This document shows, in pieces, positions 1 to 35,130 of a stretch of 35,130 nucleotides of DNA; positions within the stretch are counted from its first letter, which is position 1; every line of letters starts with the position of its first letter. The notes under the pieces were generated by a model. It was not told the DNA's origin. It worked only from the letters and a program-made list of their open reading frames with translations, and did no database searches. Both the position numbers and the translations under genes were made by a program. The DNA comes from Gammaproteobacteria bacterium. GTDB taxonomy: Bacteria > Pseudomonadota > Gammaproteobacteria > JABABF01. The stretch covers positions 1 through 35,130 of the forward strand of contig JABABF010000088.1 in assembly GCA_014238345.1 (NCBI GenBank), read 5' to 3'.

Positions 1-546
1 ATGACGCAACTCATTCCCGGTTAGACCCAAGCCAAGTCTCTTCTCCGCCGCCTGCAGATGTCGCCAACCATCAGCGCCCATCACATAGATACTCTCTAAT
101 CCAGCTGGCGGTTGCACCTGTAGCAGAGTGGCCAACTGATCAGATCCGTCCACTAATTCCTCCACCATACGATCGCAGAGCAGTTCACGCAGTTCATCCC
201 AATTTGGTGCCGGTGCGATATGCCAGGCGATGCCACGCTCAAGGCGCTCACAGCCCATCCCGGCGCGCCGCACAATCGCCTGCGCCTTGTCGCCCCAAGC
301 GGAGATCATGCCCCGGCGCGGCACGGCGAGACGCTGCTCGGTCGCTGGCCAATCGGGTAGCGCCGTCGCAGTGGCACCGAGCAACTCAGCCAAGCCAGCA
401 GACGGTGGCGCGCTGAGGCTGGCCACGCAAAAATACTGCGCCTCCAGCGTGTGCGGTGCCACTCCGAGTTCATTCAGTTGGGCGCGTAGAGCCGCCAATT
501 CGAAGTCAGCGCGGGCAGACTCCAGACAGAACAGCTGCAATGCCAC
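1..546 (-). CDS. purL: Phosphoribosylformylglycinamidine synthase (single-chain PurL), N-terminal 182 codons; gene continues beyond the left window edge
   Basis: Not in the ORF track because it runs off the edge. The reverse frame ending at base 1 is open for 182 codons from GTG 546. The translation (...LAVPRRGMISAWGDKAQAIVRRAGMGCERLERGIAWHI...LCDRMVEEL...AEKRLGLGLTGNEL) lines up by eye with the E. coli PurL N-terminal domain ([53 protein letters not shown]). Confidence 0.8.
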   Translation of the reverse strand, partial: MALQLFCLESARADFELAALRAQLNELGVAPHTLEAQYFCVASLSAPPSAGLAELLGATATALPDWPATEQRLAVPRRGMISAWGDKAQAIVRRAGMGCERLERGIAWHIAPAPNWDELRELLCDRMVEELVDGSDQLATLLQVQPPAGLESIYVMGADGWRHLQAAEKRLGLGLTGNELRH

Positions 547-550
547 CGTC

Positions 551-1114
551 CTAGGCTCCGCGCCGCGCCTTGAAAAAATCTTGCAACAGCGCACCACTGT
601 GCTCCGCTAGCACGCCGCCACTCCAGATGACGCGGTGGTTCAGATGAGCCTGATCGAGTAGTTGCAAATGACTGCTCACCGCTCCCGCCCTAGGCTCTAG
701 AGCAGCAAAAACCAAACGCTCCACGCGGGCGTGGACGAGCGCTCCGGCGCACATAGCACAGGGCTCGACGCTGACAAATAAGGTCGCGCCCAACAGCCGG
801 TAATTGCCCACCGCCAGCGCCGCCTCGCGCAGCGCCACAATCTCGGCATGGGCGCTGGGATCTACGGCGCTACGCGGGCGATTGAAGCCACTGCCCAACA
901 GCTGCCCGTCGCGCACCAACACTGCACCGACTGGCACCTCGCCTACCGCCGCACCGCGCCGCGCCAACTCCAGCGCACGCCACATCCAGCACCGATCCTC
1001 CCCTGCCTGAGTTACGGTCGGCTCCATGTCGCCGGGAGCCTCACTCATAGCGGCACCGCACCGTCCTGGAGAATCCGCGTCAAGCTCTGCTGAGGAGTTG
1101 CCCACTACTCCCAT
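551..1114 (-). CDS. tadA: tRNA-specific adenosine(34) deaminase
   Basis: The 187-aa ORF carries the CDA-fold zinc motifs HAEIVALREA and VEPCAMCAGAL, plus the EVPVGAVLV block seen in TadA. Homology begins near MSEAPGD (ATG at 1048). The ATG at 1114 overlaps the guaA stop by 10 nt, so the start is uncertain. Confidence 0.88.
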   Translation of the reverse strand: MGVVGNSSAELDADSPGRCGAAMSEAPGDMEPTVTQAGEDRCWMWRALELARRGAAVGEVPVGAVLVRDGQLLGSGFNRPRSAVDPSAHAEIVALREAALAVGNYRLLGATLFVSVEPCAMCAGALVHARVERLVFAALEPRAGAVSSHLQLLDQAHLNHRVIWSGGVLAEHSGALLQDFFKARRGA

Positions 1115-2724
1115 TCCACCGTGGCTGGCGGCTTGCTTGAAATGTCGTAGACCACGCGCGAGACCCCCGGCACTTCATTGACAATCCGCTCAGCCACAGT
1201 CGCCAATAGCGCGGGCGGCAACCGCGCCCAGCGCGCCGTCATAAAGTCCTCGGTCTCTACTGCTCGTAGGGCTATCACTGGCTCGTAGCGACGCGCATCG
1301 CCAGTCACCCCGACCGAGCGCACTGGCAGAAACACTGCAAAGGCCTGCGCCACGCGGTGGTACCAACGGCGGCGGCGCAGTTCTTCGAGGAAAATCGCAT
1401 CGGCGGCACGTAGTGTCACCAGTGCTGGAGCCGTCACCTCGCCCAGTACACGCACCGCCAACCCCGGACCGGGAAAGGGGTGGCGACGGAGCTGCTTTGC
1501 TGGCAGGTCGAGCTCGGCACCGACCTCGCGCACCTCATCCTTGAATAGCTTGCGCAACGGCTCGACTAATTGCAAACGCATGTGATCGGGAAGACCGCCG
1601 ACATTGTGGTGCGATTTGATCAACCGAGCCTGTGCTGAAGAAGCAGCGGACTCAATCACATCAGGGTAGATCGTGCCCTGCCCCAAAAACTCCACATCGC
1701 CGAGGCGCTTGGCCTCACGCTCAAAAATCTGAATGAACTGGTGACCGATGATGTGGCGCTTGCGCTCGGGCTCATCGACCCCGGCCAGCGCGGTCATAAA
1801 CTCGTCGGCGGCATCAACATAGATCAGCGAATTGCCGAGCAATTGCGCGACCATGCTACGCACCTGTTCGGCCTCCCCGGCACGCAACAGCCCATTGTTG
1901 ACAAAAATGCAGTGCAGCTGCTCGCCGATGGCACGCCTCAGCAGTACTGCCGCCACCGCCGAATCTACTCCCCCAGACAAAGCCAACAGCACCTGCCCAG
2001 CGCCGACTTGCCGCCGTACAGCGGCCACCTCGTGGGCGACAATATTGTGCGCCGTCCATGTTGCCGGACACGCGCACACATCACGGGCAAAGCGGGCGAT
2101 GATCGCTGCTCCCTCAGGTGTATGCGTTACTTCCGGATGGAACTGCAGACCATAACAACGCCGTGTCGTGTCGTGCATGGCCGCCACCGGCACTGAATCG
2201 GTGGCGGCCGAGATAGCAAAGCCCGGTGGCAGCTCAGTCACCAAGTCGCCATGACTCATCCACAGCGACAAGTCACCGCTCTGCGCAAGAGCACCGCCAA
2301 GCAGGTCGCCACCGTCGCCGAGCAGTCGCGCCTGTGCCCGACCGAACTCACTGGCGGTGCCAGCGCACTCCACACGACCTCCAAAATGCACTGCCATCGC
2401 CTGCATGCCGTAGCAGATGCCGAGTATCGGCACACCCGCATCAAAGACCGCCGCTGGAACGGGCGCAGCATTGCCCTCGGCCACCGTATCCGGCCCACCA
2501 GAGAGAATCACCCCGCGCGGGGCTAGGCGGCGCAAGGTGGCGGCATCAATGGACTGTGGTGCACGCAGTTCGCAGTAGACCCCTGCCTCGCGAACCCGAC
2601 GGGCGATCAGCTGTGAATACTGGGAGCCAAAATCCAGTACCAACAATGCCGCGGCGGAGCTCGCCTCGGCTTCAGCTGCCCGGATAGTTGACGGCCTCTC
2701 GGGTGACGCTGACATCGTGGACAT
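1105..2724 (-). CDS. guaA: GMP synthase (glutamine-hydrolysing)
   Basis: The 539-aa ORF has the amidotransferase block ILGICYGMQ, the ATP-pyrophosphatase P-loop SGGVDS, and a C-terminal KPPATVEWE. The N-terminus LLVLDFGSQYSQLIARRVRE resembles GuaA. The annotated start overlaps guaB by 53 nt, so the true start may be internal. Confidence 0.95.
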   Translation of the reverse strand: MSTMSASPERPSTIRAAEAEASSAAALLVLDFGSQYSQLIARRVREAGVYCELRAPQSIDAATLRRLAPRGVILSGGPDTVAEGNAAPVPAAVFDAGVPILGICYGMQAMAVHFGGRVECAGTASEFGRAQARLLGDGGDLLGGALAQSGDLSLWMSHGDLVTELPPGFAISAATDSVPVAAMHDTTRRCYGLQFHPEVTHTPEGAAIIARFARDVCACPATWTAHNIVAHEVAAVRRQVGAGQVLLALSGGVDSAVAAVLLRRAIGEQLHCIFVNNGLLRAGEAEQVRSMVAQLLGNSLIYVDAADEFMTALAGVDEPERKRHIIGHQFIQIFEREAKRLGDVEFLGQGTIYPDVIESAASSAQARLIKSHHNVGGLPDHMRLQLVEPLRKLFKDEVREVGAELDLPAKQLRRHPFPGPGLAVRVLGEVTAPALVTLRAADAIFLEELRRRRWYHRVAQAFAVFLPVRSVGVTGDARRYEPVIALRAVETEDFMTARWARLPPALLATVAERIVNEVPGVSRVVYDISSKPPATVEWE

Positions 2725-4171
2725 GCCCTTCTATCCAGGCGGCATTGCTGATACGGATGAACTGCGACTGCTCGCGTAGCGCGGTGATAGTGGCACTGCC
2801 GGTGTAGCCCATACAGGCACGCAAACCGCCGAGTATTTGCTGCAACACCCCGGCCACCGAGCCACGAAAAGGCACCCGCCCCTCAACACCCTCTGGCACC
2901 GATTTATCAGAATTGTTGCGCAACATCTCATGGCCATCCGAGAAATGAAAGTAGCGATCACCGCCGTGCTCGCTCATCGCCGCCGCCGAGCCCATGCCGC
3001 GATAAGCCTTGTAGCTACGCCCCTCATACAGCTCCACCTGCCCCGGGGATTCGGCAGTGCCAGCCAACATATTGCCAAGCATGACGGCATCGGCTCCGGC
3101 GGCGATGGCCTTGGCGATATCGCCTGAGTGGCGCACACCACCATCGGCGATAACCCCGATGTCTCGACCGGCCAAGGCTTGACGCACCATGGTCAGCGCT
3201 GTGATCTGTGGCACCCCGACACCAGTGACCACACGGGTGGTGCAAATCGAGCCGGTGCCAATGCCCACTTTGACAGTGTTGACACCGGCCTCGGCCAGCA
3301 CCAACGCAGCCTCAGCGGTGGCGATATTGCCGCCGATCAAACACAATTCTGGGTACTCAGCACGCAATTCGCGCACCCGTTCAACCACCCGCGACGCATG
3401 ACCATGAGCGGTATCAACCACCAATGCGTCGACCCCCTCCTGCACCAGCACCTGAGCTCGCTGCACACTGTCAGAGCCAACCCCGATAGCAGCGGCCACA
3501 CGCAAATGACCCTCGCTATCCTTGGATGCCGCTGGGTAACGTTGCGCGGTCTGTAGATCGCGGCTGGTGATCAACCCGCGCAGCTGCACCGGATCGTCGC
3601 GGTCAACGAGTAGCACTTTCTCCACTCGATGCTCGTGCATCAAGGTCTGCACTACAGCGAAATCTGTACCTTCAGGTGCCGTGACCAACTCGCGCGTCAT
3701 GATATCAGCCACGCGACCCGTGCGACGCAGCCGCTCGTCACAAAGACGCAGATCTCGACTGGTCACAATACCGACCAGGCACCCCTCCTCCAGCACGGGC
3801 ATACTGGAAATGCCCAGACGATGCTGTGATGCCAACAGCCGCTTAATCGGCTGGGTCGGCGGCACCGTCACCGGATCGCGGACAATCGCGCTCTCAAATT
3901 TCTTGACCCGCCGCACTTCTTGCGCTTGACGCTCCACGGTCAAATTGCGGTGGATAACACCGAGCCCCCCGTGCTGAGCCATTGCAATGGCTTGCTTGGA
4001 TTCAGTGACGGTGTCCATCGCCGCCGATAACAGCGGGATGCCGAGTTCAAAATCTGGTGCGATGTGGGTGCTGAGCTGTGCCTCGGCGGGCAAGATCTCC
4101 GAAGCGGAGGGCAGGATCAGGACATCATCGAAGGTCAGCGCGATGTCGCCTATGGCATCTTGGGACAGCAT
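2672..4171 (-). CDS. guaB: IMP dehydrogenase
   Basis: Features seen: N-terminal [11 protein letters not shown], a CBS-pair insert, the catalytic loop [14 protein letters not shown], and [15 protein letters not shown] 4171 (MLSQDAIGD...) matches the GuaB N-terminus better than the GTG at 4210 that opens the ORF-track entry. Confidence 0.95.
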
Positions 4172-4219
4172 GGGAAGCCAGTAATGCGATCTTAATTTTC
4201 GCCGTGCCACAATAGCAAA

Positions 4220-5026
4220 TTATAAACCAGTGAGTAAATGGCGGCGCAATCCCCCTGGTGCTGTGCCGGGCAACCAACGCACTGGATTGATATCGATGCC
4301 GCCACGGCGCTGGAACAGTGCTGCCACCTCAAGTTGCTCCGGATAGCAGTGGCTGGCGATGTCACTGCAGATGCGCGCCACACAACCCTCGTGGAAGGCG
4401 CGGTGGCGGCGATATGAGAGCAAATAGGTAAGCAAACCTGCCCGATCCAGCGCCGAGCCAGCGTAACGCAGGCAGATCAACGCCCAGTCTGGCTGGCCAG
4501 TCACCGGACACAGAGAGCGAAACAGCCAGCTGTACAAGGCCTCGCGCCGCACTGGATATCGTGTTGCGGTGGCGAGCCATCGTGGTTGCGGTGTGCGCAC
4601 CGAGCTGAAGTCTCCCGCCTCGCGATCCAAGCAGCGCCCCGGCGGGAACAACGCAGCCCACGGTGCGCGCGTAGTGCCCAGTCCAGCCAGTGCCACCCGC
4701 ACCGGTGCGCCCACGGCGGCAGACAAATCATCGCGCAACCGTGTGGCCAGTGCAGCGCGGCTGGCCACACGGTGTTGGTTTAACGAGTTGAGGTAGAGCT
4801 TGACCGATTTAGATTCGAGCAAGCGGGCGGAATCTGCTGGAATGAGGAAGGCTCCGCACGAGCGCTGTGGGCGGCCATCGGGGGCGAGCCAAGAAATCTC
4901 CCAAGCGCGCCACAGATCGAAACCAGTGCCGCGCTCAGTGCGCGGTAGGGCGCATAGCTGGTCGGGATCGTAGCGCTGCGGCACTGGCACCACACGACCC
5001 AGAGGCAAGGCGCGCTGTGGGCACAT
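4220..5026 (-). CDS. queF: NADPH-dependent 7-cyano-7-deazaguanine (preQ0) reductase, two-domain type
   Basis: The 268-aa ORF has the ESKSVKLYLNS motif, the catalytic-Cys block CPVTGQPDW, and C-terminal FHEGCVARI...RRGGIDINP. It is collinear with E. coli QueF/YqcD. Confidence 0.85.
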   Translation of the reverse strand: MCPQRALPLGRVVPVPQRYDPDQLCALPRTERGTGFDLWRAWEISWLAPDGRPQRSCGAFLIPADSARLLESKSVKLYLNSLNQHRVASRAALATRLRDDLSAAVGAPVRVALAGLGTTRAPWAALFPPGRCLDREAGDFSSVRTPQPRWLATATRYPVRREALYSWLFRSLCPVTGQPDWALICLRYAGSALDRAGLLTYLLSYRRHRAFHEGCVARICSDIASHCYPEQLEVAALFQRRGGIDINPVRWLPGTAPGGLRRHLLTGL

Positions 5027-5053
5027 GGCGTAGCCACCACCCCGCGATCAGAT

Positions 5054-6277
5054 TCAGTGGCGCTGAGCGGCGATGAACTCCTCTAAGACCTCGTAGAGAT
5101 AGGCGCAGTCTTCTGCGTCCATCGTCGGGTGGCAGGGGAGCATCAGCCCATGCTCCATCACCTGATCAGCACCGGGCAAACCCTGTGGATCCGCGCGGAA
5201 ATTAACCCCACGCATCATCGGCTGACGGGCGATGTTGCCCGAGAAGATCACCCGTGTAAATATCCCCGCCTCCTCTAAATGTACTTGCAGATCGCGCCGA
5301 CTCCAGCCCAATTCGGCGCGCAGTTGCACTGGATAGCAGATCCATGTGGTCTCCACACCATCAAGCAAGCGCGTACACAGGAAGATATCTTCGTGGCGCT
5401 GACAGAAGGCTTGGTGAGATTCAAAATTTCGGTTACGCAGCTCGGCGAAGTGCTCTATCTGGTCGAGCTGTGCCAAGCCAAAGGCTGCCCCAGCCTCGTT
5501 CGGGATAAAACCATAGGCTAACTCTTCAAAAATGAACATGCCATCATAGGGTAGCTCGTCCAAGTCTTCAAGAAAGCGCCCATCGCTGTCCTGTTGACGC
5601 GATCCAAACAGGTATTTCTCCGAAGAACGCCCCCAAGCACGCAACATGAGGGAGCGATCCCACTGTGCTGCGTCGTCAACGCACACCATGCCGCCGTTGC
5701 CCAAGCAAGTCATGATATGGTAGATCGAAAAACTGGTAATACTGATGTCGGCTCGCTCGCCGCTCGGTCGCCCGCGGAAACTGCCACCGAGGGTATCGGC
5801 ACTGTCCTCGACCAGCGCCAATTTATGCTGATCAGCAATGGCGCGCAGCCGATCCCAGTCCGGCATACCACCGATGAGATCAGGCACCAACAGGGCTCGG
5901 GTATCGGGGCCGATCAACGCTTCTATGCGGTCCACATCAATCTGGTAGGTGTCGGGCTCGACATCGGCCAGCACTGGCACCCCGCCAGCATGCACAATGG
6001 CGGCGATATCAGAGCTGAAGGTCAGCGTTGGAGTAATAACCTCGGCACCCGGTGGCAGATCAAGCAGACGTAACGCCACCATCAAAGCCGAGCTGCCAGA
6101 ATTGACCATCGCGCCATAGCGCTTTCCCATGAGCTGGGCGACGCGCTGTTCAAAACGGGCAACGTGTTCGCCGACGATTAGGCCGTGCTCGCGACGCATT
6201 ACGGCGGTGACTGCGTCGATCTCGGCCTGCCCCATCATGGCTCCGCCATAGCGTATCTCGCGTTTTTGGCTGGGCAT
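5054..6277 (-). CDS. DegT/DnrJ/EryC1/StrS-family sugar PLP/PMP enzyme; His replaces the Schiff-base Lys, as in 3-dehydratases
   Basis: The 407-aa ORF has the family blocks GAMVNSGSSAL, VITPTLTF, LVEDSADTLGG and SFSIYHIMTCLGNGGMV. In the SFxxxK block the lysine position is His187 (CAT at 5717-5719). Confidence 0.75.
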   Translation of the reverse strand: MPSQKREIRYGGAMMGQAEIDAVTAVMRREHGLIVGEHVARFEQRVAQLMGKRYGAMVNSGSSALMVALRLLDLPPGAEVITPTLTFSSDIAAIVHAGGVPVLADVEPDTYQIDVDRIEALIGPDTRALLVPDLIGGMPDWDRLRAIADQHKLALVEDSADTLGGSFRGRPSGERADISITSFSIYHIMTCLGNGGMVCVDDAAQWDRSLMLRAWGRSSEKYLFGSRQQDSDGRFLEDLDELPYDGMFIFEELAYGFIPNEAGAAFGLAQLDQIEHFAELRNRNFESHQAFCQRHEDIFLCTRLLDGVETTWICYPVQLRAELGWSRRDLQVHLEEAGIFTRVIFSGNIARQPMMRGVNFRADPQGLPGADQVMEHGLMLPCHPTMDAEDCAYLYEVLEEFIAAQRH

Positions 6278-6355
6278 TTTAAACTCTCCCTATGTCAGGT
6301 CTGGATTGCACTGCGCTGGGGGGCAGTATATCTGCATATCTGCAAACAGTCAGGT

Positions 6356-9262
6356 TCAGGGAGGCGCTGTATCAGCGGGCGTCACATGCTGAAATAATGA
6401 GGTATAGCCCAGAGCAGTTTGCAAGGCAAAGTCTACTGGAAAAGTCCGGTCACTGCTACTCATTAACAAGCGTCTCCCCAGCAGCATCACCTCAGCTAAC
6501 TCAAATTGGAGGAAATGAGCCAACAAGGCGGTGCGCACATGGCGCCTATCATCTTCGGTGGCGAGCGTTTGATCGTCTGGCGGCAACAGGGAGGCGGCCA
6601 ACTCCGCCACCTGCGACCAATCGCGCCGACTCAACGCCAACAACAACTGATATTCCACCACCGCGCTATCGCTGAACTGGCGCCCTCGGCGCCAGCGCTG
6701 TAGCGCTTCGACCAAATGGACGGCCTGCCCATCGCTCAGCCATGGCAACAACGGCAACAAGTGTTCACGAGCCAGCCGCAACCAATCATCGCCACACAGC
6801 TGCACCGTTGCGGCGGCGGCACATGGGCGGCTGAGCGCCGCCACAGCGGGGATGGATAGATCGTCACCGCCATGCTCTAGAGCCTCGGCCAGCGCACGCG
6901 CACGTTCGGCAAAATATAGGTCCGGCGGGTCGCCGAGTACACTGAGCTCCTGCGCGGAAGAGCGCAATGCAAAGGGACTGAGCTCCGCACTGAGCGAGAT
7001 GCCATCACTGCCACGCAAAGCCAGTAATTTCTGTTGCTGACCGCCGGTGAAGTGCGCCCGAGCCAACTGCTGAGATACCAACAACATGCTATCTTGAGCC
7101 AAGTGTCCGGGTAGCGCCAGGTAATAACCATTGAGCCAAATACGCGAGCCGACAAAGCGCACACGCAGCTCGTCGGCATGCCCCAAGCCTTGACTAGCAA
7201 AAAAATCACGCGTCCACGGTTGCTCCCACAATGTCGGTGAAAGAGGTTCTAAGCTCTGCTGGTGCCGCGCTATGACCACCAAGCGACCACCACCTGCAAC
7301 TAGGGCTAAATCACTAAAAGAATGGCTCAACGCCTTGTAGACAGCGATGAACGCCTGCTCACCCAGTGGTGGCAAACCCTGCACAAAGATGCCGCCACTG
7401 TTGAGCCGACTATTCACTAACTGGTAAAACTCCCGACTGTACAGTCGCCCATCACCCAGAGGCGACGACACTATAAGGCCGTAGTGGCGCGAAGTGCTCA
7501 GCAAAAAGCGGCGCGGCGACACACTATGTCTATGCACCCGTGGATCGAGTAGCACACGAGATGACTGTGGGGCAAGTGCATGCAATCCCTCCAACACAAC
7601 GGCATCGGGCTCCAACAGATCAAGTCGCAACAGTGCACGCGATGCCAATAAGGCTCCGGTATTGGCATCGGCACCGATTGCCAAGGCGTGGCGCAACCCC
7701 GTTGCAGTACTCAGCCCCAGAGCCGCAACCAGCGGCAACTCTGCTGTCAATGCACGTTGCCGTCCATTGACAAACAGCGCACGTAGAGGTGGATTGTGAT
7801 ACTGGTAGAGCTGTGCTGTACTGAGATAGCCGTGGCGCTGCCACAACAACTGAGCTCCCTCACCGAGGGTTTGCGCCCGATGCGCCGTCAGCCCTAGCAG
7901 TGGCGATGGCGCCGCCAACGCCGCACCGCCGACCAGTAGTGCGATGACTGCGGTGACTGCGCGCCGTGCCACGGGGGCTCCAATCCGTGCCACCAACAAT
8001 CCTGCAATACCGCTCCAAGACAACAGAATGACAGCGGGGACTGCCCCGGCAGCGAAGCCGATAGAGGGAATGAGATGACTCCATGCGAGGGCGACACCAA
8101 AAGCGATGCCAAGCCACAGCAAGCTGAGGCCATGCCCCCACCCGCCATCATGCTTGGCGCGCTGTACCGCATCTCCCAGTAAGGCTGGCAATACAGCACC
8201 CAATACCACCGTCGGCAACGCCAGCAACGCCAGACAGCAGGCCGCTAACAGGCAATAGAGGATGTAGGCTAAGGTACTGGCCTGTGGCAAGCTCGTGGCG
8301 AGCGTCTCAGCAAATAGCACAGCGGGAGCAAACAACCACAGACTGAGTGCTATGGCACATCCAGCCAATAACAACCAACTCGGTGCGGGTAGTGCTACTT
8401 TTCGGTGCCAGGCAAAGGCTGCCCCAAGCGCCAATGCCAGCGAGCAACACCCAGTGAGCCACGCGCTGGCTCCATACCAAGCATCCCACAGCAGAGCCAG
8501 CTCACGCCAAGTACAGAAAATCGCCCCCGCTGCCACTCCAACAACTGGCAGTAGCGTGGCTGGTAATGGCTCCGCAGACGAAGGCATGGATGACCACGAC
8601 AGGCGCTCCCCAATCGGCCAGAAACGACGAAACAGACCATAGCAGAGTACCGCCAACCCCCCTAGGGTCACCCCCACCACTGGCAGTAGTAATGAGCGCT
8701 CAAAATCGCCATCCCATGGCAGCGCAGTGATCGGAATAGCACTCATCGCACCGACCCCGCCCAACGCTAACAACCGCGCTGACAAGGCAGCTGGAGCTAG
8801 ACCCGAGTGGCGGCGTAGCCCCGCTGCGAACATCGCTATAAACAGGCCGCAGAGCATGGCGGGGGTCAAGCTCAGCACCAGCCCTCGCAACCACAATGCT
8901 TGGGGGGGCTCAGCCAGTTGTACGGCACTACGCAGAATAAATTGTATGCTCCAGTCGGCAAAAAGTATAAAAACCGCCAACAACGCTAGCACGACCACCG
9001 CCACGAGCAATGCCATGCCAATGCGGCGCGCAGCGCCGAAGCCCAACCAAGCGCCCACCGCCATGGCAATAAGCGCTGCCACTGGTAGCACAAGGCTAGT
9101 AGCATCGCTGCCCAGCAGTGTGCCCATAACTTCAGTCCAGCGCCGAATCAACACCACAACACTGGCCACAACCACTGTATAGAGAGTTAAAAAGCCCCGT
9201 AATGGGAATAGCGAGCGCACAGCAGCTCGGCGGGGGGGGGGCGTATGACGACGAGGCATCAC
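6356..9262 (-). CDS. Polytopic membrane protein fused to a degenerate spermidine-synthase-like (class I methyltransferase fold) domain plus a C-terminal helical region
   Basis: In the 968-aa ORF, roughly the first 470 aa are Ala/Leu/Gly-rich hydrophobic segments (many predicted TM helices). These are followed by ALAIGADANTGALL, LDLLEPDAVVLEG and YGLIVSSPLGDGRLYSREFYQLVNSRLNSGGIFVQG. These resemble the GGGxG, VEID and DxxDP...LYTxEFY...GG..vxQ blocks of spermidine synthases, but with the acidic residues lost. The start is GTG 9262 / ATG 9259. Confidence 0.6.
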   Translation of the reverse strand: MMPRRHTPPPRRAAVRSLFPLRGFLTLYTVVVASVVVLIRRWTEVMGTLLGSDATSLVLPVAALIAMAVGAWLGFGAARRIGMALLVAVVVLALLAVFILFADWSIQFILRSAVQLAEPPQALWLRGLVLSLTPAMLCGLFIAMFAAGLRRHSGLAPAALSARLLALGGVGAMSAIPITALPWDGDFERSLLLPVVGVTLGGLAVLCYGLFRRFWPIGERLSWSSMPSSAEPLPATLLPVVGVAAGAIFCTWRELALLWDAWYGASAWLTGCCSLALALGAAFAWHRKVALPAPSWLLLAGCAIALSLWLFAPAVLFAETLATSLPQASTLAYILYCLLAACCLALLALPTVVLGAVLPALLGDAVQRAKHDGGWGHGLSLLWLGIAFGVALAWSHLIPSIGFAAGAVPAVILLSWSGIAGLLVARIGAPVARRAVTAVIALLVGGAALAAPSPLLGLTAHRAQTLGEGAQLLWQRHGYLSTAQLYQYHNPPLRALFVNGRQRALTAELPLVAALGLSTATGLRHALAIGADANTGALLASRALLRLDLLEPDAVVLEGLHALAPQSSRVLLDPRVHRHSVSPRRFLLSTSRHYGLIVSSPLGDGRLYSREFYQLVNSRLNSGGIFVQGLPPLGEQAFIAVYKALSHSFSDLALVAGGGRLVVIARHQQSLEPLSPTLWEQPWTRDFFASQGLGHADELRVRFVGSRIWLNGYYLALPGHLAQDSMLLVSQQLARAHFTGGQQQKLLALRGSDGISLSAELSPFALRSSAQELSVLGDPPDLYFAERARALAEALEHGGDDLSIPAVAALSRPCAAAATVQLCGDDWLRLAREHLLPLLPWLSDGQAVHLVEALQRWRRGRQFSDSAVVEYQLLLALSRRDWSQVAELAASLLPPDDQTLATEDDRRHVRTALLAHFLQFELAEVMLLGRRLLMSSSDRTFPVDFALQTALGYTSLFQHVTPADTAPP
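9232..9241. repeat. G10 homopolymer (C10 on the coding strand) inside codons 7-10 of the 968-aa membrane protein gene
   Basis: Direct read: cggc-gggggggggg-cgtatgac. On the minus strand this is CAT ACG CCC CCC CCC CGC (H T P P P R). Confidence 0.95.
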
Positions 9263-9602
9263 ATCAACCTAGGGTGTCACGACTGATAAAGTAGCCCCAA
9301 CACCTAAGGCAATCTCGAATTCGCATAATGCACTGTAGTTGATTACCCTGCTGATTGATGGGCGAGATCACACTGAAAGCATGGCATCTATTCACTACCC
9401 CTCCTAATATCACCCATCAGCTGAGGCAGGCAACACACCACAGCCAGCCACTCTGCCCCACCACAACTGAACAACTACGTCATTATATGTTCACTGCCTC
9501 ACACATCGCCAGATTCTGCCAATACTGCGATAATGCAATTCGCCTCCACTGCACCATCCCGTGACCTTCTATATAATGAATTTTTGATAAGTAGCTTTTT
9601 CA

Positions 9603-10868
9603 ATGGTAAATGCGATGAACAGTCCGGCTCCCACCCAAAGTCAATGCCCACACATCCAGTTGCTGGATGCCGATCTGTATCTCAACGGGCCACCGCGCGA
9701 GCTGTACCGGGAACTGCGACAAAGCCAACCCGTCTGCTGGCTGGACGACCCCTATACCGACACTGGCTACTGGGCGGTCACCTGCCGAGCCGAAGTTGAT
9801 TTTGTCTCCAAGAACCCCCGGCTGTTCTCCTCAGAGGAAAAATTGCCCTATTTACACGAAACTCTTCCGGAAGAGCTGGATATGCAACGCAAAAACCTGC
9901 TGTGTATGGATCCACCACATCATGTCAAATACCGCCGTATTGTGCGCAATGCCTTCACCCCGACGATGGTCGATAGCTACCGCGACAAATTCGAGCGGCG
10001 CGCACAAGAGATCGTCGCTGCGGCCGTAGCGGACGGACACTGCGAATTTGTCGCCGATATCGCCGCCGAGCTGCCGCTAATCGCCATCTGCGATATCCTC
10101 GGCGTGCCTGCGAAGGATCGCCGCCAGTTCTTCGAGTGGAGCAATACCATGATCGGCTTTGATGATCCCGAATACTCGCAGGACAAAAATGCCCAGACGA
10201 CGGCGGCGGCAAACCTGTATGCCTATGCCGACCAGCTGATGGAGAGGATGAATCAAGACGATGCTCCGGAGCACAACTTGGTCAGCACCCTGCTTTCAAG
10301 CAATGTTGAGGGCGAGAAACTCACCGTCGATGAGTTTCGCAATTTCATGCTATTGCTCATCGTGGCAGGCAATGAAACCACGCGCAACCAGACCTCCCAG
10401 CTGATGCGGCTGTTGATAGAGCACCCAGAGCAGTATCAATTGCTGATCGACGAACCTGAGCGCATCCCAGATGCTGTCGAAGAAGGTCTACGTTACGCCT
10501 CCCCGGTCATCGCCTTCCGCCGCACGGCCATGGACGACCTCAAACTGGGCGAGCACAATATCGCCAAAGGTGACAAAGTCGTCTTGTTTTACCAGTCGGC
10601 CAGCGCCGATGAGGCGGTATTTAGTGACCCGGATCGCTTTGACATCACGCGTCCACAGCGCGAACCCGTGGCGGGAGAATCGCGGCCTTTTGGCTATGGA
10701 GAACATTTTTGCCTCGGCACACACTTGGCTCGTCTTGAGCTGCGTGTTACCTTTGCGGCAATCGTCTCCCACATCCGCAAACCGCGCATCAACGGGTCCG
10801 TGGAGTTTTTGCGGTCCCACTTTATCAACGGCATCAAACGCATGCCAATCGCCTTTGAAACCGTTTGA
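9603..10868 (+). CDS. Cytochrome P450 monooxygenase
   Basis: The 421-aa ORF has the heme-thiolate loop FGYGEHFCLGTHLARLE (FxxGxxxCxG), the I-helix LLLIVAGNETTRN, and the ExxR region (VEEGLRY). The alternative ATG at 9615 is equally possible. Confidence 0.92.
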   Translation: MVNAMNSPAPTQSQCPHIQLLDADLYLNGPPRELYRELRQSQPVCWLDDPYTDTGYWAVTCRAEVDFVSKNPRLFSSEEKLPYLHETLPEELDMQRKNLLCMDPPHHVKYRRIVRNAFTPTMVDSYRDKFERRAQEIVAAAVADGHCEFVADIAAELPLIAICDILGVPAKDRRQFFEWSNTMIGFDDPEYSQDKNAQTTAAANLYAYADQLMERMNQDDAPEHNLVSTLLSSNVEGEKLTVDEFRNFMLLLIVAGNETTRNQTSQLMRLLIEHPEQYQLLIDEPERIPDAVEEGLRYASPVIAFRRTAMDDLKLGEHNIAKGDKVVLFYQSASADEAVFSDPDRFDITRPQREPVAGESRPFGYGEHFCLGTHLARLELRVTFAAIVSHIRKPRINGSVEFLRSHFINGIKRMPIAFETV

Positions 10869-10877
10869 TGGCCGTGT

Positions 10878-11702
10878 TTGATCGTTGTGCCCGAATCCAC
10901 TGACCACGGGCGTATTCCCACACCAGCAGAACTATTCGACTACAGTGGTCGCAGTGTATTAGTCACTGGCGGCAGTCGCGGCATTGGGCGCAACATGGCG
11001 CTGGGCTTCGCCGTTGCTGGTGCGCAGGTGGTGGTGTCCAGCCGCAAAGCTGATGCTTGTATGGCGGTGGTTAGGGAAATTGAAGCCGCAGGCGGCATCG
11101 GCTGGGCTATCCCCGCCGATGCTGCTATCCCCAAACAATTAGACCAGCTCGTCGAAGAGGCTTGGCAGCGCTGTGGACGCATTGATGTGCTAGTCAACAA
11201 TGCCGGTGTCGGCCTCGGTGCACCAATGGAGCAAACCGACTTGGGTCTATGGGAGAAAATTGTCAATGTCAACCTGCGTGGCCCGTGGTATCTGGCCGCG
11301 AAATTGGCTCCGAAAATGCGCGATGCTGGCGGAGGAGCCATCATCAATGTCATCTCGGTCGGCGGATTGCGACCTGGCCCAGGAGTTGGCATCTATTGCG
11401 CCGCCAAAGCCGGGCTCAATGCGTTGACCCAGAGCATGGCCGTTGAATGGGCTCCGTGGAAAGTGCGTGTCAATGCACTCGCCCCAGGCCCCTATGACAC
11501 CGATATGTTGCGCAAAGCCGAACAAGCCATGCCCGGCTTTATGGAGCTCAGCGCCCGCTCTACAGCGATGCAACGCGTCGCTGTGGGATCTGAGATTATC
11601 GGGACAGCTCTATTTCTGGGCAGTGACGCAGCGGCAGGCTACACCACTGGCTCAGTGGTGGTCAGCGACGGCGGTTTTATGGCACAAGCCCCGGGCGGCT
11701 AA
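10878..11702 (+). CDS. Short-chain dehydrogenase/reductase (SDR) family oxidoreductase
   Basis: The 274-aa ORF has the cofactor motif VLVTGGSRGIGRNMA, NNAG, and the catalytic YCAAKAGLNALT (YxxxK). It starts 10 nt after the P450 stop, so it is probably co-transcribed. The start is TTG 10878 or GTG 10887. Confidence 0.9.
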   Translation: MIVVPESTDHGRIPTPAELFDYSGRSVLVTGGSRGIGRNMALGFAVAGAQVVVSSRKADACMAVVREIEAAGGIGWAIPADAAIPKQLDQLVEEAWQRCGRIDVLVNNAGVGLGAPMEQTDLGLWEKIVNVNLRGPWYLAAKLAPKMRDAGGGAIINVISVGGLRPGPGVGIYCAAKAGLNALTQSMAVEWAPWKVRVNALAPGPYDTDMLRKAEQAMPGFMELSARSTAMQRVAVGSEIIGTALFLGSDAAAGYTTGSVVVSDGGFMAQAPGG

Positions 11703-11979
11703 ACAGCAACCCGATTGATAATTGATATCGTGCGGCTACAGCGCAACCATGTGAACTGCACTGTAGGCATGCGCCCCGAGTTCTAGCTACCGACCGACCG
11801 ACCTCAAGGGAAGAAGGAAAGCCTAATTTTGGCAGCTCAGACAACAGATCAAGAGGGCATTAAAAGCAGACGATCCAATCTAAAATATTAAGCCTACAAC
11901 GGCTAGAAAATTGGCAGAGTGTATTATTTGTACTGCCCCTAAATAATTGGACTACATAATTGAACCATGAAACGATCGA

Positions 11980-14049
11980 TTAACGGCGGCGACGGGCGCT
12001 GACACCATCACGATGCCGCCGACCGCGCTCAGCACGGTCTTCATTAGCTGTATCAGCAACGATTTTTCTGCGTTCCTTCCCGGCCTCTTCGCTTTCCTTC
12101 GGCAGGGGAGAAATGCTCAAATCACTGCCAATATCTTGATCAAGAGAATCCCCGACAAGTAACGGCAAGGCAACGCTGAGCCGAATATGCCCGCGTAGTC
12201 TCTGGGGGTCTTGACCAAAAGACAATTCTAGGTGTTGCAATAGTATGGCTCGTCCATGCAAAATCTTGGCGAACCAACGCCACGAATCAATGTGCAACTC
12301 AGGTATGTCGCCCCGTATTTGGTAAACACGGTAGTGCTTTCGTTGCTCTTCGTACAGACGAATGTTGCGCGCAGTCATAGCGCGCAACAATGACACCCAT
12401 TCTCGCAATAACCATTCTTGGCGATCTGGTATGTCAGGAGTTTCTGCACCCCCAAACAAGCTCCCGCCATCGCCATCCTCATCTTCAGCCAAACCACCAT
12501 CCAACAATAATAAATCATCCTCTGCAACTACATCTAACGCTAATGTTTGATCATCACTGAGCGCGCTGAGCGACAATGGTTCGCTACTAGCCAACCACAA
12601 CTCATTGAGTCGAGGTACTTCACGAGCTGGCGTACGCTGTAAATCCAACTTCCCATCGGCGGCTCTACGAACAGAGTAGGATCGCACGCTGTAAGGAAAA
12701 TCTGGATCATTGGATACTACTTCATGCAGACGGGTAATGCGGGAAGCACTACCTGAAAGCCGTACAACCAGCAGGTTGTTATGATTCGACCAAATGGAGG
12801 AATGCATCAAGCGATGAAAGCCATAGGCCGCCCCATCGGTATCTGAATTGACATCGCCGCCCAAGTCCAAAAGACTGTGCAAGACCCAATTGAACAGCAA
12901 CCCAGCATCTCGCTGGCCCGCTAGGAATGCCCCTAATTGCCGATTCACTAAGTTATCAAAATCATCGGTTTCAGGGGCAACCTCTTCAACTGCAACATCA
13001 GTATCCTCTGCCACCTCTTCGTCTAACAAACTGCGATTCTGGTTTGCCTCGGCCAACTGATCAGCGATTTCCTGCGCCTTAAAGTATTGGTAAACTGTTG
13101 TCCATGCATAAAAAATACCAATTGACACCATGACCACACCAGCAATATTCAACACCAAAGATCGCAACCAACGACTCTCTCGGCTAAAGACCATGCGTAA
13201 GGCCCGCTTAGCTGGCAACAGTGGATAGAGGTGTTCTGGATTATCCCAGCACCACTCTAATATGTCCTGCTCAACTGACTCAACTCGTGCGGCTGTACTT
13301 CCACTAATGCCGAGATCAGATATAGAGAGGTTGCGCAGGAATAACTGTGGAATTTTTGGTAAAGGCGCAACAACTGGTGTCTCCTGTGTTTCAGCCTCAA
13401 GCGCATCAGATTCCTCGTCATTATCAGCTACTTGAGCTGCTTGCTTAGTCGCCTCTTGCTCTTGCAACTGGCTCAAATGACGGCGGATCGTAAACAACCA
13501 CTGTCGCACTTCCTGCCCAGTATTTTGTTGTGGTTGCGTCATATCCGCGCGCACTATGCCATCCATCACCACCACGATATAGCACTCAGAAAGCGAACGT
13601 TCACACCAGATATAGTGGTCGCCACCGCGCCCACCCCCCGTAATCATAGCCTGCACGCTCTCCCCAAGAAGATGAGCCTCGCGTGGGTAGAAAGCTGCTG
13701 ATACCTGCCCTGGGCGAACAACAAAATTCAGATAGGTTCCAGTATCTTCGCCATACAATTTCGACATCTCGCGTACTCGAGAACGCACCGTGGTCTTAGG
13801 ATCTGCTGTATAGGGGATGGTCTCCCGCACGGGGGCATTGGCAAAATCATTCAGGCTGGCTGGCGGCACGATCAGTTCGCCAGACAACATTTTATCCGGC
13901 AACAGCCCGGTCGTGATAGATCGCCGCACGCGGCGACGTTGCTCCCCTTGCTCTACTGCCGCATCCGTATCTGTGCCAGCAGCATCACCACCATCACCAC
14001 CAGCTAGCGGCGTCTCATCAGCAACACGAGGATCCATCTCATCAGCCAT
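11980..14049 (-). CDS. Bitopic inner-membrane pilus-assembly protein (occupies the PilO slot after the secretin; GspL/BfpC-like topology), function unproven
   Basis: The 689-aa ORF has GGAGG 9 nt upstream of ATG 14049. It has an acidic N-terminus, a single hydrophobic span (LVLNIAGVVMVSIGIFYAWTTVY, about residues 298-320), a large C-terminal domain and a very basic tail (RGRRHRDGVSARRRR). I recognised no family motif. The role is assigned from its position as the last gene of the pilus cluster. Confidence 0.55.
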   Translation of the reverse strand: MADEMDPRVADETPLAGGDGGDAAGTDTDAAVEQGEQRRRVRRSITTGLLPDKMLSGELIVPPASLNDFANAPVRETIPYTADPKTTVRSRVREMSKLYGEDTGTYLNFVVRPGQVSAAFYPREAHLLGESVQAMITGGGRGGDHYIWCERSLSECYIVVVMDGIVRADMTQPQQNTGQEVRQWLFTIRRHLSQLQEQEATKQAAQVADNDEESDALEAETQETPVVAPLPKIPQLFLRNLSISDLGISGSTAARVESVEQDILEWCWDNPEHLYPLLPAKRALRMVFSRESRWLRSLVLNIAGVVMVSIGIFYAWTTVYQYFKAQEIADQLAEANQNRSLLDEEVAEDTDVAVEEVAPETDDFDNLVNRQLGAFLAGQRDAGLLFNWVLHSLLDLGGDVNSDTDGAAYGFHRLMHSSIWSNHNNLLVVRLSGSASRITRLHEVVSNDPDFPYSVRSYSVRRAADGKLDLQRTPAREVPRLNELWLASSEPLSLSALSDDQTLALDVVAEDDLLLLDGGLAEDEDGDGGSLFGGAETPDIPDRQEWLLREWVSLLRAMTARNIRLYEEQRKHYRVYQIRGDIPELHIDSWRWFAKILHGRAILLQHLELSFGQDPQRLRGHIRLSVALPLLVGDSLDQDIGSDLSISPLPKESEEAGKERRKIVADTANEDRAERGRRHRDGVSARRRR

Positions 14050-14153
14050 CAGACCTTGCCTCCCCCTGTCCTGTTTTCACTATATGACTGCATAACGATA
14101 GTCCGCAAAAAGTGGGGAACCATTATTTATGCCCACCTATACCTGCGCCTGCG

Positions 14154-15866
14154 TCAATTATTAATCACAACCGGCGTGATCATTACGATGGTTTCCACCT
14201 CGGCCCAATTTTGGTTCTTGTTAATATCAAAGTCAGTATTTGCGGTCTTACCATAATTTCCTCGACGACGACGCAAACCGCTCAGCACCAAAGATTCCCC
14301 CGACTGCAACATGGCACGCTGGTTGAAAACATTTTCTGTCAGCGAAGGCAAGTTGACCTGGGAGCCGTTGCCAACATCAATAGCGGCACCAATCGTAGCT
14401 TCGCGCAATGTACCAGTCACCTGCAACACCACACGCCTACTGTCGAGTATATTCACTAGTGCATAGAAACTGACACCAGACTCAATTGTGCCTGGCTCAA
14501 ACACAACATTAGAGCCGAAACTATCAACATTGCGCGAGATCTCGGAAATATAAGAAAGCGTTTCGCTACGCTTCACCTCCACAGCCTGATGGTTGTACAC
14601 CAGGGCTCTAGGTGCCGTCTCTACACTGACCTCTCCTTGGGAACGCAAAGCGGTCAACACCGAACTGATGTAGTGCGAGCCATCTGCAGACCCTGAAATA
14701 TGCTCAGGCGTATTGCTACTAGCAATGGTTAATGCATCCCCAGCAAACGCCACACTGACATCCGAGCCCAGCAAGCGAGATTGCACTACTGACCAGTCCA
14801 CGCCGAAAGAATGTGCGTCGTTTAATGTCACCTCAATAACGCGAAACTCAATTATCATTTTGCGCTGCATGTCGGTATTCAGATCATTTATAAAACGTTC
14901 TACCGCCAATACTTTGGCAGCCGGAGCTGTAACAGAAATTGTCGCACGACTAATATACTGCTCTTGTGAACCTTCGCCGTCGAGGATGGCATCAACAGCA
15001 CTTTGAAGATCATCCCAGAATTCGCCGCCATTCTCTTCAAAGCCAACAAACTGGTTACTCGAACCAAAAGAGGCGCTGATACTGCCTCCACCGCCCGATT
15101 GCACCCCCGCATTACCACCGCCGCCGCCACTTGAACCAATATCGTAATCTTGGTCACCCTGCGGGTGCATCATGCGGAAAGAGCGAGTCAAATAAGCATG
15201 CCAATGGAGTGCTTCACCCTCGGCTTCTACTGTATAAGCATAGTCTGTCAGCTGTGTGACTCGATCCAGCATCTCTTGCACTGTACCTTCGAAATCCAGA
15301 GTAACGGGGCGCCCTGCGTCCAACCAGCTATCTCCGGACATCAACTGCTCCAGTTCACCAGCCAGCCTTTTGTTGCCAGCTTCTTTCTTGATCGCTACTC
15401 GCAATCCCTTCGCCTGCACTTGCTCGTCTGCTATACCATAGAGAATCAAGGGTGCGTCTTCGATTTGCAACATCACCTGATTCATGAGCCACTCCAACGG
15501 CAGATCCCGTGCATTAACCACTACGCGCTCTTGCAACCACGCCATTTGTGCATCGCGCGACACCCACTCAAAGGCGGTATAGGGCGAGTCATGGAAGCGC
15601 ACTAAAGGGCGCTCAGGGAACTGCGACTCACGCAATTGCTCCATATCATCTTTCAGGTAAAAGCGATGTTCATTAATCTGATTAGCGATATCACCACCAG
15701 ATAGTGATCTAATGATCCCACACCCAGATAACGGCATCAGCACTAATGCCAGTAGCCCCAGCACACTTAAACTTTGCCCACCGCTACTGATGATGCTTCG
15801 CACGACCCGTCCTCGCCCTACTAGCCATAGCCCAGCACTTGCCGCACTTGTCCTGTTTCTAATCAT
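14154..15866 (-). CDS. Type IVb pilus outer-membrane secretin, lipoprotein (R64 PilN / BfpB-like)
   Basis: The 570-aa ORF has GAGGA 5 nt upstream of the ATG and a lipobox LSG|C after a hydrophobic signal. A Gly-rich linker (GSSGGGGGNAGVQSGGGG) follows. The C-terminal secretin-domain pattern is VVLQVTGTLREA...QRAMLQSGESLVLSGL...VETIVMITPVVI. Confidence 0.8.
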   Translation of the reverse strand: MIRNRTSAASAGLWLVGRGRVVRSIISSGGQSLSVLGLLALVLMPLSGCGIIRSLSGGDIANQINEHRFYLKDDMEQLRESQFPERPLVRFHDSPYTAFEWVSRDAQMAWLQERVVVNARDLPLEWLMNQVMLQIEDAPLILYGIADEQVQAKGLRVAIKKEAGNKRLAGELEQLMSGDSWLDAGRPVTLDFEGTVQEMLDRVTQLTDYAYTVEAEGEALHWHAYLTRSFRMMHPQGDQDYDIGSSGGGGGNAGVQSGGGGSISASFGSSNQFVGFEENGGEFWDDLQSAVDAILDGEGSQEQYISRATISVTAPAAKVLAVERFINDLNTDMQRKMIIEFRVIEVTLNDAHSFGVDWSVVQSRLLGSDVSVAFAGDALTIASSNTPEHISGSADGSHYISSVLTALRSQGEVSVETAPRALVYNHQAVEVKRSETLSYISEISRNVDSFGSNVVFEPGTIESGVSFYALVNILDSRRVVLQVTGTLREATIGAAIDVGNGSQVNLPSLTENVFNQRAMLQSGESLVLSGLRRRRGNYGKTANTDFDINKNQNWAEVETIVMITPVVINN

Positions 15867-15946
15867 TGCATTCCTCGTTTGGGTCTGTAGAGTTTGCCTG
15901 CTAAAGCCACTCTATACCTGAGTTTTTTGTATCTGTGATCAGCGGT

Positions 15947-16618
15947 TTAGCGGTAGCGCTCCACCACTGTATCTAGAGAGTGCGGGGGATCTAAGATGCG
16001 CTTGGCCTGCAGAGCGTCGCCACAACTCACTGCACGCCCGGTATAGAGTCCCACAGTACTACCCGACTCCCGCAAATAGACCGGGAAGCCCAAGGTATCA
16101 AGGGTCGAATACAGATGCTGTGCACTAGCCATATCATCATAGACAGCTATACGCAGTGTCCATCGGTATTGATCTGCACCAGCCCCCGCCCGCTGACACT
16201 TGGCCTCTTCCCTGCGCATGGAAGCCGCAATTGCCGCCGCTCGTTTACGGGGATCAACAACACGTGCTTTTTTAGTCTGAGTTGCCGCGGATTTAGCAGC
16301 TTTCTTGGCAGCTTTCTTGGCAACTTTTGATTTTTTCGCTGAGGATTTAGTGGTTGCCTTAGCTGCGGCTGCTTTGTCCGTAACCAGCGGGGCTGGCTCT
16401 GTAATAGCGCCACCAGTTCGCGCCGAAAAATCAAATGATTCACATGAAGAAAGTAGTAGGAACACGGGCACCGCCATCAGCATCCCTAACGCCTTAAACG
16501 CCTTATCAGCCCCAGAACCAGAACCAGCACTAATAAGCGCCCTAGCTAATGCCCCTGAGTTCCCCGAACTCACCCCTAGCTGTTTAAATTCTGTCATTTT
16601 GTCTCTCGCCTTATTCAT
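15947..16618 (-). CDS. Lipoprotein with a Lys/Ala-rich basic linker and a C-terminal SPOR-like peptidoglycan-binding domain
   Basis: The 223-aa ORF has AGGA 8 nt upstream of the ATG and a lipobox LSS|C. It has a low-complexity stretch KKSKVAKKAAKKAAKSAATQTKKAR. The C-terminus WTLRIAVYDDMASAQHLYSTLDTLGFPVYLRESGSTVGLYTGRAVSCGDALQAKRIL fits the SPOR pattern (beta-alpha-beta-beta repeat, 'W.v.vg.f....A..l...L...G'). Confidence 0.7.
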   Translation of the reverse strand: MNKARDKMTEFKQLGVSSGNSGALARALISAGSGSGADKAFKALGMLMAVPVFLLLSSCESFDFSARTGGAITEPAPLVTDKAAAAKATTKSSAKKSKVAKKAAKKAAKSAATQTKKARVVDPRKRAAAIAASMRREEAKCQRAGAGADQYRWTLRIAVYDDMASAQHLYSTLDTLGFPVYLRESGSTVGLYTGRAVSCGDALQAKRILDPPHSLDTVVERYR

Positions 16619-16642
16619 GATTGTATTCCTTGCGCGGTATTG

Positions 16643-17695
16643 CTACTTTGACTTATCAGCATCAGCACCAGCACCAGCATCAGGACTCTTTGTTGGAGTG
16701 GGGTCGTCGCTACGCTGCACCGCTAGCGTAGCCAAACCGTATCGACGATCCAGTGCCTTGGACATACGATCCGCTTGACGCTTGCTCATATCACGACCGA
16801 CATAGAGACCGCTAAAAACTCGAGAGCCACTTTGAACCTGCGACAAATAGGAGGTGAAATTATCTGAGCGCAACCGCTTCAACATACGCTGAGCACCCGC
16901 ATCACTATCGTAGACCGCAACACGCACTGCCCACCGATTACGCCGACTACGTTTTGATGGTTGTGATTGAGCCTGCTCCGCCCGCTCAGCCCGCCGCCGC
17001 TCCGCACGCTCCCGCCGCTGGTCACGACGAGACAGCGGCGCCACATCAGTAGCAGCTGCCCTCCGACTAGTGCGCTGCTCACCTTGACATGCTGGCAGGG
17101 CTCGCTCTAGGCGCACAGGAGAAGTTGAGCAACGCAACGCAGTTTTGTCAACCTTGGTGTGCCGGTCAGCATCACGCACCACTACCACTCGATTCGGATA
17201 GTAAATGTCTGCCACCAACGGCCGGTTCATCAGCAACAGCTGTTGCAAGGCTTCCTCAAAGCAGTCAAAACGCAGCTTATAAGGCTGCACTATGCGGCGA
17301 TCTTCTTCTGGCTTCCATTCAAGACGCATACCGTAGTGACCCGCCAGCCGTTGCACTGTATGAGACAGATCCGAGGCAGCGACATCTAAACAGTGGAGAC
17401 CCCGTCGCGGCACCACATTGATCGTTTCTGGCGTATTGTCGTGCCCAGCACGAATAGCTGATCCGCTAATAGCGCGCGACCCACTATCACTAACGGAAGC
17501 AGCAAGTCCAGATGACCCAAGATCGGTGCTAGCACCTACTGGCACCTCAACATTCCACAACCCACCGCCAGAGCCCACGGAAGAGCAGGCACCGAGTGTC
17601 CAAACCATCGCGACAAGCGCCAGACTTGGCAACAGGCGCAAACGCGAAAAGCGTGAGCACACTATTCCTGTGTTTACTCCTATGCCTATTCCCAT
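16643..17695 (-). CDS. PilL/TcpQ-like pilus lipoprotein fused to a C-terminal SPOR-like domain
   Basis: The 350-aa ORF has AGGAG 9 nt upstream of the ATG and a lipobox LGA|C. The central segment LDVAASDLSHTVQRLAGHYGMRLEWKPE...FEEALQQLLLMNRPLVADIYYPNRVVVVRD has the STN/TcpQ-like pattern seen in PilL proteins. An Arg-rich linker (RRDQRRERAERRRAERAEQ) follows. The SPOR-like end is WAVRVAVYDSDAGAQRMLKRLRSDNFTSYLSQ...GLYVGRDMSKRQADRMSKAL. Confidence 0.65.
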   Translation of the reverse strand: MGIGIGVNTGIVCSRFSRLRLLPSLALVAMVWTLGACSSVGSGGGLWNVEVPVGASTDLGSSGLAASVSDSGSRAISGSAIRAGHDNTPETINVVPRRGLHCLDVAASDLSHTVQRLAGHYGMRLEWKPEEDRRIVQPYKLRFDCFEEALQQLLLMNRPLVADIYYPNRVVVVRDADRHTKVDKTALRCSTSPVRLERALPACQGEQRTSRRAAATDVAPLSRRDQRRERAERRRAERAEQAQSQPSKRSRRNRWAVRVAVYDSDAGAQRMLKRLRSDNFTSYLSQVQSGSRVFSGLYVGRDMSKRQADRMSKALDRRYGLATLAVQRSDDPTPTKSPDAGAGADADKSK

Positions 17696-17740
17696 TATCT
17701 TTTTCTCCTAAACTCTCTTCACACTATCAACAAGCGCTGC

Positions 17741-17770
17741 TCACTGTTCTGCAACTCACTGTTCTGCAAC
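17741..17770. repeat. Perfect 15-bp tandem direct repeat x2 (tcactgttctgcaac) in a 296-bp AT-rich intra-operon gap; candidate regulator-binding site
   Basis: Direct read: 17741-17755 is identical to 17756-17770. It lies 46-75 nt upstream of the PilL-like gene ATG (17695). On the minus strand each unit contains TTGCAG. Confidence 0.9.
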
Positions 17771-17991
17771 AATTGCTGATGCTGATACAGCTTTGGCTTC
17801 GTTTTCAACTGCCGCAACTGCCCTGGATGGCAAACCGTAACCGCATGATATCTTACCACTATCAAACACAACATCACATCAACAACCCTGACACAAAACA
17901 TGATTATTGTTCGATATTCGATGTCTAGGGTAACACAACACTCATCGTAGCGCAAGGCTAGTTAGCAGAGAGCCTCGCCATCACAACAGGT

Positions 17992-19989
17992 TCAGCACGG
18001 GGCTGCCACGGTGGCAGGGTTGGGATCTGTGGGGCATTTCGGGCCAATACACTGCATACAACTCAATGCCCCCACCGTCGATGCCTCGATCACAACTGTC
18101 GTTGTATTCACGGCAGCACCCGCGCTATTGTCACGCGCCATATTCAACAAATCTGTCTGCAAGCTAGCGCTAGCACTACTGTCGCTGATTGCAGGACTGA
18201 GCATGCGAAACGGGTTGTGCATGCTAATCTCAGTGGGCCAGACGAAATCGACCACCGCATGTTCCCAACCCGGCACGGGCCCCAAGGAAGCCGCATAGGG
18301 AGTGCTAGCATAACTATAGCCCTGCTCATCCCACGGCCAGTTGCGCGCACCATGGGCGAGGACAAAATCCACATCGCGCAATTCTAGCCGCTCCACATAA
18401 ACATGGTCATGTCGCAATGCAGTTTTGGGGCCCAGCGATACGACTGGGGAGTTGTACAGATCAAGCGCACTGCGTTGCCGAATTAATGATGATGGATCAG
18501 TGGTCGGCAGACCACCGATCACCAGGTTGTCGGGATCGTCTAGATCACGACTGCCCGCAAAAGCAAAGCCAGCCACCTGAGCAGATACCTGATGCGAACC
18601 ACGGTAGCTCAGACCAGCTGGCTGCCCCAGCTCGCGCTGCCCCGCTACGATCGAAGTGCTATATTGCCGCAAATAATCCCACAGTTCCACGGTTATCGTC
18701 CCAGAACTAGTGGCGGCGGCAAGGATCGTGTCGGTAGAAGCCAAACTCACATGAGTACCCGGACGTATGACCAACACATTGTTGTGCCAATCAAATGATC
18801 TGGGGCTGTACGGAGCCACGCCATAAGGAAAATAATTCGTGCCGTAAGCCGAACCAGATGTACCGTAGTGAGCAACGCAACAGGCTCCCGCTTGATCGGC
18901 CTCGCCAGGACGTGCTGCCAATACCGCCAAACCCGCCGATGGAAAATGTGGATCCTCGGCTAGGCGGGCGAATTGCACTGCAGTCTCAACGACTAATGCC
19001 TGCGTGCTATCAATGCCGTAAGGGGCGAGACGCAATGCCCCATAGTACGGGCTAAGGATGGACTCGGGGGGGAGAGCAACCCGTGCGCCGGGGGCATCAA
19101 GACGCACATTGCCGCCGAGCACTAATAGACCTGCTCGCAACGCAGACAAAATATCTAATTCAGTCGGATTTGATGGCGGCTGCAACAACTCCTCTTCAGA
19201 GAGCGTATACGCCTCGTTACGGCGCTGCACCTCAATGCCAACATTAGAAAGCGTTGTGCAATTGCCACTGGTCAGAGCATTGGCATTTTGCACGCGTGAA
19301 GATGGCACTAACGCAGCAATGTAATGCGCCATGCAGGCAAATGGACGGGGCAATTCCATATACAACCGCAAGCCTTGCTGACCAGCAAAGTCCGCCAGCT
19401 CTTCCGCCGTGTTGATCGCTACATCAAGATCCGCATAGGAGGTACTGGAACTCGCCACTCGCCACGCAGATGCCCCGGTGGTTGGCACGGGTTGCAATCT
19501 CAGGGCACCACCAAGTACAGATTCGAGCGCCAAAGCCCTCCTGGTTCCTCCCAGCAGCTGATCCGCACTATCGGTTACATCCCCACGAATAATATCCAAT
19601 TCAGTGCGCCACTCTGTCGGCGGTATATATCCCTCCCGCAAGAGGCGCCGCACACCAGAGATATCAGCTAAGTCCATGTTGCCGTCGCCATTGCAATCGT
19701 CGTCGAGTTCTTCAATACCAGCAACCGTCGGTGTCACTAAGAACTCTTCGACACAGAAGTCTACTGGCCACACCTGATTATGAGTACGGTAGAGCAACGC
19801 CGCATCAACAATTTCGCGCAGCTCAGCGGCTGCACGGTCAGCCAAAGAGAATAGGTGAGCCTCGCGGCGGTGCTGTAGTTGTAGCGAGAAAAAGAGTAGT
19901 AGCACTGATAGCACCAGGGATAGCTCGAGCAATGTCACGCCGCGCACCGCCCACCGCTGGCGGATGCCTGTGCCTAGGGAGTCGGGCAT
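17992..19989 (-). CDS. Giant pilin-like protein 3 (class III signal peptide, 665 aa)
   Basis: GGGAG lies 6 nt upstream of ATG 19989. The leader is MPDSLGTGIRQRWAVRG|VTLLELSLVLSVLLLFF (Glu at +5). It shares the N-terminal module with the two upstream paralogs (AALLYRTHNQVWPVDFC...DCNGDGNMDLAD...LLREGYIP). The C-terminus is Cys-rich (LSCMQCIGPKCPTDPNPATVAAPC). The start overlaps the upstream gene by 16 nt. Confidence 0.8.
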   Translation of the reverse strand: MPDSLGTGIRQRWAVRGVTLLELSLVLSVLLLFFSLQLQHRREAHLFSLADRAAAELREIVDAALLYRTHNQVWPVDFCVEEFLVTPTVAGIEELDDDCNGDGNMDLADISGVRRLLREGYIPPTEWRTELDIIRGDVTDSADQLLGGTRRALALESVLGGALRLQPVPTTGASAWRVASSSTSYADLDVAINTAEELADFAGQQGLRLYMELPRPFACMAHYIAALVPSSRVQNANALTSGNCTTLSNVGIEVQRRNEAYTLSEEELLQPPSNPTELDILSALRAGLLVLGGNVRLDAPGARVALPPESILSPYYGALRLAPYGIDSTQALVVETAVQFARLAEDPHFPSAGLAVLAARPGEADQAGACCVAHYGTSGSAYGTNYFPYGVAPYSPRSFDWHNNVLVIRPGTHVSLASTDTILAAATSSGTITVELWDYLRQYSTSIVAGQRELGQPAGLSYRGSHQVSAQVAGFAFAGSRDLDDPDNLVIGGLPTTDPSSLIRQRSALDLYNSPVVSLGPKTALRHDHVYVERLELRDVDFVLAHGARNWPWDEQGYSYASTPYAASLGPVPGWEHAVVDFVWPTEISMHNPFRMLSPAISDSSASASLQTDLLNMARDNSAGAAVNTTTVVIEASTVGALSCMQCIGPKCPTDPNPATVAAPC

Positions 19990-22070
19990 CGCGGGCTCCC
20001 AGCAACACAGTTCAAGCTCTCCACTTGCTCTATGCCTCCATCAAGTGATGTGATAGCAGTCTGTCCAAATAGCCCATCGCGGCCATTGACAGTGAAATCC
20101 AAAGTGCTAATCTGCATGCCTGCCAAATTCATCGAGGCCTCATGCAACTCGAGATCCAGGCCGATGAGCCTTGGCACATAGGACAATCTCAGATTGTTGG
20201 TATGGAATTGTAGCTCGACCGCAGTAGACGGACTCAGAACAAAACCGCTGGGATAACCGCTGGGCACTATCCCACCAGGTGCGCCAGCACCCACCAATGG
20301 CACCCGCATAAAATCCCCTCGTTGTGCGGGCGATTGCAGTACCCCAGCAGAGCTGAGTGTCCCAGCGGGCGGATCGTAGTGCAGACCCTCGACCACAGTC
20401 AATTCATTCAACAAAATGCCATCCCCGGGATAACGATAGGCATCAGAGTCGGGCAAACCTGCGTCATCCTCGGAATCCATCACAAAGTACAAGGAGGCAG
20501 AAGAACTGAAACTGCCATAGAAATTGTGGCCGGGCATAATCGACATCCGCCCGCCATAAATGCGGATGGCTCCCACTTCATAATTGCGCACATTGTAGAG
20601 ACGCAAGCCCAATGAGTCCGACTGCTCCAGTGATGCGGCAGGGGACAGTGCTGCAATCGGGGTGCCGAGCTCGCTGACATGGGCGCGCCAACCAGCATGG
20701 CGGCTGGCACGCGCCGCATCGCCGACCGACAAAGTAATCGCTCGGTCGATAAAGGCTACATCACTTAGGGAGCTATCATCGTAGGCATAGGACAGCAAGT
20801 CGGCGCTGAGCAGGCCTATATGCGTACCGTCAAGGCGCTCAAAAGCCAACGAAGACAAATGCCGATGATCGCGTGTTGTCTGAGTAAAAGTGGATCGACT
20901 AGCATCGGCACCCCCGGGCACATAACCGGACATTATTGCCAAATGTCCTTCATCGACTCCGCGCAAGGTGACAATACCGCCGAGCGGTGCCGTGGGATGG
21001 GTAGTAGCCTTGGCAAATTGAATCATCGCATCGGTCGAGGCGACATCCTCAAGGGTAGCAACGGCAGCGCGCAAGCGCAATTCACCGGTATTCATCGCAT
21101 CAAGTAACATCGGGATACCAGCTCCCCCAGCACTCGTCAACCGCAGCTGCGGCGTGAATATCGTCTCGTAGCTCAGTTCCTCAACATCAGGCAAGGAAGT
21201 AGGTGGCTCCCAGCGCCGCAAATACACCTCGACTGCTAACTCGCGTGTTGCCAGACGGCAGCTCCCCAGATCCTCGGGGGGCACCGGGTGATAGACATCA
21301 GCAGCGTCCGGAACCCCCGTCACTAGCAACGGGGGATCTGGCTCATACTGGACACCAAACAGTGACTGCACCAACGTTGCGTTGGGAACCCGCTGAGAGA
21401 TATCGCGGGCAAAGCAACCATAAGGACCTTCGTCTCCTCGAGGCAAGATGTAGCGTATCCGGAGCCCAGGAGCATCCCCAGGATGATACGTCCCCGTCGA
21501 AGTAATGGTCAGCAACCGGCTATCCCCGGGTTCATAAATCTCCCAATAAGCTGTGGTGTGGTAGCGCCCATGCTCCGCGGGAAAAAGTGGAGCCTGAGGA
21601 GAGAGAAGCGTACTGAGCGCGGTTCTCTGTGCAGGAGCGATACGATGCACTGGCGACATGATAACCTGCGTATCAAAGAGTGTCTTGCCCCGAGCGAATT
21701 GCCCGATCCCCAAGGCACTGAGACCTTTATCTTTGAGATAACCTGAGGCAACTAGCTCCCTGAGGCCGTTAATATCCCTGAAGTCGCGCACAAGATCAGC
21801 ATTGCAGTCCGACCGCTCTCCCTCTATATAAGCGTTGTAAATACAATCATCGAGCGGCCAAACACCTTCGTGTATCTGGTAAGCCATGGCGGCATCAACC
21901 ATGCTCTGTATTTCGGTCGCCACTTGAGCAACGATCTGTTCATGAATTCTGCGCTGATCGTAGTCTAGATAAAGCGCTGAGAGGATGACAATCAACGAAA
22001 TTACGATTGACAACTCAATCAACGTCGCACCACGGCAACGCAATTGCCGCAAGTAACTACGGGCACACAT
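19974..22070 (-). CDS. Giant pilin-like protein 2 (class III signal peptide, 698 aa)
   Basis: The leader is MCARSYLRQLRCRG|ATLIELSIVISLIVIL. The shared module is AAMAYQIHEGVWPLDDC...DCNADLVRDFRD...LVASGYL. The C-terminus is LNCVAGSPRCPTP. The start overlaps the upstream gene by 14 nt. Confidence 0.8.
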   Translation of the reverse strand: MCARSYLRQLRCRGATLIELSIVISLIVILSALYLDYDQRRIHEQIVAQVATEIQSMVDAAMAYQIHEGVWPLDDCIYNAYIEGERSDCNADLVRDFRDINGLRELVASGYLKDKGLSALGIGQFARGKTLFDTQVIMSPVHRIAPAQRTALSTLLSPQAPLFPAEHGRYHTTAYWEIYEPGDSRLLTITSTGTYHPGDAPGLRIRYILPRGDEGPYGCFARDISQRVPNATLVQSLFGVQYEPDPPLLVTGVPDAADVYHPVPPEDLGSCRLATRELAVEVYLRRWEPPTSLPDVEELSYETIFTPQLRLTSAGGAGIPMLLDAMNTGELRLRAAVATLEDVASTDAMIQFAKATTHPTAPLGGIVTLRGVDEGHLAIMSGYVPGGADASRSTFTQTTRDHRHLSSLAFERLDGTHIGLLSADLLSYAYDDSSLSDVAFIDRAITLSVGDAARASRHAGWRAHVSELGTPIAALSPAASLEQSDSLGLRLYNVRNYEVGAIRIYGGRMSIMPGHNFYGSFSSSASLYFVMDSEDDAGLPDSDAYRYPGDGILLNELTVVEGLHYDPPAGTLSSAGVLQSPAQRGDFMRVPLVGAGAPGGIVPSGYPSGFVLSPSTAVELQFHTNNLRLSYVPRLIGLDLELHEASMNLAGMQISTLDFTVNGRDGLFGQTAITSLDGGIEQVESLNCVAGSPRCPTP

Positions 22071-24381
22071 AGCGAGGACTATCTCCGGGAGCCGGACAAC
22101 TCACCCCTTCCGATGAGGCAGTACAGGCCCAACAAGCCAAGTGGGAGATGCTCTGTGCAGTCAACATGCCAATTTGTAGGCCACGCACAATGTCTGTGCC
22201 CGAGCTGGCAACAGGATAGTTGCTCTCACCATACCACAACCCGAGCGGCATGTTGAACTCCAACGCAGCGGCTCCCAGCAATCGCAACGGTGTGCGACCG
22301 CCAGCCGTATTACCACCGAAGTCGATCACATCTAAGCTGGTGGTGCTGGTCGTAATTTTCCCCAAAACCACTGGCCAAGCACTGCGGTTCGTAGCCTCGG
22401 TCTCCTCTATGGTCACTTGGCGCTGGACACCACTGCTATGAGCATAGCTGTAAATATCCGTATCAACCGCAAGCCCTAGGTGCACCCGGGCAGCCCGTGG
22501 CGCACGAGCATCGCTGAAGTTGAAGTAGCTGTCGTAATCACCCACCGACAGCCCCGCAGCGCTGAATAAAGCACGTTGATGCAGACCAGGCTCACGCACC
22601 ACATCACTGGAATTACTCAGGCTCTCATCAGACCACAGCTCTAGGCTACCATCAACACCATCGCCAATCTCTACAAAACCGCCATCGTCGCTGAAGTACA
22701 CACTGAGCTTCGGCAATACCATTGCTGCATCCTCAGTCTGCGAGGCAATGGTGAACATCGCCCCAGCATCGGCTGGATTACCACAGGATGTAGACCCCGA
22801 TATCGACAACAACGCTGGTAGTGTGCAGAAATCCAGTAACTCTTGGATGCTGAGCGCAGCCGCTCCCGCCGGATACACCAGCGGGTTCTCATCCAAGAAC
22901 AGCTGATCGTGGAGTAAGCCCCTCAGCGACCCCAATAGACGCGGCGCACCGCTACTGTAGTAGCGAACCGACAGCCCTAGGGCAACGCGCGCATCTCCCT
23001 CCCTGGCATCGCGTATACGATCGGATGCCCCCGCTGGAACTGTTGCGGGATCCGGGAAAATAGCTGGACTCCCGCTAGGGTGATCGTAAATACCGCCGAG
23101 CAATAGAGCGGTGCGAGTCGCCTCGGTGCGCAAATCCCCTGCGCTACTGGCAGCAGCTGCGGCATCAATGACCAGCGACTGGGTGCTGTAGTCGCCTGGA
23201 TAAGCAAAATATGACTGCAGATTGCCCGTGCTAGTGTGGATCAATCCACCCGTAACAGGGTCTATAGTCACGGCGCGCAACGCGGGGCGGTCGTCCAAGC
23301 TGCTCTGACGCAACAGCGTGATGCCATCGTCGAAATAGCCCGCCGTCAGTCTTTCAACAATTTGCAGGCGGTCGGGTAAAGCCCGTAATTCAACACGGTT
23401 GCCGTAATCAGAATTGCTGCCAACAGTCTCCAGTGCAGCGACACCGAAGATCAGCGCGGGAGCAGGGCTGATATTGGCGGTTACTGAAGTTGACACTGCG
23501 GCACCGTCAACCGATATAGGGATAGCACTCCCAACTGAGAGAGAACTCGTAACGATCGGCACGGCACCATCAGTCGCTGTGCCAAGACGCTGGCCTTCCA
23601 CATTGATACGCACTGAGCCACCAGCCGCATCTAGATAGGGGCGCACCCGGAGCAACCCCGGTTGCGGGGCATCCAACACCACCCGCCGGTCAATAACGAG
23701 CCGGTCAGTAAACACGGTCGCTATATCCCTATCTACATCGGTAGGAAAAAGTTGTGCCAGCAGGATATCGTTATAACCACCAAACCGGACTATGCTGACC
23801 AGCCGCGTCTCCCCAGCTTGCTCCACAACCTGCGCTCCGGGTATGAGACGGGCGATGTAGCCAGCATAGCGGGAAATCGATGCCTGCACGATGGTCTCCA
23901 TACGCAGGCTATCCGATGTCAACACGGCGGCGAGACCACTCCGGGTAGATACCGCTGCACTGGCCACCGTCCATGGTTGTAGGGCGACCCACTCGCCACC
24001 GCGCGCTTGGTTTTCTATGTAGCGCGGCAAAGCAGGCAAGCGACCCGCTTCCACCAGAGCCGTCATACCGCTATAGTCCAAGTCATCGCTACGGCCATCG
24101 CCATTGCAGTCACGGCTACTGACTGCATGCAGGCGAGAGCAGCTATTCAGGGGCCACTCACCCATATGGTAACGATGCACCAGTGCCGCATTGAGTATTT
24201 GGCGCAGTTCCAAGCCATGTGCGATGGCATAATTGCGCGATTGGTCGCGCACTTTCTCCAAAGTTCCAATGGCCAGTGCGATTGCTAAAAACACTAATAA
24301 CACCGAGAGATCAATCAAGGTGATGCCGCGACAACGGCGCAACGGCGCGATATGCTGATGGGAGTTGAAAATAAAATTCAT
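22057..24381 (-). CDS. Giant pilin-like protein 1 (class III signal peptide; 774 aa from ATG 24381, 797 aa if GTG 24450 is used)
   Basis: The leader is MNFIFNSHQHIAPLRRCRG|ITLIDLSVLLVFLAIALAI (Asp at +5). The shared module is AALVHRYHMGEWPLNSC...DCNGDGRSDDLD...LVEAGRLP. The C-terminus is LACWACTASSEGVSCPAPGDSPRYVCP. ATG 24381 is preferred because a perfect TATAAT (24441-24436) lies inside the longer ORF extension. Confidence 0.8.
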   Translation of the reverse strand: MNFIFNSHQHIAPLRRCRGITLIDLSVLLVFLAIALAIGTLEKVRDQSRNYAIAHGLELRQILNAALVHRYHMGEWPLNSCSRLHAVSSRDCNGDGRSDDLDYSGMTALVEAGRLPALPRYIENQARGGEWVALQPWTVASAAVSTRSGLAAVLTSDSLRMETIVQASISRYAGYIARLIPGAQVVEQAGETRLVSIVRFGGYNDILLAQLFPTDVDRDIATVFTDRLVIDRRVVLDAPQPGLLRVRPYLDAAGGSVRINVEGQRLGTATDGAVPIVTSSLSVGSAIPISVDGAAVSTSVTANISPAPALIFGVAALETVGSNSDYGNRVELRALPDRLQIVERLTAGYFDDGITLLRQSSLDDRPALRAVTIDPVTGGLIHTSTGNLQSYFAYPGDYSTQSLVIDAAAAASSAGDLRTEATRTALLLGGIYDHPSGSPAIFPDPATVPAGASDRIRDAREGDARVALGLSVRYYSSGAPRLLGSLRGLLHDQLFLDENPLVYPAGAAALSIQELLDFCTLPALLSISGSTSCGNPADAGAMFTIASQTEDAAMVLPKLSVYFSDDGGFVEIGDGVDGSLELWSDESLSNSSDVVREPGLHQRALFSAAGLSVGDYDSYFNFSDARAPRAARVHLGLAVDTDIYSYAHSSGVQRQVTIEETEATNRSAWPVVLGKITTSTTSLDVIDFGGNTAGGRTPLRLLGAAALEFNMPLGLWYGESNYPVASSGTDIVRGLQIGMLTAQSISHLACWACTASSEGVSCPAPGDSPRYVCP

Positions 24382-24435
24382 GCGCTCAGAACAGCTCCGC
24401 ACAACAGCCAAACCTGAAGTTGTGTCTACAATGCG

Positions 24436-24507
24436 ATTATAACAGACCACATCCCTGTAAGCAGGCGTTTCATGGCACTAGTTTCATGGCACTTTTCACA
24501 GCACTAG
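24436..24507 (-). promoter_or_regulatory. Candidate activator-dependent internal promoter: perfect -10 TATAAT without a good -35, preceded by about three 14-bp direct repeats
   Basis: The minus-strand TATAAT is the reverse complement of 24436-24441. The plus-strand repeats are gtttcatggcacta (24467-24480), gtttcatggcactt (24481-24494) and ttcacagcactag (24495-24507, degenerate). They would span roughly -38 to -78 from a start site near 24429. Confidence 0.35.
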
Positions 24508-24530
24508 TAGGGCAAAAGGAATATCCCTAT

Positions 24531-25289
24531 TTAGGGCATCGAACCAACAGCCGCACAGGGGTCTAATGCTGCGCTACTCGCAAATGCTCCCAATCCCCCC
24601 AATGCAACGGCCTGCACCGCAGCTTCATAACCTTGCACCGAGCTATCACTGGCAATGGCGTTGGTAATTGGTGTACGGAGCGTCACGGTGGCGCGATTTA
24701 TACTTCTATCCTCTTGTAACGCCACCCGGTGTCTCCCTAGGTAAGGGAGAATCCGTCTACTAGCCTGGAACTCTGTCATATTTTCTAGCATCGGGAGTTG
24801 TACTAGTATATGGGTCAGTTGACGCTCCGCAGGACGTGTACCCACCTCCCCCGTAATCGCCAGCACTGAAGCCTCTAAACTCGGGGGGTATCGCTCATAG
24901 TAGACATCGTAGAAAGTACTGGTCAACGCATTTGCTCCGGCCTGCACATCGGTCAACGACAACGACAAGCTGGCGTGAGAGTTTAGCTGGCCATTGCTGT
25001 TGACCACCACCAAACGCCTGTCATCTGCACCTGACTCGAAAAGCTCCGTCAATCCCTGCTCAATCGCCCGACAATTCTGCCAATAGAATCGTTCTGCCCT
25101 AAGCGCTATATCCTCCATGATCACTAGACTTAGCTGACCCTGAGCATCCTTGCGGGAATCCTCACGCAGAAAAACCGCCGCAGAAGCGATGACCACGATC
25201 ACGGCCAGTGAGATAGATAGCTCAATCAGCGTAGTGGCGCGCTGGCGGCGATACCGCAAATCATAAATAGGGCGCGATTGCTGCGTCAT
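24531..25289 (-). CDS. Minor pilin-like protein (252 aa) with Ala at the -1 position
   Basis: The leader is MTQQSRPIYDLRYRRQRA|TTLIELSISLAVIVVIASAAVFL. It has Glu at +5 and the hydrophobic alpha1-N helix typical of type IV pilins. Confidence 0.75.
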   Translation of the reverse strand: MTQQSRPIYDLRYRRQRATTLIELSISLAVIVVIASAAVFLREDSRKDAQGQLSLVIMEDIALRAERFYWQNCRAIEQGLTELFESGADDRRLVVVNSNGQLNSHASLSLSLTDVQAGANALTSTFYDVYYERYPPSLEASVLAITGEVGTRPAERQLTHILVQLPMLENMTEFQASRRILPYLGRHRVALQEDRSINRATVTLRTPITNAIASDSSVQGYEAAVQAVALGGLGAFASSAALDPCAAVGSMP

Positions 25290-25467
25290 GGGATATCAAG
25301 CCAGCGATCGCCCAGTGGCTTGACAAGCCCGTTGCCCGTAACCACTTACACATTACCTGTGCAGCTACACGAGCGCGATGTCGATGCCATCACTAGCATG
25401 CAAAATAGCGATGAGTCATTATAGCCGATGCACACCGCTGTGCACCAAGCACCACCACACCAACAAT

Positions 25468-26274
25468 TCAAGCCACCAACAAGGCGGCGGCGATGCTAGC
25501 GAGCACCAACGGCACCGCCAAGCCCCCCCCCCGTAGCGGCCATCTGTCAGCTAACAACAACATGACCACTAGGCAAACCAGCCCGACCCAGCCGCCCCAA
25601 GCCCCTGCGGCAGCGGCCAGCGCCAGCAATTCCAGCTCTGGCCAGACACGATGCCGCCACCGCAGCCACAGCGCAACCAAGGCCACCGCGCCACCCGCCG
25701 CCCACAGCGCCACAGCGGCTGTAACAGGGTCGGACACGGCCGATAACAGGCCGAGCCACAGCGGCCACCAAGCAATGGCAGTCGGCAACCAGTCATGCTC
25801 CAACACCAAACACAGTGCAGCGAGCCAGCAACCAAGTGCCACCCACAGCATCAGTAGCACCACCAGCTCGCCGCCCACGCGCCAAGCGGCGAGAGAGAAT
25901 AGCACCACCGCCATCAATTCCAGCCATAGATAACGGGCGGGGATGCGTGCGCCACAGCCAGCACAACAGCCGCGCAACCAAAGATAACTCAGTAACGGGA
26001 TGTTGTGCCAAGCGGGAATCGGGCATTGGCAAGCTGGGCAATGCGAGCGCGGCACGGCTAGATTGTAGGGAGCAGAGCCACCAGGCAACTGCTCGGGAGC
26101 CACACCGCCTAACAGTGCCACACGACGCTCGGCCATCAATGGCAAGCGGTGCACCATCATATTGAGGAAACTCCCCGTGCTGGCACCTACCAGTATTGAC
26201 AGCATCGGGCCAAGCCATGGCACCGCCTCCAGCACAAGACGCAATTCGCCCAACCATCCCCACTCAATCATCAC
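25468..26274 (-). CDS. Prepilin peptidase (A24 family) homolog with an intact N-terminal CxxC...CxxC domain but no recognisable GxGD catalytic motif
   Basis: The 268-aa ORF has GSFLNMMVHRLP, then CPACQCPIPAWHNIPLLSYLWLRGCCAGCGARIPARY (collinear with P. aeruginosa PilD CPRCGHEIRPWENIPLVSYL..CSSC). It also has WLPT...PLWLGLL and LLALAAAAGAWGGW (PilD: GDFKLLAMLGAWGGW). No GD dipeptide occurs anywhere in the ORF. Confidence 0.75.
   Translation of the reverse strand: MMIEWGWLGELRLVLEAVPWLGPMLSILVGASTGSFLNMMVHRLPLMAERRVALLGGVAPEQLPGGSAPYNLAVPRSHCPACQCPIPAWHNIPLLSYLWLRGCCAGCGARIPARYLWLELMAVVLFSLAAWRVGGELVVLLMLWVALGCWLAALCLVLEHDWLPTAIAWWPLWLGLLSAVSDPVTAAVALWAAGGAVALVALWLRWRHRVWPELELLALAAAAGAWGGWVGLVCLVVMLLLADRWPLRGGGLAVPLVLASIAAALLVA
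25523..25532. repeat. C10 homopolymer (G10 on the coding strand) near the 3' end of the peptidase-like gene
   Basis: Direct read: aag-cccccccccc-gtagc. It encodes ...LRGGGLA..., about 22 codons before the stop. Confidence 0.95.
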
Positions 26275-26319
26275 TTCTAAAAGCGCCTAAGCTGGGAACA
26301 GAAAATGCCGGATAAAGGT

Positions 26320-26357
26320 AAAAAAAAGGGCATCTCTCCTCAACGGAGTAGATGCCC
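26320..26357 (-). terminator. Rho-independent terminator downstream of pilin B
   Basis: The minus strand reads GGGCATCTACTCC-gttga-GGAGAGATGCCC, a 12-bp GC-rich stem with one bulge. It is followed immediately by TTTTTTTT and lies about 90 nt after the pilin B stop. Confidence 0.8.
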
Positions 26358-26448
26358 CACCTAATAGTGTGTCCGCGCCGCCGATATTCGGTGACGACAA
26401 TAGTAGATCGCTTCAGCAGATCAACTCTCTCTTATGCCAGCCAATCGT

Positions 26449-27117
26449 TCAGAACGAGTAGAGGGCATCCACAGCGCTGAGCGTGGCACTATCCCCTGGA
26501 GGGGCGTAGGTGGCAGCCTGATACTGTGCAGTGGCGAGGTAGTTGAGACCCCCCGACGTTGCCATAGTGTTTTGCTCAGCTGCATTCGAAGCAATCGCTG
26601 CCGCTCCCAAGTCTAATGCATTGACTAATGGAGCCACGGCATAGCTAGGAACGCTATCGTGACGAATCACGATGGAGCGAGTGTTGAATGAAAACAACAC
26701 CACATCACCACCCCATGGATTCGCGCTTGCGAACCCAGCGCTGGAGCCAGTAGAGCGCGTTGCACCTGCACCAGCGGCAGCGGTGAAGCCTTGCGCCGCT
26801 GTGGCGAGACGTGAGTCACCCAGTGCATCAGTGATGAGAGCCGTGGCTGTGTCTGACACCGGGCACGAAGATGTGCCACAGTTCAGAAGGCCAGAGCCTG
26901 CTGGGCCAACGGCGCCGCTGATGCGGGCGATGGCTGATACGAGATTGGCACTAAGTGCCGCTGCCGCAGTGACGGTCTGGGAGCGCTGTACCTGCCTAAA
27001 GGAGATAAGCGCACCCGCTACGATCAGGGCAATGATGACCACAACGACCGATAATTCGATCAGTGTGGCGCCCTGCTGTTGCTGTTGCCCGCGAAGGGCT
27101 TGCAGTTTTTGGTTCAT
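26449..27117 (-). CDS. Type IVb pilin B (222 aa, 16-aa leader); candidate major subunit
   Basis: GGAG lies 9 nt upstream of the ATG. The leader is MNQKLQALRGQQQQQG|ATLIELSVVVVIIALIVAGALISF. There is one Cys pair (NCGTSSCP). It is paralogous to pilin A through to the C-terminus (ANPWGGDVVLFSFNTRSIVIRHDSVP.. versus ANPWGEDIELLSYNLVSIVVRHHGVP..). A strong terminator follows. Confidence 0.85.
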   Translation of the reverse strand: MNQKLQALRGQQQQQGATLIELSVVVVIIALIVAGALISFRQVQRSQTVTAAAALSANLVSAIARISGAVGPAGSGLLNCGTSSCPVSDTATALITDALGDSRLATAAQGFTAAAGAGATRSTGSSAGFASANPWGGDVVLFSFNTRSIVIRHDSVPSYAVAPLVNALDLGAAAIASNAAEQNTMATSGGLNYLATAQYQAATYAPPGDSATLSAVDALYSF

Positions 27118-27467
27118 TTGGAGTTACTCCGTTTGTTATTTGGTTTGATTGTGTTGACTGCTAGAAGGTTCTGCCGTTGAGGCCACCTCACTACCAGAGA
27201 CACGGACACATCCCCACTCTAAGGCATCAGCGCAGGCTGTGTCAACCCCCCCTCTACACTGGTAACAGCAGGGTTATCGACCCCCGCTGAGCCGTGGTGC
27301 CGCCTAGTGATTGAGCCAAGATAGCACTGATTGCCTAGTGCCAAAAGACACTGGCGTGGTCACCGATTGATCGAGCAAGGATCGGACATGCCTTAGCAGG
27401 CACTCATCCCAAAGGCTCATTTCCGGATTAGGGAATGCTGGATTGCGCTTGGCGTGAAATGGGCAGA

Positions 27468-27608
27468 CTATACCTTAAGCCTTAAGCGATTAGGGCGCCG
27501 CCAGTAAAATCGGCTGAGTGCCGAGGCGAGTAGCAAGGCAATCGTCACCACCACGATGGAGAACTCAACCAGAGTTCCTCGTGGCTACTCTAGTGATTTA
27601 GTGCTCAC
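27468..27608 (-). pseudogene. Decayed pilin N-terminal remnant (in-frame TAG before the processing site, truncated after the alpha1-N helix)
   Basis: The minus strand reads GTG AGC ACT AAA TCA CTA GAG TAG CCA CGA GGA ACT CTG GTT GAG TTC TCC ATC GTG GTG GTG ACG ATT GCC TTG CTA CTC GCC..., that is (M)STKSLE*PRG-TLVEFSIVVVTIALLLASALSRFYWRRPNRLRLKV*. It resembles RG|ATLIELSVVVVIIAL of the flanking pilins but lacks one residue. It is interrupted by a stop and ends after 37 codons. A 7-bp duplication (ccttaag x2) lies at 27473-27486. Confidence 0.6.
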
Positions 27609-27653
27609 CAGATCAATCGGGCAACAAAATAACGGCTCAGTTGACGAACTAGT

Positions 27654-28346
27654 TTAACGGCTCAGGAGCAAGTATAAGCCGTCTACAAAGCTGAAATTTT
27701 CATCGGGAGCGCTGATCGGACTATCGGCGAACAACTCATAATCCGAGCCTGAGGCAATGACAAAATCAGCGTTGTCTCTCAATGCCTCTGCCCCAGCAAT
27801 GTCAGTCGCCACTTGCGCTGCCCCCGTATCCAGTACATTCGCAAATCCCTGTAATGCATGAGTTGGCACCCCGTGGTGGCGCACCACTATAGACACCAGA
27901 TTATAGGATAGCAACTCTATATCCTCGCCCCAAGGGTTGGCACCTCTAAAGAGTGCTGGCGAAGCCAATCCTACTATATCACCCTCACTGGCGATGCGAA
28001 AAACCACATCATCTAAAAGATCGGCAACGGTCATCTCAAAATCATGGGCGAATGTCCAAATACCACTATTTGGTAAGAACTCAACATATACGCCAGCACC
28101 CACCAGCCCAGCACTACCGACCAGACTCTGTACCGCTGCAATAATCCTCGTGTTCTGCTCTACTGCAGATGCAATGGTTCTGGCTCGCTGTGCTTGGAGA
28201 AAAGACACCAACGCCCCCGCTATAATCAAAGCGATAATCACCACCACCACTGACAGTTCAATCAGTGTGGCACCGCGCCGACGTTGCCAACGTTGCTTGC
28301 CTTGATTGAGATCAAGTGATCGTTTAGGGGAAGTATAGACTCTCAT
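27654..28346 (-). CDS. Type IVb pilin A (230 aa, 25-aa leader), cysteine-free
   Basis: GGAGG lies 7 nt upstream of ATG 28346. The leader is MRVYTSPKRSLDLNQGKQRWQRRRG|ATLIELSVVVVIIALIIAGALVSF. There is no Cys anywhere in the ORF. Confidence 0.85.
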   Translation of the reverse strand: MRVYTSPKRSLDLNQGKQRWQRRRGATLIELSVVVVIIALIIAGALVSFLQAQRARTIASAVEQNTRIIAAVQSLVGSAGLVGAGVYVEFLPNSGIWTFAHDFEMTVADLLDDVVFRIASEGDIVGLASPALFRGANPWGEDIELLSYNLVSIVVRHHGVPTHALQGFANVLDTGAAQVATDIAGAEALRDNADFVIASGSDYELFADSPISAPDENFSFVDGLYLLLSR

Positions 28347-28531
28347 TTGAATGCCTCCACGAGACCGCTAGACCGCGGACAGAGCCGAATGCTCAAGAGA
28401 ATAAGAATAGCACATGCGCCTCACCGACACAACCGCACTCGCACTGATTATTACTGCGCAAGTAGCCGTGCAATACTTGCCATTTGACAATGACCGCAAC
28501 AACGAGCGTATGTCACTCCCAAGATTATTCA

Positions 28532-29569
28532 TCACAATGACTGCAAGTTCTGGGTATTAGTGTAGACAGCGAAGATCATCATGCCATAGCCTAAGCCGAC
28601 TACGGCAAAAAGTATCGCTTGCACGGGTTTAACCGTCAGTCTCACACGGTCGAGTACCGCCTCACCACTCTTGCGCGAGACACGTTGCATGGCATCCATA
28701 AAACCGCGGTGTTGAGCCAATAACTTCAACAGTGACATCTCGCTTTTGCCAAGGAATCCAACATCAATCACATCGGCAAGTGTGCCGCCCTCCTGCAGAC
28801 GGTTCATCATCTTGCGCAAGTACAACCGCGCCAATGGCGGGGAACTGTCGTGCATCAGGCGCAATACACTGCGCATCTCCATGCCTGACAACAGCACTAA
28901 TGATATCGATTCAACGGTCTTGGCTGCCGTATTTTGCCGGTACATGGAAAAGATCGGCAGCTGGTCTATGAACTGTCGACCAGGTCCTGCATAGCGCGTT
29001 AGGAACATACCGAATAGCACGATGACCGTAGTAGATGTGACGAAGAAAATCAGCGTGTGATGGACAAAAAAATCGCCAATATGGTAGACAATGCGACCGG
29101 GCAGAGTCCATTCCTCAATCGGCTTGATATGCAGAATCAGCGGATAGAACCGTATCCGCATCTGGGTGTACATGGTCGCCACAAGCGCTAAAAAGAGCAC
29201 GGGTGGCAACAGCTTGCCCAGTATTTCGCCTAATACACCGACCTCACTCTCCATGATATCGGCAATGCGTAAGCCATTGTCAACAAAATTGGGGGTTTGT
29301 TCGCCAGCGGCCAACGACCCGACCACTACTGGGTCGAATAATCCCTGCATACCTCGCGCAACTGGCTGACCTGCACGCAATGCCTCGTACATGCGCTTGG
29401 CCACCATCTGATCCACCGGATTTCCGACAGCACGAATGTTGATCAGAGCATCGCGTAACGGCACTCCCTCTTTGAGCAGGGAAAAGAAAGAGCGCACATA
29501 GTCCGACTGTTGTTTACGCCCAAATTGCAAGCGCAATACACCATCGTTTAAATCCTCAAAGAATGACAT
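28532..29569 (-). CDS. Pilus assembly platform protein (GspF/PilC family; R64 PilR / BfpE-like)
   Basis: The 345-aa ORF has AGGTG 5 nt upstream of the ATG. It has two T2SS-F-like repeats (LLKEGVPLRDAL...LRAGQPVARGM...SLAAGEQT and LLSGMEMRSVL...LQEGGTLADVI...SLLKLLAQHRG), each followed by hydrophobic TM segments. Confidence 0.8.
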   Translation of the reverse strand: MSFFEDLNDGVLRLQFGRKQQSDYVRSFFSLLKEGVPLRDALINIRAVGNPVDQMVAKRMYEALRAGQPVARGMQGLFDPVVVGSLAAGEQTPNFVDNGLRIADIMESEVGVLGEILGKLLPPVLFLALVATMYTQMRIRFYPLILHIKPIEEWTLPGRIVYHIGDFFVHHTLIFFVTSTTVIVLFGMFLTRYAGPGRQFIDQLPIFSMYRQNTAAKTVESISLVLLSGMEMRSVLRLMHDSSPPLARLYLRKMMNRLQEGGTLADVIDVGFLGKSEMSLLKLLAQHRGFMDAMQRVSRKSGEAVLDRVRLTVKPVQAILFAVVGLGYGMMIFAVYTNTQNLQSL

Positions 29570-29656
29570 CTAGACACCTAATCCGAATCGCCTAGAGCAG
29601 CCGGCAATGGGCTGGAGAGCATGGCTACAGTCAACATTAAGCAACATCAAGCAACA

Positions 29657-31450
29657 TCAAGATGCCGCCTGCTGTTGGCTGTCGGTCGATCCATCTGCGC
29701 TTTGACCTGAAGACGCTTGCTCTTCTTCCTTCTCCCGAGCTATGGCGGCATCCAAGGCCTCTTGGCGCAATTTGTAATCAAATTGCACTTGGGTCGAGGA
29801 GTCGAGCAGACCAATGGCGCGCTCAGCTACCAGAGGGTCTACTGCTCCGCAGAGAATATGACTCATAACATGATGGACAATAGGGTCCCAACCGCGCTCC
29901 ATCAAGTACCCGCGCCAGCCCATCTGATCGCGCTGACGAATAAAAGCACGACCATCATCATCGACCATTACCACCTCGGCAGCTAAGCGCCGTCCCGAGA
30001 TACCAGACCCTTCACACTGACTGCAACCAGTCCCCAAGAAGTACACCTCATTCTCATGCCCTTCAAAAATCTTTTTGTAACGGTTGCGGGTGTAAATGTC
30101 CAGGCGATCAACATATTTGCTCATTGGCACACGGCAGTTCTCGCAGCTCTGCGGCAACAGGCGCTGATTAATCAAACAGACGAGGAAATTGGGGTCGTAG
30201 ATCATCGATGCCTCAACACCGAGATCCTCAAGACGGGAGGGAATCGACAACACATTGGAGGAGTGCAATGTGGTCACGCACAATTTACCTGAAGTCGCGA
30301 GATCCTTGATCGCTTCCGCCGTGCTACGATCCTTGACCTCACCCAGCATATTGATATTGGTATCCCACCGGTTTAGTGAAGCACGCAGGGTATCCCAGCC
30401 ACTCTCTGCGACATGCATGGCGATCGGAACATGAGTTACATTCGGCAACATGCGCTCCACGGGTTCCTCTAGGGAGACAATCTTGTATTGCGGATCCACT
30501 GTCTCCAACAGGGCAGTCAGCGATGTGCTCTTGCCTGAACCCGTAGGGCCAGACATTACAATCACACCATAGGGGCGAGCCATGGCCTCTTTCATCAGCG
30601 AAATCTGCAAGGGGGAATAGCCCGTATTTTCAATCTTGATGCCACCAGTATCAGGACGCCAAATGCGCAAAAAGATATCAATACCACGCACATCGGGTGC
30701 CGTGCTAAGACGGATCGGCACAACCAACGACCCCATGCGAAAGTCGAGCGAACCATGCAATGGTTTATCCAGCATAAACTGCAATGAGCCGCGTTTGGCC
30801 TCGGCATTGAACATGTAGTTCCCCAGCGCGACCAGCTCCTCGCGACCCACTGTATCAAACAACAAGAGGCGGCCATCAATGCGAAACTTGATATTGGTCA
30901 ACTTCTCGCGCATCTCCATATGGATGTCCGAGGCTCCGCGACTGAGGGCGGCCTCAACAATGGCATGGAACAGGCGCTGCACATCAGTAGTCGTGTTACT
31001 GATCTGCGCCATCTCCTGTGCAGCCACATCAGCCGCAGCCGCTGTCTCGTCCGTCAGCCGCTCGCGCAAGTAACGCACGACATTCTGAGTGGCCGGACGC
31101 ACCACTGGCTGATTGCCCATACTGGCCAACAAGTTCTTGGCTGTCTGCACGCTCGGATGCGAAGGCTTAGAGGTGACCAACGTGGCTTTGTCTGCTAATA
31201 AACAGAGGAAGTCGGGCTGCTCTACAGCCCATTTGTAAAGCTGCCCGTGAGCACTAGTGACCGGACGCTGGTCAGGCAAATCTTTACGTGCTAAGATCGC
31301 AGGAACGCCCAATAATTCGGCCTGCTCTACGATGTAATCGGCCTGGGTGGTGCCCTCCTCTTGCTGGCTAGAATCGACAATGACGGTAGTGTCATCATCG
31401 CCCCCACCGAATAGACGGGAAAGCAATCCGCTTTTTTCTTCTTCAGCCAT
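29657..31450 (-). CDS. Pilus assembly ATPase (GspE/PilB superfamily; R64 PilQ / BfpD-like)
   Basis: The 597-aa ORF has GGGAGA 6 nt upstream of the ATG. Motifs seen: GASDIHMEM...IKFRIDG, Walker A SGPTGSGKST, Asp box NMLGEVKDRSTAE, His box VTTLHSSN, and a tetracysteine CENC...CSQC. Confidence 0.92.
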   Translation of the reverse strand: MAEEEKSGLLSRLFGGGDDDTTVIVDSSQQEEGTTQADYIVEQAELLGVPAILARKDLPDQRPVTSAHGQLYKWAVEQPDFLCLLADKATLVTSKPSHPSVQTAKNLLASMGNQPVVRPATQNVVRYLRERLTDETAAAADVAAQEMAQISNTTTDVQRLFHAIVEAALSRGASDIHMEMREKLTNIKFRIDGRLLLFDTVGREELVALGNYMFNAEAKRGSLQFMLDKPLHGSLDFRMGSLVVPIRLSTAPDVRGIDIFLRIWRPDTGGIKIENTGYSPLQISLMKEAMARPYGVIVMSGPTGSGKSTSLTALLETVDPQYKIVSLEEPVERMLPNVTHVPIAMHVAESGWDTLRASLNRWDTNINMLGEVKDRSTAEAIKDLATSGKLCVTTLHSSNVLSIPSRLEDLGVEASMIYDPNFLVCLINQRLLPQSCENCRVPMSKYVDRLDIYTRNRYKKIFEGHENEVYFLGTGCSQCEGSGISGRRLAAEVVMVDDDGRAFIRQRDQMGWRGYLMERGWDPIVHHVMSHILCGAVDPLVAERAIGLLDSSTQVQFDYKLRQEALDAAIAREKEEEQASSGQSADGSTDSQQQAAS

Positions 31451-31487
31451 TGTGACTCTCCCTAAGATTACATGCCGCCGATTAAAC

Positions 31488-32312
31488 TTAGAATTTCAGC
31501 GCAAAAGTATCCTCGCCACGGAAAACCATCACTCCCACACCGCTATCATCCGCTGCTCCGATCTCAAAGCCAGCTATGCGATCGCCAGTTTTTATTTCGT
31601 AATATTCGCCACCAAAAGAGGCGACTAAGCGCACTGGCTGTTCGGGCAATACATCGCCGCCATCCATGTTGCTAGCCCAATGGATCTTCACCAAATCATC
31701 GACCAGAGCCAAGCCAGCGCGATCAGCATCTGAAATATCAGCATCGTCGCTACCGCTGTCAATCTGGGAACTCTGTTGGTCGCCCTGAATAAGTTGTTCA
31801 GGATTCAATGCCAAAGCGAGGTCACCGATGCCAACCTTGTAGAAATATAACAGGAGCTGTGGAGGCAAACTCGCTTTATCGCGTTGAGCCTTATCGACCA
31901 ATGCACTATAGACATCCAACAATTCGCCCATTTTCTGGAGCACCATAATGCGCTCATTGATCAGCCGATACTCCTGCACCAAGGTCTGAGATGCTTGGGC
32001 ATTGAGTAATTCAGTCGGCAGAGATATCTGGTATTTCTCCAGCATCCCCTGTAATTCTTGCAACTGTTGCAAGAGAGCGAGAGCCGCCCCCCCCTGCTCA
32101 GCTTCCCCAAAGGAGCCTGGCAAACTGTCGAAGCCCCCCACATCTTGCTGTTGGGCGTACGACGAAGGAGGTAATACCATTGCCACCGCCACCGCCATTG
32201 CCATCGCCATTGCCATGAACATGGATCTGGTGTACACCACAATACCAATACTGTTGCCGCTAATGCCTCGGCGCTCGCATGCGCATGGCTGTTGTTGACC
32301 GTGCATTGACAT
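31488..32312 (-). CDS. Pilus cluster first gene: signal-anchored periplasmic protein with a coiled-coil region and a PilP/GspC-HR-like C-terminal beta domain (putative)
   Basis: The ORF track extends to 32414, but the 5' part is AT-rich. AGGGAG (32320-32315) precedes ATG 32312 and ATG 32306. The hydrophobic segment is MFMAMAMAMAVAVAMVLPPSSYA. A Gln/Leu-rich helical region follows. The C-terminus VRLVASFGGEYYEIKTGDRIAGFEIGAADDSGVGVMVFRGEDTFALKF has the '...g..y.v..Gd.i.g..v..I....v.l' pattern of PilP/GspC HR domains. It lies immediately upstream of the ATPase, like pilP-pilQ in R64. Confidence 0.5.
   Translation of the reverse strand: MSMHGQQQPCACERRGISGNSIGIVVYTRSMFMAMAMAMAVAVAMVLPPSSYAQQQDVGGFDSLPGSFGEAEQGGAALALLQQLQELQGMLEKYQISLPTELLNAQASQTLVQEYRLINERIMVLQKMGELLDVYSALVDKAQRDKASLPPQLLLYFYKVGIGDLALALNPEQLIQGDQQSSQIDSGSDDADISDADRAGLALVDDLVKIHWASNMDGGDVLPEQPVRLVASFGGEYYEIKTGDRIAGFEIGAADDSGVGVMVFRGEDTFALKF
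32178..32216. repeat. In-frame hexanucleotide repeat (GCN-ATG/GTG x6.5) encoding (Ala-Met/Val)n in the signal-anchor segment
   Basis: Direct read of the plus strand: cat tgc cac cgc cac cgc cat tgc cat cgc cat tgc cat. On the minus strand this is M A M A M A M A V A V A M. Confidence 0.9.
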
Positions 32313-32463
32313 GGCTCCCTGACCCCCTGTAATCCATTGATTGCTGTTGATAATCATCATTCTTGGTTTATTGACGCTGATGCCAGTGTCACTTTGCCCT
32401 CTCAAATATGCCAAGATACCGCGGGGCTAAAACCGCCCCAGCACACCGATAAGACCCTCTCAT

Positions 32464-32490
32464 GTTATAGCTATCCCCATCTAAAGTCAA
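32464..32490 (-). promoter_or_regulatory. Candidate sigma70-type promoter for the pilus cluster (TTGACT-N15-TATAAC)
   Basis: On the minus strand, TTGACT is the reverse complement of 32485-32490 and TATAAC is the reverse complement of 32464-32469. It lies just downstream of the fabG stop and upstream of the first pilus gene. The 15-nt spacer is shorter than optimal. Confidence 0.3.
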
Positions 32491-32510
32491 GTGAACCAAC
32501 CTGTGGCACT

Positions 32511-33260
32511 TCAAAGATACAAGCCACCGTTAACATGGAGTGTGGCTCCTGTGATGTAGGCTCCGCCAGCGCCAGCCAAAAACGCAACCACCGCCGCCAC
32601 CTCCTCAGGTTTGCCCAGACGCCGGAGCGGGATGCGCTCGCGCAACGATGCCGCAGCTTGGGGCGGCATCGTGCGAGTCATGTCGGTATCGATATAACCC
32701 GGTGCCACCGAGTTAACCGTGATGCCCCGGGGGCCGAGCTCCAGCGCCACGGCACGGCTGAAACCTTCCAGACCCGCCTTGGATGCGGCGTAGTTGGACT
32801 GGCCAGGATTGCCCGCACTGCCCACCACTGAGCTGATGTTGATGATGCGACCGTAACGGCTGGTCAACATCTGCCGCGCTACCGCGCGACACATGCGATA
32901 GACGGCGCTGAGATTGGTCTCCAACACTTCCTGCCACGCTGCTTCGCCCAGACGTAGCAACAGTGTGTCTCGGGTGATGCCAGCATTGTTGACCAAGATG
33001 CTGGGATGGGCACCTGCACGCTGCCTGATATCAGCCAGCGCAACGGGCAATGCCTGCGCATCACAGGAATCAAGAACCAAGCCAAAGCCGTCACTACCCG
33101 CCAACAGCTGATCAATGGTGGCAGCTCCCTCAGCACTGCGCGAAGTACCTACCACCACAGCGCCATCCGCCGCCAATCGCTCGGCGACAGCACGACCAAT
33201 GCCGCGGCTAGCTCCTGTGACCAGCGCCAGCTGCCCAGCCAGCGGAGCGGTGGCACTCAC
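32511..33260 (-). CDS. fabG: 3-oxoacyl-[acyl-carrier-protein] reductase
   Basis: The 249-aa ORF has LVTGASRGIGRAVAERLAADGA, NNAGITRD, YAASKAGLEGFSRAVALELGPRGITVNSVAPGYIDTDMT and a C-terminal TLHVNGGLYL. It lies immediately after fabD with a 4-nt overlap. Confidence 0.93.
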   Translation of the reverse strand: MSATAPLAGQLALVTGASRGIGRAVAERLAADGAVVVGTSRSAEGAATIDQLLAGSDGFGLVLDSCDAQALPVALADIRQRAGAHPSILVNNAGITRDTLLLRLGEAAWQEVLETNLSAVYRMCRAVARQMLTSRYGRIINISSVVGSAGNPGQSNYAASKAGLEGFSRAVALELGPRGITVNSVAPGYIDTDMTRTMPPQAAASLRERIPLRRLGKPEEVAAVVAFLAGAGGAYITGATLHVNGGLYL

Positions 33261-34240
33261 GCCGCCACACCGCCACTTAGGTGACGCAACGCCGCATCGC
33301 GTTGCGCTGGCTCTTCAAGACTAAAAGCGCGGTACTCAGTCGCGCCGAGGATACGCTTGAGTAGACCACACAACACTCGCCCAGGGCCGCATTCCAAGAA
33401 AATATTGACCCCAGTGGCGGCGATACGGGACACACTGCGCGACCACAGCACTGGGCTCGCGGTCTGGCTAATCAAAGCAGTGCGGATCTGGTCTGGAGAG
33501 GAGTGACACTCGGCATCAATATTGTGTACCACTGGCACAGCGGGCACAGCGATGGCGAGCGGTGCCAGCGCCTCCCGCAGTCGCTCTGCCGCCGGGCGCA
33601 TCAGCGACGAATGGAACGGTGCACTGACTGGCAACGACACCGTACGCCGAGCGCTAGCCTGCCGACACAACGCCACTGCTCGGTCGACCGCCGCCAAATG
33701 ACCGGCGATAACCACTTGACCCGGAGCGTTGTAGTTGACAGCGGCAACGCAATCCGCCTGACTCGCTGCGGCACACAGTTCCTCAACCCGTGCATCATCC
33801 AAGCCCATCACGGCAGCCATCGCCCCTTCCCCGACTGGCACAGCCTCCTGCATCGCCGTGCCACGCAAGCGCACAACGCGCAGGGCATCGGCAAAGTCCA
33901 GCGACCCAGCACAGACCAGCGCCGTGAACTCACCGAGGCTGTGTCCCGCCATCAGCTGGGGTGCTGCCCCACCCGCCGCGCACCACGAACGCCACAGTGC
34001 CACGCCCGCGGCCAGTAAGACTGGTTGCGTATTAGCCGTCAACTGCAAGCGCTCTGCTGGACCCTCGGCGCTGAGTTGCCAGAGATCCTCACCCAGCACT
34101 CCGGAGGCCTCGTCAAAAGTCTCGCGCACCACCGTGTCGGTGGCGGCGGCTGCAGCGAGCATACCGACACTCTGTGAGCCCTGCCCCGGGAATAGCAAAG
34201 CAAAGGGTGGCGGGCTAGAGGTGGGTTCAGCTGCGCCCAT
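33257..34240 (-). CDS. fabD: Malonyl-CoA:ACP transacylase
   Basis: The 327-aa ORF has FPGQGSQSVGML, the active-site GHSLGEFTALVCAG, NAPGQVVIAGH and PVSAPFHSSLM. It is collinear with E. coli FabD. Its ATG overlaps the rpmF stop (TGATG). Confidence 0.95.
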   Translation of the reverse strand: MGAAEPTSSPPPFALLFPGQGSQSVGMLAAAAATDTVVRETFDEASGVLGEDLWQLSAEGPAERLQLTANTQPVLLAAGVALWRSWCAAGGAAPQLMAGHSLGEFTALVCAGSLDFADALRVVRLRGTAMQEAVPVGEGAMAAVMGLDDARVEELCAAASQADCVAAVNYNAPGQVVIAGHLAAVDRAVALCRQASARRTVSLPVSAPFHSSLMRPAAERLREALAPLAIAVPAVPVVHNIDAECHSSPDQIRTALISQTASPVLWSRSVSRIAATGVNIFLECGPGRVLCGLLKRILGATEYRAFSLEEPAQRDAALRHLSGGVAA

Positions 34241-34497
34241 CAGTGGCGGGGGGAATCGCCCGCTGGGCTCTCTGCTTGCACCTCGTTAACTTCGGGGTTA
34301 ACTTCGGGGTCAACTTTACGCTCTGCAGGAGACTCGAACAGCCGCTGACCACGGTAAAAACCGTCTGCGGTAACCGTATGACGACGGTGTAGCTCACCGC
34401 TCAGCGGGTCTGCCGACAATGTCGGCGCTGGCAAACTGTCGTGAGAGCGGCGCATATCGCGCCTCGACCGGCTCTTGCGCCGCTTCTGTACCGCCAT
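34240..34497 (-). CDS. rpmF: 50S ribosomal protein L32 with a roughly 28-aa C-terminal extension
   Basis: [22 protein letters not shown]...[20 protein letters not shown] matches E. coli L32 ([22 protein letters not shown]...[20 protein letters not shown]). This ORF is 85 aa versus about 57 aa in E. coli. Confidence 0.9.
34285..34317. repeat. 12-bp tandem repeat x about 2.75 (gttaacttcggg) inside the L32 C-terminal extension
   Basis: Direct read: 34285-34296 is identical to 34297-34308, followed by gtcaacttt. It encodes [10 protein letters not shown] on the minus strand. Confidence 0.9.
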
Positions 34498-34546
34498 TTC
34501 CCTGATCGCTCCATTATTCCATCACGCCACTATTGTAATGCCTCGC

Positions 34547-35005
34547 TCAGGCGACATCGCCACTGCGCCAGAGTGCCGTGTCAGAGCAGGCAGTGCTGTG
34601 CATGGCATCCATCGGCGCCCCGAGCAGTACCTCGTCGCTGAGCGACTCCTCTAAGTCGAGTGTGCCATCGCGCTCCAGCAATACTGGGTCGAGGTCGAGC
34701 GTCTTGGACAGGTGTGCGGCAACGGCATCGTCGCCCGCCAAACCCCACTGGACATTGGTCTCAAAAGACCAATCCATCTCAGTGAGACAACGCTGACAGG
34801 GCAGGCGCAATACGGCACGCACTTCGCCAGTCACCAATAGGTAACGCTGCGCCTGATCCTCGGCAAAGGCCAAGCTGGCTGACAGCGAGCCGCCCGCTGC
34901 ATATTCTGCCAGCCGAGGCAGTCGCTCCAGCGACAGGGTGCCATTGATGCTACGACCGACTAGCTGTGCCGGGCGCACCCGACGCGGCAACTCGCCAGTG
35001 AGCAT
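34547..35005 (-). CDS. yceD: YceD (DUF177) family protein, upstream partner of rpmF
   Basis: ELPRRVRPAQL...SLSASLAF...VRAVLRLPCQRCLTEM...DLEESLSDEVLLGAP is collinear with E. coli YceD (KLPLTLDPVRTAQ...VTLECQRCGKPF...). ATG 35005 (MLTGELP) is preferred by homology. The ORF-track start at 35083 adds 26 non-homologous residues, and a second frame reads through that region to a TGA overlapping this ATG (TGATG). Confidence 0.8.
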   Translation of the reverse strand: MLTGELPRRVRPAQLVGRSINGTLSLERLPRLAEYAAGGSLSASLAFAEDQAQRYLLVTGEVRAVLRLPCQRCLTEMDWSFETNVQWGLAGDDAVAAHLSKTLDLDPVLLERDGTLDLEESLSDEVLLGAPMDAMHSTACSDTALWRSGDVA

Positions 35006-35130
35006 CAGCGTAGCTCGGAAAAATAGCCGGCCAAGCTGTGGGCGAGGGAGGAGGTGAAGTCGCGAAACAACCGGTCGGGCCATTCCTCTTGCACAGTGAA
35101 ATCGACCACCGACTCGGTTTTGACCACATC

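Follow-up and report, generated by a model that had tools for sequence, protein, structure and literature searches.

A chromosomal type IVb-like pilus locus of an unnamed branch, with its outer-membrane genes at the operon end

Described type IVb systems and the content of the locus

The type IVb (T4b) loci used for comparison are pilL-V of plasmids R64/ColIb-P9, taken together with the PilL-V loci of integrative elements (ICEs) or plasmids of Yersinia similis, Citrobacter and Stutzerimonas, and the plasmid-borne BFP locus of EPEC, in which the gene order is bfpA-G-B-C-U-D-E-F-P-H-I-J-K-L. In these machines BfpC/BfpU and R64 PilO/PilP are thought to join the inner-membrane motor to the secretin. 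TCP and CFA/III/Longus, compared by description, are stand-alone T4b pili unlinked to conjugation, with a lipoprotein secretin and a TcpQ/CofC partner. Gene order is already variable among annotated plasmids, a Salmonella plasmid displaying S-U-ATPase-L-N-O-P-Q-R, and Aeromonas caviae plasmid pAC1520 (NZ_CP120943) carries a T4b-like locus annotated as hypothetical proteins only.

The DNA analysed here (the window, 35,130 bp in total) belongs to a gammaproteobacterium that is uncultured and probably marine. The window contains a 20 kb cluster (11980-32414) on the minus strand, as are all cluster features described below, comprised of 14 intact genes and one decayed pilin fragment, a tightly packed set that agrees with the sequence-only reading of this stretch. 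The cluster encodes a T2SSE ATPase, a T2SSF platform protein, six prepilin-type proteins, a lipoprotein secretin, a lipoprotein with TcpQ and SPOR domains, and a second SPOR lipoprotein. Intergenic gaps range from -16 to +296 bp, with one exception of 536 bp, which holds a stop-interrupted pilin N-terminus. A regex scan of the window for '[GA]xTL[IL][ED]LS' identified six intact prepilin N-termini, all of them in the cluster and on the minus strand (0.03 expected in shuffles). Both flanks carry chromosomal housekeeping genes (guaBA, queF, fabDG and yceD), and the GC content inside the cluster is below that of these flanks.

HMM searches and flank annotation revealed no lytic transglycosylase, recombinase or tra/conjugation genes in the 35 kb window, a DNA repeat search no shufflon-like inverted repeats, and neither integrase, relaxase, T4SS or Rci nor any tRNA or Rfam match was found within it, which confirms the earlier statement that lytic transglycosylase, Rci/shufflon and conjugation genes are missing. 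The cluster itself has no gene for a retraction ATPase, and none of its proteins matched a GspH-K-type pseudopilin set, GspC, GspL or GspM in Pfam/NCBIfam. The cluster is a real chromosomal T4b-like pilus locus of an unnamed branch with its outer-membrane genes at the operon end; its stand-alone chromosomal nature and T4b lineage, as first proposed, are borne out by the housekeeping flanks and by a T4b secretin and ATPase. The literature searched yielded no published description, and no name, for such an architecture.

Similar to R64/ColIb-P9, the locus brings together a PilN-family lipoprotein secretin, a TcpQ/PilL-like lipoprotein, a T2SSF platform and long-leader pilins, with a bitopic protein after the secretin and a small periplasmic protein before an ATPase with 29% identity to PilQ across almost the entire protein (155 bits, residues 93-548). 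It differs from R64 in having the N-O block at the 3' end instead of upstream of P-Q-R, in its chromosomal housekeeping context, in lacking PilM, the PilT lytic transglycosylase, Rci/shufflon and tra genes, in O and P proteins that fail the PAP_PilO and PilP models, in an L protein with a SPOR domain accompanied by an extra SPOR lipoprotein, in a peptidase homolog that is probably catalytically dead, and in three pilin-like proteins of 665-797 aa versus one PilV. Likenesses to BFP are a secretin whose sole structure match is BfpB, a TcpQ-family protein (BfpG), an ATPase of the same clade as BfpD, and the bitopic layout common to BfpC and the O-slot family. In BFP, by contrast, the order is G-B-C-U-D-E and the secretin module precedes the ATPase; the system also possesses BfpF as a retraction ATPase, BfpP as an active peptidase and BfpH as a lytic transglycosylase, and its three minor pilins are small. 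TCP and CFA/III/Longus resemble the window in their large tip minor pilin (TcpB, CofB), and TCP also in having no retraction ATPase; they differ in having the secretin genes upstream of the ATPase, a single large minor pilin and an active peptidase. The pAC1520 locus, in both neighbor-joining (NJ) trees the nearest annotated relative of the family with weak support, has a secretin 29% identical to that of the window (137 bits) and several pilin genes followed by genes for 667- and 734-aa proteins, but these large proteins carry Sec-type rather than class III signals, the order is the canonical LT-L-N-O-P-Q-R-S, and the locus adjoins DotD/TraH and TraJ-like transfer genes.

Inner-membrane motor and outer-membrane module

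The assembly ATPase (29657-31450; PF00437, E 7.6e-59) is a member of the T2SSE/PilB superfamily with a Walker A motif (GPTGSGKS) and a tetracysteine motif; a domain search detected neither MshEN nor N1E. Its PF00437 score of 200 bits is close to those of R64 PilQ (214), BfpD (201) and the Aeromonas plasmid ATPase (210), versus 546 for GspE and 489 for HofB, and on the NCBIfam GspE and PilB models it scores about equally. The best plasmid matches are T4b PilQ-type ATPases with 26-31% identity. In the NJ tree, the only type of tree computed, whose references omit TcpT, CofH and MshE and whose deep ATPase branches are unstable, the ATPase grouped with R64-type PilQ and BfpD in 88 of 100 bootstraps, and GspE, HofB and generic PilB fell outside this T4b group. 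The platform protein (28532-29569) is an inner-membrane protein of the GspF/PilC/PilR type, matching PF00482 in two stretches (E 1.2e-17) and giving weak BLAST matches to a Salmonella plasmid T2SSF protein (E 1.6e-11) and R64 PilR (E 2e-6).

The lipoprotein secretin (14154-15866; PF00263, lipobox LSGC) is of the T4b PilN/BfpB type. TIGR02520 (PilN-T4b) is its best NCBIfam model with 132 bits, followed by MshL (96), PilQ (23) and GspD (19), and BfpB is its sole match among solved structures (E 1.3e-24). All 200 NJ bootstraps (100%) placed it in a clade with the Aeromonas secretin, BfpB and R64-type PilN, leaving GspD, HofQ and MshL-like proteins outside; secretin and ATPase both lie in T4b clades, outside T2SS, T4a and MshL-like proteins, as the sequence-only reading had predicted.

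The proteins in the slots next to these components are more divergent. Gene 1, in the P slot (31488-32414), more likely starts near 32312 (274 aa) than at 32414 as first annotated, and consists of an N-terminal hydrophobic anchor or signal, a coiled coil and a small C-terminal beta domain. It has no match in Pfam and NCBIfam; in an hhalign comparison with a profile of six relatives' proteins encoded directly before the ATPase, built without the window sequence, it reached a probability of 92.9% over 171 columns, and it shares with them the motif 'GG.YY.(I/L)(K/R)TGD(R/K)I'. The O slot (11980-14049) encodes a 689-aa bitopic inner-membrane protein made up of about 295 cytoplasmic residues, a single transmembrane segment (297-320) and a periplasmic portion that includes an acidic linker. 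No match was found in Pfam, NCBIfam or PDB, and a search of 1.84 billion representatives returned one 50%-identity cluster and three distant matches. The protein is homologous to the 430-500-aa post-secretin protein of compact family operons (phmmer 2.8e-10; hhalign 97.5%, 275 columns), in which size and position of the single transmembrane segment are as in R64 PilO and BfpC. On this profile and motif evidence the O- and P-slot proteins are conserved families. Neither matched the PilP or PAP_PilO models; as a control, R64 PilO scored 232 bits. Profile-profile comparison gave weak C-terminal matches of 5-29% between gene 1 and R64-type PilP, and an unstable 5-82% between the O-slot protein and R64 PilO, both varying with the alignment; no reliable profile link to BfpC/BfpU was found, and the AF2 models of both slots had pLDDT below 45 (42 for the single-sequence model of gene 1, unusable). 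Equivalence with R64 PilP and PilO is thus a matter of position, size and topology, a PAP_PilO link not being established. The proposed relation of the L, N, O and P slots to R64-type components therefore holds for L (TcpQ-like) and N (PilN), but is without a reliable link for O and P.

The L-slot lipoprotein (16643-17695, 350 aa; lipobox LGAC) carries a TcpQ/BfpG/PilL-like domain (TcpQ E 2.8e-4, 21 bits, under the Pfam cut-off of 27) and a C-terminal SPOR domain (E 5e-5). By phmmer it is tied to L-like genes of family loci L003, L089, L091, L093, L095, L096 and L098, and L genes of relatives match the TcpQ or PilL2 models. BfpG/TcpQ are N0-like secretin partners (PMC12531336). The 350-aa protein is likely a secretin partner and peptidoglycan anchor. 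Its neighbour (15947-16618, 223 aa; lipobox LSSC) has a Lys/Ala-rich linker and, without a Pfam match, a C-terminal SPOR-like domain that is 41% identical over 71 aa (E 3e-9) to the SPOR region of the 350-aa protein. The earlier SPOR assignment of this lipoprotein thus stands, but it is not alone in having the domain, and its attribution to an 'M slot' fails beyond position, as it has no similarity to R64 PilM.

Pilins, giant pilin-like proteins and the peptidase homolog

Pilin A (27654-28346; N_methyl E 6.2e-6) has a 25-residue leader, cleavage site G|ATLIE and a mature form of about 205 aa without cysteines. It aligns with the major pilins of the family, sharing the motifs 'IR.AV..WA.GG' and 'ANPW.G.Y.L', and its matches to solved structures are confined to the alpha1-N helix. 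Pilin B (26449-27117; N_methyl E 4.8e-5), a paralog with 36% identity, has a 16-residue leader and the same cleavage site. Leaders of 16-25 residues, Ala at +1, Glu at +5 and mature pilins of about 205 aa are T4b pilin traits. Between both genes, in the 536-bp gap, lies the decayed pilin N-terminal fragment (about 27468-27584), which has no start codon and reads PRGTLVEFSIVVVTIALLLASAL... between stops, its translation being PRGTLVEFSIVVVTIALLLASALSRFYWRRPNRLRLKV, bounded by stops. The remnant shares a DNA repeat family (D1) with the N-terminal regions of pilin A, pilin B and the 698-aa protein.

The 252-aa minor pilin-like protein (24531-25289; N_methyl E 8.4e-4), of the 'x1' type, has cleavage site A|TTLIE, 35% identity to its L087 ortholog and a weak phmmer match to x1 of L093; proposed earlier as the V of a U-V adjacency, it showed no similarity to R64 PilV. 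It is followed by three giant pilin-like proteins. Giant 1 (22057-24450, 797 aa as maximal ORF, class III signal motif) probably starts at Met24, with cleavage site G|ITLID; it is a paralog of the two others (25-26% identity) and has nothing beyond the alpha1 helix in Pfam/PDB. The first giant of L087 is broken up into three ORFs; this locus comes from a low-coverage long-read assembly, and the split may be a sequencing error. Giant 2 (19974-22070, 698 aa; weak N_methyl match, cleavage site G|ATLIE) has overlaps of 14 and 16 nt with the adjoining genes, and its N-domain matches by phmmer the x2 minor pilins (259-471 aa) of compact operons L089, L093 and L096, with which it shares the motif 'VDAA..(Y/W)...WP'. 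Giant 3 (17992-19989, 665 aa), identified by its class III motif and paralogy with the other giants, has cleavage site G|VTLLE and orthologs with 46% (L087) and 63% (L088) identity.

The prepilin-peptidase homolog (25468-26274) was so named on good grounds, having an A24_N_bact domain (E 2.2e-27) with its 4-Cys N-terminal domain kept, but both catalytic Asp are absent: in alignment A3 the Asp of 'xD-LEH..LPD' is replaced by Val and 'GxGD' by 'ELEL', GxGD being present in the homologs of L091, L008, the Salmonella plasmid and R64. Peptidase_A24 gave no match even at E 0.1, and NCBIfam gave none. Judged from these residues, the homolog is probably inactive as a peptidase. A dead peptidase and a pilin remnant represent some decay in the locus.

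Gene order, inheritance and proposed function

The order can be written as that of R64 started at P, which had suggested a rotated R64 operon; it is, however, the norm of a family and not an R64 derivative. The ATPase family contains about 87 clusters at a score of at least 240 bits, followed by a drop to 173 bits; its members are mostly metagenomic, unnamed and separate from R64-type ATPases, and the family is found mostly in uncultured, largely marine Gammaproteobacteria. The usual compact operon has the order (L)-P-Q-R-S-x1-x2-N-O (L089, L093, L096 and L097, from genomes of 3.7-5.8 Mb and a TARA contig), and L008, a deep family member, keeps the canonical L-N-O-P-Q-R-S. Because L is the first gene in L089 and L096, the change in order is a relocation of the N-O block and not a true rotation. 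The cluster had also been considered an undescribed variant; the literature searched held no published description of it, and its gene order is not peculiar to the window.

The window shares with the compact operons the order P-Q-R-S-x1-x2-N-O, housekeeping flanks, a TcpQ-like gene nearby, and homologous P-slot protein, ATPase (38-49% identity), platform, major pilin, x1, x2, secretin and O-slot protein. The compact operons comprise 8-9 genes in 9-10 kb, versus 20 kb in the window, where the pilin is duplicated with a remnant, a peptidase homolog is present, x2 is tripled and enlarged from 259-471 to 665-797 aa, L adjoins N and has a SPOR domain plus an extra SPOR paralog, and the O protein has 689 instead of 430-500 aa. 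The window is an expanded form of the family. As compact operons carry no in-cluster peptidase, use of an external one is normal for the family. Loci L087 and L088 display the same gene order and SDR/P450 neighbours as the window, the neighbours being 78-85% and the pilus proteins 35-71% identical, which points to vertical inheritance.

Three other explanations were weighed. A T2SS-like or TCP/Cof-like device, in which a short pseudopilus exports or presents large proteins (the three giants or an unlinked substrate) without forming a long adhesive pilus, is unlikely. It would fit the lack of a retraction ATPase and a lytic transglycosylase, the unusual size of the giants, the about equal GspE and PilB scores of the ATPase, and secretion of proteins by known T4b systems, as PMC9565799 describes for TcpF via TcpB; but secretin and ATPase group with T4b pili instead of GspD/GspE, two major-pilin paralogs of about 205 aa are kept across the family, and no GspH-K-type set, GspC, GspL or GspM was matched. 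Somewhat less probable still is a decaying, non-functional T4b remnant. None of the 14 ORFs is interrupted, three of them reaching 665-797 aa with overlaps of 14-16 nt between neighbours, and order and orthologs (35-71% identity) persist in two other lineages. The loss of both catalytic Asp, the stop-bounded pilin fragment, the lower GC content and the split giant of L087 would favour decay; an external peptidase is, however, usual in compact operons, and the split may be a sequencing error.

It is very improbable that the cluster belongs, as a thin-pilus module, to an R64/PAPI-1-type plasmid or integrated conjugative element with transfer genes beyond the window. In favour of this reading, T4b loci borne on plasmids or ICEs (R64, Pseudomonas and Xanthomonas plasmids, Aeromonas pAC1520, the last adjoining DotD/TraJ-like genes) are the closest annotated relatives, and GC drops inside the cluster. 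Against it, the 35 kb window has housekeeping genes on either side of the cluster and contains no integrase, relaxase, T4SS, Rci, shufflon or tRNA; L087 and L088 have the same chromosomal neighbours; housekeeping genes likewise flank family members in complete 3.7-5.8-Mb chromosomes; and the family has no member among plasmid records, where every match is below 31% identity.

We therefore consider the locus, with a probability of roughly 75%, to encode a type IV filament machine of the T4b lineage that is complete, inherited with the chromosome and not conjugative, and that belongs to an unnamed family with a moved N-O block. From the known roles of homologous parts, we infer that the hexameric ATPase, docked on the platform protein, would drive polymerisation of pilin A and/or pilin B, and that the bitopic O-slot and periplasmic P-slot proteins would form an alignment subcomplex linking this motor to the secretin. 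The TcpQ-like domain of the 350-aa lipoprotein would bind the secretin as an N0-like partner, as BfpG/TcpQ do, and the SPOR domains of the 350- and 223-aa lipoproteins would tether the outer-membrane complex to peptidoglycan, which may compensate for the absent lytic transglycosylase. By analogy with TcpB, CofB and PilV, the 252-aa minor pilin and the three giants may initiate assembly and occupy the pilus tip as an adhesive or interaction module. With both catalytic Asp lost, leader cleavage must fall to a prepilin peptidase encoded elsewhere in the genome, which is expected to carry pilD and may carry pilT; the dead homolog may retain a methyltransferase or scaffold role. The gene order, which opens with the inner-membrane module and pilins and closes with the outer-membrane module and O, would have arisen by displacement of the N-O block from its place in the canonical T4b L-N-O-P-Q-R-S. 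The locus is a variant of a known machine and not a new kind of machine.

Layout and surroundings of the pilus cluster

The pilus cluster (11980-32414, minus strand) is composed, according to the ORF listing of the window, of 14 intact ORFs, and holds the core genes for the ATPase, platform, pilin, secretin and prepilin-peptidase homolog within 20.4 kb of a single strand. Intergenic spacing ranges from -16 to +296 bp, except for one gap of 536 bp that contains a stop-bounded pilin N-terminus (PRGTLVEFSIVVVTIALLLASAL..., approximately 27468-27584, minus strand). The tightly packed minus-strand cluster claimed by the sequence-only reading is confirmed as these ORFs plus the pilin remnant. Housekeeping genes are found on both sides, with a tadA-like deaminase, guaA, guaB, queF, a DegT aminotransferase, a P450 and an SDR on one flank, and fabG, fabD and yceD on the other. 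The tRNA and Rfam scans of the window were both empty, and a promoter/terminator scan returned nothing over shuffle expectation.

The GC content is 0.49-0.58 inside the cluster (12000-32000) versus 0.62-0.64 in the flanking housekeeping genes. Since the close relatives L087 and L088 have the same SDR and P450 neighbours despite this drop, the composition speaks for an acquisition long ago or for compositional bias, and not for a recent island. Two genes away from the cluster, a 968-aa polytopic membrane protein (6356-9262, minus strand) has no Pfam match; its N-terminal part has conserved counterparts in the corresponding place of L087 and L088 (49-64% identity).

Placement of the machine in the T4b lineage

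The machine encoded by the window is a T4b-lineage pilus system, the T4bP class being taken as defined by Denise et al. 2019 (PMC6668835). The best NCBIfam model for its secretin, which displays the lipobox LSGC, is TIGR02520 (PilN of T4b systems), with 132 bits against an equivalog cut-off of 288, and the only solved structure in the PDB that it matches is BfpB (E 1.3e-24), which is the T4b secretin of EPEC. All 200 bootstraps of a neighbour-joining (NJ) tree unite the window secretin with R64-type PilN, BfpB and the secretin of an Aeromonas plasmid; MshL-like proteins make up a separate group, and HofQ and GspD of E. coli also fall outside. The ATPase (29657-31450, minus strand) carries the T2SSE domain PF00437 (E 7.6e-59) and scores 200 bits on this model, close to R64 PilQ (214), BfpD (201) and the Aeromonas ATPase (210), and unlike GspE (546) and HofB (489). 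An alignment along nearly the whole protein gives 29% identity to R64 PilQ (155 bits). In its tree, which like that of the secretin is NJ only and leaves out TcpT, CofH and MshE references, 88 of 100 bootstraps join it to R64-type PilQ and BfpD; E. coli GspE, HofB and generic PilB proteins lie outside this clade. The platform protein matches T2SSF (E 1.2e-17), and sequence comparison gives clear homology to R64 for both the ATPase (Q slot) and the platform (R slot).

Because the secretin and the ATPase are both placed with T4b proteins, by the NJ trees as well as by model scores, neither falls inside the T2SS, MSHA or T4a groups, in agreement with the sequence-only reading. A type II secretion system would have a GspD secretin, a GspE with an N1E domain, GspC, GspL and GspM, and GspG-K pseudopilins; the window proteins reach 19 bits on the GspD model and 180 on the GspE model (cut-off 630), and there are no matches to GspC, GspL, GspM or GspI-K. 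For an MSHA pilus, which would have an MshL secretin of the Secretin_N_2 type and an MshE with the c-di-GMP-binding MshEN domain, the MshL model gives 96 bits on the secretin, which is lower than PilN and lower than its own cut-off of 250, and the ATPase has neither the MshEN (PF05157) nor the N1E domain, the tree being without an MshE reference. A T4a machine would be characterized by an AMIN-domain PilQ, PilMNOP, an MshEN-containing PilB and a short-leader pilin with Phe; here PilQ scores 23 bits and PilB 169 (cut-off 676), HofB and HofQ lie outside the clade, and the prepilin leaders count 16-25 residues with Ala at +1. The conjugative thin pilus of R64/IncI, a reading rejected like the preceding three, comes with the PilV adhesin, a shufflon, Rci, PilT and a linkage to I-type conjugation. 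No recombinase, SLT or tra/dot transfer genes and no shufflon-like inverted repeats were found in the 35-kb window, which contains no protein similar to R64 PilV, PilT or PilM. The Pfam/NCBIfam and inverted-repeat scans thus agree with the absence of a PilT-type lytic transglycosylase, of Rci or a shufflon and of conjugation genes reported from the sequence alone.

The ATPase defines a family with a sharp edge: approximately 87 clusters score at least 240 bits, after which the scores fall to 173 bits for generic PilB/GspE proteins. Its members are almost all metagenomic, the few named ones being labelled 'MAG: Gammaproteobacteria bacterium', and plasmid records contain no family member, all plasmid matches being below 31% identity. 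A scan of genome contigs with the ATPase alignment, dominated by generic Walker-A patterns, recovered four family loci. Residues 1-150 of the ATPase form an N-terminal region that is conserved in the family (e.g. W74, P96, P119-A120), matches no Pfam domain, and may be where the cytoplasmic portion of the O-slot protein docks. An ATPase 53% identical to that of the window is encoded on a 2.5-kb contig (L007, JAHRAN010000040.1) that was binned as 'Myxococcota bacterium'; either the family extends past the Gammaproteobacteria or this contig was mis-binned.

Gene order and slot assignment among relatives

With slots lettered after R64 pilL-V, x1 and x2 for minor pilin types and G for the giant pilin-like proteins, the window order is P-Q-R-S-(S)-U-x1-G-G-G-L-SPOR-N-O, which differs from the pilL-M-N-O-P-Q-R-S-T-U-V order of the R64/IncI thin pilus; the latter is kept, as L-(M)-N-O-P-Q-R-S, in all 11 R64-like loci from isolates. 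L087 and L088, whose secretins are 64% and 71% identical to that of the window, respectively, display x1, three giants, L, SPOR, N and O, followed by the shared SDR and P450 genes. Their neighbouring genes are 78-85% identical to those of the window at the amino acid level, versus 35-71% for the pilus proteins, which points to vertical inheritance with fast-evolving surface parts. Compact operons with the order P-Q-R-S-x1-x2-N-O are found in complete genomes of 4.55 and 3.75 Mb (L093 and L097; 9-10 kb, with a TcpQ-like gene after O on the opposite strand), and in a complete 5.85-Mb genome and a TARA contig (L096 and L089, with the TcpQ-like gene first). The family member L091 has SPOR-L, P, Q, R and S, and a convergent unit with three pilin-like genes, an intact peptidase, N and O, while the deep member L008 (ATPase 39% identical) shows the canonical L-N-O-P-Q-R-S.

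An inner-membrane module that comes first and an N-O block that comes last are therefore the norm of the family, and the difference is most aptly seen as the N-O block having been relocated. The cyclic rotation of the R64 operon proposed earlier does fit the window order, but it does so as a perfect rotation only because the L gene happens to adjoin N, and the arrangement is that of the family rather than a derivative of that of R64. The annotated T4b locus of a Salmonella plasmid has yet another order, S-U-ATPase-L-N-O-P-Q-R. The Aeromonas caviae plasmid pAC1520 (L005, NZ_CP120943; 12077-28504) carries a T4b-like locus in canonical order, without annotation as such, which adjoins DotD/TraH and TraJ-like genes. 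Two proteins encoded there, of 667 and 734 aa, have signals of the Sec type instead of class III. Among annotated relatives, this locus is placed nearest to the window family by both NJ trees, the support being weak.

The R64 slots proposed for the individual proteins hold in part. The N, Q and R assignments are clear, and L is supported by the relatives: the 350-aa L-slot lipoprotein matches TcpQ (PF10671) at E 2.8e-4 and 21 bits, under the cut-off of 27 (BfpG control, 75 bits), and carries a SPOR domain in Pfam, and homologous genes in relatives match the TcpQ or PilL2 models more clearly. The 223-aa lipoprotein in the M position has no Pfam match and no similarity to R64 PilM; over 71 aa, its C-terminal end shares 41% identity with the neighbouring protein's SPOR region (E 3e-9), which places two SPOR domains beside the secretin gene, and lipoboxes are visible in both proteins. 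The 252-aa protein likewise has no similarity to R64 PilV.

For the O and P slots, matches to PAP_PilO or PilP were not found. The 689-aa bitopic protein of the O slot is homologous to 430-500-aa proteins encoded after the secretin in compact operons (phmmer 2.8e-10; hhalign 97.5% over 275 columns), which are like R64 PilO (TM 188-206 of 431) and BfpC (TM 169-187 of 402) in size and single-TM position. None of nine O-family members matches PAP_PilO (PF06864), even at E 1, the R64 PilO control reaching 232 bits. With R64-type PilO and PilP, BfpC, BfpU and GspC as hhalign references for both families, the O family scored 5-82% against PilO depending on the alignment (82%, then 37%, for the L008 protein), with negative controls below 1%. 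Proteins of the 689-aa type are scarce: 1.84 billion representatives include a single 50%-identity cluster of them. An HMM search of these representatives with the O family recovered four proteins, a word-indexed search with a six-sequence alignment three, and AF2 with a three-sequence alignment gave a mean pLDDT of 35.5. Gene 1, in the P slot, belongs to the proteins encoded just upstream of the ATPase (hhalign 92.9% over 171 columns, the window sequence being excluded from the profile). The PilP (TIGR03021) and GspC models match none of 11 such proteins, even at E 1, and hhalign against PilP gives 5-29% across profiles, confined to the C-terminal 50 or so residues, with negative controls again below 1%. 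BfpU and GspC also score below 1% against PilP, so that a kinship between the P slot and PilP lies beyond what sequence methods resolve; AF2 on the single sequence gave a pLDDT of 42, both AF2 models being of low confidence.

Pilins, peptidase homolog and proposed assembly

N_methyl domains were found in the two paralogous major pilins, A and B, with weaker matches in the 252-aa and 698-aa proteins. A regular-expression scan for intact prepilin N-termini (G/A-x-T-L-I/L-E/D-L-S) detected six, all in the cluster and on the minus strand, versus 0.03 expected in shuffles. Pilin A has a 25-aa leader, a Gly-Ala cleavage site, Glu at +5 and a mature protein of 205 aa, the globular domain of which resembles no solved pilin; for pilin B, the leader counts 16 aa and the mature protein 206 aa. 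Leaders of 16-25 residues, Ala at +1, Glu at +5 and mature chains of about 205 residues are textbook T4b traits, the class being marked by a long leader, a residue other than Phe at +1 and a mature major pilin of roughly 190-200 aa or more.

The three giant pilin-like paralogs (665-797 aa; 17992-24450, minus strand) are 25-26% identical to each other and have no Pfam or PDB match past the alpha1 helix. All share C-terminal Cys pairs (C..C...CP) and, at 85-125 residues or so from the N-terminus, an acidic loop, DCN(G/A)D..D..D..G, that looks like a predicted calcium-binding site. The compact operons encode a single x2 minor pilin (259-471 aa) that is homologous to the N-domains of the giants; the latter are an amplified and enlarged form of this family component. 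Three tandem large genes are also carried by L008 (14634-18642, 432-460 aa, after the pilin genes) and L091 (17284-21610, 426-514 aa), at least two of the three having visible prepilin-type N-termini in each case, so that triplication of the large minor pilin recurs in the family and is not specific to the window. In the 1.64-Mb genome L003 (13483-21773), four tandem genes for 732-aa proteins with a TMEM260_N domain (PF11028) come after the P-Q-R-S module, on the opposite strand. Their products are possible pilin glycosyltransferases, and no secretin was detected in the 10 kb to the left or right.

The prepilin-peptidase homolog (25468-26274, minus strand) keeps the four-Cys N-terminal domain (A24_N_bact, E 2.2e-27) and has no Peptidase_A24 match: its first catalytic Asp is replaced by Val, and its GxGD motif by ELEL (alignment A3). 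GxGD is kept in the homologs of L091, L008, the Salmonella plasmid and R64, and the L091 and L095 homologs still match Peptidase_A24. A scan of metagenome contigs with the homolog returned only an unrelated intact peptidase. Because the compact operons have no peptidase gene at all and L095 adjoins a standard pilD-coaE-zapD locus, the family evidently relies on a peptidase from another locus. The MacSyFinder model treats pilD as a loner gene (PMC6668835).

By analogy with homologous parts, the ATPase and platform would polymerize pilin A, pilin B or both after prepilin cleavage by the external peptidase, and the O and P proteins would link this motor to the secretin. The TcpQ-like domain would act as an N0-like partner of the secretin, as do BfpG and TcpQ (PMC12531336), and the SPOR domains would tether the complex to peptidoglycan, in analogy to the anchoring to peptidoglycan that is reported for GspB/OutB and the T4a machinery (PMC9239104, PMC5285504). 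The x1 protein and the giants would prime assembly and make up the tip, after the example of TcpB, CofB and PilV. The cluster encodes no dedicated retraction motor. What the analysis itself shows are the identities of the components, their placement in the lineage, the synteny, the lost peptidase active site and the paralogies, whereas the functions given to the O, P, SPOR and giant proteins and to the dead peptidase are inferred.

A more far-reaching interpretation, which we consider unlikely, is that of a distinct T4b subclass of uncultured marine Gammaproteobacteria, in which the giants would assemble into a heteromeric tip of very large size or into an alternative, thick fibre, the two SPOR lipoproteins would take the place of a lytic transglycosylase by anchoring the secretin complex to peptidoglycan, and the dead peptidase would be kept as a methyltransferase-only or scaffold subunit. 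If true, this would represent a functional specialization without characterized counterpart, beyond a rearranged operon. As the sequence-only reading had supposed, no paper describing the architecture was found in the literature searched, and its accessory proteins are not recognized by current Pfam/NCBIfam models.

To our knowledge, nearly all described T4b pili belong to enteric pathogens (TCP, BFP, CFA/III/Longus) or to conjugative elements (R64, PAPI-1). As a T4b-lineage system, the cluster represents, with its ATPase family, a third, free-standing chromosomal T4b lineage of environmental, mostly uncultured Gammaproteobacteria, marked by its own gene order and by accessory proteins that HMMs miss; in its sublineage, the secretin is accompanied by SPOR-domain lipoproteins, the peptidase homolog is catalytically dead and the giant minor pilins are tripled. 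The gene-order rotation alone is unremarkable, and the value of the finding lies in this unrecognized environmental family and in the giants, SPOR lipoproteins and pseudo-peptidase of the sublineage. Annotation models such as TXSScan and NCBIfam would gain from its inclusion. The family provides natural variation with which the need for individual T4b accessory parts can be probed, a view on how tip minor pilins expand, and a test case for the way in which a secretin complex is accommodated in the cell wall when no dedicated transglycosylase is present.

Follow-up and report, generated by a model that had tools for sequence, protein, structure and literature searches.

CofB, TcpB and LngB, the minor pilins of CFA/III, TCP and Longus, respectively, are each encoded by one gene (approximately 420–520 aa), form homotrimers, and combine an N-terminal pilin module with extra domains that are invisible to sequence signatures. 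In R64/IncI, several alternative C-terminal regions are placed on the related N-terminal pilin part of PilV through a shufflon. Three minor pilins at the tip are the rule in type II secretion and in type IVa, Tad and S. sanguinis pili, and tandem minor pilins form one tip in every other filament class (PMC12075869, PMC8179133); for S. sanguinis PilA/B/C, Tad TadE/F/G and Myxococcus KilL/M/N, bundling of the α1 helices into one such tip has been proposed or shown (PMC12075869, PMC8179133). Existing catalogues already include modular pilins as long as 860 aa (PMC8179133).

We analysed a stretch of 35,130 nt (hereafter, the window) in which three giant, diverged paralogues, genes A, B and C, stand where known type IVb systems carry one minor pilin (Table 1). 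The original prediction overstated how unusual a three-pilin tip would be, since such tips are common outside type IVb (PMC12075869, PMC8179133). The genes belong to a chromosomal cluster of a small-genome (1.7 Mb) uncultured gammaproteobacterium, with the order ATPase, platform, pilin, pilin, peptidase, minor pilins, PilL-like, small lipoprotein, PilN-type secretin and 689-aa gene. A type IVb-like assignment is supported by the PilN-family lipoprotein secretin, the TcpQ-like protein, the single GspE-type ATPase, and the long-leader pilins with a non-Phe residue at +1. The secretin matched TIGR02520 below the cut-off (E 2.3e-38) and its closest annotated relatives were IncI-type PilN proteins, while the 689-aa protein had no family match. 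The 222-aa major pilin is the orthologue of the single pilin of the relatives, and the 230-aa pilin is an extra, diverged copy. A, B and C occupy the position of pilV in R64-type clusters, after the pilin and peptidase genes, as had been proposed; they are not a plain replacement of a single PilV-type gene, however, because a 252-aa prepilin-like gene adjoins them upstream and brings the putative minor pilins of the cluster to four. The likeness to R64/IncI extends to the PilN-type secretin and to the several C-terminal regions on a related pilin part. In contrast to R64/IncI, there are no conjugation genes in the window, a tblastn search of gene C against 72,556 plasmids gave no match, and neither an Rci recombinase, sfx-like inverted repeats nor other shufflon-like, inversion or recombination repeats were found in the window. 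Unlike the segments of the PilV shufflon, A, B and C each have a full-length gene of their own, their N-termini have diverged, and all three are potentially co-expressed.

Table 1. Features of the pilus cluster in the window (↓, prepilin cleavage site).
Feature	Position	Strand	Details
Gene A, giant modular minor pilin	22057..24450	(-)	797 aa from GTG 24450, or 774 aa from ATG 24381; signal RCRG↓ITLID
Gene B, giant modular minor pilin	19974..22070	(-)	698 aa; signal RCRG↓ATLIE
Gene C, giant modular minor pilin	17992..19989	(-)	665 aa; signal AVRG↓VTLLE
A residues 42–272, α1 helix and pilin-like region common to C	23635..24327	(-)	hhalign A-C, E 1.5e-17
B residues 14–369, α1 helix, pilin-like α/β region, central region common to C	20964..22031	(-)	hhalign B-C, AlphaFold2
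C residues 17–357, α1 helix, pilin-like α/β region, central region common to B	18919..19941	(-)	AlphaFold2
EF-hand/dockerin-like putative Ca2+ loop of A, residues 114–125	24076..24111	(-)	DCNGDGRSDDLD
EF-hand/dockerin-like putative Ca2+ loop of B, residues 88–99	21774..21809	(-)	DCNADLVRDFRD
EF-hand/dockerin-like putative Ca2+ loop of C, residues 98–109	19663..19698	(-)	DCNGDGNMDLAD
C-terminal Cys tail of A (C773, C776, C785, C796)	22063..22134	(-)	4/4 kept in A_L1 alignment, present in L002 fragment
C-terminal Cys pair of B (C688, C695)	19986..20009	(-)	kept in B_L1, B_L2
C-terminal Cys tail of C (C644, C647, C652, C665)	17995..18060	(-)	kept in C_L1, C_L2
Fourth putative minor pilin, 252 aa	24531..25289	(-)	signal RQRA↓TTLIE, Ala at -1, Glu at +5
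Prepilin-peptidase homologue, 268 aa	25468..26274	(-)	A24 N-terminal Cys domain present
Two major-pilin paralogues, 222 aa and 230 aa	26449..28346	(-)
Platform protein (345 aa), single GspE-family ATPase (597 aa), 308-aa protein without assigned function	28532..32414	(-)
TcpQ-like and SPOR lipoprotein (350 aa), 223-aa lipoprotein, PilN-type lipoprotein secretin (570 aa), 689-aa protein	11980..17695	(-)

The three ORFs, their overlaps (14 nt for A/B and 16 nt for B/C) and their class III signals agreed with the original prediction, although an independent ENA gene call starts gene A at Met24 (774 aa, nt 24381). Gene C is preceded by GGGAG, 6 nt 5' of its ATG. A, B and C are very probably modular minor pilins of a type IVb-like pilus: each has a prepilin-type signal, an acidic +5 residue (Asp in A alone) and an approximately 50-residue α1 helix. 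The 252-aa pilin reached 19.3 bits with N_methyl, below the cut-off, and is akin to A, B and C only via the α1 N-terminus (26–54 N-terminal columns with hhalign). It is improbable, in our view, that A, B and C are not filament subunits but remain anchored in the inner membrane or leave through the machine, either as cargo or in a short pseudopilus of the type II secretion kind; their large C-terminal parts would then act as effectors, in the periplasm or after secretion, and not as tip adhesins. In the three genomes examined, no A24 catalytic domain could be detected in the peptidase homologue, which carries Glu at the expected Asp of GxGD, so prepilin processing is not assured and A, B and C might persist in the membrane as uncleaved, bitopic proteins; secretion of proteins (TcpF, CofJ) via the minor pilin is also known from type IVb systems (PMC9565799), and the central region of B (residues 321–520) is very conserved (55–74% identity), unlike a typical variable adhesin. 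However, the 1.7-Mb genome may encode a second peptidase outside this cluster, and the cluster itself contains a secretin and two bona fide major pilins. In addition, 9/9 sequences strictly keep an acidic residue at +5, Gly at -1 and basic residues in the leader before it, a pattern that is only meaningful in proteins that undergo processing and assembly.

With A and C, the pilin models of Pfam and NCBIfam either scored below threshold or gave no match; Pfam N_methyl gave 15.0 bits for B (cut-off, 21.2) and no match for A or C, and pilin membership therefore rests on profile searches. The B-family profile matched full-length Neisseria PilE structures (E 1.4e-5, residues 16–105) and, among 1.84e9 representatives, about 240 generic pilins at profile positions ~1–140, mostly 5–80. 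The N-termini of the paralogues were related far past chance by BLASTP (E 4e-12 to 5e-11) and by profile-profile comparison with hhalign (A-B, E 2.8e-16; A-C, E 1.5e-17; B-C, E 2.8e-21 over 324 columns), as expected from the conserved N-terminal module predicted for all three. That module is not confined to about 90 aa: the homology reaches approximately residue 140 between A and B, 272/324 (~270–320) between A and C, and 369/357 (~360) between B and C. A divergent remainder does exist in each protein, but it spans about 300–525 aa and not more than 500 in every case, because the shared region is longer. These C-terminal 300–525 residues, about half of each protein, are mutually unrelated by hhalign and had no family, domain or structure match.

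AlphaFold2 models of B and C predicted a pilin-like N-terminus, with a long α1 helix (pLDDT 85–90) followed by an α/β region with four strands. In B (pLDDT 60–84 over residues ~14–240), the helix covers residues 17–68 and strands were placed at 135–145, 202–208 and 231–236; in C, the helix covers residues 20–71 (pLDDT 85–90) and the strands 162–168, 206–213, 231–234 and 250–257. The C-terminal halves had a pLDDT of 20–35. As for CofB/TcpB/LngB, a pilin module precedes parts that sequence signatures do not see, and CofB and CofA were the best Foldseek matches of the two models, both below threshold and with all matches non-significant (CofA was the top match of the C model: TMt 0.44, E 0.5). 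A, B and C differ from CofB/TcpB/LngB in having no sequence similarity to them past α1, in their size (650–880 aa) and in forming a set of three diverged paralogues plus the 252-aa pilin.

In a search of 1.84 billion representative proteins, the A/B/C family was found on four related contigs of this lineage and nowhere else. All four have the genes in the order A-B-C, which is shared by L001, L002 and the fragmentary L004; L001 and L002 keep the trio in intact order with one copy of each gene, and the 14-nt A/B overlap is kept in three genomes, recurring on two intact contigs. Orthologues were 39–46% identical, versus 25–40% between paralogues, so these are not recent near-identical duplicates. 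The A orthologue A_L1 (884 aa) was 39% identical over the BLASTP alignment, the B orthologues (P0002, P0003, P0004) 44–54% and the C orthologues 45–46%. The dN/dS of A, B and C was 0.41–0.48 (dS 0.44–0.69), versus 0.12–0.29 for the machinery genes. Together, these identities and ratios indicate an old triplication of functional genes; judged from these alignments, A, B and C are anciently duplicated and kept under purifying selection. Decaying duplicates or mis-called, functionless ORFs are extremely unlikely: gene A of L002 has four frameshifts and about half of each protein lacks any match, but two genomes have all three ORFs intact (665–884 aa) and a third has two of them, the frameshifted fragments carry no in-frame stops and have a dN/dS of 0.48, and all cysteines are conserved. 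The intact ORFs, dN/dS and cysteines effectively refute this explanation.

For the three proteins together, we regard a shared, co-assembled tip complex as the likeliest role. We give an even chance to a reading in which A, B and C arose by ancient duplication as modular minor pilins of a chromosomal type IVb pilus and are co-assembled at its tip. The α1 helices were 87–93% identical between L001 and L002, 44–65% to the window and 15–31% between paralogues; such paralogue-specific conservation, with the single copies in L001 and L002 and the conserved overlaps, leans towards co-assembly. The Asp at +5 and the absence of the second disulfide, both peculiar to A, point the same way, as does the single tip of tandem minor pilins in the other filament classes (PMC12075869, PMC8179133). 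A less likely arrangement, which we regard as possible, is that each paralogue forms its own CofB-like homotrimer priming a separate subset of pili; three receptor specificities would then be shown side by side, much as the R64 PilV shufflon offers several, but hard-wired. The structurally studied type IVb systems (TCP, CFA/III) have homotrimers of one minor pilin (PMC9565799), which fits separate tips and counts against a heteromer, and Myxococcus Kil pili have interchangeable tips (PMC12075869). The mutually unrelated C-terminal regions, which evolve fastest at their ends, also suit separate tips: the last 100–150 residues, which may be the exposed outer ends, are the least conserved (25–38% identity in A and C; more mixed in B, 30–51%), which is also in line with outer modules displayed by a shared tip. 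Moreover, L002 has intact B and C but a frameshifted gene A, which suggests that members are individually dispensable; this counts against an obligate trio, and if the frameshifts are real, the pilus may work without A. Separate tips are weakened because the parts expected to stay interchangeable, the α1 helices and pilin modules, have diverged to 15–31% identity between paralogues, yet are kept within orthologous groups. In addition, there is no copy-number variation in L001 and L002, overlapping, coupled ORFs suit a fixed stoichiometry better than independent use, and the window holds no inversion or recombination repeats.

Under co-assembly, A, B and C, once cleaved, would associate through their α1 helices to give a single complex at the tip, which the 252-aa pilin would probably join; it would correspond, as a heteromer, to the CofB/TcpB homotrimer, and its stoichiometry and location are inferred. 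Such a complex would initiate major-pilin polymerisation and present three differing outer modules as an adhesive or ligand-binding pilus end. The late addition of these bulky subunits might also set off retraction, a role proposed for TcpB, since the cluster has only one ATPase; a likely tip role, priming and possibly retraction in a single-ATPase system would be shared with CofB/TcpB/LngB. PilA/B/C, TadE/F/G and KilL/M/N are likewise tandem sets of three distinct minor pilins, some with bulky grafted modules, but these are type IVa and Tad proteins, unrelated to one another in size and not mutual paralogues over ~300 aa, and their modules are often recognisable (vWA, lectin), whereas A, B and C are all giant and share a common ancestor. 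Counting the 252-aa gene, four minor pilin genes stand in a row, as in GspH/I/J/K and FimU/PilV/W/X, and the set could, like those, serve as a primer with one member as adaptor. There is no sequence relation to these sets, in which GspK alone is enlarged, and the tip subunit GspK lacks Glu5, while A keeps an acidic Asp5.

Finally, a Cys-flanked DxNxDGxxDxxD loop is kept in A, B and C within the pilin-like α/β region, a feature that sets them apart from CofB/TcpB/LngB. The C loop matches the PROSITE EF-hand pattern PS00018 (a regular expression) and, below threshold, Dockerin_1 PF00404 (E 0.037; 14.7 bits, cut-off 22.9); two segments in all matched Dockerin_1 at E 0.04–0.05, both sub-threshold. 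From its sequence, Ca2+ binding by the loop is probable, with a stabilising effect on the pilin module. The EF-hand-like Ca2+ sites of PilY1 and the dockerin F-hand loops have the same 12-residue D-x-N-x-D-G-x-x-D-x-x-D loop followed by a helix; dockerin loops are paired, whereas the A/B/C loop is single, with sub-threshold database matches and putative metal binding, and it lies in the αβ-loop of the pilin module, not in a β-propeller (PilY1) or a dockerin. The position-2 Cys of the A loop belongs to a conserved pair (C104/C115), and B has the pair C76/C89; A is without the second disulfide that B and C share. The Cys-rich tails of the original prediction were borne out: the mature proteins contain 8 (A), 6 (B) and 10 (C) cysteines, all even numbers, and every one is kept in the orthologues.

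We examined three overlapping minus-strand genes, A, B and C, that encode giant pilin-like proteins. Their coordinates, lengths (797, 698 and 665 aa) and overlaps (14 nt between A and B, 16 nt between B and C) agreed with the original prediction; the ENA gene call begins A at Met24 and thus gives a protein of 774 aa. Each protein starts with basic leader residues and a Gly at -1, followed by (I/A/V)TL(I/L)(D/E) and a hydrophobic stretch. A Gly followed by (A/I/V)TL(I/F/L/V)(E/D) was present in all nine A/B/C sequences of the window and its relatives, with Asp5 in A and Glu5 in B and C. A profile of the B family matched the full-length structures of Neisseria PilE (2hi2) over residues 16-105 (E 1.4e-5); single-sequence searches of the PDB with A, B and C returned nothing significant. 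The Pfam N_methyl model was found in B at 15.0 bits, under its cut-off of 21.2, and gave no match in A and C; sub-threshold N_methyl was also the only result of the Pfam and NCBIfam searches with A, B, C and five orthologues. The leader with its acidic +5 residue and the significant match of the α1 region to pilins support a place for the three proteins in the type IV pilin superfamily.

Pairwise BLASTP among A, B and C aligned the N-terminal parts only (E 4e-12 to 5e-11), and longer-range homology was detected by profile-profile comparison with orthologue profiles: to residue about 140 between A and B (E 2.8e-16), to residues 272 and 324 between A and C (E 1.5e-17), and to residues 369 and 357 between B and C (E 2.8e-21). 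Past those end points there was no detectable similarity, save weak matches of the cysteine tails between A and C and between B and C (E 0.06-0.08). The shared module of roughly 90 aa that had been proposed thus makes up the core of a more extended stretch of homology. Unrelated C-terminal parts do exist, and they span 300-525 aa rather than the more than 500 residues first proposed. We found that the pilin-like part common to the paralogues stops by about residue 270-370 and that 300-525 paralogue-specific residues follow it, so that A, B and C have a modular pilin architecture. In a CofB-like situation, the extra modules carry no recognisable functional domain: there was no Pfam, NCBIfam or PDB match to them in A, B, C or their orthologues, and no internal repeats were found in the C-terminal regions of A, B and C. 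Modular pilins in the broad sense are the category that fits these proteins best; such pilins are widespread and reach up to 860 aa (PMC8179133). The 252-aa pilin encoded directly upstream of A was considered as a fourth paralogue of the module and rejected, its alignment being limited to the N-terminus of α1. An RGD motif in B was dropped from consideration, since it is absent from the orthologues as a conserved feature.

The AlphaFold2 model of full-length B (alignment of 8 rows, mean pLDDT 40) reached pLDDT 60-84 at residues ~14-240 and 20-35 beyond, which makes the C-terminal 400 residues unusable and Foldseek matches there meaningless. In the model of C residues 1-360 (10 rows), the α1 helix covered residues 20-71 at pLDDT 85-90 and was followed by strands at 162-168, 206-213, 231-234 and 250-257, with helices between them and loops of low confidence; the strands of the pilin-module models had pLDDT 65-85. 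Searched against the PDB with Foldseek, the first of the two models had CofB (E 0.04) as its best match and the second had CofA (E 0.5, TMt 0.44), with TcpB and CofB lower in the list of the second; none of these matches was significant. These model matches agree with a type IVb-like pilin module, short of proof.

We also identified a single loop of the form D/N-x-D/N-x-D/N...D/E (consensus DCNGDGxxDxxD) at the same position in nine out of nine A/B/C sequences. Two of its Cys residues are invariant, one at position 2 of the loop and the other 10-19 residues ahead of the first. It was assessed as an EF-hand or dockerin loop, that is, 12 residues with oxygen ligands at positions 1, 3, 5, 9 and 12 and then a helix. 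The PROSITE EF-hand pattern PS00018 was matched by C of the window and by C of L001 (a related MAG chromosome), and a helix comes straight after the loop in the AlphaFold2 model of C (H112-118). When the loop-helix segments of C from the window and A from L001 were searched in isolation, Dockerin_1 was the only Pfam match (E 0.037 and 0.053, respectively), under its cut-off. The loop is probably a Ca2+ site in the αβ-loop.

The A/B/C family is extremely rare. A word-indexed search with B over 5.8e9 proteins returned four proteins. When 1.84e9 representatives were searched exhaustively with HMMER, the B-family profile picked up only eight proteins at E<=1e-10, each a member of the A/B/C family or a fragment of one. 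The only further family match of the HMMER search was P0006 (E 2.6e-9), a C-like fragment; about 240 ordinary pilins were matched in their N-terminal regions only, mostly at profile positions 5-80, and the C-terminal half of B had no match at all. A word-indexed search with a chimera of the C-terminal parts of A and C returned only A itself and A of L001, and is uninformative for C because it missed that protein's own known orthologues. The word-indexed search with a nine-sequence N-terminal profile was likewise insensitive: it found fragments and generic pilins only and missed known full-length members. Related loci in the genome collection were confined to L001, two metagenome scans (with the B family and with the platform protein) found nothing, and tblastn of C against plasmids gave zero matches.

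Three related contigs carry the trio: L001 (also L003), a MAG chromosome of 1.73 Mb; L002, a contig of 20.6 kb; and L004, a contig of 4.5 kb at 2x coverage. The A-B-C order was identical on all three. L001 and L002 were syntenic with the window from fabG to the SDR/P450 pair and shared the 14-nt A/B overlap; the short L004 contig does not extend into the flanks. By BLASTP, orthologues of the window and of L001 or L002 were 39-46% identical and the paralogues 25-42%; L001 and L002 were 72% identical in B and 65% in C, and the A fragments of L002 were 43-69% identical to A of L001. L004 was 53-66% identical to the window by tblastn. Judged from these orthologue and paralogue identities and from the shared gene order, the triplication is older than the split of these lineages, each of which retains A, B and C as single copies.

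Purifying selection acts on all three genes, but they evolve faster than the machinery, as expected of exposed proteins: in the unsaturated L001-L002 pair, dN/dS was 0.48 for A, 0.41 for B and 0.45 for C, versus 0.29 for the gene of the 689-aa cluster protein, 0.23 for the secretin and 0.12 for the platform protein. All cysteines of the mature proteins are conserved, and each protein has an even number of them (A, 8; B, 6; C, 10), which fits disulfide-bonded exported proteins. A second conserved Cys pair near the end of the module was common to B (219/271) and C (219/244) and lacking in A. The least conserved part of each protein was its last 100-150 residues (25-38% for A and C, and a more mixed 30-51% for B). 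The centre of B (residues 321-520), at 55-74% identity to its orthologues, was more conserved than any other stretch of the three proteins, B's own pilin module included; its invariant runs include TDAMIQFAKA, GGIVTLRGV and GDAARASRHAGWRA, without a match to any known family. This centre may serve as an interface or hold an active site, and the overall pattern fits variable distal ends on a conserved scaffold.

The window is one entire contig of 35,130 nt. The pilus cluster lies on its minus strand, and the cluster's members are listed below in the direction of transcription.

Table. Features of the pilus cluster and its surroundings in the window, and of two genes on related contigs
Feature	Position	Strand	Remark
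fabD/fabG	32511-34240		one flank of the cluster
FabD	33257-34240		housekeeping
Pilus cluster	11980-32414	-	
1, 308-aa protein		-	no family match
2, GspE-family ATPase		-	597 aa
3, GspF-family platform protein		-	345 aa
4, pilin, 230 aa	27654-28346	-	major-pilin gene
5, pilin, 222 aa	26449-27117	-	major-pilin gene
6, prepilin-peptidase homologue	25468-26274	-	268 aa
7, prepilin-like protein	24531-25289	-	252 aa
Tandem repeat upstream of A	~24467-24493	-	AGTGCCATGAAAC x2, 1-nt gap
8, A	22057-24450	-	
9, B	19974-22070	-	
Centre of B	20511-21110	-	residues ~321-520
10, C	17992-19989	-	
Tandem repeat downstream of C	17740-17769		15-nt unit x2, plus-strand reading CTCACTGTTCTGCAA
11, TcpQ-like + SPOR lipoprotein		-	350 aa
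12, lipoprotein		-	223 aa
13, lipoprotein secretin		-	570 aa; best model TIGR02520 (PilN, type IVB pili), E 2.3e-38, under curated cut-off
14, 689-aa protein		-	no family match
SDR/P450 pair	9603-11702	+	other flank of the cluster
ORF, 968 aa	6356-9262	-	
GuaA	1105-2724		housekeeping
Peptidase homologue, L001	5503-6342		
Peptidase homologue, L002	2471-3340		
Gene A, L002	4348-7039		four frameshifts

The gene content is that of a distant type IVb pilus system; among 72,556 plasmids the nearest annotated relatives of the secretin were PilN proteins of IncI type (21-29% identity). In R64-type clusters, pilV comes after the pilin and peptidase genes; here this place is taken by the 252-aa gene and by A, B and C. 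The housekeeping genes on either side were richer in G+C (58-66%) than the pilus cluster (50-57%, GC3 0.47-0.60), in which the peptidase gene (0.63) was the sole exception. The cluster lies between fabG and the SDR/P450 pair in all three genomes (window, L001 and L002), which suggests an old island insertion at a site where acpP/fabF normally come after fabG. The window has two major-pilin genes versus one in L001 and in L002: the 222-aa gene is the orthologue of the relatives' pilin (48-50% identity), and the 230-aa gene, with 36-40% identity and a lower G+C (0.50), is an additional copy. Internal promoters and terminators were no different in number from those of shuffled sequence, and no RNA families were found in the window. 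Two exact, intergenic tandem repeats were observed, a direct repeat just upstream of gene A and another in the gap that separates gene C from the PilL-like gene. Both may serve as binding sites of a regulator.

The prepilin-peptidase homologue keeps the four-Cys N-terminal domain of the A24 family (E 2e-27), and its catalytic domain (PF01478) gave no match even at E<=10 in the three orthologues. The homologue has an invariant D161 in the context LExD(W/Y)LPT, and an invariant Glu, ahead of LLAL-AAAGAWG, at the place expected for the second catalytic Asp, that of GxGD. The protein may be an Asp/Glu variant or inactive, and with a Glu in the place of the Asp and no detectable catalytic domain, processing may require an unusual dyad or a different peptidase encoded at another site of the genome. 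A minor alternative thus keeps a small probability, in which A, B and C would stay uncleaved, as membrane-anchored or secreted pilin-like proteins.

We then compared the trio with the large minor pilins of known type IVb systems. CofB and TcpB are encoded by a single large minor pilin gene, whereas here three large genes and one of 252 aa are present, alongside a single ATPase as in those systems (confirmed for this cluster). CofB-type minor pilins also have three domains (a pilin domain, a β-repeat and a C-terminal β-sandwich) and form homotrimers; the C-terminal halves of the present proteins were modelled at pLDDT 20-35. No CofB or TcpB chain was found in the PDB sequence searches, either with single sequences (E<=1) or with a profile (E<=10). 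Sequence gives no support for membership of the CofB/TcpB family, and the number of genes does not fit it either. A, B and C are not a shufflon system of the R64 type either, in which multiple inverted sfx repeats flank invertible C-terminal segments and an Rci recombinase is present: the only inverted pairs found were three weak ones, as many as chance would give, no family of repeats was seen, and none of the larger ORFs of the window matched a recombinase in Pfam or NCBIfam.

A, B and C most probably work like CofB/TcpB, as tip primers and adhesins. After cleavage, their α1 helices would be bundled into one complex at the tip, of which the 252-aa pilin is probably the fourth member. Major-pilin polymerisation would be primed by this complex, which would also display the three outer modules, each different from the others. 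The three proteins could instead form three alternative homotrimeric tips, as suggested by the homotrimer of the type IVb precedent (PMC9565799); the frameshifted gene A of L002 also weakens the case for co-assembly. That gene has four frameshifts (frames 1, 2, 3, 1, 2), while B, C and the neighbouring machinery genes are intact; its fragments have no in-frame stops and a dN/dS of 0.48 versus L001, and the frameshifts are either an assembly error or a very recent pseudogenisation. Against alternative homotrimers stand the α1 helices, which are packed in the filament core and are paralogue-specific yet well conserved among orthologues (87-93% identity between L001 and L002, 44-65% between these and the window, 15-31% between paralogues). 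Co-assembly is also favoured by the zero copy-number variation in any lineage, and by A alone having Asp at +5 and lacking the second disulfide. Moreover, tandem minor pilins form single heteromeric tips in type II secretion, type IVa pili, Tad pili and S. sanguinis (PMC12075869, PMC8179133). We consider co-assembly the most likely arrangement and three homotrimers the less favoured one. A more specific scheme, which we regard as rather unlikely, is an obligate 1:1:1 A:B:C heterotrimeric tip that arose by triplication of a homotrimeric CofB/TcpB/PilV-like minor pilin, as a natural intermediate between symmetric type IVb tips and the asymmetric ones of other filament classes; each of its arms would bear a structurally new, family-less module, and a conserved EF-hand-like Ca2+ site in the pilin module would gate assembly or retraction.

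The idea of a modular tip of three pilins is already established in other filament classes; the trio is real and unusual for type IVb. What is new is the occurrence in a type IVb cluster of triplicated, mutually paralogous giant minor pilins with orphan C-terminal modules and a conserved EF-hand-like loop. In the type IVb pili studied so far, priming and capping are attributed to a homotrimer of a single large minor pilin, the tips of other type IV filaments being heteromeric, and a triplicated type IVb minor pilin with long-distinct copies offers a concrete case for how tip symmetry and function diversify. The trio adds roughly 1,200-1,400 conserved, cysteine-stabilised and surface-destined residues that have no relatives among some 15 billion predicted proteins, and its C-terminal regions are candidates for new adhesin folds. 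The small genome of the relative (a 1.73-Mb chromosome) may, speculatively, indicate a host-associated organism, in which case a role of the pilus in colonisation is conceivable. The organism is uncultured, the family is tiny and all functional statements are inferred; the finding is of value for its hypothesis, not for a mechanism already demonstrated.

Elsewhere in the window, the 968-aa ORF had no Pfam match. Its sole match was in NCBIfam, where residues 538-653 weakly resembled a spermidine synthase (E 1e-5, far under the cut-off). Lysine depletion was considered as a trait of A, B and C and rejected, as it was seen across the larger ORFs of the window, including the housekeeping genes for FabD and GuaA: the predicted proteins are very lysine-poor (0.3-2% in most) and arginine-rich (6-13%) at a G+C content of only about 55-63%.

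Follow-up and report, generated by a model that had tools for sequence, protein, structure and literature searches.

The stretch of DNA analyzed here (35,130 nucleotides; hereafter the window) stems from an uncultured marine gammaproteobacterium and contains a type IV pilus gene cluster of about 20 kb (approximately positions 11980-32414) in which every gene lies on the minus strand, and which is bordered by fabD-fabG on one side and by an SDR-P450 gene pair on the other. Read along the coding strand, the cluster starts with the gene for a 308-aa protein, followed by those for the assembly ATPase (T2SSE) and the platform protein (T2SSF), both recognized through profile matches (28532..31450), and by two major-pilin paralogs, pilin A and pilin B (26449..28346), which possess class III signal peptides (G/ATLIE, with the slash marking the cleavage site) and match the N_methyl profile PF07963. 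The pilD-like gene studied here comes next (25468..26274), and behind it lie the genes for a 252-aa minor pilin and for three giant pilin-like proteins of 797, 698, and 665 aa (17992..25289). The outer-membrane part of the system (11980..17695) completes the cluster; it consists of a TcpQ/SPOR-like protein, a 223-aa protein, a type IVb PilN-family secretin and a 689-aa protein. The pilD-like gene is therefore located within a type IVb cluster that combines T2SSE and T2SSF proteins, class III pilins, a large minor pilin, and a PilN/TcpQ-type secretin module. From known type IVb clusters, a dedicated peptidase could be expected at such a place. As read from their N-termini, the prepilins of the window would be cleaved at G/ATLIE, G/ITLID, and similar sites, and both the major pilins and the minor and giant pilin-like proteins are the presumed substrates of such an enzyme.

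We compared the window genome (G000) with the complete 1.7-Mb genome of a member of the same genus (G001), with the streamlined, single-contig genomes (about 2 Mb each) of representatives of two other genera of the same family (G002 and G003), and with a genome of the sister family (G004). The region of the minor and giant pilins is syntenic with that of G001. All features described below are positioned on the minus strand. In the list of open reading frames, the pilD-like gene starts with a GTG codon and its translation comprises 268 aa; an ATG codon follows directly at position 26271, and a database protein with 99% identity begins at this second-codon Met, so that the ATG is probably the true start. 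Pilin B and the pilD-like gene are separated by a predicted intrinsic terminator, a strong, GC-rich hairpin of 12-13 bp followed by U8 (26320..26357), with an RNA folding energy of -24.8 kcal/mol (z = -3.95).

The GC content of the pilD-like gene (0.631) exceeds that of the neighboring pilus genes (0.50-0.59), as had been remarked in an earlier note made from the sequence of the window; at fourfold sites, the gene has a GC content of 0.675, with the cluster ranging from 0.46 to 0.63 and the flanking core genes from 0.64 to 0.71. We considered, and rejected, a separate origin of the gene as the cause of its high GC content. The contrast is present in G000 and absent in G001, where the GC content of the entire cluster equals that of the genome, and the pilD-like genes of the two species have diverged to the same degree as their neighbors. 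A run of ten G residues on the coding strand (25523..25532), which encodes RGGG and is positioned about 22 codons ahead of the stop codon, was likewise dismissed as the site of a sequencing frameshift, since the downstream frame and the C-terminus match those of the orthologs (P0003/P0004).

Catalytic columns of the PilD-like protein

PilD is a bifunctional prepilin peptidase/N-methyltransferase. Two Asp residues are needed for the cleavage of prepilins (PMC3584216; PMC10191384), and these residues are described as universally conserved and critical in prepilin peptidases (PMC10191384). The earlier note had remarked, by eye, that both of them appear to be missing from the protein encoded in the window. 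We set the catalytic columns through three concordant MAFFT alignments and through an HMM built from 90 canonical PilDs. In the HMM alignment, the segment LCLVLEHDWLPT pairs with high posterior probability with the canonical consensus l-i-D-l-d-t-q-l-l-P-D, and the column of the first catalytic Asp (within the context I-D-x4-LLPD) is occupied by Val157 (codon 25804..25806), a position at which the MAFFT alignments agree with the profile. The orthologs carry Ala, His or Arg in this column. Asp161 is found four columns further downstream, and the Asp of the LLPD motif is replaced by Thr. The second catalytic motif, G-x-G-D-F, is absent altogether due to a gap of five residues after L217 (L217/A218 junction; 25621..25626), and the claim that no GD dipeptide exists anywhere in the protein held as well; in all, it contains no more than three Asp residues (161, 182, and 243). 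The same is true for the shortening of the stretch between the WLGLL and GAWGGW motifs, which comprises 46 residues, vs. 52-53 residues in canonical sequences. Furthermore, the PFGP motif is gone and the C-terminus is about 20 residues shorter than that of PilD. The possibility, raised in the same note, that D161 (in LEHDW) or D243 (in LLADRW) might fall into the catalytic columns is contradicted by the profile alignment, which places neither residue there.

Profile searches yielded a matching picture. PF01478 (gathering score 26.5 bits) did not detect the window protein even at a threshold of E <= 1, and a scan of the protein with the NCBIfam models gave no match either. With an HMM trained on the C-terminal domains of canonical PilDs, it reached 7.9 bits, vs. 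a minimum of 86 bits in canonical PilDs. What is left of the A24 membrane domain (residues 136-268; 25471..25869) is a helical scaffold devoid of the catalytic motifs, in which the non-catalytic PilD motifs LWxGLL and AxGAWxGW are kept. The AlphaFold2 model of the protein, computed from an alignment of 121 sequences, is confident (pLDDT 93.9; pTM 0.90) and predicts seven long helices plus the zinc domain. When residues 138-266 of the model were compared with solved structures, the preflagellin peptidase FlaK (3s0x_B) was the best match (Z 7.2; rmsd 3.7 Å over 122 residues), a result that stands weakly above unrelated helical bundles, the next match having a Z of 6.8. A Foldseek search of the PDB with the model returned noise only, and a profile search of the PDB sequences returned no match. 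Judged by its sequence, the protein is a PilD homolog and a member of PF06750 that lacks what defines an A24 peptidase; with both catalytic Asp residues gone, it is predicted to be no longer able to cleave prepilins.

The methylase domains of two PilD homologs

The N-terminal half of the protein presents a different picture. Its match to PF06750 (A24_N_bact; gathering score 23 bits), the only profile detected in this protein, extends over residues 28-132 (25879..26193) and covers nearly the full profile with an E-value of 2.2e-27 and 95.4 bits (95-98 bits across our searches). The four Cys residues noticed earlier in this PilD-like half are present as C79, C82, C104, and C107 (25954..26040), and from the alignment and their CxxC...CxxC arrangement they are the likely zinc ligands. 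The domain motifs GSFLN, RLP, NIPLLS, and RG are kept. In an alignment of five sequences of the family, about 40 of the approximately 63 invariant columns fall into this cytoplasmic zinc domain. Zinc and the four-Cys domain are needed for the SAM-dependent N-methylation of pilins and not for their cleavage (PMC3584216; PMC10191384). A contribution to methylation is also reported for a Gly and a basic residue adjacent to the third Cys (Pepe and Lory, 1998; cited in PMC3584216). The Gly is present as G102, while residue 103, where PilD has the basic residue, is a Cys; the equivalent residue is Arg in G001, and the two closest orthologs have either Arg or His there. The third Cys has shifted its position (RGxAxCCG, giving AxCC) in the proteins of G002 and G003 and in three metagenomic relatives. 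Cys103 of the window protein and the displaced third Cys of the other genera are the weak points of a reading that assigns methylation to this protein. Judged by conservation, however, the domain appears intact and its score lies within the canonical range: a domain HMM trained on canonical PilDs gave it 115 bits, which ranks it at the 14th percentile among 113 canonical PilDs held out from training.

If the window protein does not cleave, the cluster would depend on a peptidase encoded elsewhere, as the earlier note had proposed among other options. A genome-wide scan with PF01478 did find exactly one match in each of the four genomes G000 to G003. In the window genome, this canonical PilD resides on another contig (G000:C241:18346-19218) and possesses both Asp residues in the motifs IDLEHQILPD and GMGYGDFK; its gene adjoins a gene for a PilC-like T2SSF platform protein and an ORF of 209 aa, which, from reading it by eye, we take to be coaE-like.

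The canonical PilDs of the family depart from the norm in their N-terminal domains. In those of G000 and G001, the near-universal GSFLN is replaced by AVPMT, NIP by ELIP and IxxRYP by RLRRxEP; that of G002 shows similar departures, and in G003 the whole four-Cys loop has been deleted in frame. We scored both halves of these proteins with domain HMMs trained on 70 canonical PilDs and compared the values with those of the 113 held-out canonical PilDs (median 132 and minimum 87 bits for the N-domain; median 192 and minimum 86 bits for the C-domain). The canonical PilDs of G000 to G002 reached 63-70 bits with the N-domain and 197-212 bits with the C-domain, and that of G003 reached 9 and 212 bits, respectively. 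The reverse was found for the dead paralogs (102-123 bits with the N-domain; -4 to 33 bits with the C-domain). Both halves of the single PilD of the sister family (G004) scored normally (113 and 169 bits). Since the canonical test set had been gathered by similarity to the dead clade and could favor N-domains that resemble it, we repeated the comparison with the Pfam model, taking a single genome from each family of the class, which provides a less biased control. PF06750 scores of the four family canonical PilDs were 70.3, 70.3, and 78.3 bits, with no match in the fourth case, while the 52 matches from other families had a median of about 112 bits and only two of them scored lower; these 52 include one unpublished genome (G043), on which the conclusion does not depend. 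The dead paralogs scored 90-101 bits.

Collectively, the canonical PilDs of the family show wear that is the mirror image of that seen in the paralog: their peptidase half is intact, while their methylase half has diverged or been deleted. This reciprocal pattern, an intact peptidase with a worn methylase in one gene and the reverse in the other, suggests that the two activities of PilD are being partitioned between two genes, a process that appears to be under way. In the genus of the window, the canonical PilD retains its four Cys residues and its N-domain is still constrained (dN/dS 0.22, vs. 0.11 for the C-domain). Partition would hence be partial in this genus and complete in G003. As far as its sequence tells, the canonical PilD of the window genus may still methylate, which would render the paralog redundant for this activity.

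Retention of the gene within and beyond the family

The G001 ortholog of the window protein (67% identity) is encoded in the corresponding cluster, where the gene order is unchanged, and bears the same lesions, which are also present in the orthologs of G002 and G003 (40-44% identity). In these last two genomes, the gene stands alone between an ABC-2 transporter pair and the SDR-P450 pair, without space for remnants of the cluster. The ATPase of the cluster was not found in G002 and G003, whose only T2SSE ATPases are three that are common to all four genomes; a homolog of the 689-aa protein is lacking from both, and a giant pilin used as the query gave just weak matches to N-terminal pilin helices near another pilus or T2SS system. 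Survival of the gene without its cluster makes a role specific to the pilus of the window, for instance that of a scaffold in its machine, unlikely. The orthologs in three genera adjoin the same SDR-P450 pair, and this shared neighborhood establishes orthology within the family independently of any tree. In a quick maximum-likelihood tree, the dead paralogs of the family and three metagenomic sequences (P0121, P0176, and P0178) formed one clade (SH-aLRT 97) that was separate from 86 other PilDs, a grouping of dead sequences that long-branch attraction could inflate; the canonical PilDs of the family constituted a group of their own. The nearest relatives of the platform protein and ATPase (G056, G119, and G359; identity <=29% and 51%) had no PilD homolog in the 8-28 kb fetched around each of them, and these loci are not informative on the ancestral state of the peptidase.

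Between G000 and G001, dN/dS of the pilD-like gene amounts to 0.20 for the whole gene, to 0.15 for the zinc loop and to 0.23 for the membrane half (NG86; approximate, as dS is about 1.2 and hence above 1). In the same comparison, neighboring genes of the cluster have values of 0.10-0.33, and fabD/fabG have a value of 0.13. At dS above 1, no fewer than seven lineages have kept the frame open. The pilD-like gene is maintained by purifying selection and is not decaying.

Beyond the family, a search of 5.8 billion proteins recovered three close relatives with an architecture restricted to PF06750, together with a few weaker matches of this type; every other near match was an ordinary PilD with an identity of 41% at most. 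A DNA pattern for the RGxAxCCG signature matched, within the order, in G002 and G003 only, and the one match that it gave among 401 genomes of the class (G048) is probably due to chance. When contigs were searched with an alignment of the dead clade, mostly ordinary PilDs of Pseudomonas and Betaproteobacteria were recovered, and the dead-clade member identified was that of G002 only. Among 260 gathered PilD-like proteins, 14 are full-length, fall outside of the family clade and are without one or both Asp residues. Of the 30 nearest ESM Atlas clusters, 26 contain PF06750 in all members and have no PF01478 listed; these clusters of proteins with 239-264 aa stem from Verrucomicrobiota, Rifleibacteriota, and Actinomycetota and are annotated as hypothetical proteins. 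Judged by these sequences, peptidase-dead relatives of PilD are probably not rare, and the PF06750-only proteins in other phyla, known here from cluster annotations, probably represent independent losses. Genes of this kind are routinely annotated as "prepilin peptidase"; a Chromobacterium haemolyticum record bearing this label, for example, has Ala and Val in the catalytic columns. Pilus clusters that contain such a gene would be wrongly scored as self-sufficient for pilin processing.

Proposed role of the paralog and comparison with known PilD-type enzymes

The reading that we favor, and to which we assign a probability of roughly 60%, is that the window encodes a protease-dead PilD paralog kept for the function of its zinc domain, most likely N-methylation of pilins, with cleavage carried out by the distant PilD. 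Among the options raised in the earlier note, that of an inactive peptidase retained for another role, such as N-methylation, is the best supported one, in view of the presence of the gene in three genera, of a dN/dS of about 0.2 in both halves and of a zinc domain that scores in the canonical range. The prepilins of the cluster would be cut after Gly-1 by the single canonical PilD encoded on the other contig, the paralog would then perform the task of the zinc domain and most likely methylate the new N-terminus, and its retained membrane scaffold would hold the N-terminal helix of the pilin. As to the history of the two genes, a bifunctional peptidase borne by the cluster may have lost its protease site, whereupon the methylase domain of the resident PilD would have relaxed; two genera would later have lost the pilus cluster and kept the paralog, since the zinc-domain function by then depended on it. 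Against a role in methylation counts that P. aeruginosa does not need this modification to assemble its pili, according to work cited in PMC3584216.

The paralog could also be a non-enzymatic pseudo-peptidase that has no methyltransferase activity and binds the class III signal peptide or the pilin helix in its membrane groove; in the role of a chaperone, gatekeeper or scaffold, it would supply pilins to type IV filament machines or hold them back. In other protease families, dead enzymes are commonly retained as binders, and the purifying selection on the membrane half (dN/dS 0.23), its confidently predicted fold and the preserved LWxGLL and AxGAWxGW motifs are all in keeping with such a function. 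However, it is the cytoplasmic zinc domain, for which a helix binder has no obvious need, that harbors the strongest conservation (about 40 of some 63 invariant columns), and a binder would not account for the complementary wear seen in the methylase domain of the canonical PilDs. We regard a pure binder as unlikely, if the most serious of the competing proposals.

It is improbable that the gene is a relic of the cluster's former dedicated peptidase, functionless at present and decaying into a pseudogene. The loss of the catalytic residues, of the PFGP motif and of some 20 C-terminal residues, the differences between genera in the details of the second-site lesions, and the run of ten G residues in the 3' end of the gene could be read in this way, but a relic would hardly have kept its frame open across seven or more lineages with dS above 1 and with a dN/dS of 0.2 in both halves, have persisted in two streamlined genomes (about 2 Mb each) that had lost the whole pilus cluster, or have an N-domain scoring as high as in working PilDs. 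Least probable of all, and by our estimate very improbable, is an active prepilin peptidase that relies on non-canonical acids (E159 or D161 together with E213/E215), a variant of the earlier suggestion that Glu residues (PELE) replace the Asp residues: E159 is invariant in five family members, D161 is positioned one helical turn past the lost Asp and kept within the genus, and, from its place inside the pilus cluster, the gene might be expected to encode a dedicated peptidase, but neither E213/E215 nor E159/D161 are conserved across the wider dead clade (E159 changes to Q, K, R or D; D161 to Q, A or S; E215 to Q, S or G), nothing of the GxGD turn remains, the C-domain profile yields a score of about 8 bits, and the two canonical Asp residues are, as noted above, described as universally conserved and critical.

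Returning to the favored reading of a paralog kept for its zinc-domain function, one can extend it to a broader, more tentative proposal, which we deem possible but somewhat short of an even chance: complementary degeneration after a duplication or an acquisition would have turned the paralog into a stand-alone pilin N-methyltransferase for all type IV filament systems of the cell, and the housekeeping PilD into a pure peptidase, as it already is in the genus of G003. If true, this would explain why the paralog has outlived its pilus cluster, and it would provide a natural separation-of-function system for studies on the role of pilin N-methylation. A relative of PilD in which only the methylase half is intact offers a natural means to separate the two activities genetically, and this separation is strongest in the one genus that pairs the paralog with a PilD reduced to its peptidase half (G003). 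Removing or adding a single gene should alter methylation and leave cleavage untouched, and the gene pair could help to locate the methyltransferase site of PilD. In the literature searched, we found no published description of a peptidase-dead PilD paralog. Two features set the locus of the window apart: the gene is part of the cluster in one genus and an orphan in others, and the partner PilD has decayed in a complementary and graded fashion.

Among characterized proteins, the closest counterpart of the dead paralog is PilD/XcpA of Pseudomonas aeruginosa (also represented by GspO, PulO, TcpJ, and BfpP; MEROPS A24A; PF06750 plus PF01478), with which it shares the overall architecture and the length class. 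Both have an N-terminal transmembrane helix, a cytoplasmic four-Cys zinc domain and a polytopic membrane domain with the LWxGLL and GAWxGW motifs, and the location of the paralog gene inside a type IV pilus cluster is a further point of likeness. Unlike PilD, the paralog has Val in place of the first catalytic Asp, has suffered deletion of GxGD(F) and loss of LLPD and PFGP, and is not detected by PF01478; it is also about 20 residues shorter at the C-terminus, has seven instead of eight predicted helices, and coexists with a canonical PilD. FlaK, the preflagellin peptidase whose structure is solved (3S0X), is a GxGD membrane aspartic protease with both Asp residues and without a zinc domain, and in these respects differs from the dead paralog. 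A peptidase that lacks the methylase domain, as in TadV and others, is a well-known architecture (PMC10191384). The TadV/CpaA/FppA-type enzymes, in which the protease is kept and the methylase is absent, are the reverse of the dead paralog; their existence demonstrates that the halves of PilD can occur as separate modules, and with the deletion of its four-Cys loop the canonical PilD of G003 has now become an enzyme of this type.

The canonical PilD of G003 and the orphan pilD-like genes

G003, which represents one of the two genera of the family in which the dead pilD-like gene is an orphan, encodes a canonical PilD at G003:C1:~1525098-1525775 (minus strand; locus L020:1366-2043) that carries both catalytic Asp residues and matches the peptidase domain PF01478 with 92.8 bits. 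The entire four-Cys zinc loop is missing from this protein, and no match to it was found for PF06750, the N-terminal zinc/methylase domain. Judged from its sequence, it is a PilD-lineage, peptidase-only enzyme, and it coexists with the orphan paralogue that has the methylase half only.

In both orphan genera, a gene pair for an ABC ATPase and an ABC-2 permease directly precedes the dead pilD-like gene on the same strand (L006:1-1433 in G003; L009:2294-3744 in G002); in G003, about 40 nt separate the pair from the pilD-like gene. The orthologous permease is located elsewhere in the genome in G000, the source of the window, and in its congener G001. The adjacency may reflect either co-transcription or an accident of rearrangement.

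DNA elements, base composition and pilin genes of the pilus cluster

The interval between the pilin B gene and the pilD-like gene contains an intrinsic terminator (window 26320-26357, minus strand) that is strong by folding (hairpin of -24.8 kcal/mol, z -3.95, followed by U8) and was overlooked by a simple consensus scan. Two 10-nt G/C homopolymers (25523-25532 and 9232-9241) are present in the 35 kb, against 0.03 expected; the former, which encodes RGGG, lies in the 3'-terminal part of the pilD-like gene and shows no conservation in the orthologue from G001.

At fourfold sites, the GC content of the pilus-cluster genes of G000 other than the pilD-like gene (0.46-0.63; window 11980-32414) is below that of the flanking core genes (0.64-0.71). 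The orthologous cluster of G001 (L016 and L017) has the same fourfold-site GC as the core genes of that genome (0.65-0.82). G001 possesses a single major pilin gene (L016:18159-18794), whereas G000 has two diverged paralogues (window 26449-28346), both of which match this same G001 ORF in tblastn.

Comparison with other PilD-like proteins

Among the 60 relatives scanned, G053 was the only other genome to yield two PF06750 matches (C41:2429-2680 and C48:835-1167), both of them high-scoring (119 and 114 bits). It may hold two PilD paralogues that are both intact, a pair useful for comparison. Active-site loss seems to be recurrent in PilD-like proteins and to go unflagged in annotation: in P0156 (WP_279720682.1) of Chromobacterium haemolyticum, though it is annotated as 'prepilin peptidase', Ala and Val occupy the columns of the two catalytic Asp residues, and of the 260 proteins gathered, 13 more that are PilD-like, full-length and placed outside the family clade are missing one or both Asp residues.
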